Positions 1-64,000 of a stretch of DNA of 64,000 bases are shown here, in pieces. Source of the stretch: Vairimorpha necatrix. Taxonomy: Eukaryota. A program made the position numbers and the translations under genes. Location: the NCBI GenBank assembly GCA_036630325.1, contig CP142735.1, positions 806,001 to 870,000 of the forward strand, written 5' to 3'. Under the pieces are notes generated by a model that ran no database searches, was not told the origin of the DNA, and was given only the letters and a program-made list of their open reading frames with translations. How positions within the stretch are numbered: the first letter of the stretch is position 1; each line of letters opens with the position of its first letter.

Positions 1-1220
1 CTACATTTATACGGCAAATTATTCACTTTTAGAGTAAACTTCTTTTTTCTTTCTGTCTTATTAGCGATGTTAACAATAATTTTACGACCGAATAATTCTT
101 GATCATTTAGTTTGAGACATTTCTTAGCATCAGATTCCTTGACAAATTCAATAAAGGCGAAGCCTTTATTTCTTTCTTTGTCATGTGTTGTAGGTATGGA
201 AATTCTGACTGTCTTGCCTATTAAGGCGATTTCTTTCTTAAGCTCGTCTTCTGTAAGATTAAAAGGAATATTCTTCATGAAAACTACTCTTAATTCTTTG
301 TCTTCTAAAGCTTCTTCGTCGACGCTAGAAGATTGTTGTTCTAATTCACTGGATGAGTCTTCTTCTTCCTTTTTTAATTTTTTTTTGTCGGCTATACTTG
401 ACGAGTCTGTTCCTTCGCTTGAATCTTTTTTATTGGTTAAAATTTTTTCTTCGGGGTTTTTATCGTCTTTAACTTCACTCGACGAGTCAGAATCTTCACT
501 TGAAGAATCTTGTTTTTTACTGGGCGTGACTGTATTTTTGCTTGCTGCATTTGTTTCTTCTTTTTTGACTGGTGTTTTCTTACTCTTTATACTTTCACTC
601 GACGAGTCAGAATCTTCACTTGAAGAATCTTGTTTTTTACTGGGCGTGACTGTATTTTTGCTTGCTGCATTTGTTTCTTCTTTTTTGACTGGTGTTTTCT
701 TACTCTTTATACTTTCACTCGACGAGTCAGAATCTTCACTTGAAGAATCTTGCTTTTTACTGGGCGTGGCTGTCTTTTTACTTGCTGCATTTATTTCTTC
801 TTTTTTGACTGGTATTTTGTTCTCTACTTCTCTCTCACTTGATGAGTCAGAATCTTCACTTGATTCTTCTTTTTTGTTAGTTGATACTTTCTTGACTTCT
901 TCACTAGATGAGTCAGATTCGTCACTTGAAGAGTCATCTTCTACTTTTTTACTAGAGTCAACTTTCTTGGTTTCTTCATCTGATGACACTTTTTTCTCTT
1001 GTTTTTTAGTAGGCACAACTTTCTTTGTCTCTTCGCTCGATGAATCACTATCTTCTTTCTTTATTTCTTTTTTACTAGTCACTTTCTTCTTATTATCTCC
1101 TTTTACTACTTTCTTCGGAGTTTCTTTTTCATCTTTCTTATTTTTTTTATTATCAACTTTTTTTACTGCTGATGCTCTAATACTTTCTTTTCTTTCAACT
1201 TTTTTTACTGGTTTCTTCAT
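1..1220 (-). CDS. Nucleolin/Nsr1-like RRM protein (3' end runs off the window)
   Basis: Minus-strand ORF from ATG 1220 (ACCCATCAAAAAATG context), open to position 1. It has a Lys-rich and Ser/acidic N-terminus, an RRM (VVFMKNIPF...KGFAFIEF) and the start of a second RRM (LKVNNLPY). The ORF-track entry 112..1227 + is its antisense shadow. Confidence 0.85.
   Translation of the reverse strand, partial: MKKPVKKVERKESIRASAVKKVDNKKNKKDEKETPKKVVKGDNKKKVTSKKEIKKEDSDSSSEETKKVVPTKKQEKKVSSDEETKKVDSSKKVEDDSSSDESDSSSEEVKKVSTNKKEESSEDSDSSSEREVENKIPVKKEEINAASKKTATPSKKQDSSSEDSDSSSESIKSKKTPVKKEETNAASKNTVTPSKKQDSSSEDSDSSSESIKSKKTPVKKEETNAASKNTVTPSKKQDSSSEDSDSSSEVKDDKNPEEKILTNKKDSSEGTDSSSIADKKKLKKEEEDSSSELEQQSSSVDEEALEDKELRVVFMKNIPFNLTEDELKKEIALIGKTVRISIPTTHDKERNKGFAFIEFVKESDAKKCLKLNDQELFGRKIIVNIANKTERKKKFTLKVNNLPYKC
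474..862. repeat. 120-bp in-frame tandem repeat (about 3.2 units) within the nucleolin-like gene
   Basis: 481-600 and 601-720 are identical. 721-840 is a slightly diverged third copy. Confidence 0.95.
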
Positions 1221-1336
1221 TTTTTGATGGGTCTAAAAAAACCGTTATTTATTAAGAATATTAAAAACGGTATTAGAAAATAAAATTAACTTTAAAAAGT
1301 TTTAGTAAGATAATGGACTTGAACTTTTTTGCCCTT

Positions 1337-1795
1337 ATGAAAGAAAAGACAATTTTGAAAAAATCAAAAATTTCGAAAAATTTTGAAAATATAAATAATA
1401 ATGATATTTCTCAAGCCAAAACTAAAGGGAAAATATCAAACAAAAATTTACAATCAATGAGTACTGATATTTGTAAAATCAAACAGATTCACAAATCTCC
1501 TGTTCTTAATGACATTTTATCCAAAATTACTCATACCGTAGACACTTATAATAAACTTATGAATAATTATGAAGACGTGAGTATCGTGCTTATAAACAAT
1601 CTAGAGACTATAATTATGCATCATTTGGTCTTTTTCTGTCATTATCATAATATTAAAATATTTATTTGTCCAAATTTACGTGGGAAAATATTGGCTATAA
1701 AACAGACTGATCCGGTTATTAAAGAAATTAATGAGTTTTTAAATAATGAAGATAGATGTAAAATAGTGGACATTTATGAAAGTAATACAATATAA
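1337..1795 (+). CDS. Hypothetical protein, possibly L7Ae-fold (Rpp38/Pop3-like)
   Basis: Start moved to the GCCCTTATG at 1337. The segment VSIVLINNLETIIMHHLVFFCHYHNIKIFIC resembles the L7Ae core; the family assignment is inference. Confidence 0.55.
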   Translation: MKEKTILKKSKISKNFENINNNDISQAKTKGKISNKNLQSMSTDICKIKQIHKSPVLNDILSKITHTVDTYNKLMNNYEDVSIVLINNLETIIMHHLVFFCHYHNIKIFICPNLRGKILAIKQTDPVIKEINEFLNNEDRCKIVDIYESNTI

Positions 1796-2059
1796 ATAGA
1801 AAAAAAAATATTTACAATTAAATAAATTTAATTTTGTTATAAGGCTTTTTTTATGTGTACAGAAATTTGAAACGTACACTACTTCAAAAGAAAATGAAAA
1901 ATTTTATTACACAAAATAATCGTGGTTCTATAATGATGTGAAAATTGTAGTCTTTTAGAATAATATAAAAAATTACACATACTAAATTTGACAGGTACTA
2001 TACAAATATTATTTATAAAAATTTTTATACCAATATATTTATTTAAAACCAAAAAGTTT

Positions 2060-2869
2060 TCAAAATACTGAATATTTAGACATAAAAAACACTTGAATAC
2101 ACAATCCCAACCCTGTCGACAATATCCACGTCATACTAATAAAAGAAGGATTACATTGTTCCCAATCATTTCTTAGAACCAAAAATATTGATCGTAGATC
2201 AAAATCAAACGAAAAAACTTTTTCAATACTCATAAAAACAATCAAAGTTCCTGTTACACTAAACAACAAACAGAATATCAGATTCAAAGCTTTAGAAAAT
2301 AATAAATAAACAAGACAAAAGACTATAACAATAGATGCATAAAAAACATACCTTTGTGTTTCATTATTAATTGTTATAATCGATTCAATATAAGTTGAAT
2401 AAAAAATATATGTAGCTACTAACCCTATAATAAGACGGAAGCCGCTTAATAAATAGACAGTTAAAGTTGATAATAGTAAAGATATCAGTATTATAGGGAT
2501 ATAAGGATATTCGCTATATTTTGTCAAATGGTTTAGCCCAGATACTAACCTATTTAAGGGCCCTATCGTACTACCATTATGAAGAATTTGTTCGAAATAA
2601 TGAAATATAAAGATAGACATTATAAAAGCCAATGAACATCTTACAGTATAAATTCCTAATAATGATAGATATATTCCTGATATTAATATAGCTGTACTTA
2701 TGTAAAAAGAACTATCAAGATAGGTCGAGTAATTCACTGATAGTTCATTTATTTCTGAGACTATAGCGGGCGGCTTAACTGTGTATATCTCTCTTATAGC
2801 GAAAGTTTTTGATTCCATGCGAATTCGTTGCAAAGATGACAGCAATAAAACCAAAAATATTCGATACAT
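2060..2869 (-). CDS. Multi-pass membrane protein (TMEM198/DUF4203-like)
   Basis: About 7 hydrophobic segments. ILISGIYLSLLG resembles the DUF4203 N-terminus. Confidence 0.6.
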   Translation of the reverse strand: MYRIFLVLLLSSLQRIRMESKTFAIREIYTVKPPAIVSEINELSVNYSTYLDSSFYISTAILISGIYLSLLGIYTVRCSLAFIMSIFIFHYFEQILHNGSTIGPLNRLVSGLNHLTKYSEYPYIPIILISLLLSTLTVYLLSGFRLIIGLVATYIFYSTYIESIITINNETQRYVFYASIVIVFCLVYLLFSKALNLIFCLLFSVTGTLIVFMSIEKVFSFDFDLRSIFLVLRNDWEQCNPSFISMTWILSTGLGLCIQVFFMSKYSVF

Positions 2870-3861
2870 ATAAAAACCTTTACTTTTTGTATATAAATAC
2901 TAATTAACCAATAAATAATTAATCAATATTAAAGGAGAGAAAAAGGAGCGAGGAGTAAAGCGAAAATAGAAAGATGAAAACATTTAAATTAGCAAAACAG
3001 AAAGTTTCACTAAATGATAAAATTTTTATAAAAAATTAAGACGAAAAATATGTATAAAAATTGATATATAAACATTTTATTCTTTCTAATTGTGCACATT
3101 TTTACAGGTCAATTTATTGATCGATTACAAATACTAATTTAATCAATTTGATTTAGCGTAGGTTTGGTTTGATTAAAAAATTGCCAATTTATTGTAGGTA
3201 CAAACCCGGGTAAATATAGTTTCTAATTGTATATTCAATCATCATAAAGTCAAAATATGAAGAGACATTACTTAATTTTATCATACCCCATGACTATTGT
3301 TGCACAATTTTAATATGCAATAGGATAATAACATACATATTTGAACTAATTTTGTACCATATTCGTCATTATGAGCGTTTTGATTAAGTATCAAAGAAGA
3401 ACAAATTAGATCGTTAGATAATTTATTGACTCGTATTGCGAAACAATGTATGTAATATACTGTAATTCATTTAAGGGGGAATAATAGTACTTGTAATGAT
3501 TTTAAGGCAGATTAATACTAAATGTGAATATAAAAAATGCTCAGATAAGAATTGACATTGTTTACCGGAATGTAAAATGAACATCTAATTGGTTATTTCC
3601 GTAATTGTATGAAATTTAAATCATGTTTTTGCATATCTTTGTGACTTGGGATTAGTAATATACTATAATTTATTTATGTCAAAGTTTTTTTTCCATTTTT
3701 ATTTTTGGTATGCCTATTAATTATTCCAATAAATACTAATTATAAATTGTAGATGTTTTTATTATTCATCTATTTTCCACATAGGTTGTTATTTGTTCAT
3801 TATATGACATTGTATCACAAACAATTATTTTTTTTTATATGATAAAAAATTTTTTAACAAG

Positions 3862-4758
3862 ATGTTTGAGCAAATTTGTCGTTTAATTTTATTAGTTGTC
3901 GTTTTTTTACTATTTGTAGCAGGTCTTTGTTATTACCCTTTCGCTTGTCTCTTAAATAAGTTTAACTCCCAACTACACTTCAAAATTGCTCACAAATTTT
4001 TCGGTATATTTCTAATAGTAGCAAACATTTTTATAAAAAGATTTATCGAATTAGATGGTGAAAATATTATTAACGCGAACGAAAACTATCTTGTTATTTC
4101 AAATCATGTAAATTATTATGACTCAATAATCATAACTAGTCTTTTTTCGCATTCTAATACTCTCGGAGCACTAAAATTTGTAATGCATATAGGAATGAGG
4201 TCTGTTCCGGGTATTTTTCATATTTTAGACGCATTAAATTTTTTAGCTTTGGAACAAAATTACGAAAAAGATGAAAAACTAATACTAACTTATTGTAGAC
4301 GTTTTATTGATATTAACATTCCATTAAATATGGTAATATTTCCAGAAGGTACTCTCATATCAGAAGATACTATGAATAAATCGGATAAATATCGAAAATC
4401 AAAAGGACTAAATCCATATAAATATGTTTTATCACCTAAATATAAAGGTTTTGAATTAATGGTTAATGAATTTAAAAATTCACAAATTAAAAAAATTTTA
4501 GATCTTACTTTTACATATCCAGAATGCGAACAACCTAGTTTATTGGGAATATTCTTAGGTGGAAAAAAGTATAAAGTTAAATATACTATGAGTGTTCATA
4601 ATATCGAATCAGTATATGATACAAAGGAATTTCTTGACCAAGCATGGAGTAAAAAAGAAGATTGGATTGGCAATGCAGTGAATTTTAATGAAAAATGGTA
4701 TCTAAATAAGAAAGATATAGATGGAAATAAATCACAAGAAATTAATAAACTATTATAA
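3862..4758 (+). CDS. Lysophospholipid acyltransferase (PlsC family), copy 1
   Basis: Motifs SNHVNYYD (NHxxxxD) and FPEGT; N-terminal transmembrane segment. Confidence 0.9.
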   Translation: MFEQICRLILLVVVFLLFVAGLCYYPFACLLNKFNSQLHFKIAHKFFGIFLIVANIFIKRFIELDGENIINANENYLVISNHVNYYDSIIITSLFSHSNTLGALKFVMHIGMRSVPGIFHILDALNFLALEQNYEKDEKLILTYCRRFIDINIPLNMVIFPEGTLISEDTMNKSDKYRKSKGLNPYKYVLSPKYKGFELMVNEFKNSQIKKILDLTFTYPECEQPSLLGIFLGGKKYKVKYTMSVHNIESVYDTKEFLDQAWSKKEDWIGNAVNFNEKWYLNKKDIDGNKSQEINKLL

Positions 4759-5798
4759 ATCTAAAATACATTGAAATTAGATAAATCCTTAAATTTAATA
4801 ATACAGCTGTAAGTCTTTTCTTATCATTTTCCCTTTAAATAAAAACAACAGAAAAGAGAGACAACAAGTATAATAATTTAAACAACGAAACGAGCACTAT
4901 TCATTGCCTTTCTCTTCCGTAAAATGAGGTATTATAACATTTTCGCCCTTCAAGAAAAAAAAATTTGCTAATTATTATACATTTTTTTTCGCAAGTTAAA
5001 GCATCCTAATATGCAATTTTTAATCAGGTCGTCTCACAAGTGGCAACACGCCATTGTCGTAAAATAGGCCAATTAATTTCAAAAAAGTTTCTAATAAGTA
5101 AATTAGAAGATAAGATAACTGTTTGTCCATTATTTTTTGATTGCAAAAATTAGCATGACATTGTTTTAGATACGTTAATTATAAAATATTCCTCTTACTT
5201 GTTCCTGAATTTTAGATATTGCGATTAAATATTGCCTTAAAAATAAAATTTTTTATATTTTTTGTTACAGTCTACTTTTCATTATTCTTTTAATATATTT
5301 CATTCTTAAATATACTCAGTTGAAAAAATTTTATTAAATTTTTCATAATATTTTGATTTTTTTTTAATGTAGCATTTCAATAGGCAGTTAACTAATAATT
5401 TATTTTTTTTACTATATGTTAAAATTATTTAATTCATATTTATAAGAGATTGAATCTAGCTTCAAATACAGTAAAAATTTTTAAAAATTCAAAATCGTCT
5501 GCCACCTAGAAATAGAAAATTCTAAATGTAAAAAAAATTTATAATTGTCTCATTAGGTTTAAAAATTATATTAAATTGAAGAATGCTTTATTCTTACAAT
5601 ATATTTTATTTTTTTTAAAATTAATCTAACAAATGCTACATTTAAATTTGCTTTAAATTTGGATTGGACGTAGATAACTCAAAATGTTGTAAATTATTTG
5701 TTATATTCCGCTCCTTTAATAATTCTGGTAAATACTAAAAATTAGTAGTAAATATTTTTGTGCATCTTAAAATTTAGTATTATAATGTTACATGTTAT

Positions 5799-6820
5799 GG
5801 CTAAAGTGAGCTTTAGGTAACAAAAATCGATATAGGGTTTTTTTGTTTTTTTTTGCCCCTTTTTTTCAAAAATGGAGGAAAGAAAATTTGAAGAAAGTAA
5901 CAAAAATAAAAATTAGAACAATAAATTTAATAATGCATCAAAAACAAAATTAGTGGAATTTCTTTGAAGCATATACCTAAATAAATAAAGTTTAGCACTA
6001 TTTGCCGACCTATTTCTATTAGGTATAGAAGCTTTGAGGGAACGCCAATTACCTTCTATGGTATTGGTATGAAGCCCAGTACTAGGATCTCGAAAGTGTA
6101 ATGAGTGGTTAACCATGTGGTGTTCATTGAATATTGTATCCAAAGAATAGTAAGCCCTCCACATATCACTATATATAGTACTTTTCGTACTTACAAATTT
6201 CAATAAAAGAGCTGTTAACGTTTCTTTATCTCTTTTTTTAATATATATAAGTATAATTTTGCGTTCTGGAGAACGTTCTATCATACCAAAACACCAAAAC
6301 CCCTTTACTAATTTACCTCTATGATATTTGTTTTTTCCAATTTTAGTTTCATCTATTTCTACTATAACTTCTTCTCCGCCTATCTTGTTCAAAGATGATA
6401 AATATTTATCATAAATGTTTATTTCTTTTAATTTTGTTAAAATGAAGGATATAGAACGTTTAGAACAACCTAAAATTTGACAAATATTCTTACGAGGATA
6501 GCCAAGAATCCACAAATTAAGTACCTGTAAAATTGTGATATGATCGAGTCTACTGTTTTCAAAGAAAGTGTCTTATTATATAGATACTGTCTTCTTACAG
6601 TCCTTCCAAGTACATTTAATGAGGTAATCCCGTTTACTAACCAACCTCATCCTACAATAACACACAGTACATATTTGGTTCTTTTTTTATTAAACAATTT
6701 ATTATATATAGTTTCGATTTCTTCTCTTGTCAGAATTCCTTCCTCCATTTTTGAAAAAAAGGGCAAAAAAAAACAAAAAAACCCTATATCGATTTTTGTT
6801 ACCTAAAGCTCACTTTAGCC
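5799..6820 (-). mobile_element. Merlin (IS1016/ISXO2-like) DNA transposon, decayed transposase
   Basis: About 80-bp terminal inverted repeats (TIRs) starting GGCTAAAGTGAGC. 8-bp TSD CATGTTAT at 5791-5798 and 6821-6828. Confidence 0.93.
5913..6748 (-). pseudogene. Merlin transposase pseudogene
   Basis: Motifs EIDETK, YSDMW and HTNTIEGNW; N-terminal CTVC...CTWKDC zinc ribbon. Interrupted by a frameshift in the homopolymer near 6685 and by TAA TAA at 6573-6578. Confidence 0.85.
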
Positions 6821-6894
6821 CATGTTATTATAATACATTGTAACACAAGCATTTTATTTTTTTAAATTTCATAATTAAATTTTTTCACCCCAAT

Positions 6895-7803
6895 ATGTTT
6901 GAGCAATTATTTCGTTTGTCTTTATTATTTAGCGTTGGCTCAATATTTGTAGTAGGCCTTTGTTATTCTCCATTTGCCTATGTTTTAAGTAAATTTAACA
7001 GTTCTTTACACTTTAAAATTGCTCACAAATTTTTTGGCTTATTTCTAATGACATTAAACACTTTAACAAAAAGATTTATCGAATTTGATGGTGAAAACAT
7101 TATAAATCCCAATGAAAATTATCTTATAATTTCCAATCACGTCAATTATTATGATTTTACATTTATTAGTGGTCTATTTTCTCAATCTAATACTCTCGGG
7201 TCACTAAAATTTGTCATCAAATCTGAAATGAGGTCTATTCCCGGGATATTTCAAATTCTCAATTTATTAAATTTTTTAGTAGTAGAGCGAAATTACGAAA
7301 AAGATGAAAAAACAATACGAACTTATTGTAGACGATCTATAAATAATAAAACTTCTTTAAATATGATAATATTTCCAGAAGGTACTATTATAACAGAAAA
7401 TACTATGAATAAATCGACAGAATTTAGAAGATCAAAAGGACTAAATCCATTAAAATATGTTTTATCTCCTAAATATAGAGGCTTTGAATTGATGGTAAAT
7501 GAATTTAAAAATTCTCATATTAAAAAAATTTTAGATCTTACTTTTACATACCCAGAAGGAGAACAACCAAGCATGTGGGGAATATTCTTTGGTGGTAAAA
7601 AGTATAAAGTGAGATATACTATGAATGTTATTGATATTGAAACAGTGGATGATACAAAGGAATTTATAAATCAAGCGTGGAACAAAAAAGAAGATTGGAT
7701 TAGCAGGGCAGTGAATTTTAATGATAAATGGTATTTAAACAAGAAAGAGATAGAAAGGCAAAATTTACTGCCTAATTTTCAGGTCATAGAAAATAATAAA
7801 TAA
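6895..7803 (+). CDS. Lysophospholipid acyltransferase (PlsC family), copy 2
   Basis: Colinear paralog of 3862..4758 with SNHVNYYD and FPEGT; CACCCCAATATG start context. Confidence 0.9.
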   Translation: MFEQLFRLSLLFSVGSIFVVGLCYSPFAYVLSKFNSSLHFKIAHKFFGLFLMTLNTLTKRFIEFDGENIINPNENYLIISNHVNYYDFTFISGLFSQSNTLGSLKFVIKSEMRSIPGIFQILNLLNFLVVERNYEKDEKTIRTYCRRSINNKTSLNMIIFPEGTIITENTMNKSTEFRRSKGLNPLKYVLSPKYRGFELMVNEFKNSHIKKILDLTFTYPEGEQPSMWGIFFGGKKYKVRYTMNVIDIETVDDTKEFINQAWNKKEDWISRAVNFNDKWYLNKKEIERQNLLPNFQVIENNK

Positions 7804-7994
7804 ATTATTAAAAAAATTTTTAATTTTTGATACAGATCTGATCTGGGCGGAAGTGAAATCAAAATGCTTTATAAAGAGTTTAACTATTAAAATGTTTAAA
7901 TTGATAGAAAAGACCAAGTTGACTTTTAATGTGAGCAAAAACGAGATTAAAAATTTGACACATAAAGAGTTATAAATTAACTGATATTCTGCGA

Positions 7995-8063
7995 GCCCCG
8001 TTAGCTTAGTGGTAGAGCATTAGGCTTCTATAAGGATCGCAGGATAAAGTCCCGCACAGGGAG
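7995..8063 (+). pseudogene. tRNA-Lys pseudogene
   Basis: Aligns to the tRNA at 8507. The anticodon arm is shortened and the T-loop is mutated (GATAAAGT instead of GTTCGAGT). Confidence 0.8.
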
Positions 8064-8506
8064 CTTTTTTAAATTACTAGTTAAATCGAAAAAAGAAAAA
8101 ATTTATTTTTTTTAATTAACTAAAAGGCCTTTGGTTTAAAATTTGACATTTAAATAAAAATCTCAAAAAGTCCTTTTTCCCCTTTTTGGAAAGTAAGAAA
8201 TTTTAGTAAAGTAACAATTGTCAATTATTATAAAATATCAAGTAAATTCATAAAATTAATTTCAAACAATTTGCATATTTTTTTGTATATGGTTGATAAA
8301 TTTATGAGAGAAAAAATAATTTAAAACTATTAAGAATACTTTAGAGCTAAAGCTTTTAAAATACTTATTTTTATAACACAGACACACAATCTTAGCCACC
8401 AAGTAGTTTATATTAAATAGAACTTAAAAACACAAATAAATCTAAGAATTATTTTGTAAATATCATTAATGCCTCGTTTCATAATACACAATATCTTAAT
8501 TTTTAA

Positions 8507-8578
8507 GCCCTGTTAGCTCAGTGGTAGAGCATTAGGCTTTTAACCTAAGGGTCGCGGGTTCGAGTCCCGCACAGGGTG
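8507..8578 (+). tRNA. tRNA-Lys(TTT)
   Basis: Cloverleaf: acceptor GCCCTGT/ACAGGGT, anticodon arm TTAGG-CTTTTAA-CCTAA, T-loop TTCGAGT; downstream T-run. Confidence 0.95.
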
Positions 8579-8726
8579 CATTTTTTATAAACAGCAAAAG
8601 CGTTTTTTAAAAATGTATCATAGCATAAAATGTAAGAATATTTACTAGAAATAATAAATAAAGTATTTAAATGTTTTTTATAAAATAAAACTATTATATT
8701 TTTTTTTAAAAATAATATTTTTATTT

Positions 8727-9047
8727 TTAAGCTGTTGCTTTCTCCCTTACAATTCTTTCCTCATCATTCAAAAATGCTTCTATTATTTTCTCTTTAACAC
8801 ATTTCCCACATGTTGTTGATCCCAAAGGCCTGTTGACTTTTCTAGCAGAAACTTTCTGTCTTGAAAATTCAGCTGGTCTCATTCTTGCTATTGATAATAA
8901 TTTAGTATTACATTCATGACATCTATGAAATTTAGCATGTTTCTTCTGTCTTCTTGCTACTAATTTCCCAGATGGTGTTTTTACTACTTTTCTTACATTA
9001 CTTCTGGTTTTGTAAGTTCTTCCCTTGTGGATTATTATTTTATGCAT
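8727..9047 (-). CDS. RPL34: 60S ribosomal protein L34 (eL34)
   Basis: YKTRSN...KTPSGKLV, two CxxC motifs, [10 protein letters not shown]. Confidence 0.95.
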
Positions 9048-9162
9048 TTATAAGGGCAAAAAAAAAATATTTTAGCATAAAAACAGAGCGGAAAAATTAA
9101 TGAGTACGCTTAATAGAGAGACATGATAATAAAATACATAGTATCATTTACAAGATAAATAT

Positions 9163-9248
9163 TAAATATTTTGAACTTTTTCTTTATTATAATGTCTAGT
9201 AAATATTTTTGAATTTTTCTTTACTATAATGTCTAGTAAATATTTTTT
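9163..9248. repeat. About 39-bp tandem duplication in the RPL34/MetRS divergent promoter
   Basis: TAAATATTTTTGAA-TTTTCTTTA-TATAATGTCTAG repeated about 2.3 times. Confidence 0.75.
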
Positions 9249-9267
9249 TAATTTTTCATTCCCCTAA

Positions 9268-10983
9268 ATGAAAACTTCACAAAAGACAAAGAAGATCATC
9301 ACCAGTGCACTCCCTTACGTCAACAATCAGCCTCATCTTGGCAACATCATAGGCTGCGTACTAAGCGGAGACATTTATTCAAGATTCTGTAAAAAAAATA
9401 ACGAAAATTCTCTTTATATTTGCGGGACTGACGAGTACGGCACTGCTATCGAAATGGCAGCTTTTGCTCAAAACAAAACTCCTTTGGAAATTTGTGAAGA
9501 AAACCGTCTTATTCATAAAAAAATATACGACTGGTTTAACATCGAATTTGATCATTTTGGACACACGACAAGCAACGAACACACCAAAAATGTGCAGCAT
9601 TTTTTCGATAAAATTTACAAAAATGGTTTTTTTACTGAACAAGAAATCGAACAATTTTTTTGCGAAAAATGTAAAATTTTTCTAGCTGATCGGTATGTTT
9701 TCGGAACATGCAAATATTGCAAATTTCCAGACGCAAAAGGCGATCAATGCGATGGGTGTGGACACACATACAAATCTTTAGACTTGATAGATGCTAAATG
9801 CACTCTATGTAAATCTACGCCTAATATCAAAGAAACAAGACATTTATTTTTTGATTTTAGTAATTTTAAAGACCAATTAGAAGATCTTTACAATAGAAAT
9901 AGTCAGTACTGGTCTGATAATGGGAAACATATTACTAAATCGTGGTTAGATCAGGAATTATTACCACGTTGTATGACGAGAGATTTAAAAAACAAATGGG
10001 GTGTGCCTGTGCCACTAGAAGGATTTGAAAAGAAGGTTTTTTATGTTTGGTTTGATGCAGTGATCGGATATTTTACATTTTTAAAAGAATGTGTCGAAAA
10101 AAGAAATTTAAATGAAAAAATTAAAAATTTTTCAATTTCTGAGAAAAAACACCAAAATTATAATACAAATTCAACATATGAAGATTGGTTAAAAGATGGC
10201 GAAATTATACAATTTATGGGTAAAGATAATGTGTTTTTTCATACTATCGTCTTTCCTTCTTTAATATTCGCTACTAAACTCGACTACCCAGTTATAAAAA
10301 AATTATCAGTTACAGAATTTTTATTATTTGAAAACGAAAAATTTTCTAAAAGTCGAGGACACGGAATATTCGGCCTAGATTTAATAAACAATGATCTCGG
10401 TTCATCTTGTTTATGGAGGTATTATTTATCAAAAATCCGCCCGGAAAAATGCGACTCAAACTTCTCATTTGAACATTTTGCAAATGTAATTGACGCAGAT
10501 TTGAATAATAATATTGGAAATTTCTGCAACAGAGTCTTAAAATTTATAAAAAATAAGAACAAGAAAATAATAAAAATAGATAATTTGAATACTAAAGATG
10601 AGGAATTTATACAAGAAATAGATAAATTGTATAAAAAATATTTACAAAATTTTAAGAATATTAAAATTCGAGATGCACTTGAAAAAATTTTAGAAATATC
10701 TAAATTGGGAAATGAATATGTACAAGTAGCAGTAAATGATAAAGAAAATAGACGTCATGGGTTTCAAGTGGCTTTTAGTGTGGTTGTACTTTTAGGGCAA
10801 ATTTTAGAGCCTTTTGTGCCAGTGTCAAGTGAGAAATTATTAAAAATGTGTAATGTTAAGAAAGAGGTGTTTAGAGAAGAGTTTGGAATAATAAAAGAAG
10901 GGGAAATTGGAGATGAAATTGTGCCACTTTTCAATAAACTTGATGAGGCGATATTAGAAAAGCTAAAGAATTTTAAGAAATAA
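9268..10983 (+). CDS. MES1: Methionyl-tRNA synthetase
   Basis: ITSALPYVNNQPHLGN (HIGH-like), zinc knuckles, YVWFDA, KFSKS. Confidence 0.97.
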   Translation: MKTSQKTKKIITSALPYVNNQPHLGNIIGCVLSGDIYSRFCKKNNENSLYICGTDEYGTAIEMAAFAQNKTPLEICEENRLIHKKIYDWFNIEFDHFGHTTSNEHTKNVQHFFDKIYKNGFFTEQEIEQFFCEKCKIFLADRYVFGTCKYCKFPDAKGDQCDGCGHTYKSLDLIDAKCTLCKSTPNIKETRHLFFDFSNFKDQLEDLYNRNSQYWSDNGKHITKSWLDQELLPRCMTRDLKNKWGVPVPLEGFEKKVFYVWFDAVIGYFTFLKECVEKRNLNEKIKNFSISEKKHQNYNTNSTYEDWLKDGEIIQFMGKDNVFFHTIVFPSLIFATKLDYPVIKKLSVTEFLLFENEKFSKSRGHGIFGLDLINNDLGSSCLWRYYLSKIRPEKCDSNFSFEHFANVIDADLNNNIGNFCNRVLKFIKNKNKKIIKIDNLNTKDEEFIQEIDKLYKKYLQNFKNIKIRDALEKILEISKLGNEYVQVAVNDKENRRHGFQVAFSVVVLLGQILEPFVPVSSEKLLKMCNVKKEVFREEFGIIKEGEIGDEIVPLFNKLDEAILEKLKNFKK

Positions 10984-11052
10984 AAATCCCTTCAATTATT
11001 ATAATAATGTTTTAGATTTCAAACAAAAAAAAATAAGCTTTATTTTCAATAT

Positions 11053-13596
11053 TTATATTATTGTAATGTTAAATCTTCTCCTTAAATAAAATCTCTCATC
11101 ATCTTTCACTATCTTAACTTCAAATTTATCAAAAACTTTTATTTTCCCTTCTTCAAATGTTATCGCTCCATTTATTCCATATTCTGGTATAAATATCAGA
11201 TAACCATTAGATTTGATTTCTGTGACGTAAGCATGTGTCACGGGCTCAATTTGTTTTATAGCTTCATAAATGAATAATGTCGACACATCCCATGCGCATC
11301 TCCGTGCACTACTGTGTCTCATATTTATATTATTAATTATTACTCCATTTATATTATCCAATTCATTTGTATTTATCTCGTTTACAGATTTAAGCCTTTT
11401 TATATTTTTCTTGTCTTCTTTTTCTTTATTTAAAATATAATTTAAACTTCTATGTACCAAAATATCTGCATATCTTCGTATAGGAGAAGTAAAATGTGTA
11501 TAAAGTGGTGTAGCAAGCCCATAATGATTAAAATCAGTTTCTTCACTTGATAATACATAAGTCGCCTGGTTCATGGCTTTAGTAATTATCTTTTTAAATA
11601 TACCTGATTTTTCTGGATTTAATTTACTTAAAACTTCGTTCACATTTTTACTATTTTTTAAATTTATGTCAAGAGGCATTTCGACCTCTGAAGGTGGTGG
11701 ATGTTTTCTCAATAAAGCATTTTCAGGATAATTTTTATATAAAAATTCTGCTACACTAATATTTGCTAGTAACATAAATTCTTCTATAAGTGTATTTGTT
11801 ATAATCGAATCTTTTTGTATTATCTTCTTGTTTTTTATTTCTATTTTACTTGCGCTCAAATCTAAGGCCCCATTTTCTTGACGTTTATTTCTCAGTTTTT
11901 TTGATATTTCGTATAAATTTACTAAATCTTGTTTTATATCTGAAGTATCATTTGATTCTAAAAGATTTAAAGCTTCTTCGTATGAAAAAGCTTTACATGA
12001 TTTTATGAGTCCTTTAGTGAATTCTGTATTTAAAATATTTGCATTTTCGTCTATTTCCCAAATAACGGAGAATGTGCCTCGTTCTTGATTTTCTAAAAGA
12101 CTGCAAAGTCCTGCGCTTAAGAATTCAGGCAACATGTCTATTCTTCGATCTGGTAGATAAACAGTAGTGCCTCTGTCTGAAGAAATGGAGTCTAAGGCGG
12201 ACCCCGGCTTGACATAATGCGACACATCTGCGATGTGGACGCCCACTTCAAAATTACCATTTTCCAGTTTTCTGATATGAAGTGCATCGTCCACATCTGT
12301 ACACCCTTCTGGATCTACACTGAATATATTGAGATGCCTCAAATCTCTTCTTACTTTATTTTCGACTTCTTTATAAATTGACTCTAGACTGAAATATTCA
12401 GATTTCTCATTTTTCAGAGCTTTAAGGGTTTCTGTGTCGTAGAAATTTCCTGGAGAAATTAAATCTTCCCAATTTATTTCTGAATATGAAATATTATTTG
12501 ACAATAAAATGCATTTGATTTCTCCTTCTACATTTCCTATCTCGGACATCTTCTTAAAATAGTGTCCTCCTGGATATTTACTGTCTTTATCCCAGAATTC
12601 TATTTCTAAATATAATCTTCTATTAATTAATTCTTCAGGTTGGCTTGTTCTAATTCTTACTGGGGGATATTTCTTGTCTATTGGGAGGACTAAAACATTC
12701 TGAGGACCGTCTCCATTTACAGTGGAATTTAAAATTGTACCAATGAGCTCAGTTCTGCCTCTTTTTGATATTCCCACCACTTTACCAAACAGAGTGTCTT
12801 TTTTATCTTCTTGATTAATTTTGATATTTTTTTGTTTTTTATTGTCTATTTCGTCATTTTCTAAATCAATTTCATCTTTTTGTATTTCATCAATTAATTC
12901 CACATAAACTTCATCTCCGTGTATCGCTCTGTTCATATTTCTACTTCCTAAAATTCTTATCCTTTTATTTTGACTAAAAATTGTCCCATTTCTCCAATTG
13001 TACGTGTCTACCATAAGCGTAGACTTGTAAATATTCTCTGAGAAATTTGTATAATATTCTTCGTACTCCGTATCTTCTTTAATATATTCATCTTCTACAA
13101 GATCTTTTATTATTTCTATATTGTCACAATACTCAGTAGTATTGAAATATTCTGGATATTTCTTTATGTTCTCAAGATTTATTATTATAAATTGTCTATC
13201 AGGTAAATGTTCCTTATAAAAATCTAGTACTCCTTCTAATCCTTTACTATTCGTATATTCGGAAAAGTGATCATAAAAAAAGACATAAAATTTCTTGTTG
13301 ATAATTTCCATAATTCGTCTTTGATCTCCCATGGATAATTTAAGAAATTCTGACTGACAAATAATTGGCCTTATAAAATCACTCTTAAGAAGAGACTTGT
13401 GTTTTTCCATGATTTCTTTAGAAATAATTGAAAATACAACAAATTCACTGTAAATTGGAGAAGAGCAACATGAAAAACCACAAGGAATATTTTTCCTGAC
13501 ATAGATTTCTTTTACTCTTTTTATAAGTTGATTTCTTTTTGATATTTTATATTCGTAAATACTATTACTGTATTTGTATTTTGGATCATCTTCCAT
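11053..13596 (-). CDS. DIS3: Exosome exoribonuclease Dis3/Rrp44 (RNB family)
   Basis: SVDPEGCTDVDDALH, HIADVS and YTHFTSPIRRYAD; divergent N-terminal CR3/PIN region. Confidence 0.95.
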   Translation of the reverse strand: MEDDPKYKYSNSIYEYKISKRNQLIKRVKEIYVRKNIPCGFSCCSSPIYSEFVVFSIISKEIMEKHKSLLKSDFIRPIICQSEFLKLSMGDQRRIMEIINKKFYVFFYDHFSEYTNSKGLEGVLDFYKEHLPDRQFIIINLENIKKYPEYFNTTEYCDNIEIIKDLVEDEYIKEDTEYEEYYTNFSENIYKSTLMVDTYNWRNGTIFSQNKRIRILGSRNMNRAIHGDEVYVELIDEIQKDEIDLENDEIDNKKQKNIKINQEDKKDTLFGKVVGISKRGRTELIGTILNSTVNGDGPQNVLVLPIDKKYPPVRIRTSQPEELINRRLYLEIEFWDKDSKYPGGHYFKKMSEIGNVEGEIKCILLSNNISYSEINWEDLISPGNFYDTETLKALKNEKSEYFSLESIYKEVENKVRRDLRHLNIFSVDPEGCTDVDDALHIRKLENGNFEVGVHIADVSHYVKPGSALDSISSDRGTTVYLPDRRIDMLPEFLSAGLCSLLENQERGTFSVIWEIDENANILNTEFTKGLIKSCKAFSYEEALNLLESNDTSDIKQDLVNLYEISKKLRNKRQENGALDLSASKIEIKNKKIIQKDSIITNTLIEEFMLLANISVAEFLYKNYPENALLRKHPPPSEVEMPLDINLKNSKNVNEVLSKLNPEKSGIFKKIITKAMNQATYVLSSEETDFNHYGLATPLYTHFTSPIRRYADILVHRSLNYILNKEKEDKKNIKRLKSVNEINTNELDNINGVIINNINMRHSSARRCAWDVSTLFIYEAIKQIEPVTHAYVTEIKSNGYLIFIPEYGINGAITFEEGKIKVFDKFEVKIVKDDERFYLRRRFNITII

Positions 13597-14178
13597 ATGG
13601 GGGAATATAAAAAATAAATTTAGAATTTCTTCTTTAGGACAAAATTATAAGATAGACTCTATTTTAAGGACAATAAGCTTAAACAAGGGCACTAAAAAAC
13701 TTCGTTCTCTTTAGTAAAAACAATATAGATGCTCTCGGGGTTCATCTTATAAATCATGATAAAAATTGGTCGGTGATTTTAGTCTCCTTTCTGTCTCTTG
13801 CGTGATACTTAGCTGTGTCATGCTCATAAAAAATAATGTCTGGTTTTTTATAGTGCATATGGAAATTATGAGTGATGTTTTTTTATGCCTGAAATCGAGT
13901 TCTTTATATTTTTATAATGTAAAAAATGAAGAGCCTTTTCGTTATTTTAAAAATCCATCTCTAGATTCTGTATTTGCATATAACAAATATATGATCTAAT
14001 TATTTTTTATCATCTATTAAAAAATAACAATTTTTTAATTTTTCTTATGCATAAAAATTTAGTTCTTTTATATTTTTTCTGCATAAACACTTTGTTTGTT
14101 AAGAAACAAACTTGTGCATATAAAAATAAATAATTTTTGCATAAAAAGAAATAATATATTTTTAAAATTCTTTACTTT

Positions 14179-15498
14179 TTAATTTCCGAATACATCTTCT
14201 GAATCTTCAATAGTTGCTTCTTGATATTGTTGATATTCCGATAATAAATCATTCATATTAGATTCCGCCTCTGAGAATTCCATCTCGTCCATTCCTTCTC
14301 CAGTGTACCAATGTAAAAAGGCCTTTTTTCTGAACATGAGACTGAATTGTTCACTGACTCTTTTAAAGAGTTCCTGGATAGCAGTGGTGTTTCCCATGAA
14401 TGTACCAGTCATTTCAAATCCTTCAGGGGCGATGTCACAGACAGCAGTCTTTACATTACTGGGGATCCATTCTACGAAGAGATTACTAGTTTTATTTTGA
14501 ACACTGGCCATTTGTTCATCTACATCTTTCATAGAGACTTTTCCTCTGAATACTGCTGCTACTGTTAAATATCTTCCCTTTTTGGGATCACAGGCTGTCA
14601 TCATATTTCTACTGTCAAACATTTGCTGAGTCAATTCTGAGACCGAGTAAGTTTTAAATTGTTGAGTGTCCTGAGCAATGAGAGGCGCGAAACTGACCAC
14701 GAAGAAATGAAGTCTAGGGAAAGGAATCATGTTGACGGCCAATTTCCTCAAGTCTGCATTGAGTTGTCCTGGGAATCTGAGACAAGTAGTCACGCCACTC
14801 ATGACAAGAGAAACAAGATGATTTAAATCTCCGTATCCTGGGTTAGTAAGCTTTAGAGTCTTCAGACAGATGTCATAAAGGGCTTCATTGTCAATACAGA
14901 AAGTTATATCAGCATTTTCTACTAATTGATGAATACTCAGCGTAGCATTGTAGGGCTCGACTACTGTGTCACTGACCTTAGGGGAAGGCACAACTGAGAA
15001 AGTGCAAATCATCCTATCAGAAAATTCTTCCCTGATTTTAGACAAGAGTAAAGTTCCCATCCCGGCTCCTGTTCCTCCTCCCAATGAGTGGGTAATTTGG
15101 AAGCCTTGTAGGCAGTCGGCGCTTTCCGCCTCTTTCCTGACTATGTCCATGACATTGTCTATGAGCTCGGCCCCTTCAGTGTAATGCCCCTTGGCCCAGT
15201 TATTTCCCGCGCCAGATTGGCCAAAGACAAAGTTGTCAGGCCTGAAAAGATTTCCAAATGGGCCTTGCTTGATTGTCTCCATAGTGCCAGGCTCTAAATC
15301 TACTAAGACAGCCCTGGGCACATATTTCTGACAAAATGACTCATTATAATACACACTAATTCTTTCTAACTGATTATCAGATGTCCCTTCATATCTACCA
15401 TCCTTGGCTATACCATGCTCACTACTTATAGTCTCCCAGAATTTGCCACCTATTTGATTACCACATTGGCCTGTTTGTAAATGAATAATTTCTCTCAT
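14179..15498 (-). CDS. TUB2: Beta-tubulin (439 aa)
   Basis: The true start is MREII at 15498, preceded by GCCCTTATTT. Signature GGGTGAG is present. Confidence 0.98.
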
Positions 15499-15630
15499 AA
15501 ATAAGGGCAAAAAAAAACAAGAAAGTAAACAAAAACTCAACCATGAGAAAAGATGTAAATTATAAATAAAAACATAAAAAAGCATATTAATTTCTTAAAT
15601 AAATTTCTACCTAAATTTTTTAAAAAAAAA

Positions 15631-15702
15631 TTCCTCGTCCGGGAATCGAACCCGGGCCTACAGTGTGAGAGACTATCATCCTAACCACTGGACCAACAAG
15701 GA
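15631..15702 (-). tRNA. tRNA-Glu(CTC)
   Basis: Cloverleaf on the minus strand: acceptor TCCTTGT/ACGAGGA, anticodon arm ATAGT-CTCTCAC-ACTGT, T-loop TTCGATT; T-run downstream. Confidence 0.93.
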
Positions 15703-16495
15703 TTGATATTAAAAATCAATAAAAATATATAATAAGACAGTATATTAAGTATGTCTGATTGTTAATAAAAAATAATCTATAAAGAAAAAAAACCAAGCGA
15801 AATAAATTTTAAATATGGAAATAAAATATAAATACTAAAAAGAAGTTTGCAGTGTAATACACTATGTATAAAAAAGCTTAAGTGCCATTACATATGTGTA
15901 CAATATTTATAATTAATAATTAAAGCTAAATATGATCTGTAAATATTTTACCTTTATAATCTAACTCGATTTTAATATTAAAAATTTGTAAGCTGATAAA
16001 CATTTTATAATATAATATGAAAATAAAATAGGAATGTTTTAAGAAGATAATTTCGTTTGTTTATTTTAAATGCATCTTTTGATGATATATAAGATTATTA
16101 TGTTTTTTTTGTAATATGGAAATAAATATGTATCCAAATTATTAGCTTTAAATATCATCTTCCCCAAGCAAGGCCTTATAAAATTCTAGTGTATAATAAA
16201 ATATTAGTTGTAAAAATTTTATCTGCTGTGTTGCTTCGCTTTTATATCAATATTGGTTTTTTTTTTTGGGGGGGGGGGGTGGGGTTACCTTAAATTTTTA
16301 ATGTTTTATATTTATTTACTAATATTCATTTGTACCTCATATATATATATATATAGAGAGAGAGAGATTTTATTTTATGTCTATTGTATTGTTAATATGC
16401 GGAATTTCATAAGAATATTGGCGTCATAATCGTTTTTTCAATAAAAAATGAATCAATTTTATTAAATAATTTATTAAGCGATCTCTCATTATCTG

Positions 16496-19400
16496 TGTCG
16501 AATGTTCCTTTATTTACGAATTGCATCGGGGTGAAAATATATAATATTTATAGAAGGATACGACACCTCTCCCCCCTAAATTGAAGTATCTGCTTTAACT
16601 CGTGTTTTGTTAAGCCTGTATACTTTTCCATTCTTTTTTACCACATAGGCATCGGGTAAAATTATTTCTGTGATCACGTATCCATCTTCCCAATTGCACT
16701 TGAACTTCCCGCTTTTAGTCTCACGATATATTAAAACTTTATCGCCCACGTTTAGCTTTTTCGCCACCTCTACTTTCCCTTTCACGATTGCTTTTTTGTA
16801 CTTTTCGAAGTTTTCATCGCGCTTACTCTTAGTTTCCTCCGCTGAGAATGTCACTTCTTCCTTGTCTAGCGCTTTGTCTACAGACAGCATCGGCAATTTA
16901 TTCTCCCTTAACATGAACGGCGATGTTCCTATGCTCCGATTATAAGACAGGTTGAGGCATCTCGTGGCTTCTGGAAGCTTGTTCTTCCAGCTTACCCTTC
17001 CGAAATCTGTAATTTTATTTAGTATCTTCATTAACGTCTGATTCGCTCTTTCTACTGCGCCTACAGTTTCGTGATGTTCTGGTGAACTGTATTGCCAGTC
17101 AATACCGTTCTTTTCGGCCAGGTCTTTGATGTCAGAATTTATAAATTCTAGCCCGTTGTCAGTCAAGATTCTTTCTGGAATGCCGTGTTTCTCGATAATC
17201 AATTGCTGGATTAATCCCATTATTTTCGACCCTGTTTTATAGTTAATAACAGCCGTCTCGACCCATTTAGAGTAGTGGTCAATAGCAATGAATATGAAGC
17301 TGTTTTGACCCGAAGTGTCGCATATGCGTCCTATGAGATCTATCACCCATATTTGGTTCGGCCTCTCTGATCGTATAACTTTGTTTTTTGTGTTTCGTAA
17401 TGGGTATCCCGATTTCAAGCACGTTTTACACTTTTCTACGTGTTCCTTGATGTCCTTATGCATTCCTGCCCATTTGTACCTTTGTGAAATCATGAAGCTC
17501 ATCGTACTAGCGCTAGCATGTCCAACGTCTAGATGGTAGGATTCTAAGATCTTCTGTCTGTCTTCATCGCTTGGTCCTGTAGCTTCGATGATATTTATAT
17601 CTTTCTCTGTCGGGGTTTGTCTGCTTAACCCGTCTGCTCCATTAACCTCTTCTTTTATGTAGGTTGATTGAAATGCATACTCCTGCAAATCATTGCCCAC
17701 CTCAGCAATCTACTGGTAGGGTTCTTAGCTTCCCATAGATAAGTCAGCGCTTTGTGGTCCGTCTTCAATATGAACTCTCTACCCAGGAGGTGGTGTCTAT
17801 AGTTCTCGATGCCTTTTACAACGGCCAAGAGTTCTTTGTCTGTTGTAGAGTAGTTCTTATGGGCTTTCTCTAAACTTTTGCTGAATGCACTTACGAAGTG
17901 CTCCTTCCCATCATCTCCAATCTGTGAGAGGATCGCGCCTATTCCCTGCTCTGACGCATCCGTAGTCAGTATAAACGGTTTCCTGAGATTAATCTTGTAT
18001 CTTATTGTCTCTTCTGTGAGAAGTCTCTTTAGATCTTCGAATGCCCGTTTCTCCTTTTTGCTGAGAGAAATACTCTTAACACTTCGCTTTGACTCTCCTT
18101 TAAACAGTTCGTAGAGAGGGGCTGCTATCGCTGATAAGTTACGGATGAACTCCCTACAGTAATTTATGAGCCCAAGAAACGACCGTAGTTGAGCAATATT
18201 CGTCGGCTCCTTATACTCGTTTATGGCTTTGACCTTCTCTGGGTCCGGTTTGATCGTCTTGTTTGTTACTATATTCCCTAGAATTTTAATTTCTTCTTTG
18301 AAGAAGTGGCACTTCTTCCTGTTAAGTGCGATTCCTGCTGCCTTAAGCTTACCCAATACGATTTCCAAGTGTTCACGGTGTTCCTGGTGATTTTTAGAAT
18401 AGATAATAATGTCATCCAAGTATGGTATGACGAATTTTCTGTTTTCTTTCACAAAAATCTTATCCATAGTTCTCTGAAAAGTAGCAGGGGCATTACATAG
18501 CCCAAACGGCATCCTGTTAAATTCATAATGTCCTCCTCTCCAGCTGAATGCTGTCTTCTCCTTGTCTACTTCTTCAAGGGCTATCTGATAATATCCCGAC
18601 GTAGCATCTAATGTCGAAAAGATAGTAGCGTCAGCTAGATCGTCGAGAATTTCATCAACTCGTGGGAGGGGGTATTTATCTTTGACTGTTATCTTGTTGA
18701 GCTCTCTGTAATCTATACAGAGCCCGATCGACCCATCAGGTTTCGTTACCGGAACAACTCTACTGTTCCAGGGGCTCCTACTATTTCTTATTACGCCCAA
18801 CTGCAAGTTCTTCTTGATCTGTTGTGTGATTTCCTCTTCAAAGTGCAGAGGGATCTTTCCATTTTTCTGGTAAATTGCCTTCGCTACTGTTGTCTCGATT
18901 TGATGTTTCCCCATGTTACAAAGTGTAAGCTCTGAAATTTCAGTTTTGAACATGTCATGGTATTTCTCTTCGATTGAGATGTAATTGACTTTGTTAATCA
19001 GTGAGCCTTTCTTGACTGTATTGGCGAATTTTCTGATCAGTTGTTCCAGTAATATGGGGTTCGTTCGTATAGCGTCAACTCCTAAGATTATGTAGTCCGG
19101 TGTCCGTTCTGTGACGTAAGGGCTGAAAGTAATTGAAGTGTTTTCCGTCCTAAAATTGATATTTAGACATCTTCCTGTAATCTCCAATGGTGTCCCTGAT
19201 GCTGCTCGTATGATCGTTGAAGATCTGGTAAATCTGATATTTGTCCCTTCGAGGACTCTTGCGGGTATCAGGGAGACATCAGCTCCGGTATCAATTAATG
19301 CTCGATGTCGTTTACGATTGAATTCTACGTTTATGTAGCAAGGGTTAGTGAAACAGCTGTTGATCTTGTAGTTTTCTATGGTGTAGGGTATATTTCCCTT

Positions 19401-20039
19401 CTTCGATGGTGCGACCTTCAAAGTCCTGTTATCTAGTGTCTCGTCCGTATTAGTCGTGTTACTTTTCATAGGGAATGCTATCCAAGAAACTTCCTCTGTG
19501 CGCCTCAGGAATTCACTCCAATCTTGGCATTGTCTAGCAAAATCATAAAGAATTGATTTGAGGACTGAAGGAGACTTCTTGATTACTATGAGGCTGACTG
19601 CTTTGTACTCCATTGTTTGTTGCTCTATAAGTGAGTTTCCTTTCCTGCAGAAGTCTATGAAAGCCTCTAGGTTGCCAAATTGTTGCGGTTTAACAAACTC
19701 GTCTAGAGTGGCCAGAGTTTTCTGTGAACTGTAAAATCTCAATTTTAGACTCTTAGTAACCTCTGCCAGATCAAGTTCTGACACCCGTTCAAATGCCATT
19801 GCTATCCATGAGAGAGCTGGCCCCCGTAGACCCAGGCAGATAAGTCTGGCGGTCTGATCTTCTGTCAGTCCAAAAACCCTCGCCGTGAACGTTGTGTCAC
19901 GCAACCATGTATTTATATCCTCTTCCTTCTTATCACTGAAGCAGCCAACAGTTTTTATCGCTGTCGCCATGTCGAATGCTCCTTTATTTACGAATTGCAT
20001 GGGGGTGAAAATATATAATATTTATAGAAGGATACGACA
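16496..20039 (-). mobile_element. Ty3/gypsy LTR retrotransposon A (3544 bp, 70-bp LTRs)
   Basis: LTRs at 16496-16565 and 19970-20039 (TGTCG...CGACA, 2 mismatches). TSD ATCTG, primer-binding site (PBS) TGGCGACAGCG, polypurine tract (PPT) AGGGGGGAGAGG. Confidence 0.95.
16576..20000 (-). pseudogene. Gag-PR-RT-RH-IN polyprotein of element A, one frameshift near 17688
   Basis: LIDTGA, YLDD, TDAS...TDHKAL, HHCC and DDE. Adding one T at ATG ATT T^G CAG restores RWAMILQEY and joins the two ORFs. Confidence 0.88.
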
Positions 20040-22277
20040 ATCTGAATATAATAAACAACTATAGACAACGAGATTTAATCAAAAAAGACTGTACGTAAAT
20101 AATTAATCAATATTTACTTAAATAGTAATTAAATATTTTCAAAAAAACATAACTAGGTTTGGCTGTTATGAATTTTAGAATTATTGTATCGCAAGATTGT
20201 AGTAACCCGTCAAATTTCTTGTTTATCGGCAGCAATCAACAAAATTAAAAAAAACTGATGAACTATATATACTAATGACTAACTGCATTATTGAAATGTG
20301 TTTTGCCATCAAAAACCTGACAGTGCGCACACTAGACTGAATTTATCTACAACTGATGCTTAAAATTAGAGACATGGATCATATGAACATAAATAACTAT
20401 GTTTAACATTTTTTAATTTAATAAAAAGGCGTGTTCGCAATTGTATCCCATGTATATATCATAATAGTAAAAAATGCCCTCACAACCTATGTTGTTAGTA
20501 TTAAACATAAGTTGGGGAATCTTTTGTATTTTATTTGACAACTACAGGATTTATGATGCAACTCTATAAACATTTTATAAATAGCTTCTATTAATATTTT
20601 TTTTTTTATTGGAGAGTACCATGATTGCTAAATAAAAATTTGCAATTTCAAACATAAACGAAATATAATTATTTACGCTTTTATATTATCACAATAAATA
20701 TCTGTATTTATAAAATAACATTTAATAACTAATTTTACCCAAATTACTACCCATAAAAATTTTAACATATAAAACTCAACAATTACGTTTTACTGCGGAA
20801 AATAAATAAAACAGCGTTAGCTGCTACTGGATCAAGAACAAATACGATGAAAAAAAATATAACTAACAATAAAATTTATTATTAAAGAATATAAAAAAAG
20901 TTTTTTCACAAAAAAAAAAAAAAAGAGAAAACAGATTTGAATTTTATAAAAGTTTTATAAAAATACCAGCATAGTGACAATAACTAATGACATCTACAAA
21001 AACTTCCTCACAGATAAAATTTGGGCCGAAGCTTTTAATAGGTACCATCATAAGCATGGTTTTTGATGTAAGAGACGCATAGTTTATTGTGGTTTTTAAT
21101 ATAAAAAACAGTGATAATTATCATTATTATCAATAATATAGCAGTAAACTAGTAAATATGATTTTGATATATTTTTAAACATTAATGTTTTTTAACTATA
21201 TACTGAATATGATGTATTCTCGCAGTAAAAAAGTATTTAAAAACCTTGACGGTTACTTTTTGAAACAATGATCTGTAAAGCTCAATAGTAATGAGATACT
21301 ATGTTAGACGGATAAAATGATCATATGACTGCACAATAATACGAGAAATCTTTCTTTAAATACTAAAAATCCAACTATTTTGTAATTTTATGGTATTTTA
21401 TGGTCATTAAATTATTTATATTAATTTTGACGACACATAAAATCATACTAAGATTAATTTTGTCATTTAAATATGGAGTTAAATTCCTAATAAACCAGCA
21501 AACCTACAAATACAATAGGATATACCTACGTATAATGTTATTTTGTATATATCGGGCCATTTTATACTCATTTCCGATTTATCAATAGTAAAGTAAAAAA
21601 AATAAGTTTTGGTGTATCGATACTATATTTTTATATTAATAATCATATTTCTAAGTTTTACCTTTATTTGTTCTGAATTTTACACGTATTTGTTTGTATG
21701 TCAAATATAAATGAGTTTTTTGATGGCAACTTTGATGAACATGCGGAAATGGGCACTAAGTAATAATAATTTACGGACGGAAGTAAAAAATCGCAGCGTC
21801 TTATAATAAAGAATTAATTCTTGAAAAAAATTGAAATAAGCCTTTAATTTTCTATCAAAATAAGAATCATTTACAATTTAGATGGCATGATATTTTTTAT
21901 TCTTAAATAAAGTTTTTTTTTTAATTATTACTCTTATATGCAAATTTTATATTGTTTTTTTATTGGTTTATAATTTTGTATGTTATATTAAATTTTGCCA
22001 TACAATTTATTCTTAAAAATTTTTTATATTCAACACACAATAAAACGTAAAACCTTCTCCAAAAAAGTTTATTCAGATATCCAATTTATTGATAAAATCA
22101 TCTTCAATATTCTCTATGTTACATAATATCTATTGTACATAAAAAACCCTCGTAAATTAATTTAAATCTTAGTTTTGAATTATATTTATCTAATTATTTT
22201 TTTAATAAATAATTTGCTTTGTTTTTTTATAGAGGGTTAATTGTTTGTATTGATTTTTCCAATTTATTTACCCTCAA

Positions 22278-22847
22278 ATGAATCTTTCAGTTCTCTTTAA
22301 TATTCCTAATATTGTAGGATACATAAGAATATTCTTACTAATATTTGGAAATTATAAGTCAAAAACTATTTTCATATTATGTTATTCTTTATCGTCCGCT
22401 TTAGATTTCTTTGATGGATTTCTTGCTCGAAAATATAATCAATCTTCTATATTGGGCAAATGTCTTGATATGTTTACTGACAGGGTTTCTACTGTAGTGA
22501 TATCCCTAAGATGTATCAGAGATAAGTTTCCTTTATACAACTTTATATCTGCATATGTAATAATTGACCTTCTCTCTCATATGTTTCATTTCTATCTCTC
22601 GGCAATAGAAAATACTCAACATAAGGAGTGTACTAACTTAATATTATCTATTTATTATTATAAACCTTTCTTATTTTCAATATGTTTCTTGACAGAATTA
22701 TTCTTTATATATTGTGTATCAAATATAAAAAGAGGATATTTATTCAATGTACTGTATTGTTCAGCTATATGTAAAATGGGATTTCATATTGTACAATTAG
22801 CTAGTGCATTAAGTAGATTAAGTGACCATAAAGAGAAATTGGATTAA
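22278..22847 (+). CDS. PIS1: Phosphatidylinositol synthase (CDP-alcohol phosphatidyltransferase)
   Basis: PNIVGYIR and DFFDGFLARKYNQSSILGKCLDMFTDR. Confidence 0.92.
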   Translation: MNLSVLFNIPNIVGYIRIFLLIFGNYKSKTIFILCYSLSSALDFFDGFLARKYNQSSILGKCLDMFTDRVSTVVISLRCIRDKFPLYNFISAYVIIDLLSHMFHFYLSAIENTQHKECTNLILSIYYYKPFLFSICFLTELFFIYCVSNIKRGYLFNVLYCSAICKMGFHIVQLASALSRLSDHKEKLD

Positions 22848-22939
22848 AAAATTACTTATTAACTTAAAAAATAATATTTTATATGATAAAAGATTATCTT
22901 TTATATGTATAAATGTCTTATTAATTTATTTAAATAACT

Positions 22940-23390
22940 AGCGAATGTGTGATCAGACACGAGGTCTGATCTGAAATAGATGACGGAGTATCAATAATAG
23001 ATTTATTTGTTGTGGCCTTGATTTCGGGAAAGGGCTGGAAAATAAATAAATAAGAAATATTTCGAATAGACCATTTCGACAGTCTATTCCGAAAAGAGTA
23101 ATTGCTAAAATAAAAGTAACTCTCTAAATGCTCGTATTCAATAATAATTAACCACCTGTCGCTTATATCATCCTCCACATTAATATTAAAAAAGAATCAG
23201 TCACATTTGGGGATTCTTATTGTCAGCGTAGGTTCGTCGCCTGACAGAATGCTTTTTCGTTTTGAAAACGAGATTCATAGTTTCGTTTTATAATATGTCC
23301 TTCATCTTTAAATTTGCTATGTTTCCATTTAGAGAAGGGAGAATTTATAAAGGAGATAATATGATTTTTGCAAACACTTTGTAAGTATTA
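22940..23390 (+). ncRNA. Candidate structured non-coding RNA, class unknown
   Basis: At least six stem-loops plus a long-range stem; G-U pairs favour the + strand; no credible ORF. Confidence 0.45.
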
Positions 23391-23411
23391 AATAAAAGGT
23401 AAAATGAAGTT

Positions 23412-26400
23412 TGTTACAGGATGATAATCTAGTTACAGAGATTATCCTGTAATTGCTTTACTGTAGATACTTCCCTAAAGTATCTACTGTAAAATATTTA
23501 CTATAAATAATAAATAAATATTTTACCCATCTAAAAATATTATGAAAAGGAAGGAGAAGCTTTATTTAACAAATGGCGACAACGAAGATGATAAGGAACC
23601 AGTAGAGAAACAAAAGACAAGGAATACAGTGGAGATGTTAGAAAAACAATTAGCTGCAATGAAGATCAACATCGGGGGTACATACAACTTCAGAAAATTT
23701 GATGGTAAAAGGACGGAAGCAGAAGAGTTCTTACTACAATTTAAACCATTTAGAGAATCTTGGACTGAAGAAGAATATTTTGGTTTTGTAGAAACTAATC
23801 TTACTGGAAAAGCCCGACTCTGGTTTGAAGGCTCAAGATATAATGTGTTTGAAAGTGTAGTCGAGTTTGAACAACATTTCTTAGAATACTTCAGTCCCGA
23901 AGAAGTTTCTGGCAACAGTAAATTGTTGAATATACTATTACATAAGAAGCTGAGAGAATGTAATAACGAGATATTATGGTTAGAAATTTACTCGATACAC
24001 AAAAACATTACTATACCACTAAAAGATGTTATTAATACGGTAGTTATGAATATACCAGTTGGGAATGCAAATCGATACAGGGATTGTAAGAGTTGGATGG
24101 CAGTTTTGAAATTGGCAGTTAAGATAGATTCTGAGAATGAGAGTAAAGAACAATCTAAGATGCAAATTAGCAAGAATAAATCGGAAGATGCGAGAAGTAG
24201 TTTTCAAAAGAAATTGATTAGCTGTTATAATTGCAAAGGTCAACATTATAGAAGTAATTGTCCAGAACTATTAAAGAACAAATCGAATAATAAAATACAA
24301 ACCAATACGGGCGACAGAAATGATTATAAGAAGTGTTCAGATAAGAAACTGATGACATTAACATGTAGTAGTAAAGCAGCCAATGTCCCTAGATTTTTGG
24401 TGAAAATTGGCGGAGGAAAAGTACCAGCACTACTAGACTATGGAGCTGACATTAATTATATTAGTTACGACCTGGTGAAGATGTTAAATATCCCAATAGA
24501 TATGGAAAATAGAATTTCGGTCAATTTAGCAACTAGAAAGGATAGCTCGGTAGGCATGTTAAAAGCGTTATTGCGTGATAAAAATAATCAGCACGCATAC
24601 GAAACAGAATTTGCGGTAATGGAAGATCTTAATGAAAATATACTCATCGGTAGCATAACAAGTAGACATTTAGGCATTAAAGTTCATTGGGAAGAAAATG
24701 AAATTGAAATCTTTAATGATGGAACAAGGCTCAAATTGGAAACAGAAGAGTACAGTTTAAAATCAGTAATAAGCGAGGAAATACCCATGGAAATAGAGGC
24801 ATTAGAATGCAAGTTTGGTGAACATGAAGAAGTCAATAAAAATATTAAGTGCTTACTGTATAAATATATGAAAGAATCCGATAATAAGAAAGCCCTACCT
24901 TTTAGACATGATATTAAACTTAAATATCACAGTAAAGCTATATGTTGTAAACCATATAGAAGAAATCCGCAACAGAATCTCATAATTAAGAATAAAATTG
25001 AAGAGATGTTACAGAATGGATTGATACGAGAGAGCACGAGTAATTATGTTTCCCCTGTAGTGCTTGCACCTAAAAAAGACGGAGGTATGAGAATGTGTAT
25101 TGACTATAGAAAGTTGAATGAAAACACAATCAGTACGCCATACCCGATCCCTCACATGGATGAAGCAATAGATGCTATCCAAGGGACAGATATGTACTCT
25201 ACTTTAGATTTGGAGATGGGTTACCATCAGATCGAAATGAACCCAAGAGATATTCATAAAACTGCATTTATTGTAAAGCAAGGTGTATATGAATGGACTA
25301 AGATGCCATTTGGCTTAGTCAATGCCCCTTTTACGTTTCAGAAGATTATGAATTGGATATTTAAAGATATACTTTGGAGGAAAGTAGTTGTATACCTTGA
25401 TGATATTTTAATATTCTCAAGAGGGAAAGACAAACATGTCGACGATGTGAGAGAAGTCCTGGAAATTTTGTCAAAATTTGGACTCAGACTTAACATGAAG
25501 AAATGTGCATTCGCAGTGAGTAAAATTGATTTTTTAGGACACACTGTAGAGAATGGAGAACTTAAAATTAAATCGGACCAATTGGATAAGGTTAACACCC
25601 TAGAAAATCCAAAGAACGTCAGCGACTTAAGAAAACTTTTAGGATTTATAGTATATTTTAAACGATTTATACCATCATATACCATGAAGGCTATGCCGTT
25701 ATTAAAAAGGTTAAAGAAAGGTAATTTTATATTTGGAGACGAAGAAGAAAAGGCTTTAGAGCTCCTGAAACAAGAAATATTAAATGCCAAACCTTTACTT
25801 TTACCAGATATGAATAAGACATTTTATTTATATACGGATGCCTCGGACATTGGAATTGCGGGAGTACTTACACAATTTACAGATACGGGAAAAGAAATGC
25901 CTATAACCTGGATAAGTAGAACGCTAAATAGCGCCGAAATTAATTACACTACAACTGAGAAAGAGTGTTTAGCTATTGTATGGTCTATTGAAAAACTTAA
26001 AGTATATTTGTCTAACAATTTTATCATCAGGACAGATCATAGTTCCTTAATATGGTTAATGAAACAGAAAACACCTATAGGAAGATTGGCAAGATGGATA
26101 ATGAAACTGCAAAACTATAAATATGAAATCGAACATATAAAAGGTTCAGATAACGTTTTGGCTGATGTACTTTCACGTGGTGTATTAGAAAATAGCCAAT
26201 TAAGAAAGTGTCAAACAGTGGTTAAAAATGAAGAAAGAATAAATGTTGAAGAAGACAATGAAACAATAACAAAACTGATACAGAGAGCACACTTAGAGCT
26301 TGGCCATGGAGGTATAGATTCTACTATAATGTACATCAGAAATATTGCGAGTGTACCAAATATAAGAAACAGAGTAGTTGAATACATTCGTAACTGTGAA

Positions 26401-27479
26401 ACTTGTAGAAGATTTAGAGACAAGACGTTGCAAAATAATATTAGACGTGTGGAAATAAAAAGTCCGTTCTATATGATTGGGTTGGATATAGTTGGTCCTT
26501 TACCCACAACAGACGGTGGAAATAAATTTATTCTGGTAGGAACAGACTACCTAACTAAATGGGCAGAAGTGAGAGCTTTAAAAAGAAAAGATGCGGAATC
26601 TGTGGCGAAATTTATTTATGAAGAATTTTTATTGAGACATGGACCTCCGGAAGTAATCTTGACTGATCAAGGACTTGAGTTTAACAATAAAATCATAAAG
26701 AAACTGTGTTTAATGATAAATACTAGAAAGTCGTTTACAAGCGCCTACCATCCAAGATGTAATGGACAAACGGAGAGACTAAACCGTACCCTTATTGCAA
26801 GGTTGGCTAAGATATGCAATGGAAGATGGTCAGAGTGGGATATGTTCCTACCAATCGCGCTATACGCATATAGGATAACACCACTAATAAAATTCAAGAG
26901 TAGTCCTTTTAGATTGTTATATGGGAGAGAGCCTAAGGATATAACTACGGAGAAAGAAGATGGTGGAGCAGTATTTATAGAAGAAAATGATACACTTAAG
27001 AAGATCGATTTGTTACGGAAAAAGTTACACGAAAAGGTTATAGAAGATAGAAATAGAGACATACAACGCGCGAATGATAGAGTTAAAGGCAAAAATATTC
27101 AAGTAGGAGATGCGGTTATGAAGAAAAAGGAACCATTTGAAAAACTGAATAAGCTTGATGATAAATGGACAGGACCTTATCTGGTAAGAAGAAAATTTGA
27201 CTCTGGTGGTTTTGAGATCGAGGACATGTATGGAAAACTATTTCGGTATAATGAAAAAGACTTACAACTAATTGAGAATTCAGATCCCACGGATTGGGAG
27301 AGTTTAAAGAAAGGGAGTATGTTACAGGATGATAATCTAGTTACAGAGATTATCCTGTAATTGCTTTACTGTAGATACTTCCCTAAAGTATCTACTGTAA
27401 AATATTTACTATAAATAATAAATAAATATTTTACCCATCTAAAAATATTATGAAAAGGAAGGAGAAGCTTTATTTAACA
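23412..27479 (+). mobile_element. Ty3/gypsy LTR retrotransposon B (4068 bp, identical 160-bp LTRs)
   Basis: LTRs at 23412-23571 and 27320-27479 (TGTTA...TAACA). TSD AAGTT, PBS TGGCGACAACG after a 2-nt spacer, PPT AAAGAAAGGGAG. Confidence 0.97.
23542..27360 (+). CDS. Single-ORF Gag-Pol polyprotein of element B
   Basis: Zinc knuckle CYNCKGQHYRSNC, protease LLDYGA (atypical), YLDD, RNase H, integrase HHCC/DDE/GPY. The ORF starts in the 5' LTR and stops in the 3' LTR. Confidence 0.95.
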   Translation: MKRKEKLYLTNGDNEDDKEPVEKQKTRNTVEMLEKQLAAMKINIGGTYNFRKFDGKRTEAEEFLLQFKPFRESWTEEEYFGFVETNLTGKARLWFEGSRYNVFESVVEFEQHFLEYFSPEEVSGNSKLLNILLHKKLRECNNEILWLEIYSIHKNITIPLKDVINTVVMNIPVGNANRYRDCKSWMAVLKLAVKIDSENESKEQSKMQISKNKSEDARSSFQKKLISCYNCKGQHYRSNCPELLKNKSNNKIQTNTGDRNDYKKCSDKKLMTLTCSSKAANVPRFLVKIGGGKVPALLDYGADINYISYDLVKMLNIPIDMENRISVNLATRKDSSVGMLKALLRDKNNQHAYETEFAVMEDLNENILIGSITSRHLGIKVHWEENEIEIFNDGTRLKLETEEYSLKSVISEEIPMEIEALECKFGEHEEVNKNIKCLLYKYMKESDNKKALPFRHDIKLKYHSKAICCKPYRRNPQQNLIIKNKIEEMLQNGLIRESTSNYVSPVVLAPKKDGGMRMCIDYRKLNENTISTPYPIPHMDEAIDAIQGTDMYSTLDLEMGYHQIEMNPRDIHKTAFIVKQGVYEWTKMPFGLVNAPFTFQKIMNWIFKDILWRKVVVYLDDILIFSRGKDKHVDDVREVLEILSKFGLRLNMKKCAFAVSKIDFLGHTVENGELKIKSDQLDKVNTLENPKNVSDLRKLLGFIVYFKRFIPSYTMKAMPLLKRLKKGNFIFGDEEEKALELLKQEILNAKPLLLPDMNKTFYLYTDASDIGIAGVLTQFTDTGKEMPITWISRTLNSAEINYTTTEKECLAIVWSIEKLKVYLSNNFIIRTDHSSLIWLMKQKTPIGRLARWIMKLQNYKYEIEHIKGSDNVLADVLSRGVLENSQLRKCQTVVKNEERINVEEDNETITKLIQRAHLELGHGGIDSTIMYIRNIASVPNIRNRVVEYIRNCETCRRFRDKTLQNNIRRVEIKSPFYMIGLDIVGPLPTTDGGNKFILVGTDYLTKWAEVRALKRKDAESVAKFIYEEFLLRHGPPEVILTDQGLEFNNKIIKKLCLMINTRKSFTSAYHPRCNGQTERLNRTLIARLAKICNGRWSEWDMFLPIALYAYRITPLIKFKSSPFRLLYGREPKDITTEKEDGGAVFIEENDTLKKIDLLRKKLHEKVIEDRNRDIQRANDRVKGKNIQVGDAVMKKKEPFEKLNKLDDKWTGPYLVRRKFDSGGFEIEDMYGKLFRYNEKDLQLIENSDPTDWESLKKGSMLQDDNLVTEIIL

Positions 27480-27845
27480 AAGTTCAAAACACTTTTGAAT
27501 TTAAATGAGATAACTTCTAAATGTTTTTAAGTTTAATTTTACACCTTTTTCAAAATTAATATCGGTGAAAATTTTTGCAATTTTTCGCCGAAGTTTTAAA
27601 AAAATTATAAAAAACGATTCTGACGATATTTTGAAACTGAGTTTTACAAAAAGAATAATTATTCAAAAAAGTGCTAACATAAAGTATACGCATCTACAAT
27701 CATCAAATTGACAATTTAATCTATAAACGATACTTTAATAACATAAAAAGCCAAATTATATAGTGAGAAATTTTCAAAAAAATAAAAAAAATGGGGTTAA
27801 AAATTTAATAAAATTCTTTTATATACGCTAATTAAATAATGTTTT

Positions 27846-27970
27846 TATGTTACAAAAATTTTCTATTAATTTTAAAAATAATATTTTCTATAAATTTTAA
27901 AAAATAATATTTTCTATGTTAAAAAATTTTCTATTAATTTTAAAAATAATATTTTCTATGTTAAAAAATT
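27846..27970. repeat. AT-rich local tandem repeats
   Basis: Recurrent TATGTTA-AAAATTTTCTATTAATTTTAAAAATAATATTTTC units. Confidence 0.6.
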
Positions 27971-28082
27971 ATATTTGTTTTTGTAAGCTTATTTTTAATA
28001 AAATTTTATAAAATAAAAATTTTTACGAAAAAATTTAATTTATTTTGTAGTAAAAAATTTCAAGATATTTTCAGATATTTAT

Positions 28083-28754
28083 TTAGAAACTATGATGATC
28101 GATCATAAACATTGAAACAATAAACATCATAGCTGTTCTACTATAATAATCCAAAGATTCAGAGCACTTTCTATTATGAGTAATAAACATCCTACTAATA
28201 AACTGTAAGAAGAATATAGTGCTGAATGTCATAAGTATCTCGCTATTATTAGTAAATATAAGCATCCCAAAAGCTATTAACTTCCCAATATCATCTCTAG
28301 TTATTTTTATGTTTTTTACGTAATTGAAGAGTTTAGTCCAACTAAACATATCATTTTTCTTTTTTATTAACATGACTTTGCCATTATGAAAATATAACTG
28401 ACTAGTTTTTACAATCATAACTTTTTTAGATCCATTTATTCTTATTTTTGTGTATTGTTTATTTACCTTTTTTATTTCCTTTATTTTATTAGTACTAATT
28501 TCATTTGTATTAATTTCTTCTACAATATCCTCTATCGTGTCATTGTTGATGTCAAATGTCAAACATAACGTCTCAAATTTGGATAAATCTACACTTTCGT
28601 CTAGTAAAAAGCCATTGTTATACACAGATATAATTTTATTTTTTATTTGTAGATTGGACTTGAGATATTGCTTTATATCTTCAATAGTAAGTATATTCTT
28701 CTTTTCGGTGTAAAATTTATATTTACCATCTCTGGAAGTAATTTCTAATTTCAT
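28083..28754 (-). CDS. Hypothetical protein: ubiquitin-like N-terminus plus C-terminal transmembrane segments
   Basis: MKLEIT...TIEDIKQYL...NNGFLLDE resembles a ubiquitin-like fold; hydrophobic C-terminus; ACCCCATTATG start context. Confidence 0.6.
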   Translation of the reverse strand: MKLEITSRDGKYKFYTEKKNILTIEDIKQYLKSNLQIKNKIISVYNNGFLLDESVDLSKFETLCLTFDINNDTIEDIVEEINTNEISTNKIKEIKKVNKQYTKIRINGSKKVMIVKTSQLYFHNGKVMLIKKKNDMFSWTKLFNYVKNIKITRDDIGKLIAFGMLIFTNNSEILMTFSTIFFLQFISRMFITHNRKCSESLDYYSRTAMMFIVSMFMIDHHSF

Positions 28755-29520
28755 AATGGGGTATTAAAAAAAATATTTATAAAATAAATTAAAAAAGGGG
28801 AGGGAAGCAATATTATTGGTTAAAAAAAATTAAATTACAAAAAATAAAGACAAATACGCAAATGGTAATTTTGGGAAGTCAAAAATCTTGATATGTTTGA
28901 TTTATTGGTAAACAAACAAAATGTATAAAAAACAAAAATAAAGTTGTTAATTGTAAGCTAAGATGCTGAGTATCCTGGGTAATGTTGTATCATAAATTTG
29001 TACATTATTTATTTGTTTACTAAAAAGGGGAAATGGATTAAATTCACAAATTATTTATAAAAAAAAACAAAGTCATATTAAATATTAATATTTAAATTCT
29101 TTAATTATAGTTAAAATAGACAAATTAAATGAATTAATACATATAGAATATTCTATGTTTATAGGTGTATAGTATCTAATCATTCCTTATATGATTGGAT
29201 CTTTTTTTTTCTAACCTAAGATTTGGAGTTCAAAAAAGTAGGAGCCGTAGGATCACAAAAAGATATTTCTAAATATTAAAAATAAAATTTGTAGGTGGGC
29301 TACACACGTCACTGCTTTGATCTATTTGACTTTTTTTTTAATATTATATAATACATAAAACCCTTTTTTTCATTTCAATACAATTTATATATTTTTACAC
29401 AAAATCAAATTTAAAATAATCTTATTGTTATTTTTCTAAACATTAAGTATCTATTGATTCATTAAAGTTTGTTTATTATTTATAATGTTTTGTTTAACAC
29501 ACGATTAAATAGAAAAATTA

Positions 29521-30836
29521 GGAGCTTTTTCACTTTATGCCCCCCCCCCTACATATATAAATATAAATTTTTAAAAAATATCCCTTTTTTTAGAAAATCA
29601 AAATGGAAAAAAAAAGGAGGAGAAAAAAAAAATTAAAAAAAGTACATAAAAATAATCTAATATACAAAAATAAATAGATGAATCATATCAATTTTATTAT
29701 ACAAATATAAATTTAACTCTATATGTCATCATACGGTCCAAATTTTTTACTTACTATTTTAATTATCATAAATAATAATAAGTAATGAAACCATACAATA
29801 AATTCATTTATTTGAACTTATTACAACGATATATAAATTAAAATGACGATGTAGTTCTCTTTGTAGCAATTTTAAAAAATTTAATTTTAGTGCCCCATTT
29901 TTATGCTTACTAACGAAGAAATAAATAAAACATACGAAGAAATTATTTATAAACTTCTTCAAGTAAAATGTTTCAAATGCGGGAAAGAAGTTAGGAGGAG
30001 ACAGCAAAGGGGCTACAATGTCAGATGCATTGGTAAAAAGTGCAAAAAAAGAGAGGAGCCTTTTTGCAAATACCATATTTGCAAAAACCCATTTGGATCA
30101 TATACTTATGTTAAAGATCCTGAACCTCTGGCTCACAAAAATCCCCCCTCTACTAATCGCCAAGTTGTTATATATTTCCCCATGTGTTGTATCGAGGTGC
30201 CTAAAACAGTTTTGTTTGGACGAGGCTTACCATAAATCATGGAAAGTGCAAGAGAGACACTGGGCGGTAAGGATACAATCGTAGAAGTAGACGAAAGCAA
30301 ATTTGGAAAACGTAAATACAACATTGGACACAAAGTAGACGGTGTGTGGGTTTTGGGGATGGTCGAACGGACTAAAGAAAGAAAAATTTTGTTAATTCCT
30401 GTACCTAATAGAACTAAAAATATCCTATTAAATCTTATTGCTACATTTATTAATAATCAATCTACTGTTTATTCTGATATGTGGAAAGGATATTCAAAAA
30501 TGAACCAGATAATGGCAAGCCACATAACTGTTAACCATAGCAAATGGTTTAAAGATCCCATTACGGGTGTGCACACTAACACCATAGAAGGGAATTGGTC
30601 AGCTATAAAACGCCAAACGCCGATAAGATGTAGAACTACTTGTTTAATATATCCCTATTTGTTAAGATTTATGTTGCTTAGAAACTTTAAAGACAATTAT
30701 TTTGATGTTTTAATAAATTTATTATTTTAAGTATTTCTCCTCCTTTTTTTATATTTTGATTTTCTAAAAAAAGGGATATTTTTTAAAAATTTGTATTTAT
30801 ATATGTAGGGGGGGGGGCATAAAGTGAAAATTGGCC
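29521..30836 (+). mobile_element. Merlin DNA transposon, second family
   Basis: About 105-bp imperfect TIRs (GG....TTTTCACTTTATGCCCC). 8-bp TSD AAAAATTA at 29513-29520 and 30837-30844. Confidence 0.9.
29903..30730 (+). pseudogene. Merlin transposase with two frameshifts (near 30050 and 30237)
   Basis: Three overlapping ORF pieces join to give CFKC...CIGKKC, EVDESKFGKRK, YSDMW and HTNTIEGNW. Confidence 0.88.
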
Positions 30837-32911
30837 AAAAATTACTCTAAAATAAGTATATACTACAAAAATACACTTTAACGTGTTAAAATCAAACATA
30901 TTTTTTTTCATTCTATAATTGTTATGAGTACAAAAAAATCTCATAATTAATTATGCCATTTAGTCCTTAAGAAATGATTCGGTAAAATATAACGAAAAAA
31001 TTAAAATTTTGTTTGCAAACATGTAATATTAGATGTTCTTGTTGTACGCAAAACTGTTATTAGAAAACAGGGGTTTATTTATTTCGGCATTTATAGTCCA
31101 AATGTCACATGTAAATATCTTGTGTCGAATGTCATTTGATAAATAATTGGATAAAATTTGCCAGGTTATACTTTCAACAATTCTTAATGATAAATGTAAA
31201 AAGTATTTTTGTCTCCTGCTTGCTCCTTTTTTTTATTTTATTTTTTTTCTGGGGTAATAAAATACTTGAACGACCCAAAGGAGAGGTCTAATAATGCCCT
31301 CTTTTATTATTAAAAGTTTCAAGTGACATTGAAATAATATTATAATTCAATATAATTCTTATTAATAATTAGTTTTAAACAGAATTGACCATGCAACCTC
31401 GAACGAAAAATATGTAGAAACATGTCTATCTCATAATTTCGACAAATTTAATTGTCCGATTTATTAATGACGCAAGATCTTGAACAATTACTTTATCTTT
31501 TTTGTATCTTTTATACTTATTTCAGAGCTTTAAATTTGCAAATTTGTATCGTTTTAAAGCTTTTCGTATATCAAGAAAGCATATATTTGTTTTAGGGCCG
31601 CTATGGGGACTTATTACTGTTTTTATAATCTATAAAGCTATATCAAATATTCTATTTTCAAATTTCTTTTATATCTAATCACTCTCTCTACAATGTTCAT
31701 CCATTTGGTTTTTCTTAATTCAAAACTAAATTTGTTGTTTTTTTGTAGGCAGATACATTTATACGGACCTAAAATTTTTTTTAAAAATAGATTATAATCT
31801 TTTTACATCTTTCATAGAAATATATACTATTTTGATTTTATCGGATAATAAAATTAAACTCCAAATTTTATAATTTGTTATAGAAATCGGATTATTAAAA
31901 TTTGATTTACAAAAATTAAGTTTAAAACCGAATAATATAAAAAATTACATATATGTCGGAATTAAAGAAGAAAGCATCATTATATATAGTTTTATGGCAT
32001 CTATAATGTCCAACAGTGAAATACTACAAATGCAAAATATGTTATTAAATCTTTGATATTTTTATTCTTATTATAACAAACTTTTTGAACATTTTTTGAT
32101 CTATATTAATAATATCAATAGACTATGTACTATTTTGAAACCTTTATGATTCTAAAGTTATACTCTAGTATAGTTAATTATCGTTTATGGTTTTAGAACA
32201 ACAAAGAATTAAAGCACTCATGACGTATTTAGTGTTCTTTTATATTTCTCCTCATTTAAAGGAGAAATATCTAGAGTAAACTATTATTATAGCTTGTTTC
32301 TCTCTCTTTACTCAGAATTGGTTAATGCATATACTAAGTTACAATAATTGTATAGATTGATTACTCTTACGAATAAATCGAGAAATACAAATACAAACGA
32401 TCCAATCAATTTATACCGCGTAAGTGTGTTAATAAACAAACATAAAATAGATTTATATTGCGCTAATGTTTACGTGATTTTTCATTTTTTCATAAAAATT
32501 ATAAAATTAACTTATATTAAGACAACACATTAAACTATTTTTCTGAGAAAATTACTCATAATGTATTAAATCTTAAACATTACAATTAAATATAGATAAA
32601 TACAAAATATGTCGCAACCAACTTTAAATTAGAGCAATCCCCATGTGCAAATCATTCTTCAAAAGTATTATTAACATAGTAGACAACATTATATAAACAT
32701 TAAGATCTAAAACTCTGTTTTTATGACATAAATTAATGATACACTTTATATTTTGTTCATAATATTCTTTTTATTGAAATGACTTAACTATATATATAAA
32801 TATAGATAATCGAAGCAAAAAATATAATGAGCAACGAAAATAAAGTAATTCAATATATGATTTTATGACTAGTCACATTAAAAATATAAATAAATGGACT
32901 ATAATCCCCTT

Positions 32912-33115
32912 ATGTATATATTATTATTACTCAGTATTTGTGTAGAAACAACAAATGAAAGTGAAAAATCCAAAACAAATCATGAAAAAAGTGTTAATAA
33001 AAAAAAGAAGGTTCTTTATTATAATGAAGAAAAGTGCAGAAAATACGTTGATGAGTATTTTGATTTTTTAAATAAGTATAATTCAGAGGAATCAAAATCA
33101 TCTAAAAATAAATAA
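32912..33115 (+). CDS. Small, possibly secreted protein or truncated gene
   Basis: CCCCTTATG start, short hydrophobic N-terminus MYILLLLSICV, charged remainder. Confidence 0.4.
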   Translation: MYILLLLSICVETTNESEKSKTNHEKSVNKKKKVLYYNEEKCRKYVDEYFDFLNKYNSEESKSSKNK

Positions 33116-35146
33116 TATTTTTAATGAATTTTCAAATGTTCATAACAATTAAATGTTTTTGGTTAATTTTTATATAATTTCATCAAGTTATTAAGGAATA
33201 AAAAACATATTCATTTAGATAAATAATTAATTTTAAAGCAATTTGAGCTAGGTAAGATAAACATTTATTAAATTTTATACAAGATAAATACCGTTTAAAT
33301 TAATTAAAATATTATTTACACTCGTGTTAAATAGCTCTATTTGTGAAAATGCTAAGTCTAAGTTCTTATAATTCATTTTCCACTTAGATCTACCATTTAT
33401 AGCCATATCTAATATCAACAAAATTATTGATCTTAGATCTCATATGAATAAATTTAACAAATCCACTTATTATAGCTTAAAAAACATTATATAATGTAAC
33501 ATATACACATACTGTTATTTATATCATTCTAGATTATAATCAAAGCATAACGTAGTTATAGCTGTATTTTTGTAAAGTTAAGCATCGAAATTTAATACAA
33601 GCAATATTTATAAAAGCCAAAAAAATGTTTGTTTAGTGCATGTTATTTATACATGCAATTGTTTTTTAAGCTCAAAGCTTAAGTATTGAAGCTTAAACCG
33701 TTTCTGTATTTTGTTTTTATGTTATTTTAGAACATTTATCATTAAAGAGATTCAACTCAATATCTCATATTTACGGCAAATAATTAAAAGTCTTAGTAAA
33801 TATAGTATTAATCATATTACCTTTTAACATACAAATAGCGCCTTAAAAAAATTGAACGTATAAAGATTCCTTGCTATACTTAAAATGAAAACCTAGTACT
33901 AATTTTTGGAACACTTACAGCAATATTATGATTAAAAATAGGACAAACAATGTTTACATAAAAAAAAATTTTTTATATCGGATTTTCTTTATTTTGTTAC
34001 ATAATTTCAAAAAAAGTATATTTTATTATTTACATGTTTTTTATGCTAAAATTTTCAATATATTCATGTTTTTTTATTACTCAAGATCATAAAAATAATC
34101 AATAAAACAAGGATAAATACTTACATCTTATGCAATATAAAAATATTAAACCACAAACACATATTTAACATTGCAGCTGTCAAAATTGCATTTAAAATTT
34201 GATGAGGTTTAATTTATGTTGTTAAATTTTTTCAAAGTATACAAAAAGAAATTTCATAAAATTAATTAGATTTAAGATGGAATTTTATATATGCTGATTA
34301 AACGTATGAAATAAATGTTATTAAGATAAAGGAAATCCAACATCATTAAGGATTGTTTGAAAAAAGTTAAAGAAATTGCAAAGAACTTTCCATATTTAGC
34401 TGGTTAAAAGACACATTCCATTAATAATATATATATAAACACCCTAATTAGATAAAATATGAGTTTTTAAAAATTCGCATAGTTTCTTATTTCAAATCAA
34501 TTTCATTTTTCCTATAATTGTTATATTTCACATAATTTGTTTTAGATATATTATAACAATATATTCCAATTTTTTACGCATATATTATTAAGTTTACGTA
34601 ATGCATAGTTGTCTTAATTAATCTAACTAATAAAATATCGTGTGTCTATTCTTATAAAATCAATATATAAGATCTTTTACAACAAACTCTACTCAGGCAT
34701 TATATTGTAAAATATTCACATTTTAATTAAGCGATCTCTATTACGTTACAGATATAGAGATTTTGACAATAGTGTCTCTCCAAGTTTAATTAAGCAAATT
34801 TTAAATTGTATGCAGCAAATTATATAGTATGAAAAACGGCAAGAATAAAAGCAGATGCTATCTTCCTATTCGGGGGGGGCCGACTAAAAATATATACTTC
34901 ATGCAGAGATCACAAAAGATTGTTGCTTAAACTATCGAAACACCTAAGAAAAGGACTAATCACTTAATATATCTCAAAATATGTGTCAATATAGAATATT
35001 ATAAAACAACATGAATAAACAAAATTTTTTCATTGTAAGAAATATTTATCGTTTTTAAAAATGTGAGCACTTAAGTACAGTGGTTGATGCTGGGAGAATA
35101 TAAGTATACACTTTTTAATGTTGGATATTTTAAAAATTATCATTTA

Positions 35147-36462
35147 CGTGGGTTTGCGTTTTTTTAGTCCAACTTTTGCATTTTTTATAGTCCGAATTAT
35201 GCATTTTTATAGTCCAACTTTTGAAAAAAAAATAACAAAAAACCCAGAATTTGATATACAATGAATAATCAATAGAATTATGTGTAAATAATTTTCAACA
35301 TTAAATAAGATAAACTCGTTTTTCTGCCTTGCCATTTCTAGCCATCTAACCATATTAGTGTAGAATTCATTGCACGAAAGGCTAAAATCATTGTTCAGCA
35401 CTTGCTCTAAATCTGCTTCTACTGTATTATTTGAGTTTCGTATAGCACAAAACCTCGATTTTATCATAGAAAAAAAATTCTTCAATAGGATTAAGTTGTG
35501 GGGAATATGAAGGGAGAAAAAACATAAGATATGCTTAATTCTATTAGCTTATCCAAAACTTATCTTGAATGATGAAATTTAGCATTATCCATCATTTAAA
35601 TCTTTTGAGAATTTGTTTGGAAAAAATCTACAAGATGCCTTTCAATAAATTCGACGAATAGAGCAGAATTATATGCGCCCCTCCTCATTTCATATGCTAT
35701 AATATTCGATTTTGAAATTACGCAAAGACAACTTTATTTTTGCCTCGATTTGCGGGGACTGTTTTAAAGGCTTTTTTTAAGAAAACCCATAATGCCTTGT
35801 GGTATGGGCATTAAATCCATTTTCATCTAAAAAAATCAAATTTTCTAGTGAACACCCCGATATTTCCATGGCATATTCAGCTCTTTTATCAATTTTGTCC
35901 TGCGAATTACGCTCTGCGGGGATTAGAGATAGTCTTTTTATTGTAATATTGAGATATTTCAACTTTCGAGAAATATTAGACAAAGACATTGAAACATTTG
36001 ATAAAGTATTTAGTTATTCTTTGATTTCACTAAGAGTCCTGTCATTACTAAGTGACAATTATGTTTTTTAGCATAAGGTCGATAGGCTTTAATACACTAG
36101 GAGATGATACTTTGATACGATTTATTGTACTTGTAGAGCAAATAGATTATCCCTCTAACATTTTTCTATGTATCCTTCAATCTGTTTTATAATTAGATCT
36201 AATGTAGTAGCTATATCTTTTAATGTCAAGTTTTCATTTTTTATATGTTTTTCAATAAGTTTTAAGACATCTGGAGTGACTGTAGATCTTGGTTTTCTAG
36301 GCATTAGGGGGGAGGTTTCAAAAAAAGGCCTGGGAAATACAAAAAAATGGACTATAGAAATACAAAAAAGTTGGACTATAAAAATGCAAAAGTTAGACTA
36401 TAGAAATGCAAAAGTTGGACTATAAAAATGCAAAAGTTGGACTAAAAAAATGCAAAACCCTG
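35147..36462 (-). mobile_element. Tc1/IS630-type DNA transposon, decayed
   Basis: TA on both flanks. Imperfect TIRs (CAGGGTTTTGCATTTTTTTAGTCC) built from 22-bp GGACTATAAAAATGCAAAAGTT units. The transposase remnant runs from ATG 36304 (MPRKPRS) and shows IFLDENGF, MDNAKFH and YSPQLNPIEEFFS in shifting frames. Confidence 0.85.
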
Positions 36463-37353
36463 TAAAAAATTAAATAAAGCTACAATGTTTATTGTATAAA
36501 ATATAGAATTAAAAATAAGGTATTTTTATGAGACAGGACCACAAAGTCAACATCGATAGAGTCATTTAAATTTTGTCAAATTCTTAATTTAAAATAATAT
36601 TTTAATATGTATGTTAACAAAACAAAAAAAACACTTAAGGCAAAAACCTAATTATGTTTTCGATTGCCAGTCTGTCTCATAATTTTTTCTTTTTTATATA
36701 ATGTGATGCTTTTTAAATGTTTTGTAAGTATAACAAACAAAATGTTTAATTTGAGTTGTATATTAGAATTTTTTGTAGATATAAATCGCAAATTCGATAC
36801 TAGTTATAAATCATATTAATCACTATCTAATGTTTTTTTGTATTTATGTAAAACACGACATATAAATTCTGTATATAGTCTTTAAAGTATTTTACTTGTA
36901 AAAAAAAGGTAAGCGCTTATAAGTCGAAAGCGGTCTCATATATATAAGTTTTACAAGTAAAACTGAAGATATTAAAATTATCTACTAATTGCTGCAAAGT
37001 TAAGAATTTAGAAATTATTTATGTGATGATTCAGTGTTCTAAATCTTAAATAATCTATCTAAATTGGAGCAATATTAATCCATGTTATACTGAATAAAAA
37101 GACCATTTTTTACTAAATAATGAGGCCCTCTGAATGCTGTATAATTTTTTAATAAAATTTTTGTTTTTATATAAGAATTTTAAACTATTTCGGCCGTAAA
37201 TTTTATAGCTTATTTAGAACTTTTGTCTTTATTAATTAAAAACAAAAGGAATAACATTTTCAGTACATTTCTTCGGTAATTAATTTTGTTATACTTATTT
37301 ATCGTTATTTACACACATTATATTGTTTGAATGAAGTTGTATGTAATTATAAC

Positions 37354-40300
37354 TGTTGTTTATATAAGGATTTATCATTGAATAGGGGTTTATTTATTTT
37401 ATTATTTATAATCAACATCCCTCCCCTTATAGAATTAGCTCCTCGTCCACAAGTCTTTTTAGTTGCGAAGCATGTCTTTTGTAAGACTTGGTGCCAATTT
37501 TTATGCAATATGAATTTCCTTCCAATTTACTTAAATACAACCTTTTTTCCAATATCTCGGTTTTCCCTTTGTCACGTTTTCGTTCTTTATTAAAACCGTA
37601 TTCCCAACAGTAAAGACCTCTTCCTTCGGCAATTTCTCTGTTGCTTTTGAATAATTTAATATATTGTTAAATTGTGTTTTTTTAACCGTTTCTGCATATT
37701 CTTTATCTAAGGCTTCGTTTGGTGTACATCCCAACCCTACGTGATAAGAATTATTATAAATTAGAATAGCTTTCTTTACTTTTGTTTTTAAAAACTTGTC
37801 ACTTTCGTTTTTATATACCATCTCTTGTAGAGTTCTATTAAACCTTTCCACTCTTCCGTTCGATTGATGATGGAATGGTGTCGTGTAGTGTAACTTGATA
37901 TCATTTGTATTTGCAACATTTTTAACACAGTTGCTTAAATTTTCTTTTGAGCAATCCAAAACAAGAGTTTTAATTGGTAACTCTTTATTAATTTCCATTA
38001 TAAATTGGGCTATTTTTTGTCCAGACCTATCGTTAATACACTTAGCAAATCCCTTTCTGGTGTAGTAATCTAATCCTGTTATTATATAATTTTTGTCTAT
38101 AGGACCTATAATGTCTATTCCCACCTTTTCGCCTGGATAATACGCTGTTACGAATATAAATTTTTTGTTTTTCTTCGGATTATACATCTTACATATGGTA
38201 CAGTCAGCTATTGCCTTTTTGGTTAGCGATTTGATATTAGGCCATTTATATTCGTTTTCTAAATTATAAATAATTGTTTTTGCACCTCTATGTAGCATTT
38301 CTTTATGCTTTTCGAATATTAATTTAATTTTTTCTTGTTCTGATATAGGTTCACTTTCCTTCACTTCGTTAACAATATTTTCTTTTCCTTCAAAGCTCCT
38401 ACTAAGAGCGTCCACGTGTGACATTTCTTCACCTTTTCTATAAATCACTTTAAATATAAAGTTGCTAAGTCGATCTAGCCATCTGTGGATTCTCAGAGAT
38501 TTAATTTCTCCTTTGTTAAGTGCTTCCAGGGCCTTATGATCTGTAATGGCAGTAAATTCCTTTCCATATAGATAGTATTTAAAATGTTCCATTCCCCATA
38601 GCATAGCTAGACATTCTTTTTCACTTATTGAATAATTTCTTTCGGGAGGATTTAGACTTCTTGAAGCAAATGCGATTGGGACCTTGACTCCCTTGTCGAC
38701 CTGGGCCAATATAGCACCTAGACCTGTGTTTGACGCATCTGTTTCCAGGATAAATTCAAGATTGTAATTCGGCTGATGTAGCTCTATTTGTTTACTTAAT
38801 ACCTCCTTTAATTTTTCGAAGCTGTTTTGGTGTTTTTCTGTCCATATGAATTCTACTCCTTGCTTTAATAGATTGTATAGTGGCTCACATAACGTTGCAC
38901 AATTGCGAATGAATTTTCTATTGTAATTTATCATTCCTAAAAATTCTTGAACTTTTTTCTTATTCTCTGGTTTTTGAAATTCGTTTATAACTTCTATTCT
39001 CGATTTTTCGGCCGATATTTTATTTCTTTCGATATTGTATCCTAAAAATTTTATTTTATTAACTTTTGAAACTGTTTTCTTTTCGTTAATATTGAGATTG
39101 TTGTCCTTTAATATTTTTATTACTCTGCATAAGTTTCTATCGTGTTCCTCACTTGTTTCTCCGAAAATTAAGATGTCATCTACGTAAACGATACACGCCT
39201 TCCCTATTTCATCTTTTAGAACATGATCCATATATCTCTGAAATATGGCCGGGGCATTCTTAAATCCCATTGGCATTACTTTCCATTCATACAAGAAATG
39301 CTTAAATCGAAAAGCAGTTTTATGTTGATCCTTTTTCGCTAGAGGAATGTTAAAGAAACCATCTTTCAAATCCAGTTTTGTAAAAAATTCTTTGTCTCTC
39401 AAATTAAATACCAAGTGTTCTATATTAGGTAGGCTATATTTGTCTAATTCTACCAATTTGTTTAGTGCAACTAAATTAAGTGTTATTCTTATACTGTTAT
39501 CTGGTTTTACTACTGGGCGAATGTTATTTAGCCATGTAGACTTCGATGGGCCTATATAATTCATTTTTATCAAATTTTTTATCGTATCTTCCATTCCAGA
39601 TTCAAATTTCTTGGGAAAGCTAAATACTTTCTCTACAACTATAGCGTCTTTTTTTGTATTTATTTCACATTCATACTGATCCTTAGAGTTTATCATTACT
39701 TTAATTCCATCTTTTCCAATCAAAATTTTTTCTTTGGATACTTTTGGTAAAATAAAAAATTTTAACTGATATTTCGTATTTTTATAAGTAACGTCACATA
39801 AAACATGATACTTAACTTCAAAGGTTTCCTCAAGACAGGTTCTGAATTTCAGTTTGACATGGTTTTTTCTTCTTTTTAAACCAGCTTTTAATCTAACTGT
39901 GTCAGAAATAAAATTGTAGTTAGATCCTGTATCAAAGACTACTAAAAATTTTTTGTCTTCGATATAAACTAAATTCTCTTTATTGATAATCTCTTCTGAG
40001 TCTTCTAAGACTTCATTTATTTGAAGCTGCTTTTTGTTATCGTATTTCTGCTTTATTATATCATTTCTAACTTTCTTAGAACCATTACGACCAGATTTCA
40101 TATTTCCTTTTTCTTCTCTTCCCAAAATAGTCCTTATCTTATCGTTCAATTCTTTATCAATTTTTTCCATCATTAGAACTCGCTTAAGGTCGATATCATT
40201 TAAAGAACAACAGCTCGTTATGTATGCTCTTAAATTTGGAAATTCTCTTCTTATCCCGAGCATTACAATTTTCATAGATTCTTTTGAGTCCATTTTTACT

Positions 40301-40695
40301 ACTTTTGATTTCTTTTTAACTTCGTCAATGAAATCTTTTGCATTCTGGTCCTTTTTCTGAAAAAGGCGGTAAACATCCACTAGTTCAATTTCATCTTCTT
40401 TAAATTCTTTATACAGTGCTTCTTTCCACTTGTCATATGTTATAGAGGAACTTCTTGTATGTTCCATAAATGTTGAGTGCCATTCAATTATTTCGTAACT
40501 GGCTTTACTCAAAACATACTCAATTTTATCCAATGATTCCATTTTTTTAAACCATCTAAATATTTCATATCTCATCAATTCTTGGGATAAATTTTTCCTA
40601 TTTATACTGGGTTGATCATTATTCTCCACCATGTTGTTTATATAAGGATTTATCATTGAATAGGGGTTTATTTATTTTATTATTTATAATCAACA
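37354..40695 (-). mobile_element. Ty3/gypsy LTR retrotransposon C (3342 bp, identical 64-bp LTRs)
   Basis: LTRs at 37354-37417 and 40632-40695 (TGTTG...CAACA). TSD ATAAC, PBS TGGTGGAGAAT, PPT AAGGGGAGGGA. Confidence 0.96.
37427..40656 (-). CDS. Gag-Pol polyprotein of element C (1-bp frameshift near 37533 in the integrase C-terminus)
   Basis: VFDTGS, YVDD, ETDAS, HHCC and DDE. One extra T extends the frame (GCILSKLEGNSY...KRHASQLK) to a TAA at 37427-37429 that abuts the PPT. Confidence 0.88.
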
Positions 40696-41561
40696 ATAAC
40701 ATTATCTTGTTTTTCTCTCAAAGAATTTTATTGATTTTTTAGATTATTTTTTTTATTTAATAAGTTTTGTTTCTTCCCCGGACTCTAGAAACAAGATATT
40801 TTATGTTTTCGTATTGTATGAACATTTAAGGACATCTACTATATTGTTATCTAAAAGAAAACAATTTTAATAATTTTCTTAATTAAATTTTCTCCAAAAA
40901 TCTTAGATATTAATTAATGTCTCATATGTAATTTTGGCGAGGATTGGCTCACAAGTTTGATTTTGGAAAATATATCATATATGCATCGAAACCATGAAAT
41001 CGATAGTATATTATTATATTGTGTATTCAATAGTTGTATATATCAAATTTTAAATTTATATATTAGAACCATGAACAATGTTACAATTTCCATCAGAGAA
41101 CTCTTGTATTTTCTAAAACTCCTCAAATAAATTAAAAAGACAGTTCCTTTTGCATTTTTTCTCTTATACAATAAATAGTTGTAACAAGCAATTCATATGT
41201 ATTTTATAAGACTGCAAATTGATGTTCTTTATGTAATTGAAAAAGAAAAAGCAAATAAAATTAATATTAAAGTTTTATTTGGTAGTATATAATTTGACAC
41301 TTATTACAAAAAAATACTAATATGTTTGAATACCTCTATTGGTAATTTTTCTAATAACCTACATGTCATTTAAATCAATCAAATAAACTATAAAACAAGT
41401 CAAAATAAAATTTATGATAATAAGAATATAAGCAGAATATTAACTTGTTTGGGGCCTACAAAATGTCCAATGCTACTTTCGTTTTTGCTGAATATTTTTA
41501 ATTTCCAAAACTATACTATTTAATTTATTACGGTTTATAAAAAACCCATTAGACCCCAAGA

Positions 41562-42356
41562 ATGTTTATTTATTTCTTTTGTGCATTTGGAATAGAACAA
41601 AAATTAGATGTGTATCCAAGAACGTATGAACAAGCCAATAATACAAGTATCCCCTTACCATATTTAGAATCAAGATCTCGTCAATATCAATCTCCCATAC
41701 AATACAACAAACTATCTTTACATATGTTTGCTAAAACCCCGATTGCTAAAAAATATATTTTTAATGGAGATTACATTGGGTTTTTAAAATATAAGCTTTT
41801 TTACATAACCAAAGATCTAGCTAATAATAAAATTTATTACCCGAGTGGTCGATTATGTGACTTAAACAATCTAAATCATCGACTTTCAGTAAATAATATC
41901 GGAGATATAATAAGAAAGTGGAATCAAAAACTATATAACGTAGTTTCAAATACATTCAATTCTTTAATGTTAAATATACAAGACCTTGGACTAACTAAAT
42001 ATGAATTGTCAGTTTATGAAAATGACTTGGAATTAATTTCTAAAGTTTTAATAACGTTACATAAATTTACACCGTCTCCTATCGATTGGGGTTTCTCAAA
42101 ATCTTTCGCAATTTACCATAACAATCGCATAGCTGGAAAAGTATTCGATATTTTTTGTGAAATACCAATGAACATTATCTTACAAAACATTAGATACGAT
42201 TTAAATTTGTGTTCTAAGGCTGATGATTACAAAAAAATATTAGTGCAAGATTCAGTAAAAGATTTACAAAATCAAATATATGAACTTTCACAAGAAACTA
42301 AAATATATTTTGAAAGTATCAATGAAATGAATCTCATGTTAGATAAATGTAGATAA
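41562..42356 (+). CDS. Lineage-specific, probably secreted protein, family member 1
   Basis: ACCCCAAGAATG start, short hydrophobic N-terminus, colinear with 49055..49852 (IPLPYLE, YYPS, YHNN, PMNIILQNI). Confidence 0.8.
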   Translation: MFIYFFCAFGIEQKLDVYPRTYEQANNTSIPLPYLESRSRQYQSPIQYNKLSLHMFAKTPIAKKYIFNGDYIGFLKYKLFYITKDLANNKIYYPSGRLCDLNNLNHRLSVNNIGDIIRKWNQKLYNVVSNTFNSLMLNIQDLGLTKYELSVYENDLELISKVLITLHKFTPSPIDWGFSKSFAIYHNNRIAGKVFDIFCEIPMNIILQNIRYDLNLCSKADDYKKILVQDSVKDLQNQIYELSQETKIYFESINEMNLMLDKCR

Positions 42357-43383
42357 TAAAAAAAATTTTATTTAAAATTATTAGGTTATAATAAGTGAAC
42401 ATTATATAATATACATTTTTATAAAAACTTCTTGCTAAAAGACATATATTATATTATTTTTCCTGTGTTGTGTATAGGAACATTAAAATAAAAAAAAATT
42501 TATATTACAAATAGAGCTTAAATTAGTTTTCCAAAAAGCTTGTAACAATTTTTAAAACATTTATATTGTATTCGTGATATATTTTGAGAATTATGTTGCC
42601 ACAACCAAAATATTTACAAATGATTTCACGAAAATAAAACTAAAATTAAAGTTAGCGATAATAATGCTGCCATTCGTGTCGAATAAAGCAACATCAAAAT
42701 TAATAGAGTAAATTTTACATTTTATGTTTTTTTGTGTATGTAAATAAGGCTAGTCACAAAATATACTAAACTTTTCATTGTTTTAGAAGCATATAATAAT
42801 GCTGCTAGGGGAAAAACTTTCTATAAAATTTATATATATTTACATGAATCTCTGTTTTGTCGAAAAATAGAACCATAAATAAGACATAATAAAAGGGATG
42901 TTATATGATTCAATAGTAGTTGTGATGATTAAAGATATTAAATAGCGCTATTATTAATATATAGCGCAATATTCGGAATTTATATAGGTGTTACGTCGCG
43001 ATTTTCTTTGGTTGGGCCATATAGATATACTAATAGATATTAATGCACTTAAAAAAAACTTTTTCATAAAAAATATCGGGCACTTATTAAAAATTATTAT
43101 AAATTTGAACCGACTATTTTTCTATAAATATTTTTTAAAATAATTATTTCGAAAACCAAAACAAAAAGTATATGGATATATTTAAATATAATTTAGTTTT
43201 TTTAAAATCGCGAGATTTTACTAGTTCCGCGAATTGTAAAGACTGACGATGAAAGTAGATATTTTGAAGAATTATACTCTTCGTTTTTATTTTTATTAAA
43301 TATCAGCATAATATTTTTGTGCTTCTGTATACTGCACATTTAATTTGGTCTATTAATGTGTTGGATACCATTTTAATAATATA

Positions 43384-46300
43384 TGTCTTTATTTATCATA
43401 ATGGGGGATAGAAATTATACAAATATATCACATCCCCCCTTCAAGACGGTTAGTCTCATCTAATTTTCACATCTACCCCAAGCATACCCTTCAGATCATA
43501 ATGTCTCTTCTTCACAAGCCTACCATTACTAAGTTTTACAATATAAGAATCCTTTCCACACTTTTCAACAATTTTTCCTGTATCCAAAAATCTTCCTTTT
43601 TCATACTTATTAACACCTGCCAAATTTTCTCGTTTAGCTATTCTTACCAATTGACCTTTACTAAATTTTTCGATCTTTCCCTTTCCAAACCTATTACAAT
43701 ATTTCCCTATAGGGCTATTTTCAAGCATTACGTCTCCAGTTTTATCTTCAGTCGCTTCTAATGGTGTACATTTTATTCCCGTATGATAGCTCTGATTATA
43801 TATATCGATACTTTTATACACTTTACCTTCAAAAGTTTTCGCATCCGACTTTAAAATACTTTCTCTCAAAGTTCCTATAACACGCTCTACTCTTCCGTTA
43901 CTTCTATGCGCTTCTATACTTACTTGTCGGTGTATTATATCGAGATCTCTACAAAATTTTCTAAATTCCACGTTAATAAACTCTTTCCCGTTATCTGTAA
44001 TAATTTCTTCTGGTTTCTTCCCTTGCTCACATAATCTTTTCAAAAATCCAACAACATTATTACTTGACTTGTTATTTATAACTACTCCCCATACTCTACG
44101 TGTAAAATAATCGATAGCAACTAAAACATATTTCTTCTCATTTCTAAAGTCTATCAAATCTAATGCAACCTTCTCTAAGTATCTCGACGTATCTACAAAT
44201 TCACAACCACCCATATTTTTCCTGTTATATATCTGACATTTCTGACACTGTTTTATAACCTCGTTTATTTCTTTCTTTACTCCTGGCCAATAGTATTCTT
44301 CTCTCATTGCATAATAAACACTTGTCATGCATCTGTGGCCTACTTTTTCATGATATTCTTGGATTAATTGTCTCCTTATATTCTCAGGTGGTATTTCAAC
44401 TTTACGTCCTGAGTCAAATTGCCAATATTGCTTTTCATTCTCGGAAGAAACATGTGCTTTCCATTTACCTTCTGTTTGCTTGATTGTTCGCTCTTTATTT
44501 TTCATTTCTTTAATATCCTCTTCCATATTTATTCGACTCAACGCATCTGCTACCACCATCTCATCAGGTTTTTTATATTCCACGATAAAATCATATTCCT
44601 GTATCTTCTCGATTAAGCGATTTATTCTGTTATTATTAAAAAACGGTTTATTTCTTATCTCCACCAGTGCTTTGTGATCCGTTTATATTTTGAATTTCCT
44701 ACCTCTTAACTCGTATTTAAATTTTTCAATGCCCCAATATATCGCAAGCATTTCCTTTTCTGATATTCCATATCTTATTTCGGTAGGTGTTAGCTTTTTA
44801 GATGCCCATTGTATAGCAACCCATTCCCCATTCTCATTCTTCTGAAGTAACACCGCACCCAATCTCAAATTGCTAGCGTCTGTTCTTAGTATGAACTCCT
44901 TATTATAGTCCGGTAATCTTAGTCTTCCCATATTTCTTAACACATTTTTCATTTTAGTAAATTCCTCTTTCATCTCTTCCGTAAATTTCCACGAATTGCC
45001 ATTTTTCTTCAAACTATCTGTCATTTTCAACGTCAGCCCGGCATAATCTTTTATAAATGGTCTGAACCATCCAGTCAATTTTAGAAACCTCCTCAATTCC
45101 GTCAAAGTTTTTGGATCCGGATACTCCAAGGCTTCATTTTTCTTTATTTCGTCGGCCGTCATGTCTATTCCATTCAGCGTCACACCTAATAATTTTACTT
45201 CCGCTTGTATAAACTGTATTTTCCCAATATTTAATTTCATTTTATTTCTCTTAATTCTTTCTAAAACCTCTATTACTAATTCATCGTGTTTACGTTTATT
45301 GTTGGCATGTATTACTATATCGTCCATGTATACCTCAACACCATTTCCTCGCAAATCTTCAAAAATCATATTCATCGTTCTCTGTAGTATCTGTGGGGAA
45401 TTTTTGTATCCCATCACCATACTATTCCATTCGTAAACTTTTTTATTAAATTCAAACGCCGTCTTATGTTTATCTTTTTCTTCGATTTCAAAATGGTAAA
45501 ATGCTTCTTTGCAATCAACAACAGTAAATATTATCGACCCTTGCGTAGCTCTTATTATTTCTCTCATATTCGTTAGCTCATACGGGTCTTTCTCGACTAA
45601 ATCATTCAGCCCTATAAAATTACTAACTACTCTTACTTCACCACTTGGTTTAAGTATCGCTCTTATTGGGTTTCGCCATTCCGAAGACGATCTTCTTATA
45701 ATTTTTCTATTTTCTAAATCATTAATATATTCCTCAGTCTGTTTGATCAAAGCCTGTGGGATCGTCTGTCCCTTTCTGACTATCTTCTTACCCTCTGGAG
45801 TATCTATCTTACACTTCTCTAATGTACAATAACTTATAACCTCATCTCCTTGTTTAAAAACTTCTTCATATTCCGCTTTGAGATCTTCCAACGTAAATGC
45901 CCTCTTCAGTAATCTTCTTTTCGTCTCTTTATTGCTCGCATATATTCTTTCTTTATGTCTTCCATCACTATTATTACATTCCTTTAACTTAACTCGTTTT
46001 GTCTTTCCACTTGGTTTATATTCTTTATTATCATTACTGCTACTACAACTTTGGTTTTCGTCTAAATTTAAGTACTTATTAAACTTTTTATTATTTTCCT
46101 GATTATTGTTCCTTCCTACATAGCAGTTCCTAGCCATATGGCCAAATTTACCACAATTAAAACAATTCCTATTATTTCTTATTTCTTGTACTGTATTCCT
46201 TAAAATTAAATCTTTCTCTTGAATTTCTTTTCTTACAGTTTCTCTAACATTCTCAGCTATAACCTCAATAAGTTCTCTCCTATTTTCTTCTTCTTTTTTA

Positions 46301-46602
46301 GTTCTTTCTTCTCTACATATTTCCTCCTCTAATTTCTCAATTATTTTATAATATTCGTCCTCTTTACTAATTCTTTCTACCATGAAATTTTTTATTTCTT
46401 CACTTCCTTCCATAAATATTCTCTGCTTCCACAAACTGATTTCTATTTCCTCCATCTCCAAAATATACAATATTCTTTTAACTTCTTTTAATAACTTTTT
46501 GGCCTCTAGACCACAGTCCACACTTGTAAACTGACGATTCGGTATCGCCCCCATGTCTTTATTTATCATAATGGGGGATAGAAATTATACAAATATATCA
46601 CA
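43384..46602 (-). mobile_element. Ty3/gypsy LTR retrotransposon D (3219 bp, identical 49-bp LTRs)
   Basis: LTRs at 43384-43432 and 46554-46602 (TGT...ACA). TSD ATATA, PBS TGGGGGCGA, PPT GAAGGGGGGA. Confidence 0.95.
43456..46569 (-). pseudogene. Gag-RT-RH-IN polyprotein of element D, in-frame TAA at 44683-44685, no recognisable protease
   Basis: CFNCGKFGHMARNC, YMDD, RTDAS, KFKI*TDHKAL, HHCC and DDE. The two ORF-track pieces are in the same frame. Confidence 0.88.
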
Positions 46603-47619
46603 ATATATAAACACCATTCTTAAAATTTATGATATTATAATGTTCTTAAAGATTGATATGTTAAATGTTTATTATGCTTTATTTAATCATTTGAGAAACG
46701 TTATTCACCAACGTATCTTGTTTATAAAATCAGTCGTCTTTCATTTCGAGTTTCATAAAAAATTTCCATCCATTATTGCTCCTTAAGAATAATTTATTAA
46801 TTTTTTAAGTAACTGGAATTAATTGCTCGTTGCTATTATTAAAGTGTTATTTAGTCATTGAATTACCTAATTTTTTTTAACTTATTTAGTAGTGGTTTTA
46901 ATCAAATGCATGTATACCTCCATTTTTTTCCTAAGTAAGCACAATTGACATTGTAAAGCATAATTATTTCTCTGATATTATGTGCTCATATTAAAATTTG
47001 TTATAACTTGAGTTTTTGATCTATTTTTTGGCAATGTTTTTTTACTTTTTCGCTATATATGGAGAAAACATAAAAAAGTAATGACTTAAAATTTTTCAAT
47101 TTTCTTTCAGAGCTACATGAGAAATTATCGACCTATTTATATAACTTCAAAATGGCCAAATTTAAAATATGAAAAAAAATCAATGTTATTTCACACAAAA
47201 AAACATTGCGAATATATTACAAAACAAAAAAATTTATTAAGATAAAATTATTTATATAAATGGACCTTATTGTCAAAAACAAACATTTTAGTACAAAAAA
47301 TCGACCAGGTTAAAATAAATGTCTTCGATAAAGAATACAACAAAAAGTTAATCTTTAAAATTTTTATAAAATTGCAATGCTAAAAAAAATTATGTCTATC
47401 AAAAATAACAAAGAAAAATTAATACATTTTTTTAAAACAAATATTATTTATACACACAATAAAGTCAATATCTATAATCTAAAAAAATCATAGTAGAAAA
47501 GATAAAAAACCAATAAATACGAAGATTTTATGATATTGCGCATAGTATACATTTAATTTTATATTTTAAACCTTATACAAATACAAACTAAGTTGATGGA
47601 TTGAAACGGATAACTAATT

Positions 47620-47950
47620 TATACTTGTAAGAAAGCCAATGAGAGCATATAGACGCATAAGCAAAAAGCATGGAGGATTATTAATACAGATAGGAACACG
47701 GCGAGGAAACAATTCCATATAGCACATAATCTTTGATCGACAAAACAAATAGAACTTTAATGCTTATTCAAAAAAGGATTTTTAATACAAGAACGAAAAA
47801 AGTAATAATTACATGATTTATTCAGCGCATAATAAAGTCAAAAATTAGACATAAAAAATTTAAATGAAGCCATTATGACTTAATAAATTTTCATCAACGC
47901 CACTAGATAAACTACTATTTTGTAGATGCAACCTGCTCATAATGAAGTTT
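47620..47950 (+). mobile_element. Possible decayed non-LTR (LINE) retrotransposon fragment
   Basis: The broken translation includes KQKAWRIIN and QPAHNEV, resembling the LINE endonuclease-RT linker. No RT motifs were seen. Confidence 0.3.
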
Positions 47951-49054
47951 TTTATGCTCATTTATGACCTGGATATTGCCATAAATGCTATCCAGTACTT
48001 TTATATGGAGCTACATTAAATGAGATTTTAATTCTGTTGTATATGTCGATTTTTCTCTTCTCCGGTTATATAGTCCCACATCACACCATCCAACATTCAT
48101 CATAAGGCATTATCACTATAATATTCTTATAGATTTATAGAATTATCTGCAAAAAATAATTGTTATTTCTATGTTTACAATTATTTTGTCAATCAATGTT
48201 ATGAGACGCGTATAATTACAAATGTGAAGTAATTTTATTAAATATTTAAAAACGTACACTGGAAATTACATGTTGAGGACTATATTATATTTGTACTGTA
48301 TCACAAGAACTTTACTGTTTTTATGATAGCTTTCTAAATAACTTTTACCGTAAGTGCTTTTATCGTTTCCAATGTTTTTTGTTGTTTTCTTGCTCATTGT
48401 TTTTACATCACAAAGACACAATTTTTTCGTAGTATGCTTTTTTTTAAACCTTCTTTTATATTTTTTTTAATTTAAATAATATTCAACAATAATTACAAAC
48501 ATTGATGTACTTCCAAATGTAGTACAACAATACCATTTGATTTTTCCCATTTACGAGGCAAAGTGATTTTTGAAGAGGTCTATAGTAATATAAAATAGAT
48601 GAATTTCATGTCATCTGCCATTGTGATGTAGTCAGTAACATCACAGCATTTGAAATATAAATTTTTATTTTGTATAAATTATTTCTAATATTTTACTACA
48701 TCTAGAAAAATGATTAAGCAAGTAAAATAAAAGTTGACACATATAAAAATAAAATGATGATTTAATCAATATAACAAATTTTGATTTTTATTTTGCAATG
48801 AATTTTTTTACAGATACTAATGCTATTTAACGTCATAAAAGATCAAAAAAAGTTGATGTGTGACTACCAATCATTTAATATTATGATCTGTACAATTTTT
48901 ATAAATCACACGTCATAAATTATAATTTGAAGTGAATTTGGAGCATGATGTAGATATGATGTTTTTTATACTCATTTATTATTTCCCCTATAAAATTATT
49001 CAATTTTAAAACTCCTTTACCTAAATATATAAAAAAAACTCATTCGCCCCAAGA

Positions 49055-49852
49055 ATGATTTTTTATTTCTTTGTTGTGCTCCGTTCTGAACAGAGGCGCG
49101 GCGGTTATCCCACAACGTATATCCAAGCGAACAGTAATACCATACCTTTACCGTATTTAGAAGAAATTTCCCGTGGCAATCCGCCAATTCAATACAGTAA
49201 GCCATCATTACTATCGTACATAAAAAAACATCCAATAATAAACAAAGAGTTTGATGGAGACTACATTTCTTACCTAAATAATGAGCTAGAAAACATACTT
49301 AAAGACTTAAAGGACGATATTAAATTTTATTACCCAAGCATGTATTTATGTCAAACAAGAAATTTAGAATATCGACTTTCAACAACCAACATAGGGAATG
49401 TAATAGTCAGATGGAATTGCAAATTGTCCTTCGTCGATTCCAATTCCATATATTATTTACTAAAAAACATACAAGAATTAGATCTTACTAGCAATGAATT
49501 ATCAAGATATAAAAAAGATATATTTTTTATATCTAAGGTCTTAAAAACTTTATTAAAATTTACACCTATGTCCATTGACAAAGTGTCTTCAAATTCATTT
49601 TATGTCTATCATAACAATTTGGTGGCGGCGAAATTTTTTGAAATTTTAAGTAAAGCACCAATGAATATTATTTTACAGAATATAAATGATGATATAAATT
49701 CTAAGTTTGATGATAATGATCAACGAAAAGAATTGGTTCAAGATTCTATTAGGGAGGTTCAAAATCAACTATATAAACTTTCACAAGAAACTAAAATATA
49801 TTTTGAAAGTATCAATGAAATGAACACATTGTTAGAGAAATTAAAAAAATAA
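49055..49852 (+). CDS. Lineage-specific, probably secreted protein, family member 2
   Basis: GCCCCAAGAATG start; paralog of 41562..42356. Confidence 0.8.
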   Translation: MIFYFFVVLRSEQRRGGYPTTYIQANSNTIPLPYLEEISRGNPPIQYSKPSLLSYIKKHPIINKEFDGDYISYLNNELENILKDLKDDIKFYYPSMYLCQTRNLEYRLSTTNIGNVIVRWNCKLSFVDSNSIYYLLKNIQELDLTSNELSRYKKDIFFISKVLKTLLKFTPMSIDKVSSNSFYVYHNNLVAAKFFEILSKAPMNIILQNINDDINSKFDDNDQRKELVQDSIREVQNQLYKLSQETKIYFESINEMNTLLEKLKK

Positions 49853-50849
49853 ATTTTTTAGTTTAAAAAACTTGATTTGTTAATAACATATTTTTTTACA
49901 TTGTTAAGATTTTTTTTCAAATAATGTTACCAACAACAATCATAAAAGTTAAAATGTCCTCTTTTGAACGAATAATAACTATTCTTTATTTGACCATTGG
50001 GGAAGCGAGTTTTTATGCATAGAAGAGGCCTTAATGGCAACTAATACCAACAAAAAAGTGGGAAAATTTTGTATATATATATATATAAAGATTACAGTGA
50101 AATATACAGTGTCTCCACAAAAAATAAACCACATAGCATTTATTTATATATATTTTATAGTATGTCTAAAGACACCAAATGATTGATCTTGGGTATAAAT
50201 ATTTTTTTTACAAAAAAATACTACTAAAAAAGATTTTTCTTTGTTATAAAAAAAACCGGAGGTTTAGTAAACAAACTAATTTATAAGGGAATAAAACAAA
50301 GTATGTTTGTTTTTAGCATCCATATGTTGTTATAATATTTCTCTTCACATTTTTTTTTAAAATTTTAAAATAGATATTTTGTAATATTTATAAAAATTGG
50401 TTTTTTGTAAACAATATTTTTGCCAAAAATCAAACCCAATCAAAAGGTTAACTCATTTCTAAAACCATAAAAGAGGGTTGATAAAGAAAAAACCTAAAAA
50501 GTCTTGTTATTGACGGTAGTCTATTATTTTATAGCACACTAACAACTATATATATTAGATTTTAATGCCATTTCTTCACATATCTTCATTTTGTAATTTA
50601 CCTGGCGCGAAAATCTGAGCCTTGGCATTACATACCTTTTCCACGTTCTACATCCGAGCTTGGCCCGTAAAGTGTGGAAATATTTTTTTTTGAGAATTAT
50701 ATACCCAGGATTCAAAATTTTAAAATTTGTTTAAAATTCGTTCGAAAAGTATTTTTTTAGCTTAAACAATTTTGCTAATTTTATGAATTTTAAGAAAAAT
50801 ATTGTAAGATTAGGATGTGTATAGACTTTCGACGATAGATCAAAAACGC

Positions 50850-51640
50850 TCCAAATACCCCGAAGAAATATGTAATGTGTACATAAATACTAAAAACAAA
50901 AATAAAATATAACTTTTGAATGTGATAATACTAGTAAACTCGATAGTTTGTACATTAACCAGTATGGATTTATAATGTATGAAAACAAAGAACGTGAAAA
51001 TTTGAATGAAGTTTGTAAAACAAAAACATGTTCTACTCACAAATACCTATACTTCCCCAACTTTATATTCTGTATTCATTTACAAAATAACAGTCTATAG
51101 TAAACCTAAACAAAAATTCCCGTTAAAAGTTTTCAGTGTTTTGGGGACTTAAAAATAATTCAAAAAGTAGCGAGAAGAAAAACTGCAAATGCCATGTTTA
51201 ATGGGGGCTGAAGAGGTGACACAGGCCGACGAAACGGACATTGTGAAGGGAATATTTGTCAAATTATCAATGGAAAAATATGAAACCATCAAAACTTTGC
51301 TGCGTTTGTTTAGACTGTTGATTTACAAAATATTTACCTGATAATTTAAATAGTACCCAATCGTACTCTTCTCATCATGAAACGATTATTTAAAAAATTC
51401 TAAACTGAACGATTTTACATATTGTGGGTATAAATCCTGCCTCAAAGCAGTAGATTTTATAAAAGGCGAGCACGGCGTTTGATAATTAATGATGTATTAT
51501 AAACGAAGCGTAGAAGACTACCAATCAAATGTAGAAGTCCGATTACCATCTTAAATGTGTTATTATATCTAAAAGGGATCGAAGAAAAATCTATGTCCGT
51601 TTTTTCAGAAATATTTTGGCTCAGGATATACAATTCCAAA
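50850..51640 (+). mobile_element. Highly decayed Merlin/ISXO2-like transposase remnant
   Basis: Fragments TQADETDIV (near 51220), IVPNRT (near 51352) and GYKS (near 51427). No TIRs were resolved. Confidence 0.45.
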
Positions 51641-54259
51641 ATTTAAACAATTTCCCGGATTTTTTTATTGATATATCAAAGTTTTGTAAAACAAAACAAT
51701 TTTCGTTTTTGTTTGTTTTTCTCTAAGGGTCGCCTAGAGATCAAAGGTCTGGATCAGGCCGACGAATCATTTACCTATTTAAGAGTCAAATAAACATACT
51801 TGACCTTTCTTTGCATGATTTTTGCTATTTTTTAAAATAAATCGGGGTGATGTAATTAATTCTTTAGACTAAAGGCAAAGAAATCAAAATTAATATTGTA
51901 AATAAAAATATGATTATGTAAAAAATAATATGATGAAAATTTCCCTCGCCATGTAAATAAGGGTCAAGATTTTCCTTTAAATCAAAAAACAAGTACAAAC
52001 ATATGACTATATATATATGGTTAAGACCTTTATAGTTAATTTAAAATGGTTGTAAATAAAAACATGGAATTGGCAGATTTAATATTCAAAGTCTATATTT
52101 AAATTATGGAAATGATCCTAACTTTACTGATTCAAAAAATTGTCTTTTTGAAGCTTACTATACATATTGTACTAAACTCATATATAGCATTTCTTAATTT
52201 ATAAAACATTGAAAATCAAATATATACAAGATCTAATATAAATAAGAGATGCCATGTATGTGAAAATTATATAAAATTTTTAAACGAAATTTACGGTCTG
52301 CTGTATAAATTAATAGAAGCTCTTCCAAGTAAATGAAATAAAACGGATGAGGAATTTGTAAAATTGTTGTTTAGTGTGCGCTTCATATAATAATACTTAA
52401 CATTTTCTAAAAATAAAATTGTGTTTAATCGAAGATGACGCAATATAAATTTCAAAAGCATATTAACAAAAAAAAATATCAAAAATGTTTTTAATTGTGT
52501 TTAAATATTATTTCGCGCTTCGGTGATATGCAACCTCCTAAAGTGGTGCTAATGTGCTTAGCAATGCTGTTTTAGCCTGTCCGTAATAGTATCTTTGTAA
52601 TTTTTTGATTTCAGTAAAATATATCTTTGACCTCTACTTTCTATCCTTATCGGTAAAAATAATTTTATGGAATTTTTTTTCTATAAATTTGAGATATTTG
52701 CTGTAGTTAAAAAAAAACTTGAAACAAATAGTCGTAATAAATATTTTGCAATTATTTTCTTGTTGATATAATGCCGCACATAGATTTTTATATGAATCTA
52801 TAGATATGTATTTATCATAAATATTTATCTTTTTGTATGTTGTTTAGATTTTCTTATGTATAAGAATAATTCAATCAAATAACACATTCGCATATACTTG
52901 GATTTAAATTATATATAACTTTTATGGGTTTTTTGAACAAGTTACTCATAAGAAGGTTTTTGGGAGCATATCGATACATAACCGAAATGAAAGGGAAATA
53001 ACAAACTTTAGAGTAATGATAGCATAATTATTTATCAAGAGCATACAATGGTTTACTTGGAATTATTATGACCAAGGCTTCTCTTAGAAAATTAATTAAT
53101 AGTATTACTATGGCCTTACAACATCACTTAATTGAAATTATATATGGTAAAGATATTTACAATTAAAGGTATAAATTTGAAATATAGAATTTATACCATA
53201 AAAACAAGACTAGGCCAACAAAAATTTTCGTTTTGATATTAAAAATTTTGTTTCTACAAAAGACTTCTTTAAAAATATCAATCAATTTATTGGATATTAA
53301 GATACGTCAATTTAAATATTTCTGTTTTGCCTATTTTGTATATTATTTGCAAACGAATAATTTCTCGTTACATTGATGGGGTTGATTATTGTAAGTGTAG
53401 ACGTTTTTGATTATGGTGTCTTTCCTATAGTATTAAAGATAAATTAATTATTAGAATTCTATAAATTTCTTATTATTTTTAAAACTTTTATGCTACGTAA
53501 TCTAAAAGGCGCAGTTTGTTCCTTTTCGTATGACTAAATTGAAATTATATATCAACTAATCATATCTCAAATTACCATAAATTGAGATTTTCTATTTTTG
53601 TATCGTTTAAATTTTATTTTTTGCTTAGCATTAATTTTTTTTGTGATAGAAAGCAAAAAAAGCAGAGGCACGAATACTTGTCATTATTAATAATTTATTT
53701 TTTTTTAAAAAGAATCAATTGTCCAAAACAACTCTGCTAGATGTTATATAGATTTATGTGGATATCATATTGAAATTTAAAATAATTTTTATAGCTAATA
53801 CTTTGAATTCATTTAATTTGTATCTCTATACAGATTATAAAATTTTGAGCATATTCAATGCAATTTGTTAGAAAAGAATAGCATTATGCTTAAGTTTTTA
53901 CTATAATTATATTCATTTCTCAAGTTTATCCTAAAAAAATTGAACTGTTATCAAAAGATTTTGTATTTGTATATACATAAGATTTGATGCATTGAATGAT
54001 TTGGAAATAAATAGGCTTCTGGATAGTTTTTTTCTCTTTCGAAAATAATCTAAAATGCAATAAAATTTTATAGCTTAAAGATATATAACACACCCCATCA
54101 CTATTTAGTTGCTGCCATGGTCGTACTCATTTAGGTTAAAAAGCAAAATAAGCTTGACTATCCGCTATTACTAAGAGAATATTAACTAAAAACTACTATA
54201 ATTTTCTATTCTGGCTATCTAAAAAAATGTATTTCTACAATTAATTTTTTTATCATATA

Positions 54260-55020
54260 ATGTTCATCTTTTAATGTGTGGTTTTGATTCAGAGCAAAAT
54301 TGCGATATTTTTACAAAACAAACGAATGGAAGAACAATTATAATAGGTCCATTGATTTCGTTTTATCGAATTCTCAAAATATACAAACAAATGGCTATGT
54401 TTACTCTACTCCAATAGACGAATACAATTCGCATAGTGCCTAAATCGCTAGCATTGCTCATAAACTTAGTGATATAATAAATAATAACTCTGAAAGTTAA
54501 TATTTTTACTATCCAAGCGAGATATTATGTTTTGAAACAAATATCGTGCATTTGATTCCCGAAAATTATTACTGGAAGATGTATCGAAGATGTGAAAAGA
54601 TAAAATAATCCAATTTTTTTTAATTCACTTAAATATTTAATATTAAACATCGTAGATTTAAAACTTTTCAACCTGGAAATAATAGTGTATAAAGCTGGCA
54701 TAGAAAGTATTTATAGGATATTAACAACATTACTAAAATTACGGCTTGCCCTGTCAAACGTGTATCAAACAACATAATTCTCATTGATCACAACAAACAA
54801 ATAATTGCTAAAACTTGTAAAATCTTCGTTTAAAATCCGTTGTATGGTATCTTGGCGATTATAAAAAATAATTCAAAATTTTGTAATAATACAGACCAAA
54901 GAAAAAAGTTTAAAATAGAAGAGACAATAGATCGCTCTTAAAATCATATACTGGAATTGAAACAAGATGTTTTTATACCTTTTAACATTATTTTTTTATG
55001 AATGTGTTGTTTTCAAACAT
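54260..55020 (+). pseudogene. Pseudogene of the 41562/49055 family
   Basis: ATG TTC ATC TTT start, FYYPS near 54503, YLILNIVDLKL and ILTTLLK; multiple stops and frameshifts. Confidence 0.65.
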
Positions 55021-56712
55021 AAAGAAATAAATCACTATTTTAATTAATACGGTTTCGATTATGTCAATGTAAAATTTACTTTGTTGATTTTTTAAGTCAT
55101 AATCATGTTTACTAATTAAAAACAAAATCTCTTCATAAAAAACTTTATGATTTTAAATTTAGTATCTAATAAAGCCCAGGATCAATCAAAAAATTTCTTT
55201 GTTTAAAGTTCAGGAATACGTCAAAACACAAAATTAATCATTTATTTTGGAATAAAAAAAAAATTAACGCATGTGTAAATCTCACAATAAGCATCATTCG
55301 ATCTGTGTTTTGATCGGGATCTTAGTTTCAAAATATTTTTAGTCATGGTTATCGATCATTTTCAATTTTCTTAAATGTATATCAATGATAAAAATATTTT
55401 AAAATAGACAGGTTAAATTCGTTTTTTCCTTTGTAAATCATTCTTATAAGTTTAAAGTTCAACGCAGCGCCAAAAATGCTAGATTATAAATTTCGGCGTA
55501 AGGAGCCGTGCGCGCGATATGATGATTGTGGGGATTTTTGAGCTCGTTTGAATATGCAATACTCGGGTTACAGAAATCCATATTCGTATGAGGTCGCTTA
55601 GGACGAATTAGGTATAGATGCAAAAAAAAACTTTCCTAGAGCCAAAGTTCAATGGATACTGCGAGAACACTGCACCATCAAATTATATAGGTGTCTTTTA
55701 ATGGGATAGAACCTCGTAATACTAGTTGAATAACATCACGTGGCTCCTCTTATCTTAATGTAAGACTTCTCCGCTTTGAATGCAAAGAAAAAAAAAGTGT
55801 AAATAACAACAGTTTATGGTCTCATTGTAGAGATTAAAGCTATTCGTTATAGACTAAGACAGCTAGTTGGAAATCTATTTCATCGAGGGTTTTTTATGTT
55901 TATCAGAGAAATTATATATGACGGAAATTTTAAACTTAAGTTGTTAAGTTTAAATAATAGATAATTTATCCTGTCTTATCTCATCTGTCGTCATAAGAGA
56001 AGTATCAAATTAATGCCTTTATTTAACAGTTTGATTATTTTTTTTTCTATATATTGTCTACATCTATAAACGCCAGTATATTCAACATCGGAGGTCTTTT
56101 CCCTATATTAATATGTATTAAAATTATATACATTTTTTTATAATATAAACATACAGTTTCGAAGGTTAATGCAATAAGCAAAATAACCGTTAAAAAATAT
56201 TTTTGGCTTTTGTTAATCATCTGAACTTTACAATGGACACTTATATGACTTTTCTAGTTATTGCAACAAGTAAAATAAAAAATAGTCGCTTTTTGCACAA
56301 CTTATGTGATTTTTCGCATTTAAAAGTTTTCTCTTACAGCTAAAGCTTTATTATTGCTAATGTACTCTGATGAACTAAACTTGTTTGATCATTAAAAAAA
56401 AATATTAAATTACAAAAATTAGCAAAAAAATCGAAAAATATTTTAAAAATGGTAAATTTTAGTATTTTAGTAGTATATGCCATTTTTTTAACATATCTAA
56501 GCATTTTTTATAAAAAAAAAATTCGCTTCAGTTTGCGAGAAGTTATCAAACAAAAAAAAATGTTTGGTAAAATGACAATATGTAAAGCATCGCGTCTTTA
56601 TATAGGAAATATATAACGTGTCTAAGACGACAAAATATATTTTTAGGTTTCATTATAACAAAATCATTTTTTTGTAAACAATATATTAGATAAATGAAAA
56701 TTGTACCCTCCA

Positions 56713-57490
56713 ATATTCATGTACTTCTTGTCTGTATTTACCACTAAAAAATACAGCGACATTGAGTAGAAACATATGAACTAACATATAATACTCATGT
56801 GCCTTCATACCAAGTTGTAAAAAAAACCTGTCGACGCACATGCAACAACCACTATATTAAAGTCTTCTGGAAACATGTACAATCTATAACTAGCTTATAA
56901 TTCTCTTTTGATATACAGACTTAATGATATAATCAATGATTGTAATGGAATTACTAAATTTTACTACCCAAGCCAAAAACTATATTATGAAAAAAGGTAG
57001 TCCATTTAATCTCAATAAATTATTGTATGAGGAGTCCAACATTGATGTGGCAAGATAAATCAATTCAAATTATATTTAATTATCTAGGAAGTTTAATATT
57101 AAACATCAGAGAACTAGGACTATGCGATTATGAATTTTTGACTAATAATGACAATGTAAATATAATTTATAATACATTTAAATCATTACAAAATTTTAAT
57201 CGGCCTCTGTCGATAAAGTAACTAATATCGTCGAATTAATTAAGAATTACGTTGTAGTAGTTGCTAATTTTTTTATATTCTGCTTGAAATCCCTTTAGAT
57301 AATTTTTTGGCGATTTATAAAAATAGAATAGATTCCTATAATATTAAAGACGAAAAAATGTAAAATTACAAACATTATTATACCGCTTTCAATGTGCCAT
57401 TTTCGATTTAAAAGTACATGCGCAATTGCTTTTTTCAAATATTAAATTAATCAATCACTTATTTGTTAATTTATTACAACAAATTTAATC
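56713..57490 (+). pseudogene. Pseudogene of the 41562/49055 family
   Basis: CCC motif followed by ATA TTC ATG TAC TTC, KFYYPS near 56957, SLILNIRELGL and LLEIPL; multiple stops. Confidence 0.7.
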
Positions 57491-58263
57491 TATATTGATT
57501 GTTATTTGTTCGTAGTATTTACCAAATCAAGTATTTTTCTTATATAAATTGATATTAAAAATATTTAATTTTTAATTTTGTGTTATTGGATTATTAAAAT
57601 TCATTTTAAGTTGCTAAATTTTCTTGTGTATCCCATATAACTTTAAAATAAAAAATTATTACCATCGCAGACAATAAAAATTTTCGGCAGTAGTTTAATA
57701 GGTCTGAATATAATGTAAGCAATTGTAAAGTGTTTCTAATATAAATATTAAACTGCTACCGTTTTTACGATGTATTAGCTAGTTACTTAATAATCTTTGT
57801 CGGATAAAATTTAATTGGCAACACATATAATACAGTTAAATTTACTTTTTTTCCTACATTAAAAACTTACTTATGATTTTATCAGAACGACAATGTTCTA
57901 AAAAAAAAGATATGTATTTTAAAAAGCTAAAGTTCGATTTACTGCCATATAATTTAATATATATTGTGGGTCATTTTGCTGCTCAGAAAAAAAGCAATAA
58001 AATGTATATCTTTGGACTACACAAGGCAAAAAAATAAACCAAACGATATGTTCGAAATAGAGTTACTAGATAAAATAAAAATTTGGGGATATGTACACTA
58101 TATTTTAATTTAAGAAACTTGGCTTAAAAAATTTTTTAGTGAGTAAAATACATCACACAATTTTAAATTATAAAAACATACTCAAGTGTATGCATTTTTT
58201 TCTTTCGTTATATCCTTTTTACACTTCGTTTTCATAATTAAAAAAGATTTTAGCTGTAATTAT

Positions 58264-59697
58264 TTATTTTTCATATTCAATACCATATATCGAATCCTTA
58301 GACTTAAGATTAAAACTATTCGAAGATACAAAAAATACCCATTCCTCTCTTTTTCTTATGCTATCCATTACTTCATTTATTAGTTCCTTGCTAGGTTTAT
58401 TATTAAGATATTCATAATTCAATATATTTTGGATAGGTACCCTCATAATATTATCAGATATTTCTTCAATCATATCTATTACGTCTTCTTTTTCCCTATA
58501 CATAAAATTAATTTCATTATGGTCTACCATTTTTTGAATGTCTGAACTCAACATTTCATAATTTTTTAAAAAATTTTCGATCTCATTTACTACAAGTATT
58601 GGATTTTCAAACCCTTTATCAGTTAAAAATACAGATATTTTAAATATTCCATAGTATTTTATCGGCCTTATATACACTGACATATCATAGGCTAAATTGA
58701 GATCTTTCAATATTTTTATACATCCTTTATCTTCTTTTAATATATCTTCTATTAAGACATCAAATAATAAATTGTTTATATTTGGATGCAAAGTTTTTAT
58801 ATTGATATCCAGTCGTTTAGTATCTTCAATACTTTTCAGTTTTAGAAGTTTGTTTACACAGTCTTCCTTAAAAATTTTATCACTATCGTTGTATTGGCTC
58901 CATAAATTGTACCAGTTTACTTTTTTCACATTTTGAATATACTCATTATATCTAGTGCATGGGTATTTTGTTAGTGATGTATTATTCGTATTATTGCTTG
59001 TTTTTTCCGATGGAACATCATTAAAAATTTTAATTATCTCTTCCATTTCTTCAATAGATTTATTACTGTAAACAACACAGGCCATTCTATCTGGATGATA
59101 TTTATTATTGTAAAAATCTATCACTTTCTCTCTTATATTTTTAATTCTAAGCGTATCAGAGTTACCACAATCAAATCTACTTTCCTCTAATTCTTCTTTA
59201 TAACACAGTTGTAAAAATCTTTCTCTTCTATTTCCATCATTACTAACAGTCCCAAGGAATTCTGAATTCACTGCAGATATTTCTCTATCAACAGAATCTT
59301 TATTAAATAACGGTCCAATAAAAAATTGTGCAAATCTATCTAAAGCATCATTAAAATATTTATTACTAACATCAAAATAATACACAGTTGAATCATTACA
59401 AGTATACGCGTTACTACTGCCATTATGCATACTAAGAAAATTCATATAATCATTTTCATCTGGATATTTTTCTGTACCCATAAACAACAAATGTTCTAAA
59501 AAGTGTGCTAACCCGCTTATTTCAGTTTCATCAAAAGATCCAACATTTACACAAAGCGAACAACCAGATTTATCAGCTTTTTCATCAGAAATTAGTAAAA
59601 CTTTAAGTCGGTTTTGTAATACAACGTATTTATAATTATTTGTATCCATTTTATTTTTAATAATATCAGTTGTACTAAAAATAAAATTATTTTTCAT
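58264..59697 (-). CDS. M16A insulinase-family zinc peptidase (IDE/Ste23-like), N-terminal half only
   Basis: GLAHFLEHLLFMGT (HxxEH), NAYT, ALDRFAQFF, REISAVNSE; 477 aa. Confidence 0.88.
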   Translation of the reverse strand: MKNNFIFSTTDIIKNKMDTNNYKYVVLQNRLKVLLISDEKADKSGCSLCVNVGSFDETEISGLAHFLEHLLFMGTEKYPDENDYMNFLSMHNGSSNAYTCNDSTVYYFDVSNKYFNDALDRFAQFFIGPLFNKDSVDREISAVNSEFLGTVSNDGNRRERFLQLCYKEELEESRFDCGNSDTLRIKNIREKVIDFYNNKYHPDRMACVVYSNKSIEEMEEIIKIFNDVPSEKTSNNTNNTSLTKYPCTRYNEYIQNVKKVNWYNLWSQYNDSDKIFKEDCVNKLLKLKSIEDTKRLDINIKTLHPNINNLLFDVLIEDILKEDKGCIKILKDLNLAYDMSVYIRPIKYYGIFKISVFLTDKGFENPILVVNEIENFLKNYEMLSSDIQKMVDHNEINFMYREKEDVIDMIEEISDNIMRVPIQNILNYEYLNNKPSKELINEVMDSIRKREEWVFFVSSNSFNLKSKDSIYGIEYEK

Positions 59698-59761
59698 CTT
59701 TTTTTAATATTTGAGGGTAAATTAATATTGAAAAATAACGGTTTTTTTAGCCCACGATATT

Positions 59762-60634
59762 ATGGTCGATAAAAAAAGAAAAAGTAAGCGATTGAGTACT
59801 AGAAAAAAAAATAAAATAGTCAAAAAGATTAGAAAACAAGATAAAGATAGAAGAAAAGAAGCCATATTGAAACGAAAGAGTAGATCCAAGATTCCTAAAC
59901 ATATTTTAATGACAGATGAAGATGTTCAACGGCTGAATGATATCAAAAATAATGAACGAAGTCGTAAAGAATTAGTAATTGAGAAAGAAGATGCATTTAA
60001 AAAGTTTTTAAATGATAATGAAATGTTTTTAGTTATTGTTGATCCCAGAGATATTTACAGTCTCCCTAAATTTGATATTTTCGGCGATAAGCCGTTTTAT
60101 CTAGTTTTAAATTATAAAAATGATATTTCTTTAGAATATCTTTTTGAGTTTAAAAAAATTAATAATTCGTTTATTGTTTCTAAAGACAGTTCTGATGAAA
60201 GATTAAGAAATTGGAATAATGAATTTAATATTTTTGTTGGTAAAAATGATTTATCAGTTGGTATTTTAGGAGAAAAACGTGTTGGTAAAAATTTTGTAAG
60301 AAATATGGTTTCTAATAGTAAAATTTTTACTCTTGATTCTGAACAAGGAATTAAAAGTCTTTTAAGAGGTTGTTTGACTATGAGAGATGTGCTTTATAAA
60401 GATTTAATTAAAAAATTAATAGAGACACAAATTGATAAAGAAAAGTTAAGTCATCATTTTTCTATACAAATTTTCGACTCATATGAATCTTTTGTTGAAT
60501 TGTTAAGTGAGAAGTTTGGGATACATAAAGATAAACATGAAAATGTTGCCAAAATTTTATTAGATGAGTTTTATAAAAAAAATATTTTATTTTTTTATGA
60601 TTTGAATAAGGAATTACAAATTATTTTTAAATAA
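59762..60634 (+). CDS. Nug1/GNL3-like nucleolar circularly permuted GTPase, reduced
   Basis: Basic N-terminus KSKRLSTRKKNKIVKKI typical of GNL3/Grn1; motifs in the permuted order VDPRD, VLNYKND, VGILGEKRVGKN. Confidence 0.75.
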   Translation: MVDKKRKSKRLSTRKKNKIVKKIRKQDKDRRKEAILKRKSRSKIPKHILMTDEDVQRLNDIKNNERSRKELVIEKEDAFKKFLNDNEMFLVIVDPRDIYSLPKFDIFGDKPFYLVLNYKNDISLEYLFEFKKINNSFIVSKDSSDERLRNWNNEFNIFVGKNDLSVGILGEKRVGKNFVRNMVSNSKIFTLDSEQGIKSLLRGCLTMRDVLYKDLIKKLIETQIDKEKLSHHFSIQIFDSYESFVELLSEKFGIHKDKHENVAKILLDEFYKKNILFFYDLNKELQIIFK

Positions 60635-60691
60635 ATTTACTAATTTTTAATAAATATTTCTTTATATTATTTTTAAAATATTAAATAATTT

Positions 60692-60835
60692 TTATTTTTT
60701 CAAAAATTTCATTTCTTTTAGTTTTTCTTTGAGTTGTATTTTGTTGTTTTTCATATTCAAGTATAAATCTTTTAATTCTGAGTATTCATCTAATAAGTCA
60801 TATAATTCTTCTTGTTGTTTTGTTTCATTTTCCAT
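60692..60835 (-). CDS. 47-aa small coiled-coil protein (not in the ORF track)
   Basis: GCCCCATTTTGATG start; MENETKQQEELYDLLDEYSELKDLYLNMKNNKIQLKEKLKEMKFLKK; the stop overlaps AATAAA. Confidence 0.6.
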   Translation of the reverse strand: MENETKQQEELYDLLDEYSELKDLYLNMKNNKIQLKEKLKEMKFLKK

Positions 60836-61207
60836 CAAAATGGGGCGTTTTTTATATTTTTTAAGTAATATAATACATTATTATATATGATACATTATTT
60901 ATCTTATTGTGCATGTTATATGTCAAGGAACAGCTCTTCAATGGTCCCAAGGCTACCTCAGAGACTCGAGGATACCATTAAGTAGATATTTCCTCCTTTG
61001 TATTAATAGGTTTTTGGAGGGAAAATACACCGAGTTTTTTTTTAAAACATAAAAAGAGAATCATTCCTAGAATATTATAAAAAAGATTTGTAAACAATTT
61101 AATAGTAATAATTCTTCTAAGACTGTTGGACGAACAACAGTCTACATAACATTTTTAAAATTGTTATTATAAAAATTTCTCAATAACTTTTTTTTTATTA
61201 ATTTTTT

Positions 61208-62086
61208 TTATCTTGGTAAATCTTTAGGTAGTGTCGCTTTGGGTTCATTTTTAAAATATTTATCCATTAGTGCAGAATACACATCTATTCTTTTATTAGG
61301 ATCAAAAATGAAAAATTTTTTCATCATCTCCAATGTTTCTTCACTAGCCGCACTAAACAATTCTTCCAATTTAATAGCATCTTTCTCATTAAATTTAATA
61401 TACCCAGATAATTCTTTTATACTTTTATATTCTTCTTCTTTCGGTGTCCCAAATACTTTAAATATAAGATTTAATTGTTCCAAATCCGATTCCCCTGCAA
61501 ATAGTGGTACTCTTAACATTAATTCCGCGAATATACACCCAATTGACCACATATCCACTGACATTCCATAAATTCTACTACCTAATAACAATTCAGGCGC
61601 CCTATACCATCTAGTTACAGCTTGACTAGTCATATTCCTTCCTATACTTCTTGATAACCCGAAATCCGCTATTTTTATTATATTATTTTTATTAATTAAT
61701 ATATTATTTGGTTTTAAATCTCTATGTATAATAAATTTCTCGTGTAAACTATAAACACCAGTAAGAATCATAATCATATAACTTTTAATATCTGATGGTA
61801 AAAAGATTATTGATTTGTTTCTTATAAGTTGTTCTAAATCAGTTTCTAAATATTCTAAGACTAAATGAATATTGTCGTTTTTAATATAAATATCTTTTAA
61901 ATTAATAACGTATTTATTTTTGATTTTTTTTAGAGATTTGATTTCTCTTATGGCTGAGATATCGAAGCCCATAGAGTTTTTAGTTTTTTTTATTTTTTTT
62001 ATAGCTACAAGTTCGTTGTTTTTTGAATATGCTTTGTAAATTGTAGCGTATGTTCCTTCTCCTATTTTCTTTTCTTTTGTGTACAT
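61208..62086 (-). CDS. KIN28: TFIIH kinase CDK7/Kin28
   Basis: GEGTYA, SAIREIK, HRDLKPNN, DFG, VTRWYRAPE, LFSAAS. Confidence 0.9.
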   Translation of the reverse strand: MYTKEKKIGEGTYATIYKAYSKNNELVAIKKIKKTKNSMGFDISAIREIKSLKKIKNKYVINLKDIYIKNDNIHLVLEYLETDLEQLIRNKSIIFLPSDIKSYMIMILTGVYSLHEKFIIHRDLKPNNILINKNNIIKIADFGLSRSIGRNMTSQAVTRWYRAPELLLGSRIYGMSVDMWSIGCIFAELMLRVPLFAGESDLEQLNLIFKVFGTPKEEEYKSIKELSGYIKFNEKDAIKLEELFSAASEETLEMMKKFFIFDPNKRIDVYSALMDKYFKNEPKATLPKDLPR

Positions 62087-62380
62087 ATTAAAGGGATAAA
62101 GAATGTTATGTTTTAAAAAATTTGCAAAAAAAACATCTTAGAAAAAATAAAAATTAAAATTTTAATGAATTTTTTGTAAATTTCTTTAGATGATTATCTC
62201 TACGTAATATGTAAACAAATATCTTAATTTTTATTTAACAAATTGTTCTATATGTAAAAAATTAAATATAGAAAATTTGTTAATATTGTATTAAATTTAA
62301 TATTTAATAAATTGTTCTATATTTAAAAATAACATAATTTTAAATTTTTTATTTAAAATTTTTCACTTTTTTTTTACCCC

Positions 62381-62860
62381 ATGGATGAAATTTTAAATTG
62401 GATTTCTTTAATCTTAGGTGACGATTTCTCAAATCTTTCTTTCGCTTCCGCTCTAAAAGACGGCACTGTTTTGTGCCGTCTTTTAAACAAGACTTGTGGT
62501 TACAATATAATTTATAAGAAATCTCCTCAGTTGTTTGTACAGAGGGAGAATATTTGTGCATTTATTAATGGTCTAAAGAAGTATGGTATTTTAGAATATG
62601 AGCTCTTTCAGACTGTAGATTTATTTGAGGAAAAGAATCTTAAACAAGTTTCTATTTCTTTGTATGCTTTAAGTCGTCAGTTACAAGTGAAGAAAGAGTT
62701 CCCTGGGCCTTTTATAGGCCCCAAGTTAGCCGAGAAGCAGAAGATTGAGTTTTCTCAGGCTGTATTAGATAAAGGGAAGTATGGGTTTAATTTGCAGATA
62801 GGATATGATCCTTTATATGAGAAGATAACAGATGAAGAATTTAAGAAGTCAACTTTATAA
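62381..62860 (+). CDS. Calponin/transgelin-like CH-domain protein
   Basis: ALKDGTVLCRLLN, ENICAFI, LFQTVDLFE and a C-terminal LQIGY calponin-repeat remnant. Confidence 0.9.
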   Translation: MDEILNWISLILGDDFSNLSFASALKDGTVLCRLLNKTCGYNIIYKKSPQLFVQRENICAFINGLKKYGILEYELFQTVDLFEEKNLKQVSISLYALSRQLQVKKEFPGPFIGPKLAEKQKIEFSQAVLDKGKYGFNLQIGYDPLYEKITDEEFKKSTL

Positions 62861-62862
62861 AC

Positions 62863-62908
62863 TAAATAATAAACTATTTTATTATTTAATAAAATAGTTT
62901 ATTATTTA
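62863..62908. terminator. Perfect 22-bp inverted repeat with AATAAA on both strands, between convergent genes
   Basis: TAAATAATAAACTATTTTATTA-TT-TAATAAAATAGTTTATTATTTA. Confidence 0.5.
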
Positions 62909-62974
62909 ATAATGTAGTATATAATTTAATATATAATATGTAATATATAATTTATATTGTAGTTTATATTCAGT

Positions 62975-63271
62975 TTATATTAGTTTTAAGGTTATGACTT
63001 CTAAGGTATGGAAAATTGTCTCAAATAAATCTGTGACTTTATATTCCGGACAGTAAATTCTTGTCTTCTTTTTATTATGAAATATCTTACAGAATATTAC
63101 TAGTCTTTTATTTGGTATCTCCAGACCAGGCTTCTTATAAATTTCTATATCTCCCGTATAGTCCAAGAATAAGAATGTCTTAAGGGAGTTCTTTACACAA
63201 ATACCCGCCATCTCGACATTTAAAGCCTTTTCATCTTTAAGATCTTTAACAAGAACTTTATATCTTATCAT
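62975..63271 (-). CDS. Small OB-fold protein (RPA32/Stn1-like)
   Basis: VEMAG...FLDYTGDIEI...DLFETIFHTLEVI resembles the RPA32 OB domain; CCC motif upstream. Confidence 0.55.
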   Translation of the reverse strand: MIRYKVLVKDLKDEKALNVEMAGICVKNSLKTFLFLDYTGDIEIYKKPGLEIPNKRLVIFCKIFHNKKKTRIYCPEYKVTDLFETIFHTLEVITLKLI

Positions 63272-63350
63272 TGAATAAAAGAAGGGTTATATCTTATACT
63301 GAATTATATCTTATACTAACTTATACTAACTTTATGTCTTATATCTTATA

Positions 63351-63884
63351 CTAATTTATACTGATTGTTGTTGAGTTTATTTCTATTGTATATTTATAAT
63401 TTAGTTCTATTGGACATTTCACTATCTCTAATCTAATAACTCCTTCTTCTTTATACATTTTATATCTAGTATTGACTTGATATTCCCACTCTAGTCCCAG
63501 TTTGTAACTATAAGTCATCTTATAACTCAGAGTACTAGTAGTATTTACTACTAGTACTCTGAGTTTATATTTATAAATCATCTTCTTAAGATACAATACA
63601 AGTCTAGATATCTTATTATGACTAGTATCTACGATACTAGACAAGTTATCTATAACTAGTAACTCGACTTTATATTCTTTACAGAGTTTTATAGAAGAGA
63701 AGATGTCTTCTAGAGACTGGACTAATTTAATAAGAAGATTCCCTTCTGGGCATCTTAGAATGGGGAAATTAGTAGTACAGAGATACATAGTGAAATATTT
63801 CTTACTTTCTTCTATACAGAGAGCAGTTTTCCCAGTATTTGATTCACCACACAATTCAGTAAGCCCGAAGTATTTCAAGCACAT
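63351..63884 (-). CDS. Rad51-paralog-like RecA-fold ATPase (177 aa)
   Basis: GLTELCGESNTGKT (Walker A), LLVIDN (Walker B), VLVVN and LGLEW. Start moved to the CCCCCCTTTGAGATG at 63884. Confidence 0.8.
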   Translation of the reverse strand: MCLKYFGLTELCGESNTGKTALCIEESKKYFTMYLCTTNFPILRCPEGNLLIKLVQSLEDIFSSIKLCKEYKVELLVIDNLSSIVDTSHNKISRLVLYLKKMIYKYKLRVLVVNTTSTLSYKMTYSYKLGLEWEYQVNTRYKMYKEEGVIRLEIVKCPIELNYKYTIEINSTTISIN

Positions 63885-64000
63885 CTCAAAGGGGGGCAGA
63901 GCAAAAAGTAATGTATAATATAAAATATGTATTAAGACTACATTTGTATAATGCAAATATGCATAATATATAATGCATAAAGAAATATTACAATATATTA

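Follow-up and report, generated by a model that had tools for sequence, protein, structure and literature searches.

Four genuine Ty3/gypsy LTR retrotransposons (A to D; 3.2-4.1 kb) lie in the window, the whole 64,000-nucleotide stretch of DNA analysed here, and in all four the polyprotein frame opens inside a miniature 5' LTR and crosses both the LTR end and the primer-binding site (PBS), bearing out two central observations of a first-pass annotation of this DNA. These are autonomous-type Ty3/gypsy LTR retrotransposons of a microsporidian, each encoding one Gag(CA)-PR-RT-RNase H-IN polyprotein, and their layout, with an ATG in the LTR and the PBS within the ORF, occurs across the clades of A to D in many microsporidian genera. 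The explanation that we consider probable, its RNA steps being read from DNA sequence, combines miniature-LTR gypsy elements, a host-type promoter that would reside in the LTR, translation that would start at the LTR ATG, and inheritance of this layout.

The LTRs measure 70 (A), 160 (B), 64 (C) and 49 bp (D), lengths and positions that stand as first annotated, and each starts with TG and ends with CA on the element strand. All four elements are flanked by 5-bp target duplications (CAGAT, AAGTT, GTTAT and TATAT for A, B, C and D, respectively), and an empty site of D and a junction contig of C agree with the claim that these are true, uneroded ends. A TGG-led PBS-like stretch follows the 5' LTR and a purine run precedes the 3' LTR in every case; the only two tRNA genes of the 64-kb window (Lys-UUU and Glu-CUC) match none of the four PBS, and a repeat search found no extra copies or solo LTRs of these families elsewhere in the window. 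Pfam detected RT, RNase H and integrase, in that order, in each element, and a protease domain in all of them except D, for which none of the protease families passed. A Gag family was not found by Pfam in any of the four, the signs of Gag from this source being a zf-CCHC domain in D and a knuckle-like match in B. The RT groups with Ty3/gypsy, its database matches being gypsy-type polyproteins and the tree agreeing, and among named proteins the closest belong to Vairimorpha necatrix. Only 3-7% of each element is non-coding, and identical LTR pairs (B, C, D) and intact ORFs (B, C) are signs of recent mobility, as is the empty site of D.

Element A (16496..20039, minus strand, 3544 bp) is a Ty3/gypsy copy with a frameshift between RNase H and integrase. 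Its 70-bp 5' LTR (19970..20039, minus strand), which has 2 mismatches to the 70-bp 3' LTR (16496..16565, minus strand), carries TATAAATA at LTR positions 14-21, CCCCC at 20001-20005, the ATG at 19998-20000, and AATAAA 13 nt before the LTR end. The PBS (TGGCGACAGCG; 19959..19969, minus strand) is read in frame as M-A-T-A, and among 28 aligned relatives of the A clade M11 is nearly invariant and A12 invariant. The polypurine tract spans ~16566-16580 and contains the ORF stop. Protease, RT and RNase H are encoded within 17655-20000 and integrase within 16576-17700, and comparison with an intact 1141-aa protein of 98% identity places the frame change at 17604-17688. An AF2 model of Gag residues 1-225 (pLDDT 75.9) is helical over residues 11-174, with low confidence for the LTR-coded residues 1-10; its best PDB matches in Foldseek, weak ones with a best E of 1e-3, are the capsids of PNMA2, Arc, dArc, Ty1 and Ty3. 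As judged from this model, computed for A only, the Gag of A is real, with a predicted retroviral-type capsid fold.

Element B (23412..27479, plus strand, 4068 bp) has an intact polyprotein ORF (23542-27360, plus strand, 1272 aa) that opens in the 5' LTR and stops inside the 3' LTR. The 160-bp 5' LTR (23412..23571, plus strand) contains hairpins in its first 115 nt, TATAAATA placed 24 nt before the CCC, and the ATG at 23542. After a 2-nt spacer (AA) comes the PBS (TGGCGACAACG; 23574..23584, plus strand), read as N-G-D-N. The 3' LTR (27320..27479, plus strand, 160 bp) is identical to the 5' copy and is preceded by a purine run at ~27306-27319.

Contigs and depth from two sequencing runs, X1 and X2, were compared with the window. 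Element C (37354..40695, minus strand, 3342 bp) likewise has an intact ORF (37531-40656, minus strand, 1041 aa). Its 64-bp 5' LTR (40632..40695, minus strand) presents TATAAATA, CCCC and ATG (40654-40656) in that order, the PBS (TGGTGGAGAATA..; 40620..40631, minus strand) is read as M-V-E-N, and 11 of 12 relatives have MVE after an extension or at the protein start. The identical 3' LTR (37354..37417, minus strand, 64 bp) adjoins a polypurine tract at 37418-37429, and an X1 contig connects the internal end of C, one 64-nt LTR and the internal start of C. An X2 contig ends at 40661, 5 nt before the ATG; we rejected this end as a transcription start, as it equals the forced unitig break for k=31 (LTR position 64-30+1), contig ends of this kind being artefacts of the assembly graph.

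Element D (43384..46602, minus strand, 3219 bp) has a polyprotein frame split by an in-frame stop at 44683-44685. The 5' LTR (46554..46602, minus strand, 49 bp) carries CCCCC, the ATG at 46567-46569, and AATAAA 4 nt before its end; the 3' LTR (43384..43432, minus strand, 49 bp) is identical, with a polypurine tract at 43433-43442, and the raw repeat extends to 50 nt owing to a T that by chance comes next on either side. The PBS (TGGGGGCGATACC..; 46535..46553, minus strand) is read as M-G-A-I-P-N-R, a string found again in the relatives P0121, P0133 and P0175. An X1 contig with a verified 7-nt overlap skips 3224 bases, equal to the element (3219 bp) and one copy of its 5-bp duplication, and so represents the exact empty site: the D insertion is polymorphic and absent in run X1. 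Depth in X1 over C and D is many times that of flanking single-copy DNA, as a figure summed over contigs and not a copy number, and X2 depth spans 0 to ~235,000 between bins, for which RNA, amplification or repeats are all conceivable sources. In one X2 contig, accounting for about half of the depth at 46548, the G run of the D PBS is 1 nt shorter, so that both the LTR ATG and the ATG at the LTR-PBS junction would fall out of frame; a dead copy or a homopolymer error may account for this contig.

The first ATG of each polyprotein ORF lies at 20000 (A), 23542 (B), 40656 (C) or 46569 (D), which is LTR position 40, 131, 40 or 34, respectively, and an in-frame stop lies 18-27 nt upstream of each, still within the LTR. 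Apart from an ATG at the junction, where the last LTR base meets the TG of the PBS, the segment from the CCC to the LTR end holds one ATG per LTR, and in all four elements this ATG is in frame with the polyprotein, so that the frame spans both LTR end and PBS.

The sequence before these ATGs resembles that of host genes. A CCC lies 0 (A), 13 (B), 6 (C) or 3 nt (D) upstream of the ATG, and TATAWA lies 21-24 nt before the CCC in A, B and C. Within the window, CCC occurs at most 20 nt upstream of 4/4 LTR ATGs and 12/19 host ORFs, compared with 155 of all 2210 ATGs (7.0%), which substantiates the proposal that the elements share the CCC-ATG grammar of neighbouring host genes. According to the accessible portions of two earlier studies (PMC2803860, PMC4948709), microsporidian genes have a CCC motif near the ATG and 5' UTRs under 7 nt, their core promoter comprising a CCC-like motif and an AAATTT-like signal. 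The LTRs are alike in placing the CCC 0-13 nt before the ATG, and like the host genes of the window they have an AT/TATA tract ~20 nt further upstream of the CCC. Unlike the core promoter of host genes, the motif is here carried inside a terminal repeat of a mobile element, and is thus duplicated at both ends and travels with the element.

Conservation across copies had been set as the test of this layout, which indeed recurs in both protein relatives and DNA loci. We classified the N-termini of 74 near-full-length relatives from Vairimorpha, Nosema, Pseudoloma, Pancytospora, Enteropsectra and metagenomes by sequence pattern, with length floors of 1000 (C), 940 (D) and 1080 aa (A) below which matches were dropped; the resulting counts are not phylogenetically independent. 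Of the 74, 61 begin with or before the PBS-encoded residues: 40 have a methionine-led extension of 3-29 aa before these residues, and 21 start there (the other 13 have different starts). At the base composition in question, the chance of meeting an ATG before a stop is ~0.18.

Three independent relatives, drawn from 50 contig loci of which eight were checked for repeats, replicate the arrangement at the DNA level, with LTRs of 75, ~117 and 176 bp. L004 has two identical 75-nt LTRs in which the CCC abuts the ATG, followed by 10 codons and then the PBS, and an imperfect target duplication. L005, of the A clade, has a 176-nt LTR and lacks a target duplication, and L006 has a ~117-nt LTR and a Leu/TTG at the junction. 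The claim of miniature LTRs is correct for the four window elements, but the 176-bp LTR of an A-clade relative means that miniaturisation is not universal. Another locus, L019, falls outside all four clades, and the remaining genome-contig loci are more distant gypsy elements (30-46% identity). A metagenome scan with D matched L001-L003, none of which yielded an LTR pair: in L001 and L002 the 5' end is joined, in frame, to part of the RNase H of a different element, which makes the LTR unreadable, and L003 comprises a 3' end only, with a polypurine tract homologous to that of D followed by a 49-nt TGT..ACA stretch that contains CCCATG and whose end a single copy cannot prove. Viral contigs scanned with C and with D held no relatives of either. 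Microsporidian annotations list such elements under the gene names 'endonuclease', 'reverse transcriptase' or 'krab-a domain', and bacterial MAGs contain them as contaminant contigs.

Although the LTR ATG is in frame in 4/4 elements, the notion of a single start there had overlooked a rival in A, C and D, where the junction ATG (last LTR A plus PBS TG) is also in frame. It is possible, if rather unlikely, that this junction ATG is the true start, with transcription beginning later in the LTR and the LTR ATG an incidental or minor start. The junction methionine is nearly invariant in the A-clade alignment, 21 of the 74 relatives are annotated as starting at junction or PBS residues, and the junction ATG always has a G at +4, a favoured context in the accessible text of PMC2803860. 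However, an LTR that almost always ends in CA, together with the TGG of the PBS, already accounts for the conservation of this ATG, and conservation of PBS-encoded residues, which follows from nucleotide constraint on the PBS, is silent on translation; moreover, some of the 21 junction-start relatives may come from contigs truncated 30 nt inside the LTR. In B and in its relative P0316, which has a 17-aa extension followed by NGD, the junction ATG is out of frame, so that B and this one full-length relative read the PBS in a frame other than that of the junction ATG, and Leu/TTG replaces it in the A-clade proteins P0220, P0232 and P0264 as well as at L006. The CCC, at a host-like 0-13 nt from the LTR ATG, is 18-31 nt from the junction ATG in A, C and D, and in-frame extensions are present in 40 of 61 proteins against ~18% by chance. 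These observations argue for the LTR ATG as the start.

With a start in the LTR, the replication cycle would take an unusual form. The LTR would act as a minimal promoter of host type, its TATA/AT tract ~20 nt before the CCC, and transcription would begin at or just after the CCC, yielding an almost leaderless mRNA whose first AUG is the LTR ATG. R plus U5, from start site to LTR end, would then span only ~20-50 nt, minus-strand strong-stop DNA would be equally short as a consequence, and the primer tRNA would anneal within coding sequence. By element, the strong-stop DNA is predicted to measure ~20-24 nt in D, 30-36 nt in A and C, and ~45 nt in B, to which the primer would be added. A putative poly(A) signal, AATAAA, falls in the translated segment of most of these LTRs, which would put RNA 3' ends close to the outer boundary of the 3' LTR. 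This hexamer occurs between the ATG and the LTR end in 5/7 LTRs, a count reached in 12/5000 shuffles (B and C have no exact AATAAA after the ATG), and the dipeptide NK occurs in 11 of the 40 extensions, with 0.6 expected.

The elements had been described as four unrelated families, implying convergence. In an RT-RNase H tree, obtained by a quick search and having short deep branches, C pairs with D as its sister (SH-aLRT 100) and A is next to join (95), the three forming one side of a branch, and placing all four in one clade costs just 1.33 log-likelihood units and is not rejected (p-AU 0.48). That the four families converged independently on the host promoter grammar seems to us improbable, despite several points in its favour: the LTR sequences of the four families have no detectable similarity, similarity between the polyproteins is confined to the RT-to-integrase region, the PBS differs between A/B, C and D, and B stands apart from A, C and D in the free tree, among non-microsporidian sequences (SH-aLRT 87-91). 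Shared ancestry of the layout fits better than four-fold convergence, and since the layout is found throughout each clade, a single origin needs fewer events; it would most simply have been inherited from an ancestral microsporidian gypsy element.

It is very unlikely that these LTRs are devoid of a functional promoter or of a defined R, with read-through transcription from neighbouring genes or inactive elements and a CCC-ATG likeness that is a by-product of AT-rich sequence, since, although copies A and D are broken and transcriptional overrun is reported in microsporidia (PMC2803860, accessible portion), strand-transfer replication requires an R within the LTR, LTRs are identical in B, C and D with intact ORFs in B and C, the D insertion is polymorphic, X1 depth over C and D is high (a summed contig figure), the CCC motif is seen again in L004, L005 and L006, and a CCC before 4/4 LTR ATGs has a chance of ~2e-5 at a 7% background.

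The statement first made about LTR elements in general, that an untranslated leader follows the PBS, has an exception already known in Ty1. Ty1 GAG starts in the U5 of the 5' LTR (~330 bp) after a leader of ~53 nt. Its PBS can be altered by 'silent substitutions' (PMC6844567, as far as its text was available), which puts the PBS inside GAG. Ty1 is already a precedent for an LTR-borne Gag start and an ORF that includes the PBS, and as in Ty1 the ORF of A to D begins within the 5' LTR and continues uninterrupted across the PBS. Unlike Ty1/copia elements, which have integrase before RT, A to D have integrase last, and are thus Ty1-like in 5' organisation only; and unlike Ty1 (Pseudoviridae, Saccharomyces cerevisiae), which has a real leader with dimerisation palindromes, they have LTRs of 49-160 bp and a predicted leader of a few nt at most.

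Very short LTRs have precedents of their own. The SMART element FRetro129 of grasses has 85-bp LTRs (TGT..ACA) with a TATA box and a 5-bp target duplication, but is a non-coding, non-autonomous element of 292 bp, whose candidate autonomous kin measure 4.9-5.8 kb with LTRs of 105-117 bp (PMC3281118, in the part available). Like FRetro129, the present elements combine very short LTRs of this end type and an LTR TATA box with a 5-bp target duplication; unlike it, A, C and D are themselves coding, at 3.2-3.5 kb with LTRs of 49-70 bp. The Nosema bombycis Nbr and Anncaliia algerae gypsy families (Parisot et al. 2014) belong to the same superfamily in the same host phylum, and the available text of earlier work describes microsporidia-specific gypsy clades (PMC4202319) and a single Gag-Pol polyprotein (PMC13174016), as in A to D; named relatives of A to D come from Vairimorpha, Nosema granulosis, Pseudoloma, Pancytospora, Enteropsectra and Nematocida. 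In the accessible portions of a literature whose coverage leaves out most subscription journals, we came across no account of how long the LTRs of microsporidian elements are or where their PBS and start codon lie.

A broader reading, to which we give slightly less than even chances, is that the gypsy elements of microsporidia, at 3.0-3.6 kb, exceed every other known autonomous LTR retrotransposon in compactness, with a multi-role LTR and a phylum-wide ancestral layout. The LTR would then have shrunk to about the size of a host core promoter, down to 49 bp, and would unite the attachment ends for integrase, a TATA/CCC promoter, the start codon, R and an in-frame Asn-Lys poly(A) signal, with strong-stop DNA of ~20-35 nt, all priming and packaging signals in coding sequence, and a layout ancestral to a phylum-wide radiation. 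LTR finders require by default an LTR of at least 100 bp. That minimum, together with annotation as ordinary genes, would explain why such a layout was overlooked, and because miniature-LTR elements escape standard detection and are misannotated, estimates of microsporidian repeat content and LTR-based dating may be biased. The finding predicts that R and strong-stop DNA are exceptionally short, and that coding sequence overlaps the signals for primer binding, dimerisation and packaging; it would set a lower bound on the necessary content of an LTR, and would illustrate the adaptation of a retroelement to a host whose promoters are minimal and whose mRNAs have almost no leader.

The window is AT-rich (22-42% GC per 2 kb) and gene-dense, with intronless eukaryotic genes that include MetRS, Rrp44/Dis3, tubulin, a kinase and an M16 peptidase; between 16.5 and 46.6 kb lie four ORF sets encoding protease, reverse transcriptase (RT), RNase H (RH) and integrase domains in Ty3/gypsy order. 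These belong to the retrotransposons A (16496..20039, minus strand, 3544 bp), B (23412..27479, plus strand, 4068 bp), C (37354..40695, minus strand, 3342 bp) and D (43384..46602, minus strand, 3219 bp), whose LTR pairs measure 70 nt (A, two mismatches between copies), 160 nt (B), 64 nt (C) and 49 nt (D), the copies being identical in B, C and D. Every repeat begins with TG and ends with CA on the element strand, each element is flanked by a 5-bp target duplication (CAGAT, AAGTT, GTTAT and TATAT for A to D, respectively), a TGG-led primer-binding stretch (PBS) follows each 5′ repeat, and a purine run precedes each 3′ repeat, so that the miniature LTRs described in the first-pass annotation are present with all of these hallmarks in four of four elements. 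The polyprotein ORFs of B (1272 aa) and C (1041 aa) are intact; in A the frame changes between the RNase H and integrase domains, and in D there is one in-frame stop. Further copies or solo LTRs of A-D were not found elsewhere within the window, nor did any PBS fit the two tRNA genes within it. Upstream of its CCC motif (23412-23526), the B LTR contains three inverted repeats, with arms of 12 nt (92% complementarity), 24 nt (83%) and 12 nt (100%). Other mobile sequence in the window includes a 163-aa ORF (30239-30730) with an ISXO2/IS1595-like DDE transposase domain, probably what remains of a Merlin-type DNA transposon, whose surroundings (29.4-31.4 kb) show high depth in sequencing runs X1 and X2.

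The annotation had taken these LTR ends to be true rather than eroded, and Logan contigs from three runs, compared with window positions 26700-46699, bear this out. One X1 contig links 43377 to 46602, omitting 3224 bases that equal D (3219) plus one duplication copy, with a 7-nt overlap that fits the sequence; this is the exact empty site of D, which implies that the insertion is polymorphic, and hence recent, and that the 49-bp LTR is complete. A second X1 contig runs from the internal end of C through one 64-nt LTR to the C internal start, a form expected of tandem copies, a one-LTR circle or a multicopy family collapsed in the assembly graph; under all three origins the C LTR is 64 nt. Within family D, one X2 contig carrying about half of the depth is 1 nt shorter in the PBS G run (window 46548), a change that would break the frame between LTR ATG and polyprotein, and the polypurine-tract G run (window 43440) differs by one base in one X1 and five X2 contigs.

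In all four elements the first polyprotein start codon lies inside the 5′ LTR, at LTR position 40 (A; window 20000), 131 (B; 23542), 40 (C; 40656) and 34 (D; 46569), with an in-frame stop 18-27 nt 5′ of it that is still within the LTR. From the CCC motif to the LTR end, this is the sole ATG apart from a junction ATG formed by the last A of the 5′ LTR and the TG of the PBS. The CCC motif precedes the LTR ATG by 0 (A), 13 (B), 6 (C) and 3 nt (D), next to the start codon as in host genes, as the annotation had held: a CCC is found within 20 nt 5′ of the start, mostly at 0-8 nt, in 12 of 19 host ORFs in the window, compared with 155 of 2210 (7.0%) among all window ATGs on both strands. A TATAWA box lies 21-24 nt 5′ of the CCC in A, B and C, its place being taken in D by TATATT/TATAAT; of the 12 CCC-bearing host genes, three show TATAWA at -18 to -21 and some others carry AAATTT-like tracts. 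The accessible text of PMC2803860 describes a microsporidian core promoter in which a CCC-like motif adjoins the start codon on its 5′ side and an AAATTT-like signal lies farther upstream, with E. cuniculi 5′ UTRs of <7 nt, and that of PMC4948709 gives a median motif-to-start-codon distance of 2 bases in Spraguea; the CCC-ATG layout of the A-D LTRs matches the promoter described there.

Several further ORFs in the window showed features of their own. The 223-aa ORF at 28083-28754 (minus strand; CCC promoter, no Pfam family) has an extreme summed depth in X2 (~235,000, versus tens to hundreds across most of the region). Two paralogous ORFs without a Pfam family (41562-42356 and 49055-49852; 264 and 265 aa, 54% identical) flank D on either side and have the common upstream context CCCCAAGA-ATG. 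Tandem acyltransferase paralogues (3862-4758 and 6895-7803; 72% identical) have a CCC before the ATG in the second only, and the tubulin ORF (14179-15585, minus strand) has none before its first ATG; in it the Pfam tubulin domain is matched from residue 32 onward, and the real start may be a later ATG.

We infer the transcription start, R, poly(A) site and initiating codon of A-D, and in A, C and D the junction ATG is a serious competitor to the LTR start as the initiation site. Many related proteins were found when C, D, A and the first 1200 residues of B were used as queries. Those with a species or genus name come from Vairimorpha necatrix (98% identity to A), V. apis, Nosema granulosis, Pseudoloma neurophilia, Pancytospora philotis, Enteropsectra breve and Nematocida; numerous unnamed ones lie on 3.0-3.8-kb contigs almost filled by a single 1000-1250-aa ORF, and all 12 full-length C relatives are on contigs of 3263-3727 nt. 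Relatives' N-termini resemble those of the window elements, with a short, non-conserved, M-led extension ending in D, N, H or Y, followed by the PBS-encoded residues (MVE in the C clade, MA[TS] in the A clade, and MGAIPNR, MANTR or MAT.. in the D clade); the closing D, N, H or Y of the extension corresponds to an NAC codon, which fits an LTR ending in ..ACA. Counting near-full-length relatives only, the extension is present in 8 of 12 C-clade, 14 of 29 D-clade and 18 of 33 A-clade proteins (40 of 74 in total), the start is at the PBS-coded Met in 3, 9 and 9 (21), and 1, 6 and 6 (13) begin otherwise. Some of the junction-starting relatives may derive from contigs cut ~30 nt into the LTR, like Logan unitigs. 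The chance of meeting an ATG before a stop, going 5′ from the junction at the same base composition, is ~0.18, far below the observed 40/61, although relatedness among the rows means that they are not independent. Leu occupies the junction in three A-clade proteins, and in P0316, the sole full-length relative of B (42% identity), a 17-aa extension leads into NGD, which is the same PBS translated in the alternative frame that B uses.

A scan of genome contigs with the A-clade alignment matched microsporidian-type contigs mis-binned in bacterial MAGs, and in all three loci resolved at the DNA level the start codon is in the LTR. L004 (62% identity to A) is complete, with two identical 75-nt LTRs (TGTCG..TTGACA), an imperfect flanking duplication and a 1153-aa ORF that stops in the polypurine tract; its CCC abuts the ATG at LTR position 45, and ten codons lead to the junction ATG and TGGCGACGGCG. 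L005 (51%) has LTRs of 176 and 172 nt, an ATG at position 129 and 16 codons to the junction; no flanking target duplication was found at this locus. L006 (50%), in internal-LTR-internal form with an LTR of ~117 nt, has CCCC 5 nt before the ATG, 20 codons after it, and TTG rather than ATG at the junction. Conservation of the in-frame LTR start across copies, the check set by the annotation, thus holds in 40/61 proteins and at these loci, and the layout is clade-wide. LTR length, by contrast, varies between families, from 70 to 176 nt in the A clade. The two L005 LTR copies differ exactly at the pre-ATG motif, GGAGGG in the 5′ copy (L005:180-200) and GGGCCC in the 3′ copy (L005:3960-3980); a GGG-like motif is a rare CCC substitute in microsporidian promoters, according to the accessible text of PMC2803860. 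Retrotransposon contigs of microsporidian type deposited in bacterial MAGs (L004-L006, L024, L052 and the sources of proteins P0006, P0198, P0200 and P0212), under labels including Clostridium, Leadbetterella and Aeromonas, look like eukaryotic contamination of bins.

No Pfam Gag family was found in A-D; Pfam detected a CCHC knuckle in D and a knuckle-like match in B. Residues 1-225 of A were modelled in AlphaFold2 together with 27 relatives (mean pLDDT 75.9); the model is helical over residues 11-174, with low confidence for the LTR-coded first ten. In the PDB it is matched best by capsids or capsid domains of PNMA2 (E 1e-3), Arc, dArc1/2, Ty1 CA-CTD and Ty3. These matches have weak E-values but agree on one capsid fold; the predicted capsid would therefore begin directly at the PBS-coded residues.

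AATAAA occurs downstream of the ATG, still within the LTR, in five of seven LTRs (A, D, L004, L005 and L006, not B or C), ending 4-25 nt from the LTR end; five such segments were reached in 12 of 5000 shuffles. The hexamer is in frame as Asn-Lys in 5/5 (judged by eye), and NK occurs in 11 of the 40 relatives' extension peptides versus 0.6 expected from same-length inner windows. This pattern would be consistent with transcripts whose 3′ ends fall close to the outer boundary of the 3′ LTR, and with an R that would extend from the start site roughly as far as the LTR end.

The Gag of yeast Ty1 starts in the LTR, and the LTRs of Bombyx mag are ~77 bp. The principle of a PBS inside GAG is not new, as the accessible text of PMC6844567 places the Ty1 PBS there; A-D share it, but Ty1 is a member of a different superfamily, with a leader and a long LTR of its own. 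In its accessible part, PMC3281118 describes as the "smallest LTR retrotransposon" a non-coding 292-bp element with 85-bp LTRs, and autonomous kin of 4.9-5.8 kb with 105-117-bp LTRs; the coding elements A, C and D, of 3.2-3.5 kb with 49-70-bp LTRs, fall below these figures and that for Bombyx mag. Details of LTR, PBS and start codon were not found in the microsporidian-element papers with openly readable text, and the layout may have been described before.

The annotation's view of four unrelated families was not supported. RT-RNase H identity among the families is 30-39%, with no similarity detected upstream of the RT region among the four polyproteins. In a tree built quickly with IQ-TREE from 61 RT-RH segments, of which 34 were microsporidian-type and 27 were other sequences hand-chosen from match lists, the A, B and D-proper clades each have support of 99-100 and C of 93, and SH-aLRT values are 100 for C+D and 95 for A+C+D. 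B groups with non-microsporidian sequences at 87-91, and convergence may account for its layout; a tree uniting all 34 is not rejected by the AU test (log-likelihood difference 1.33, p 0.48). The A-D families are thus distinct, not unrelated, and the layout is more economically read as inherited from a shared microsporidian ancestor.
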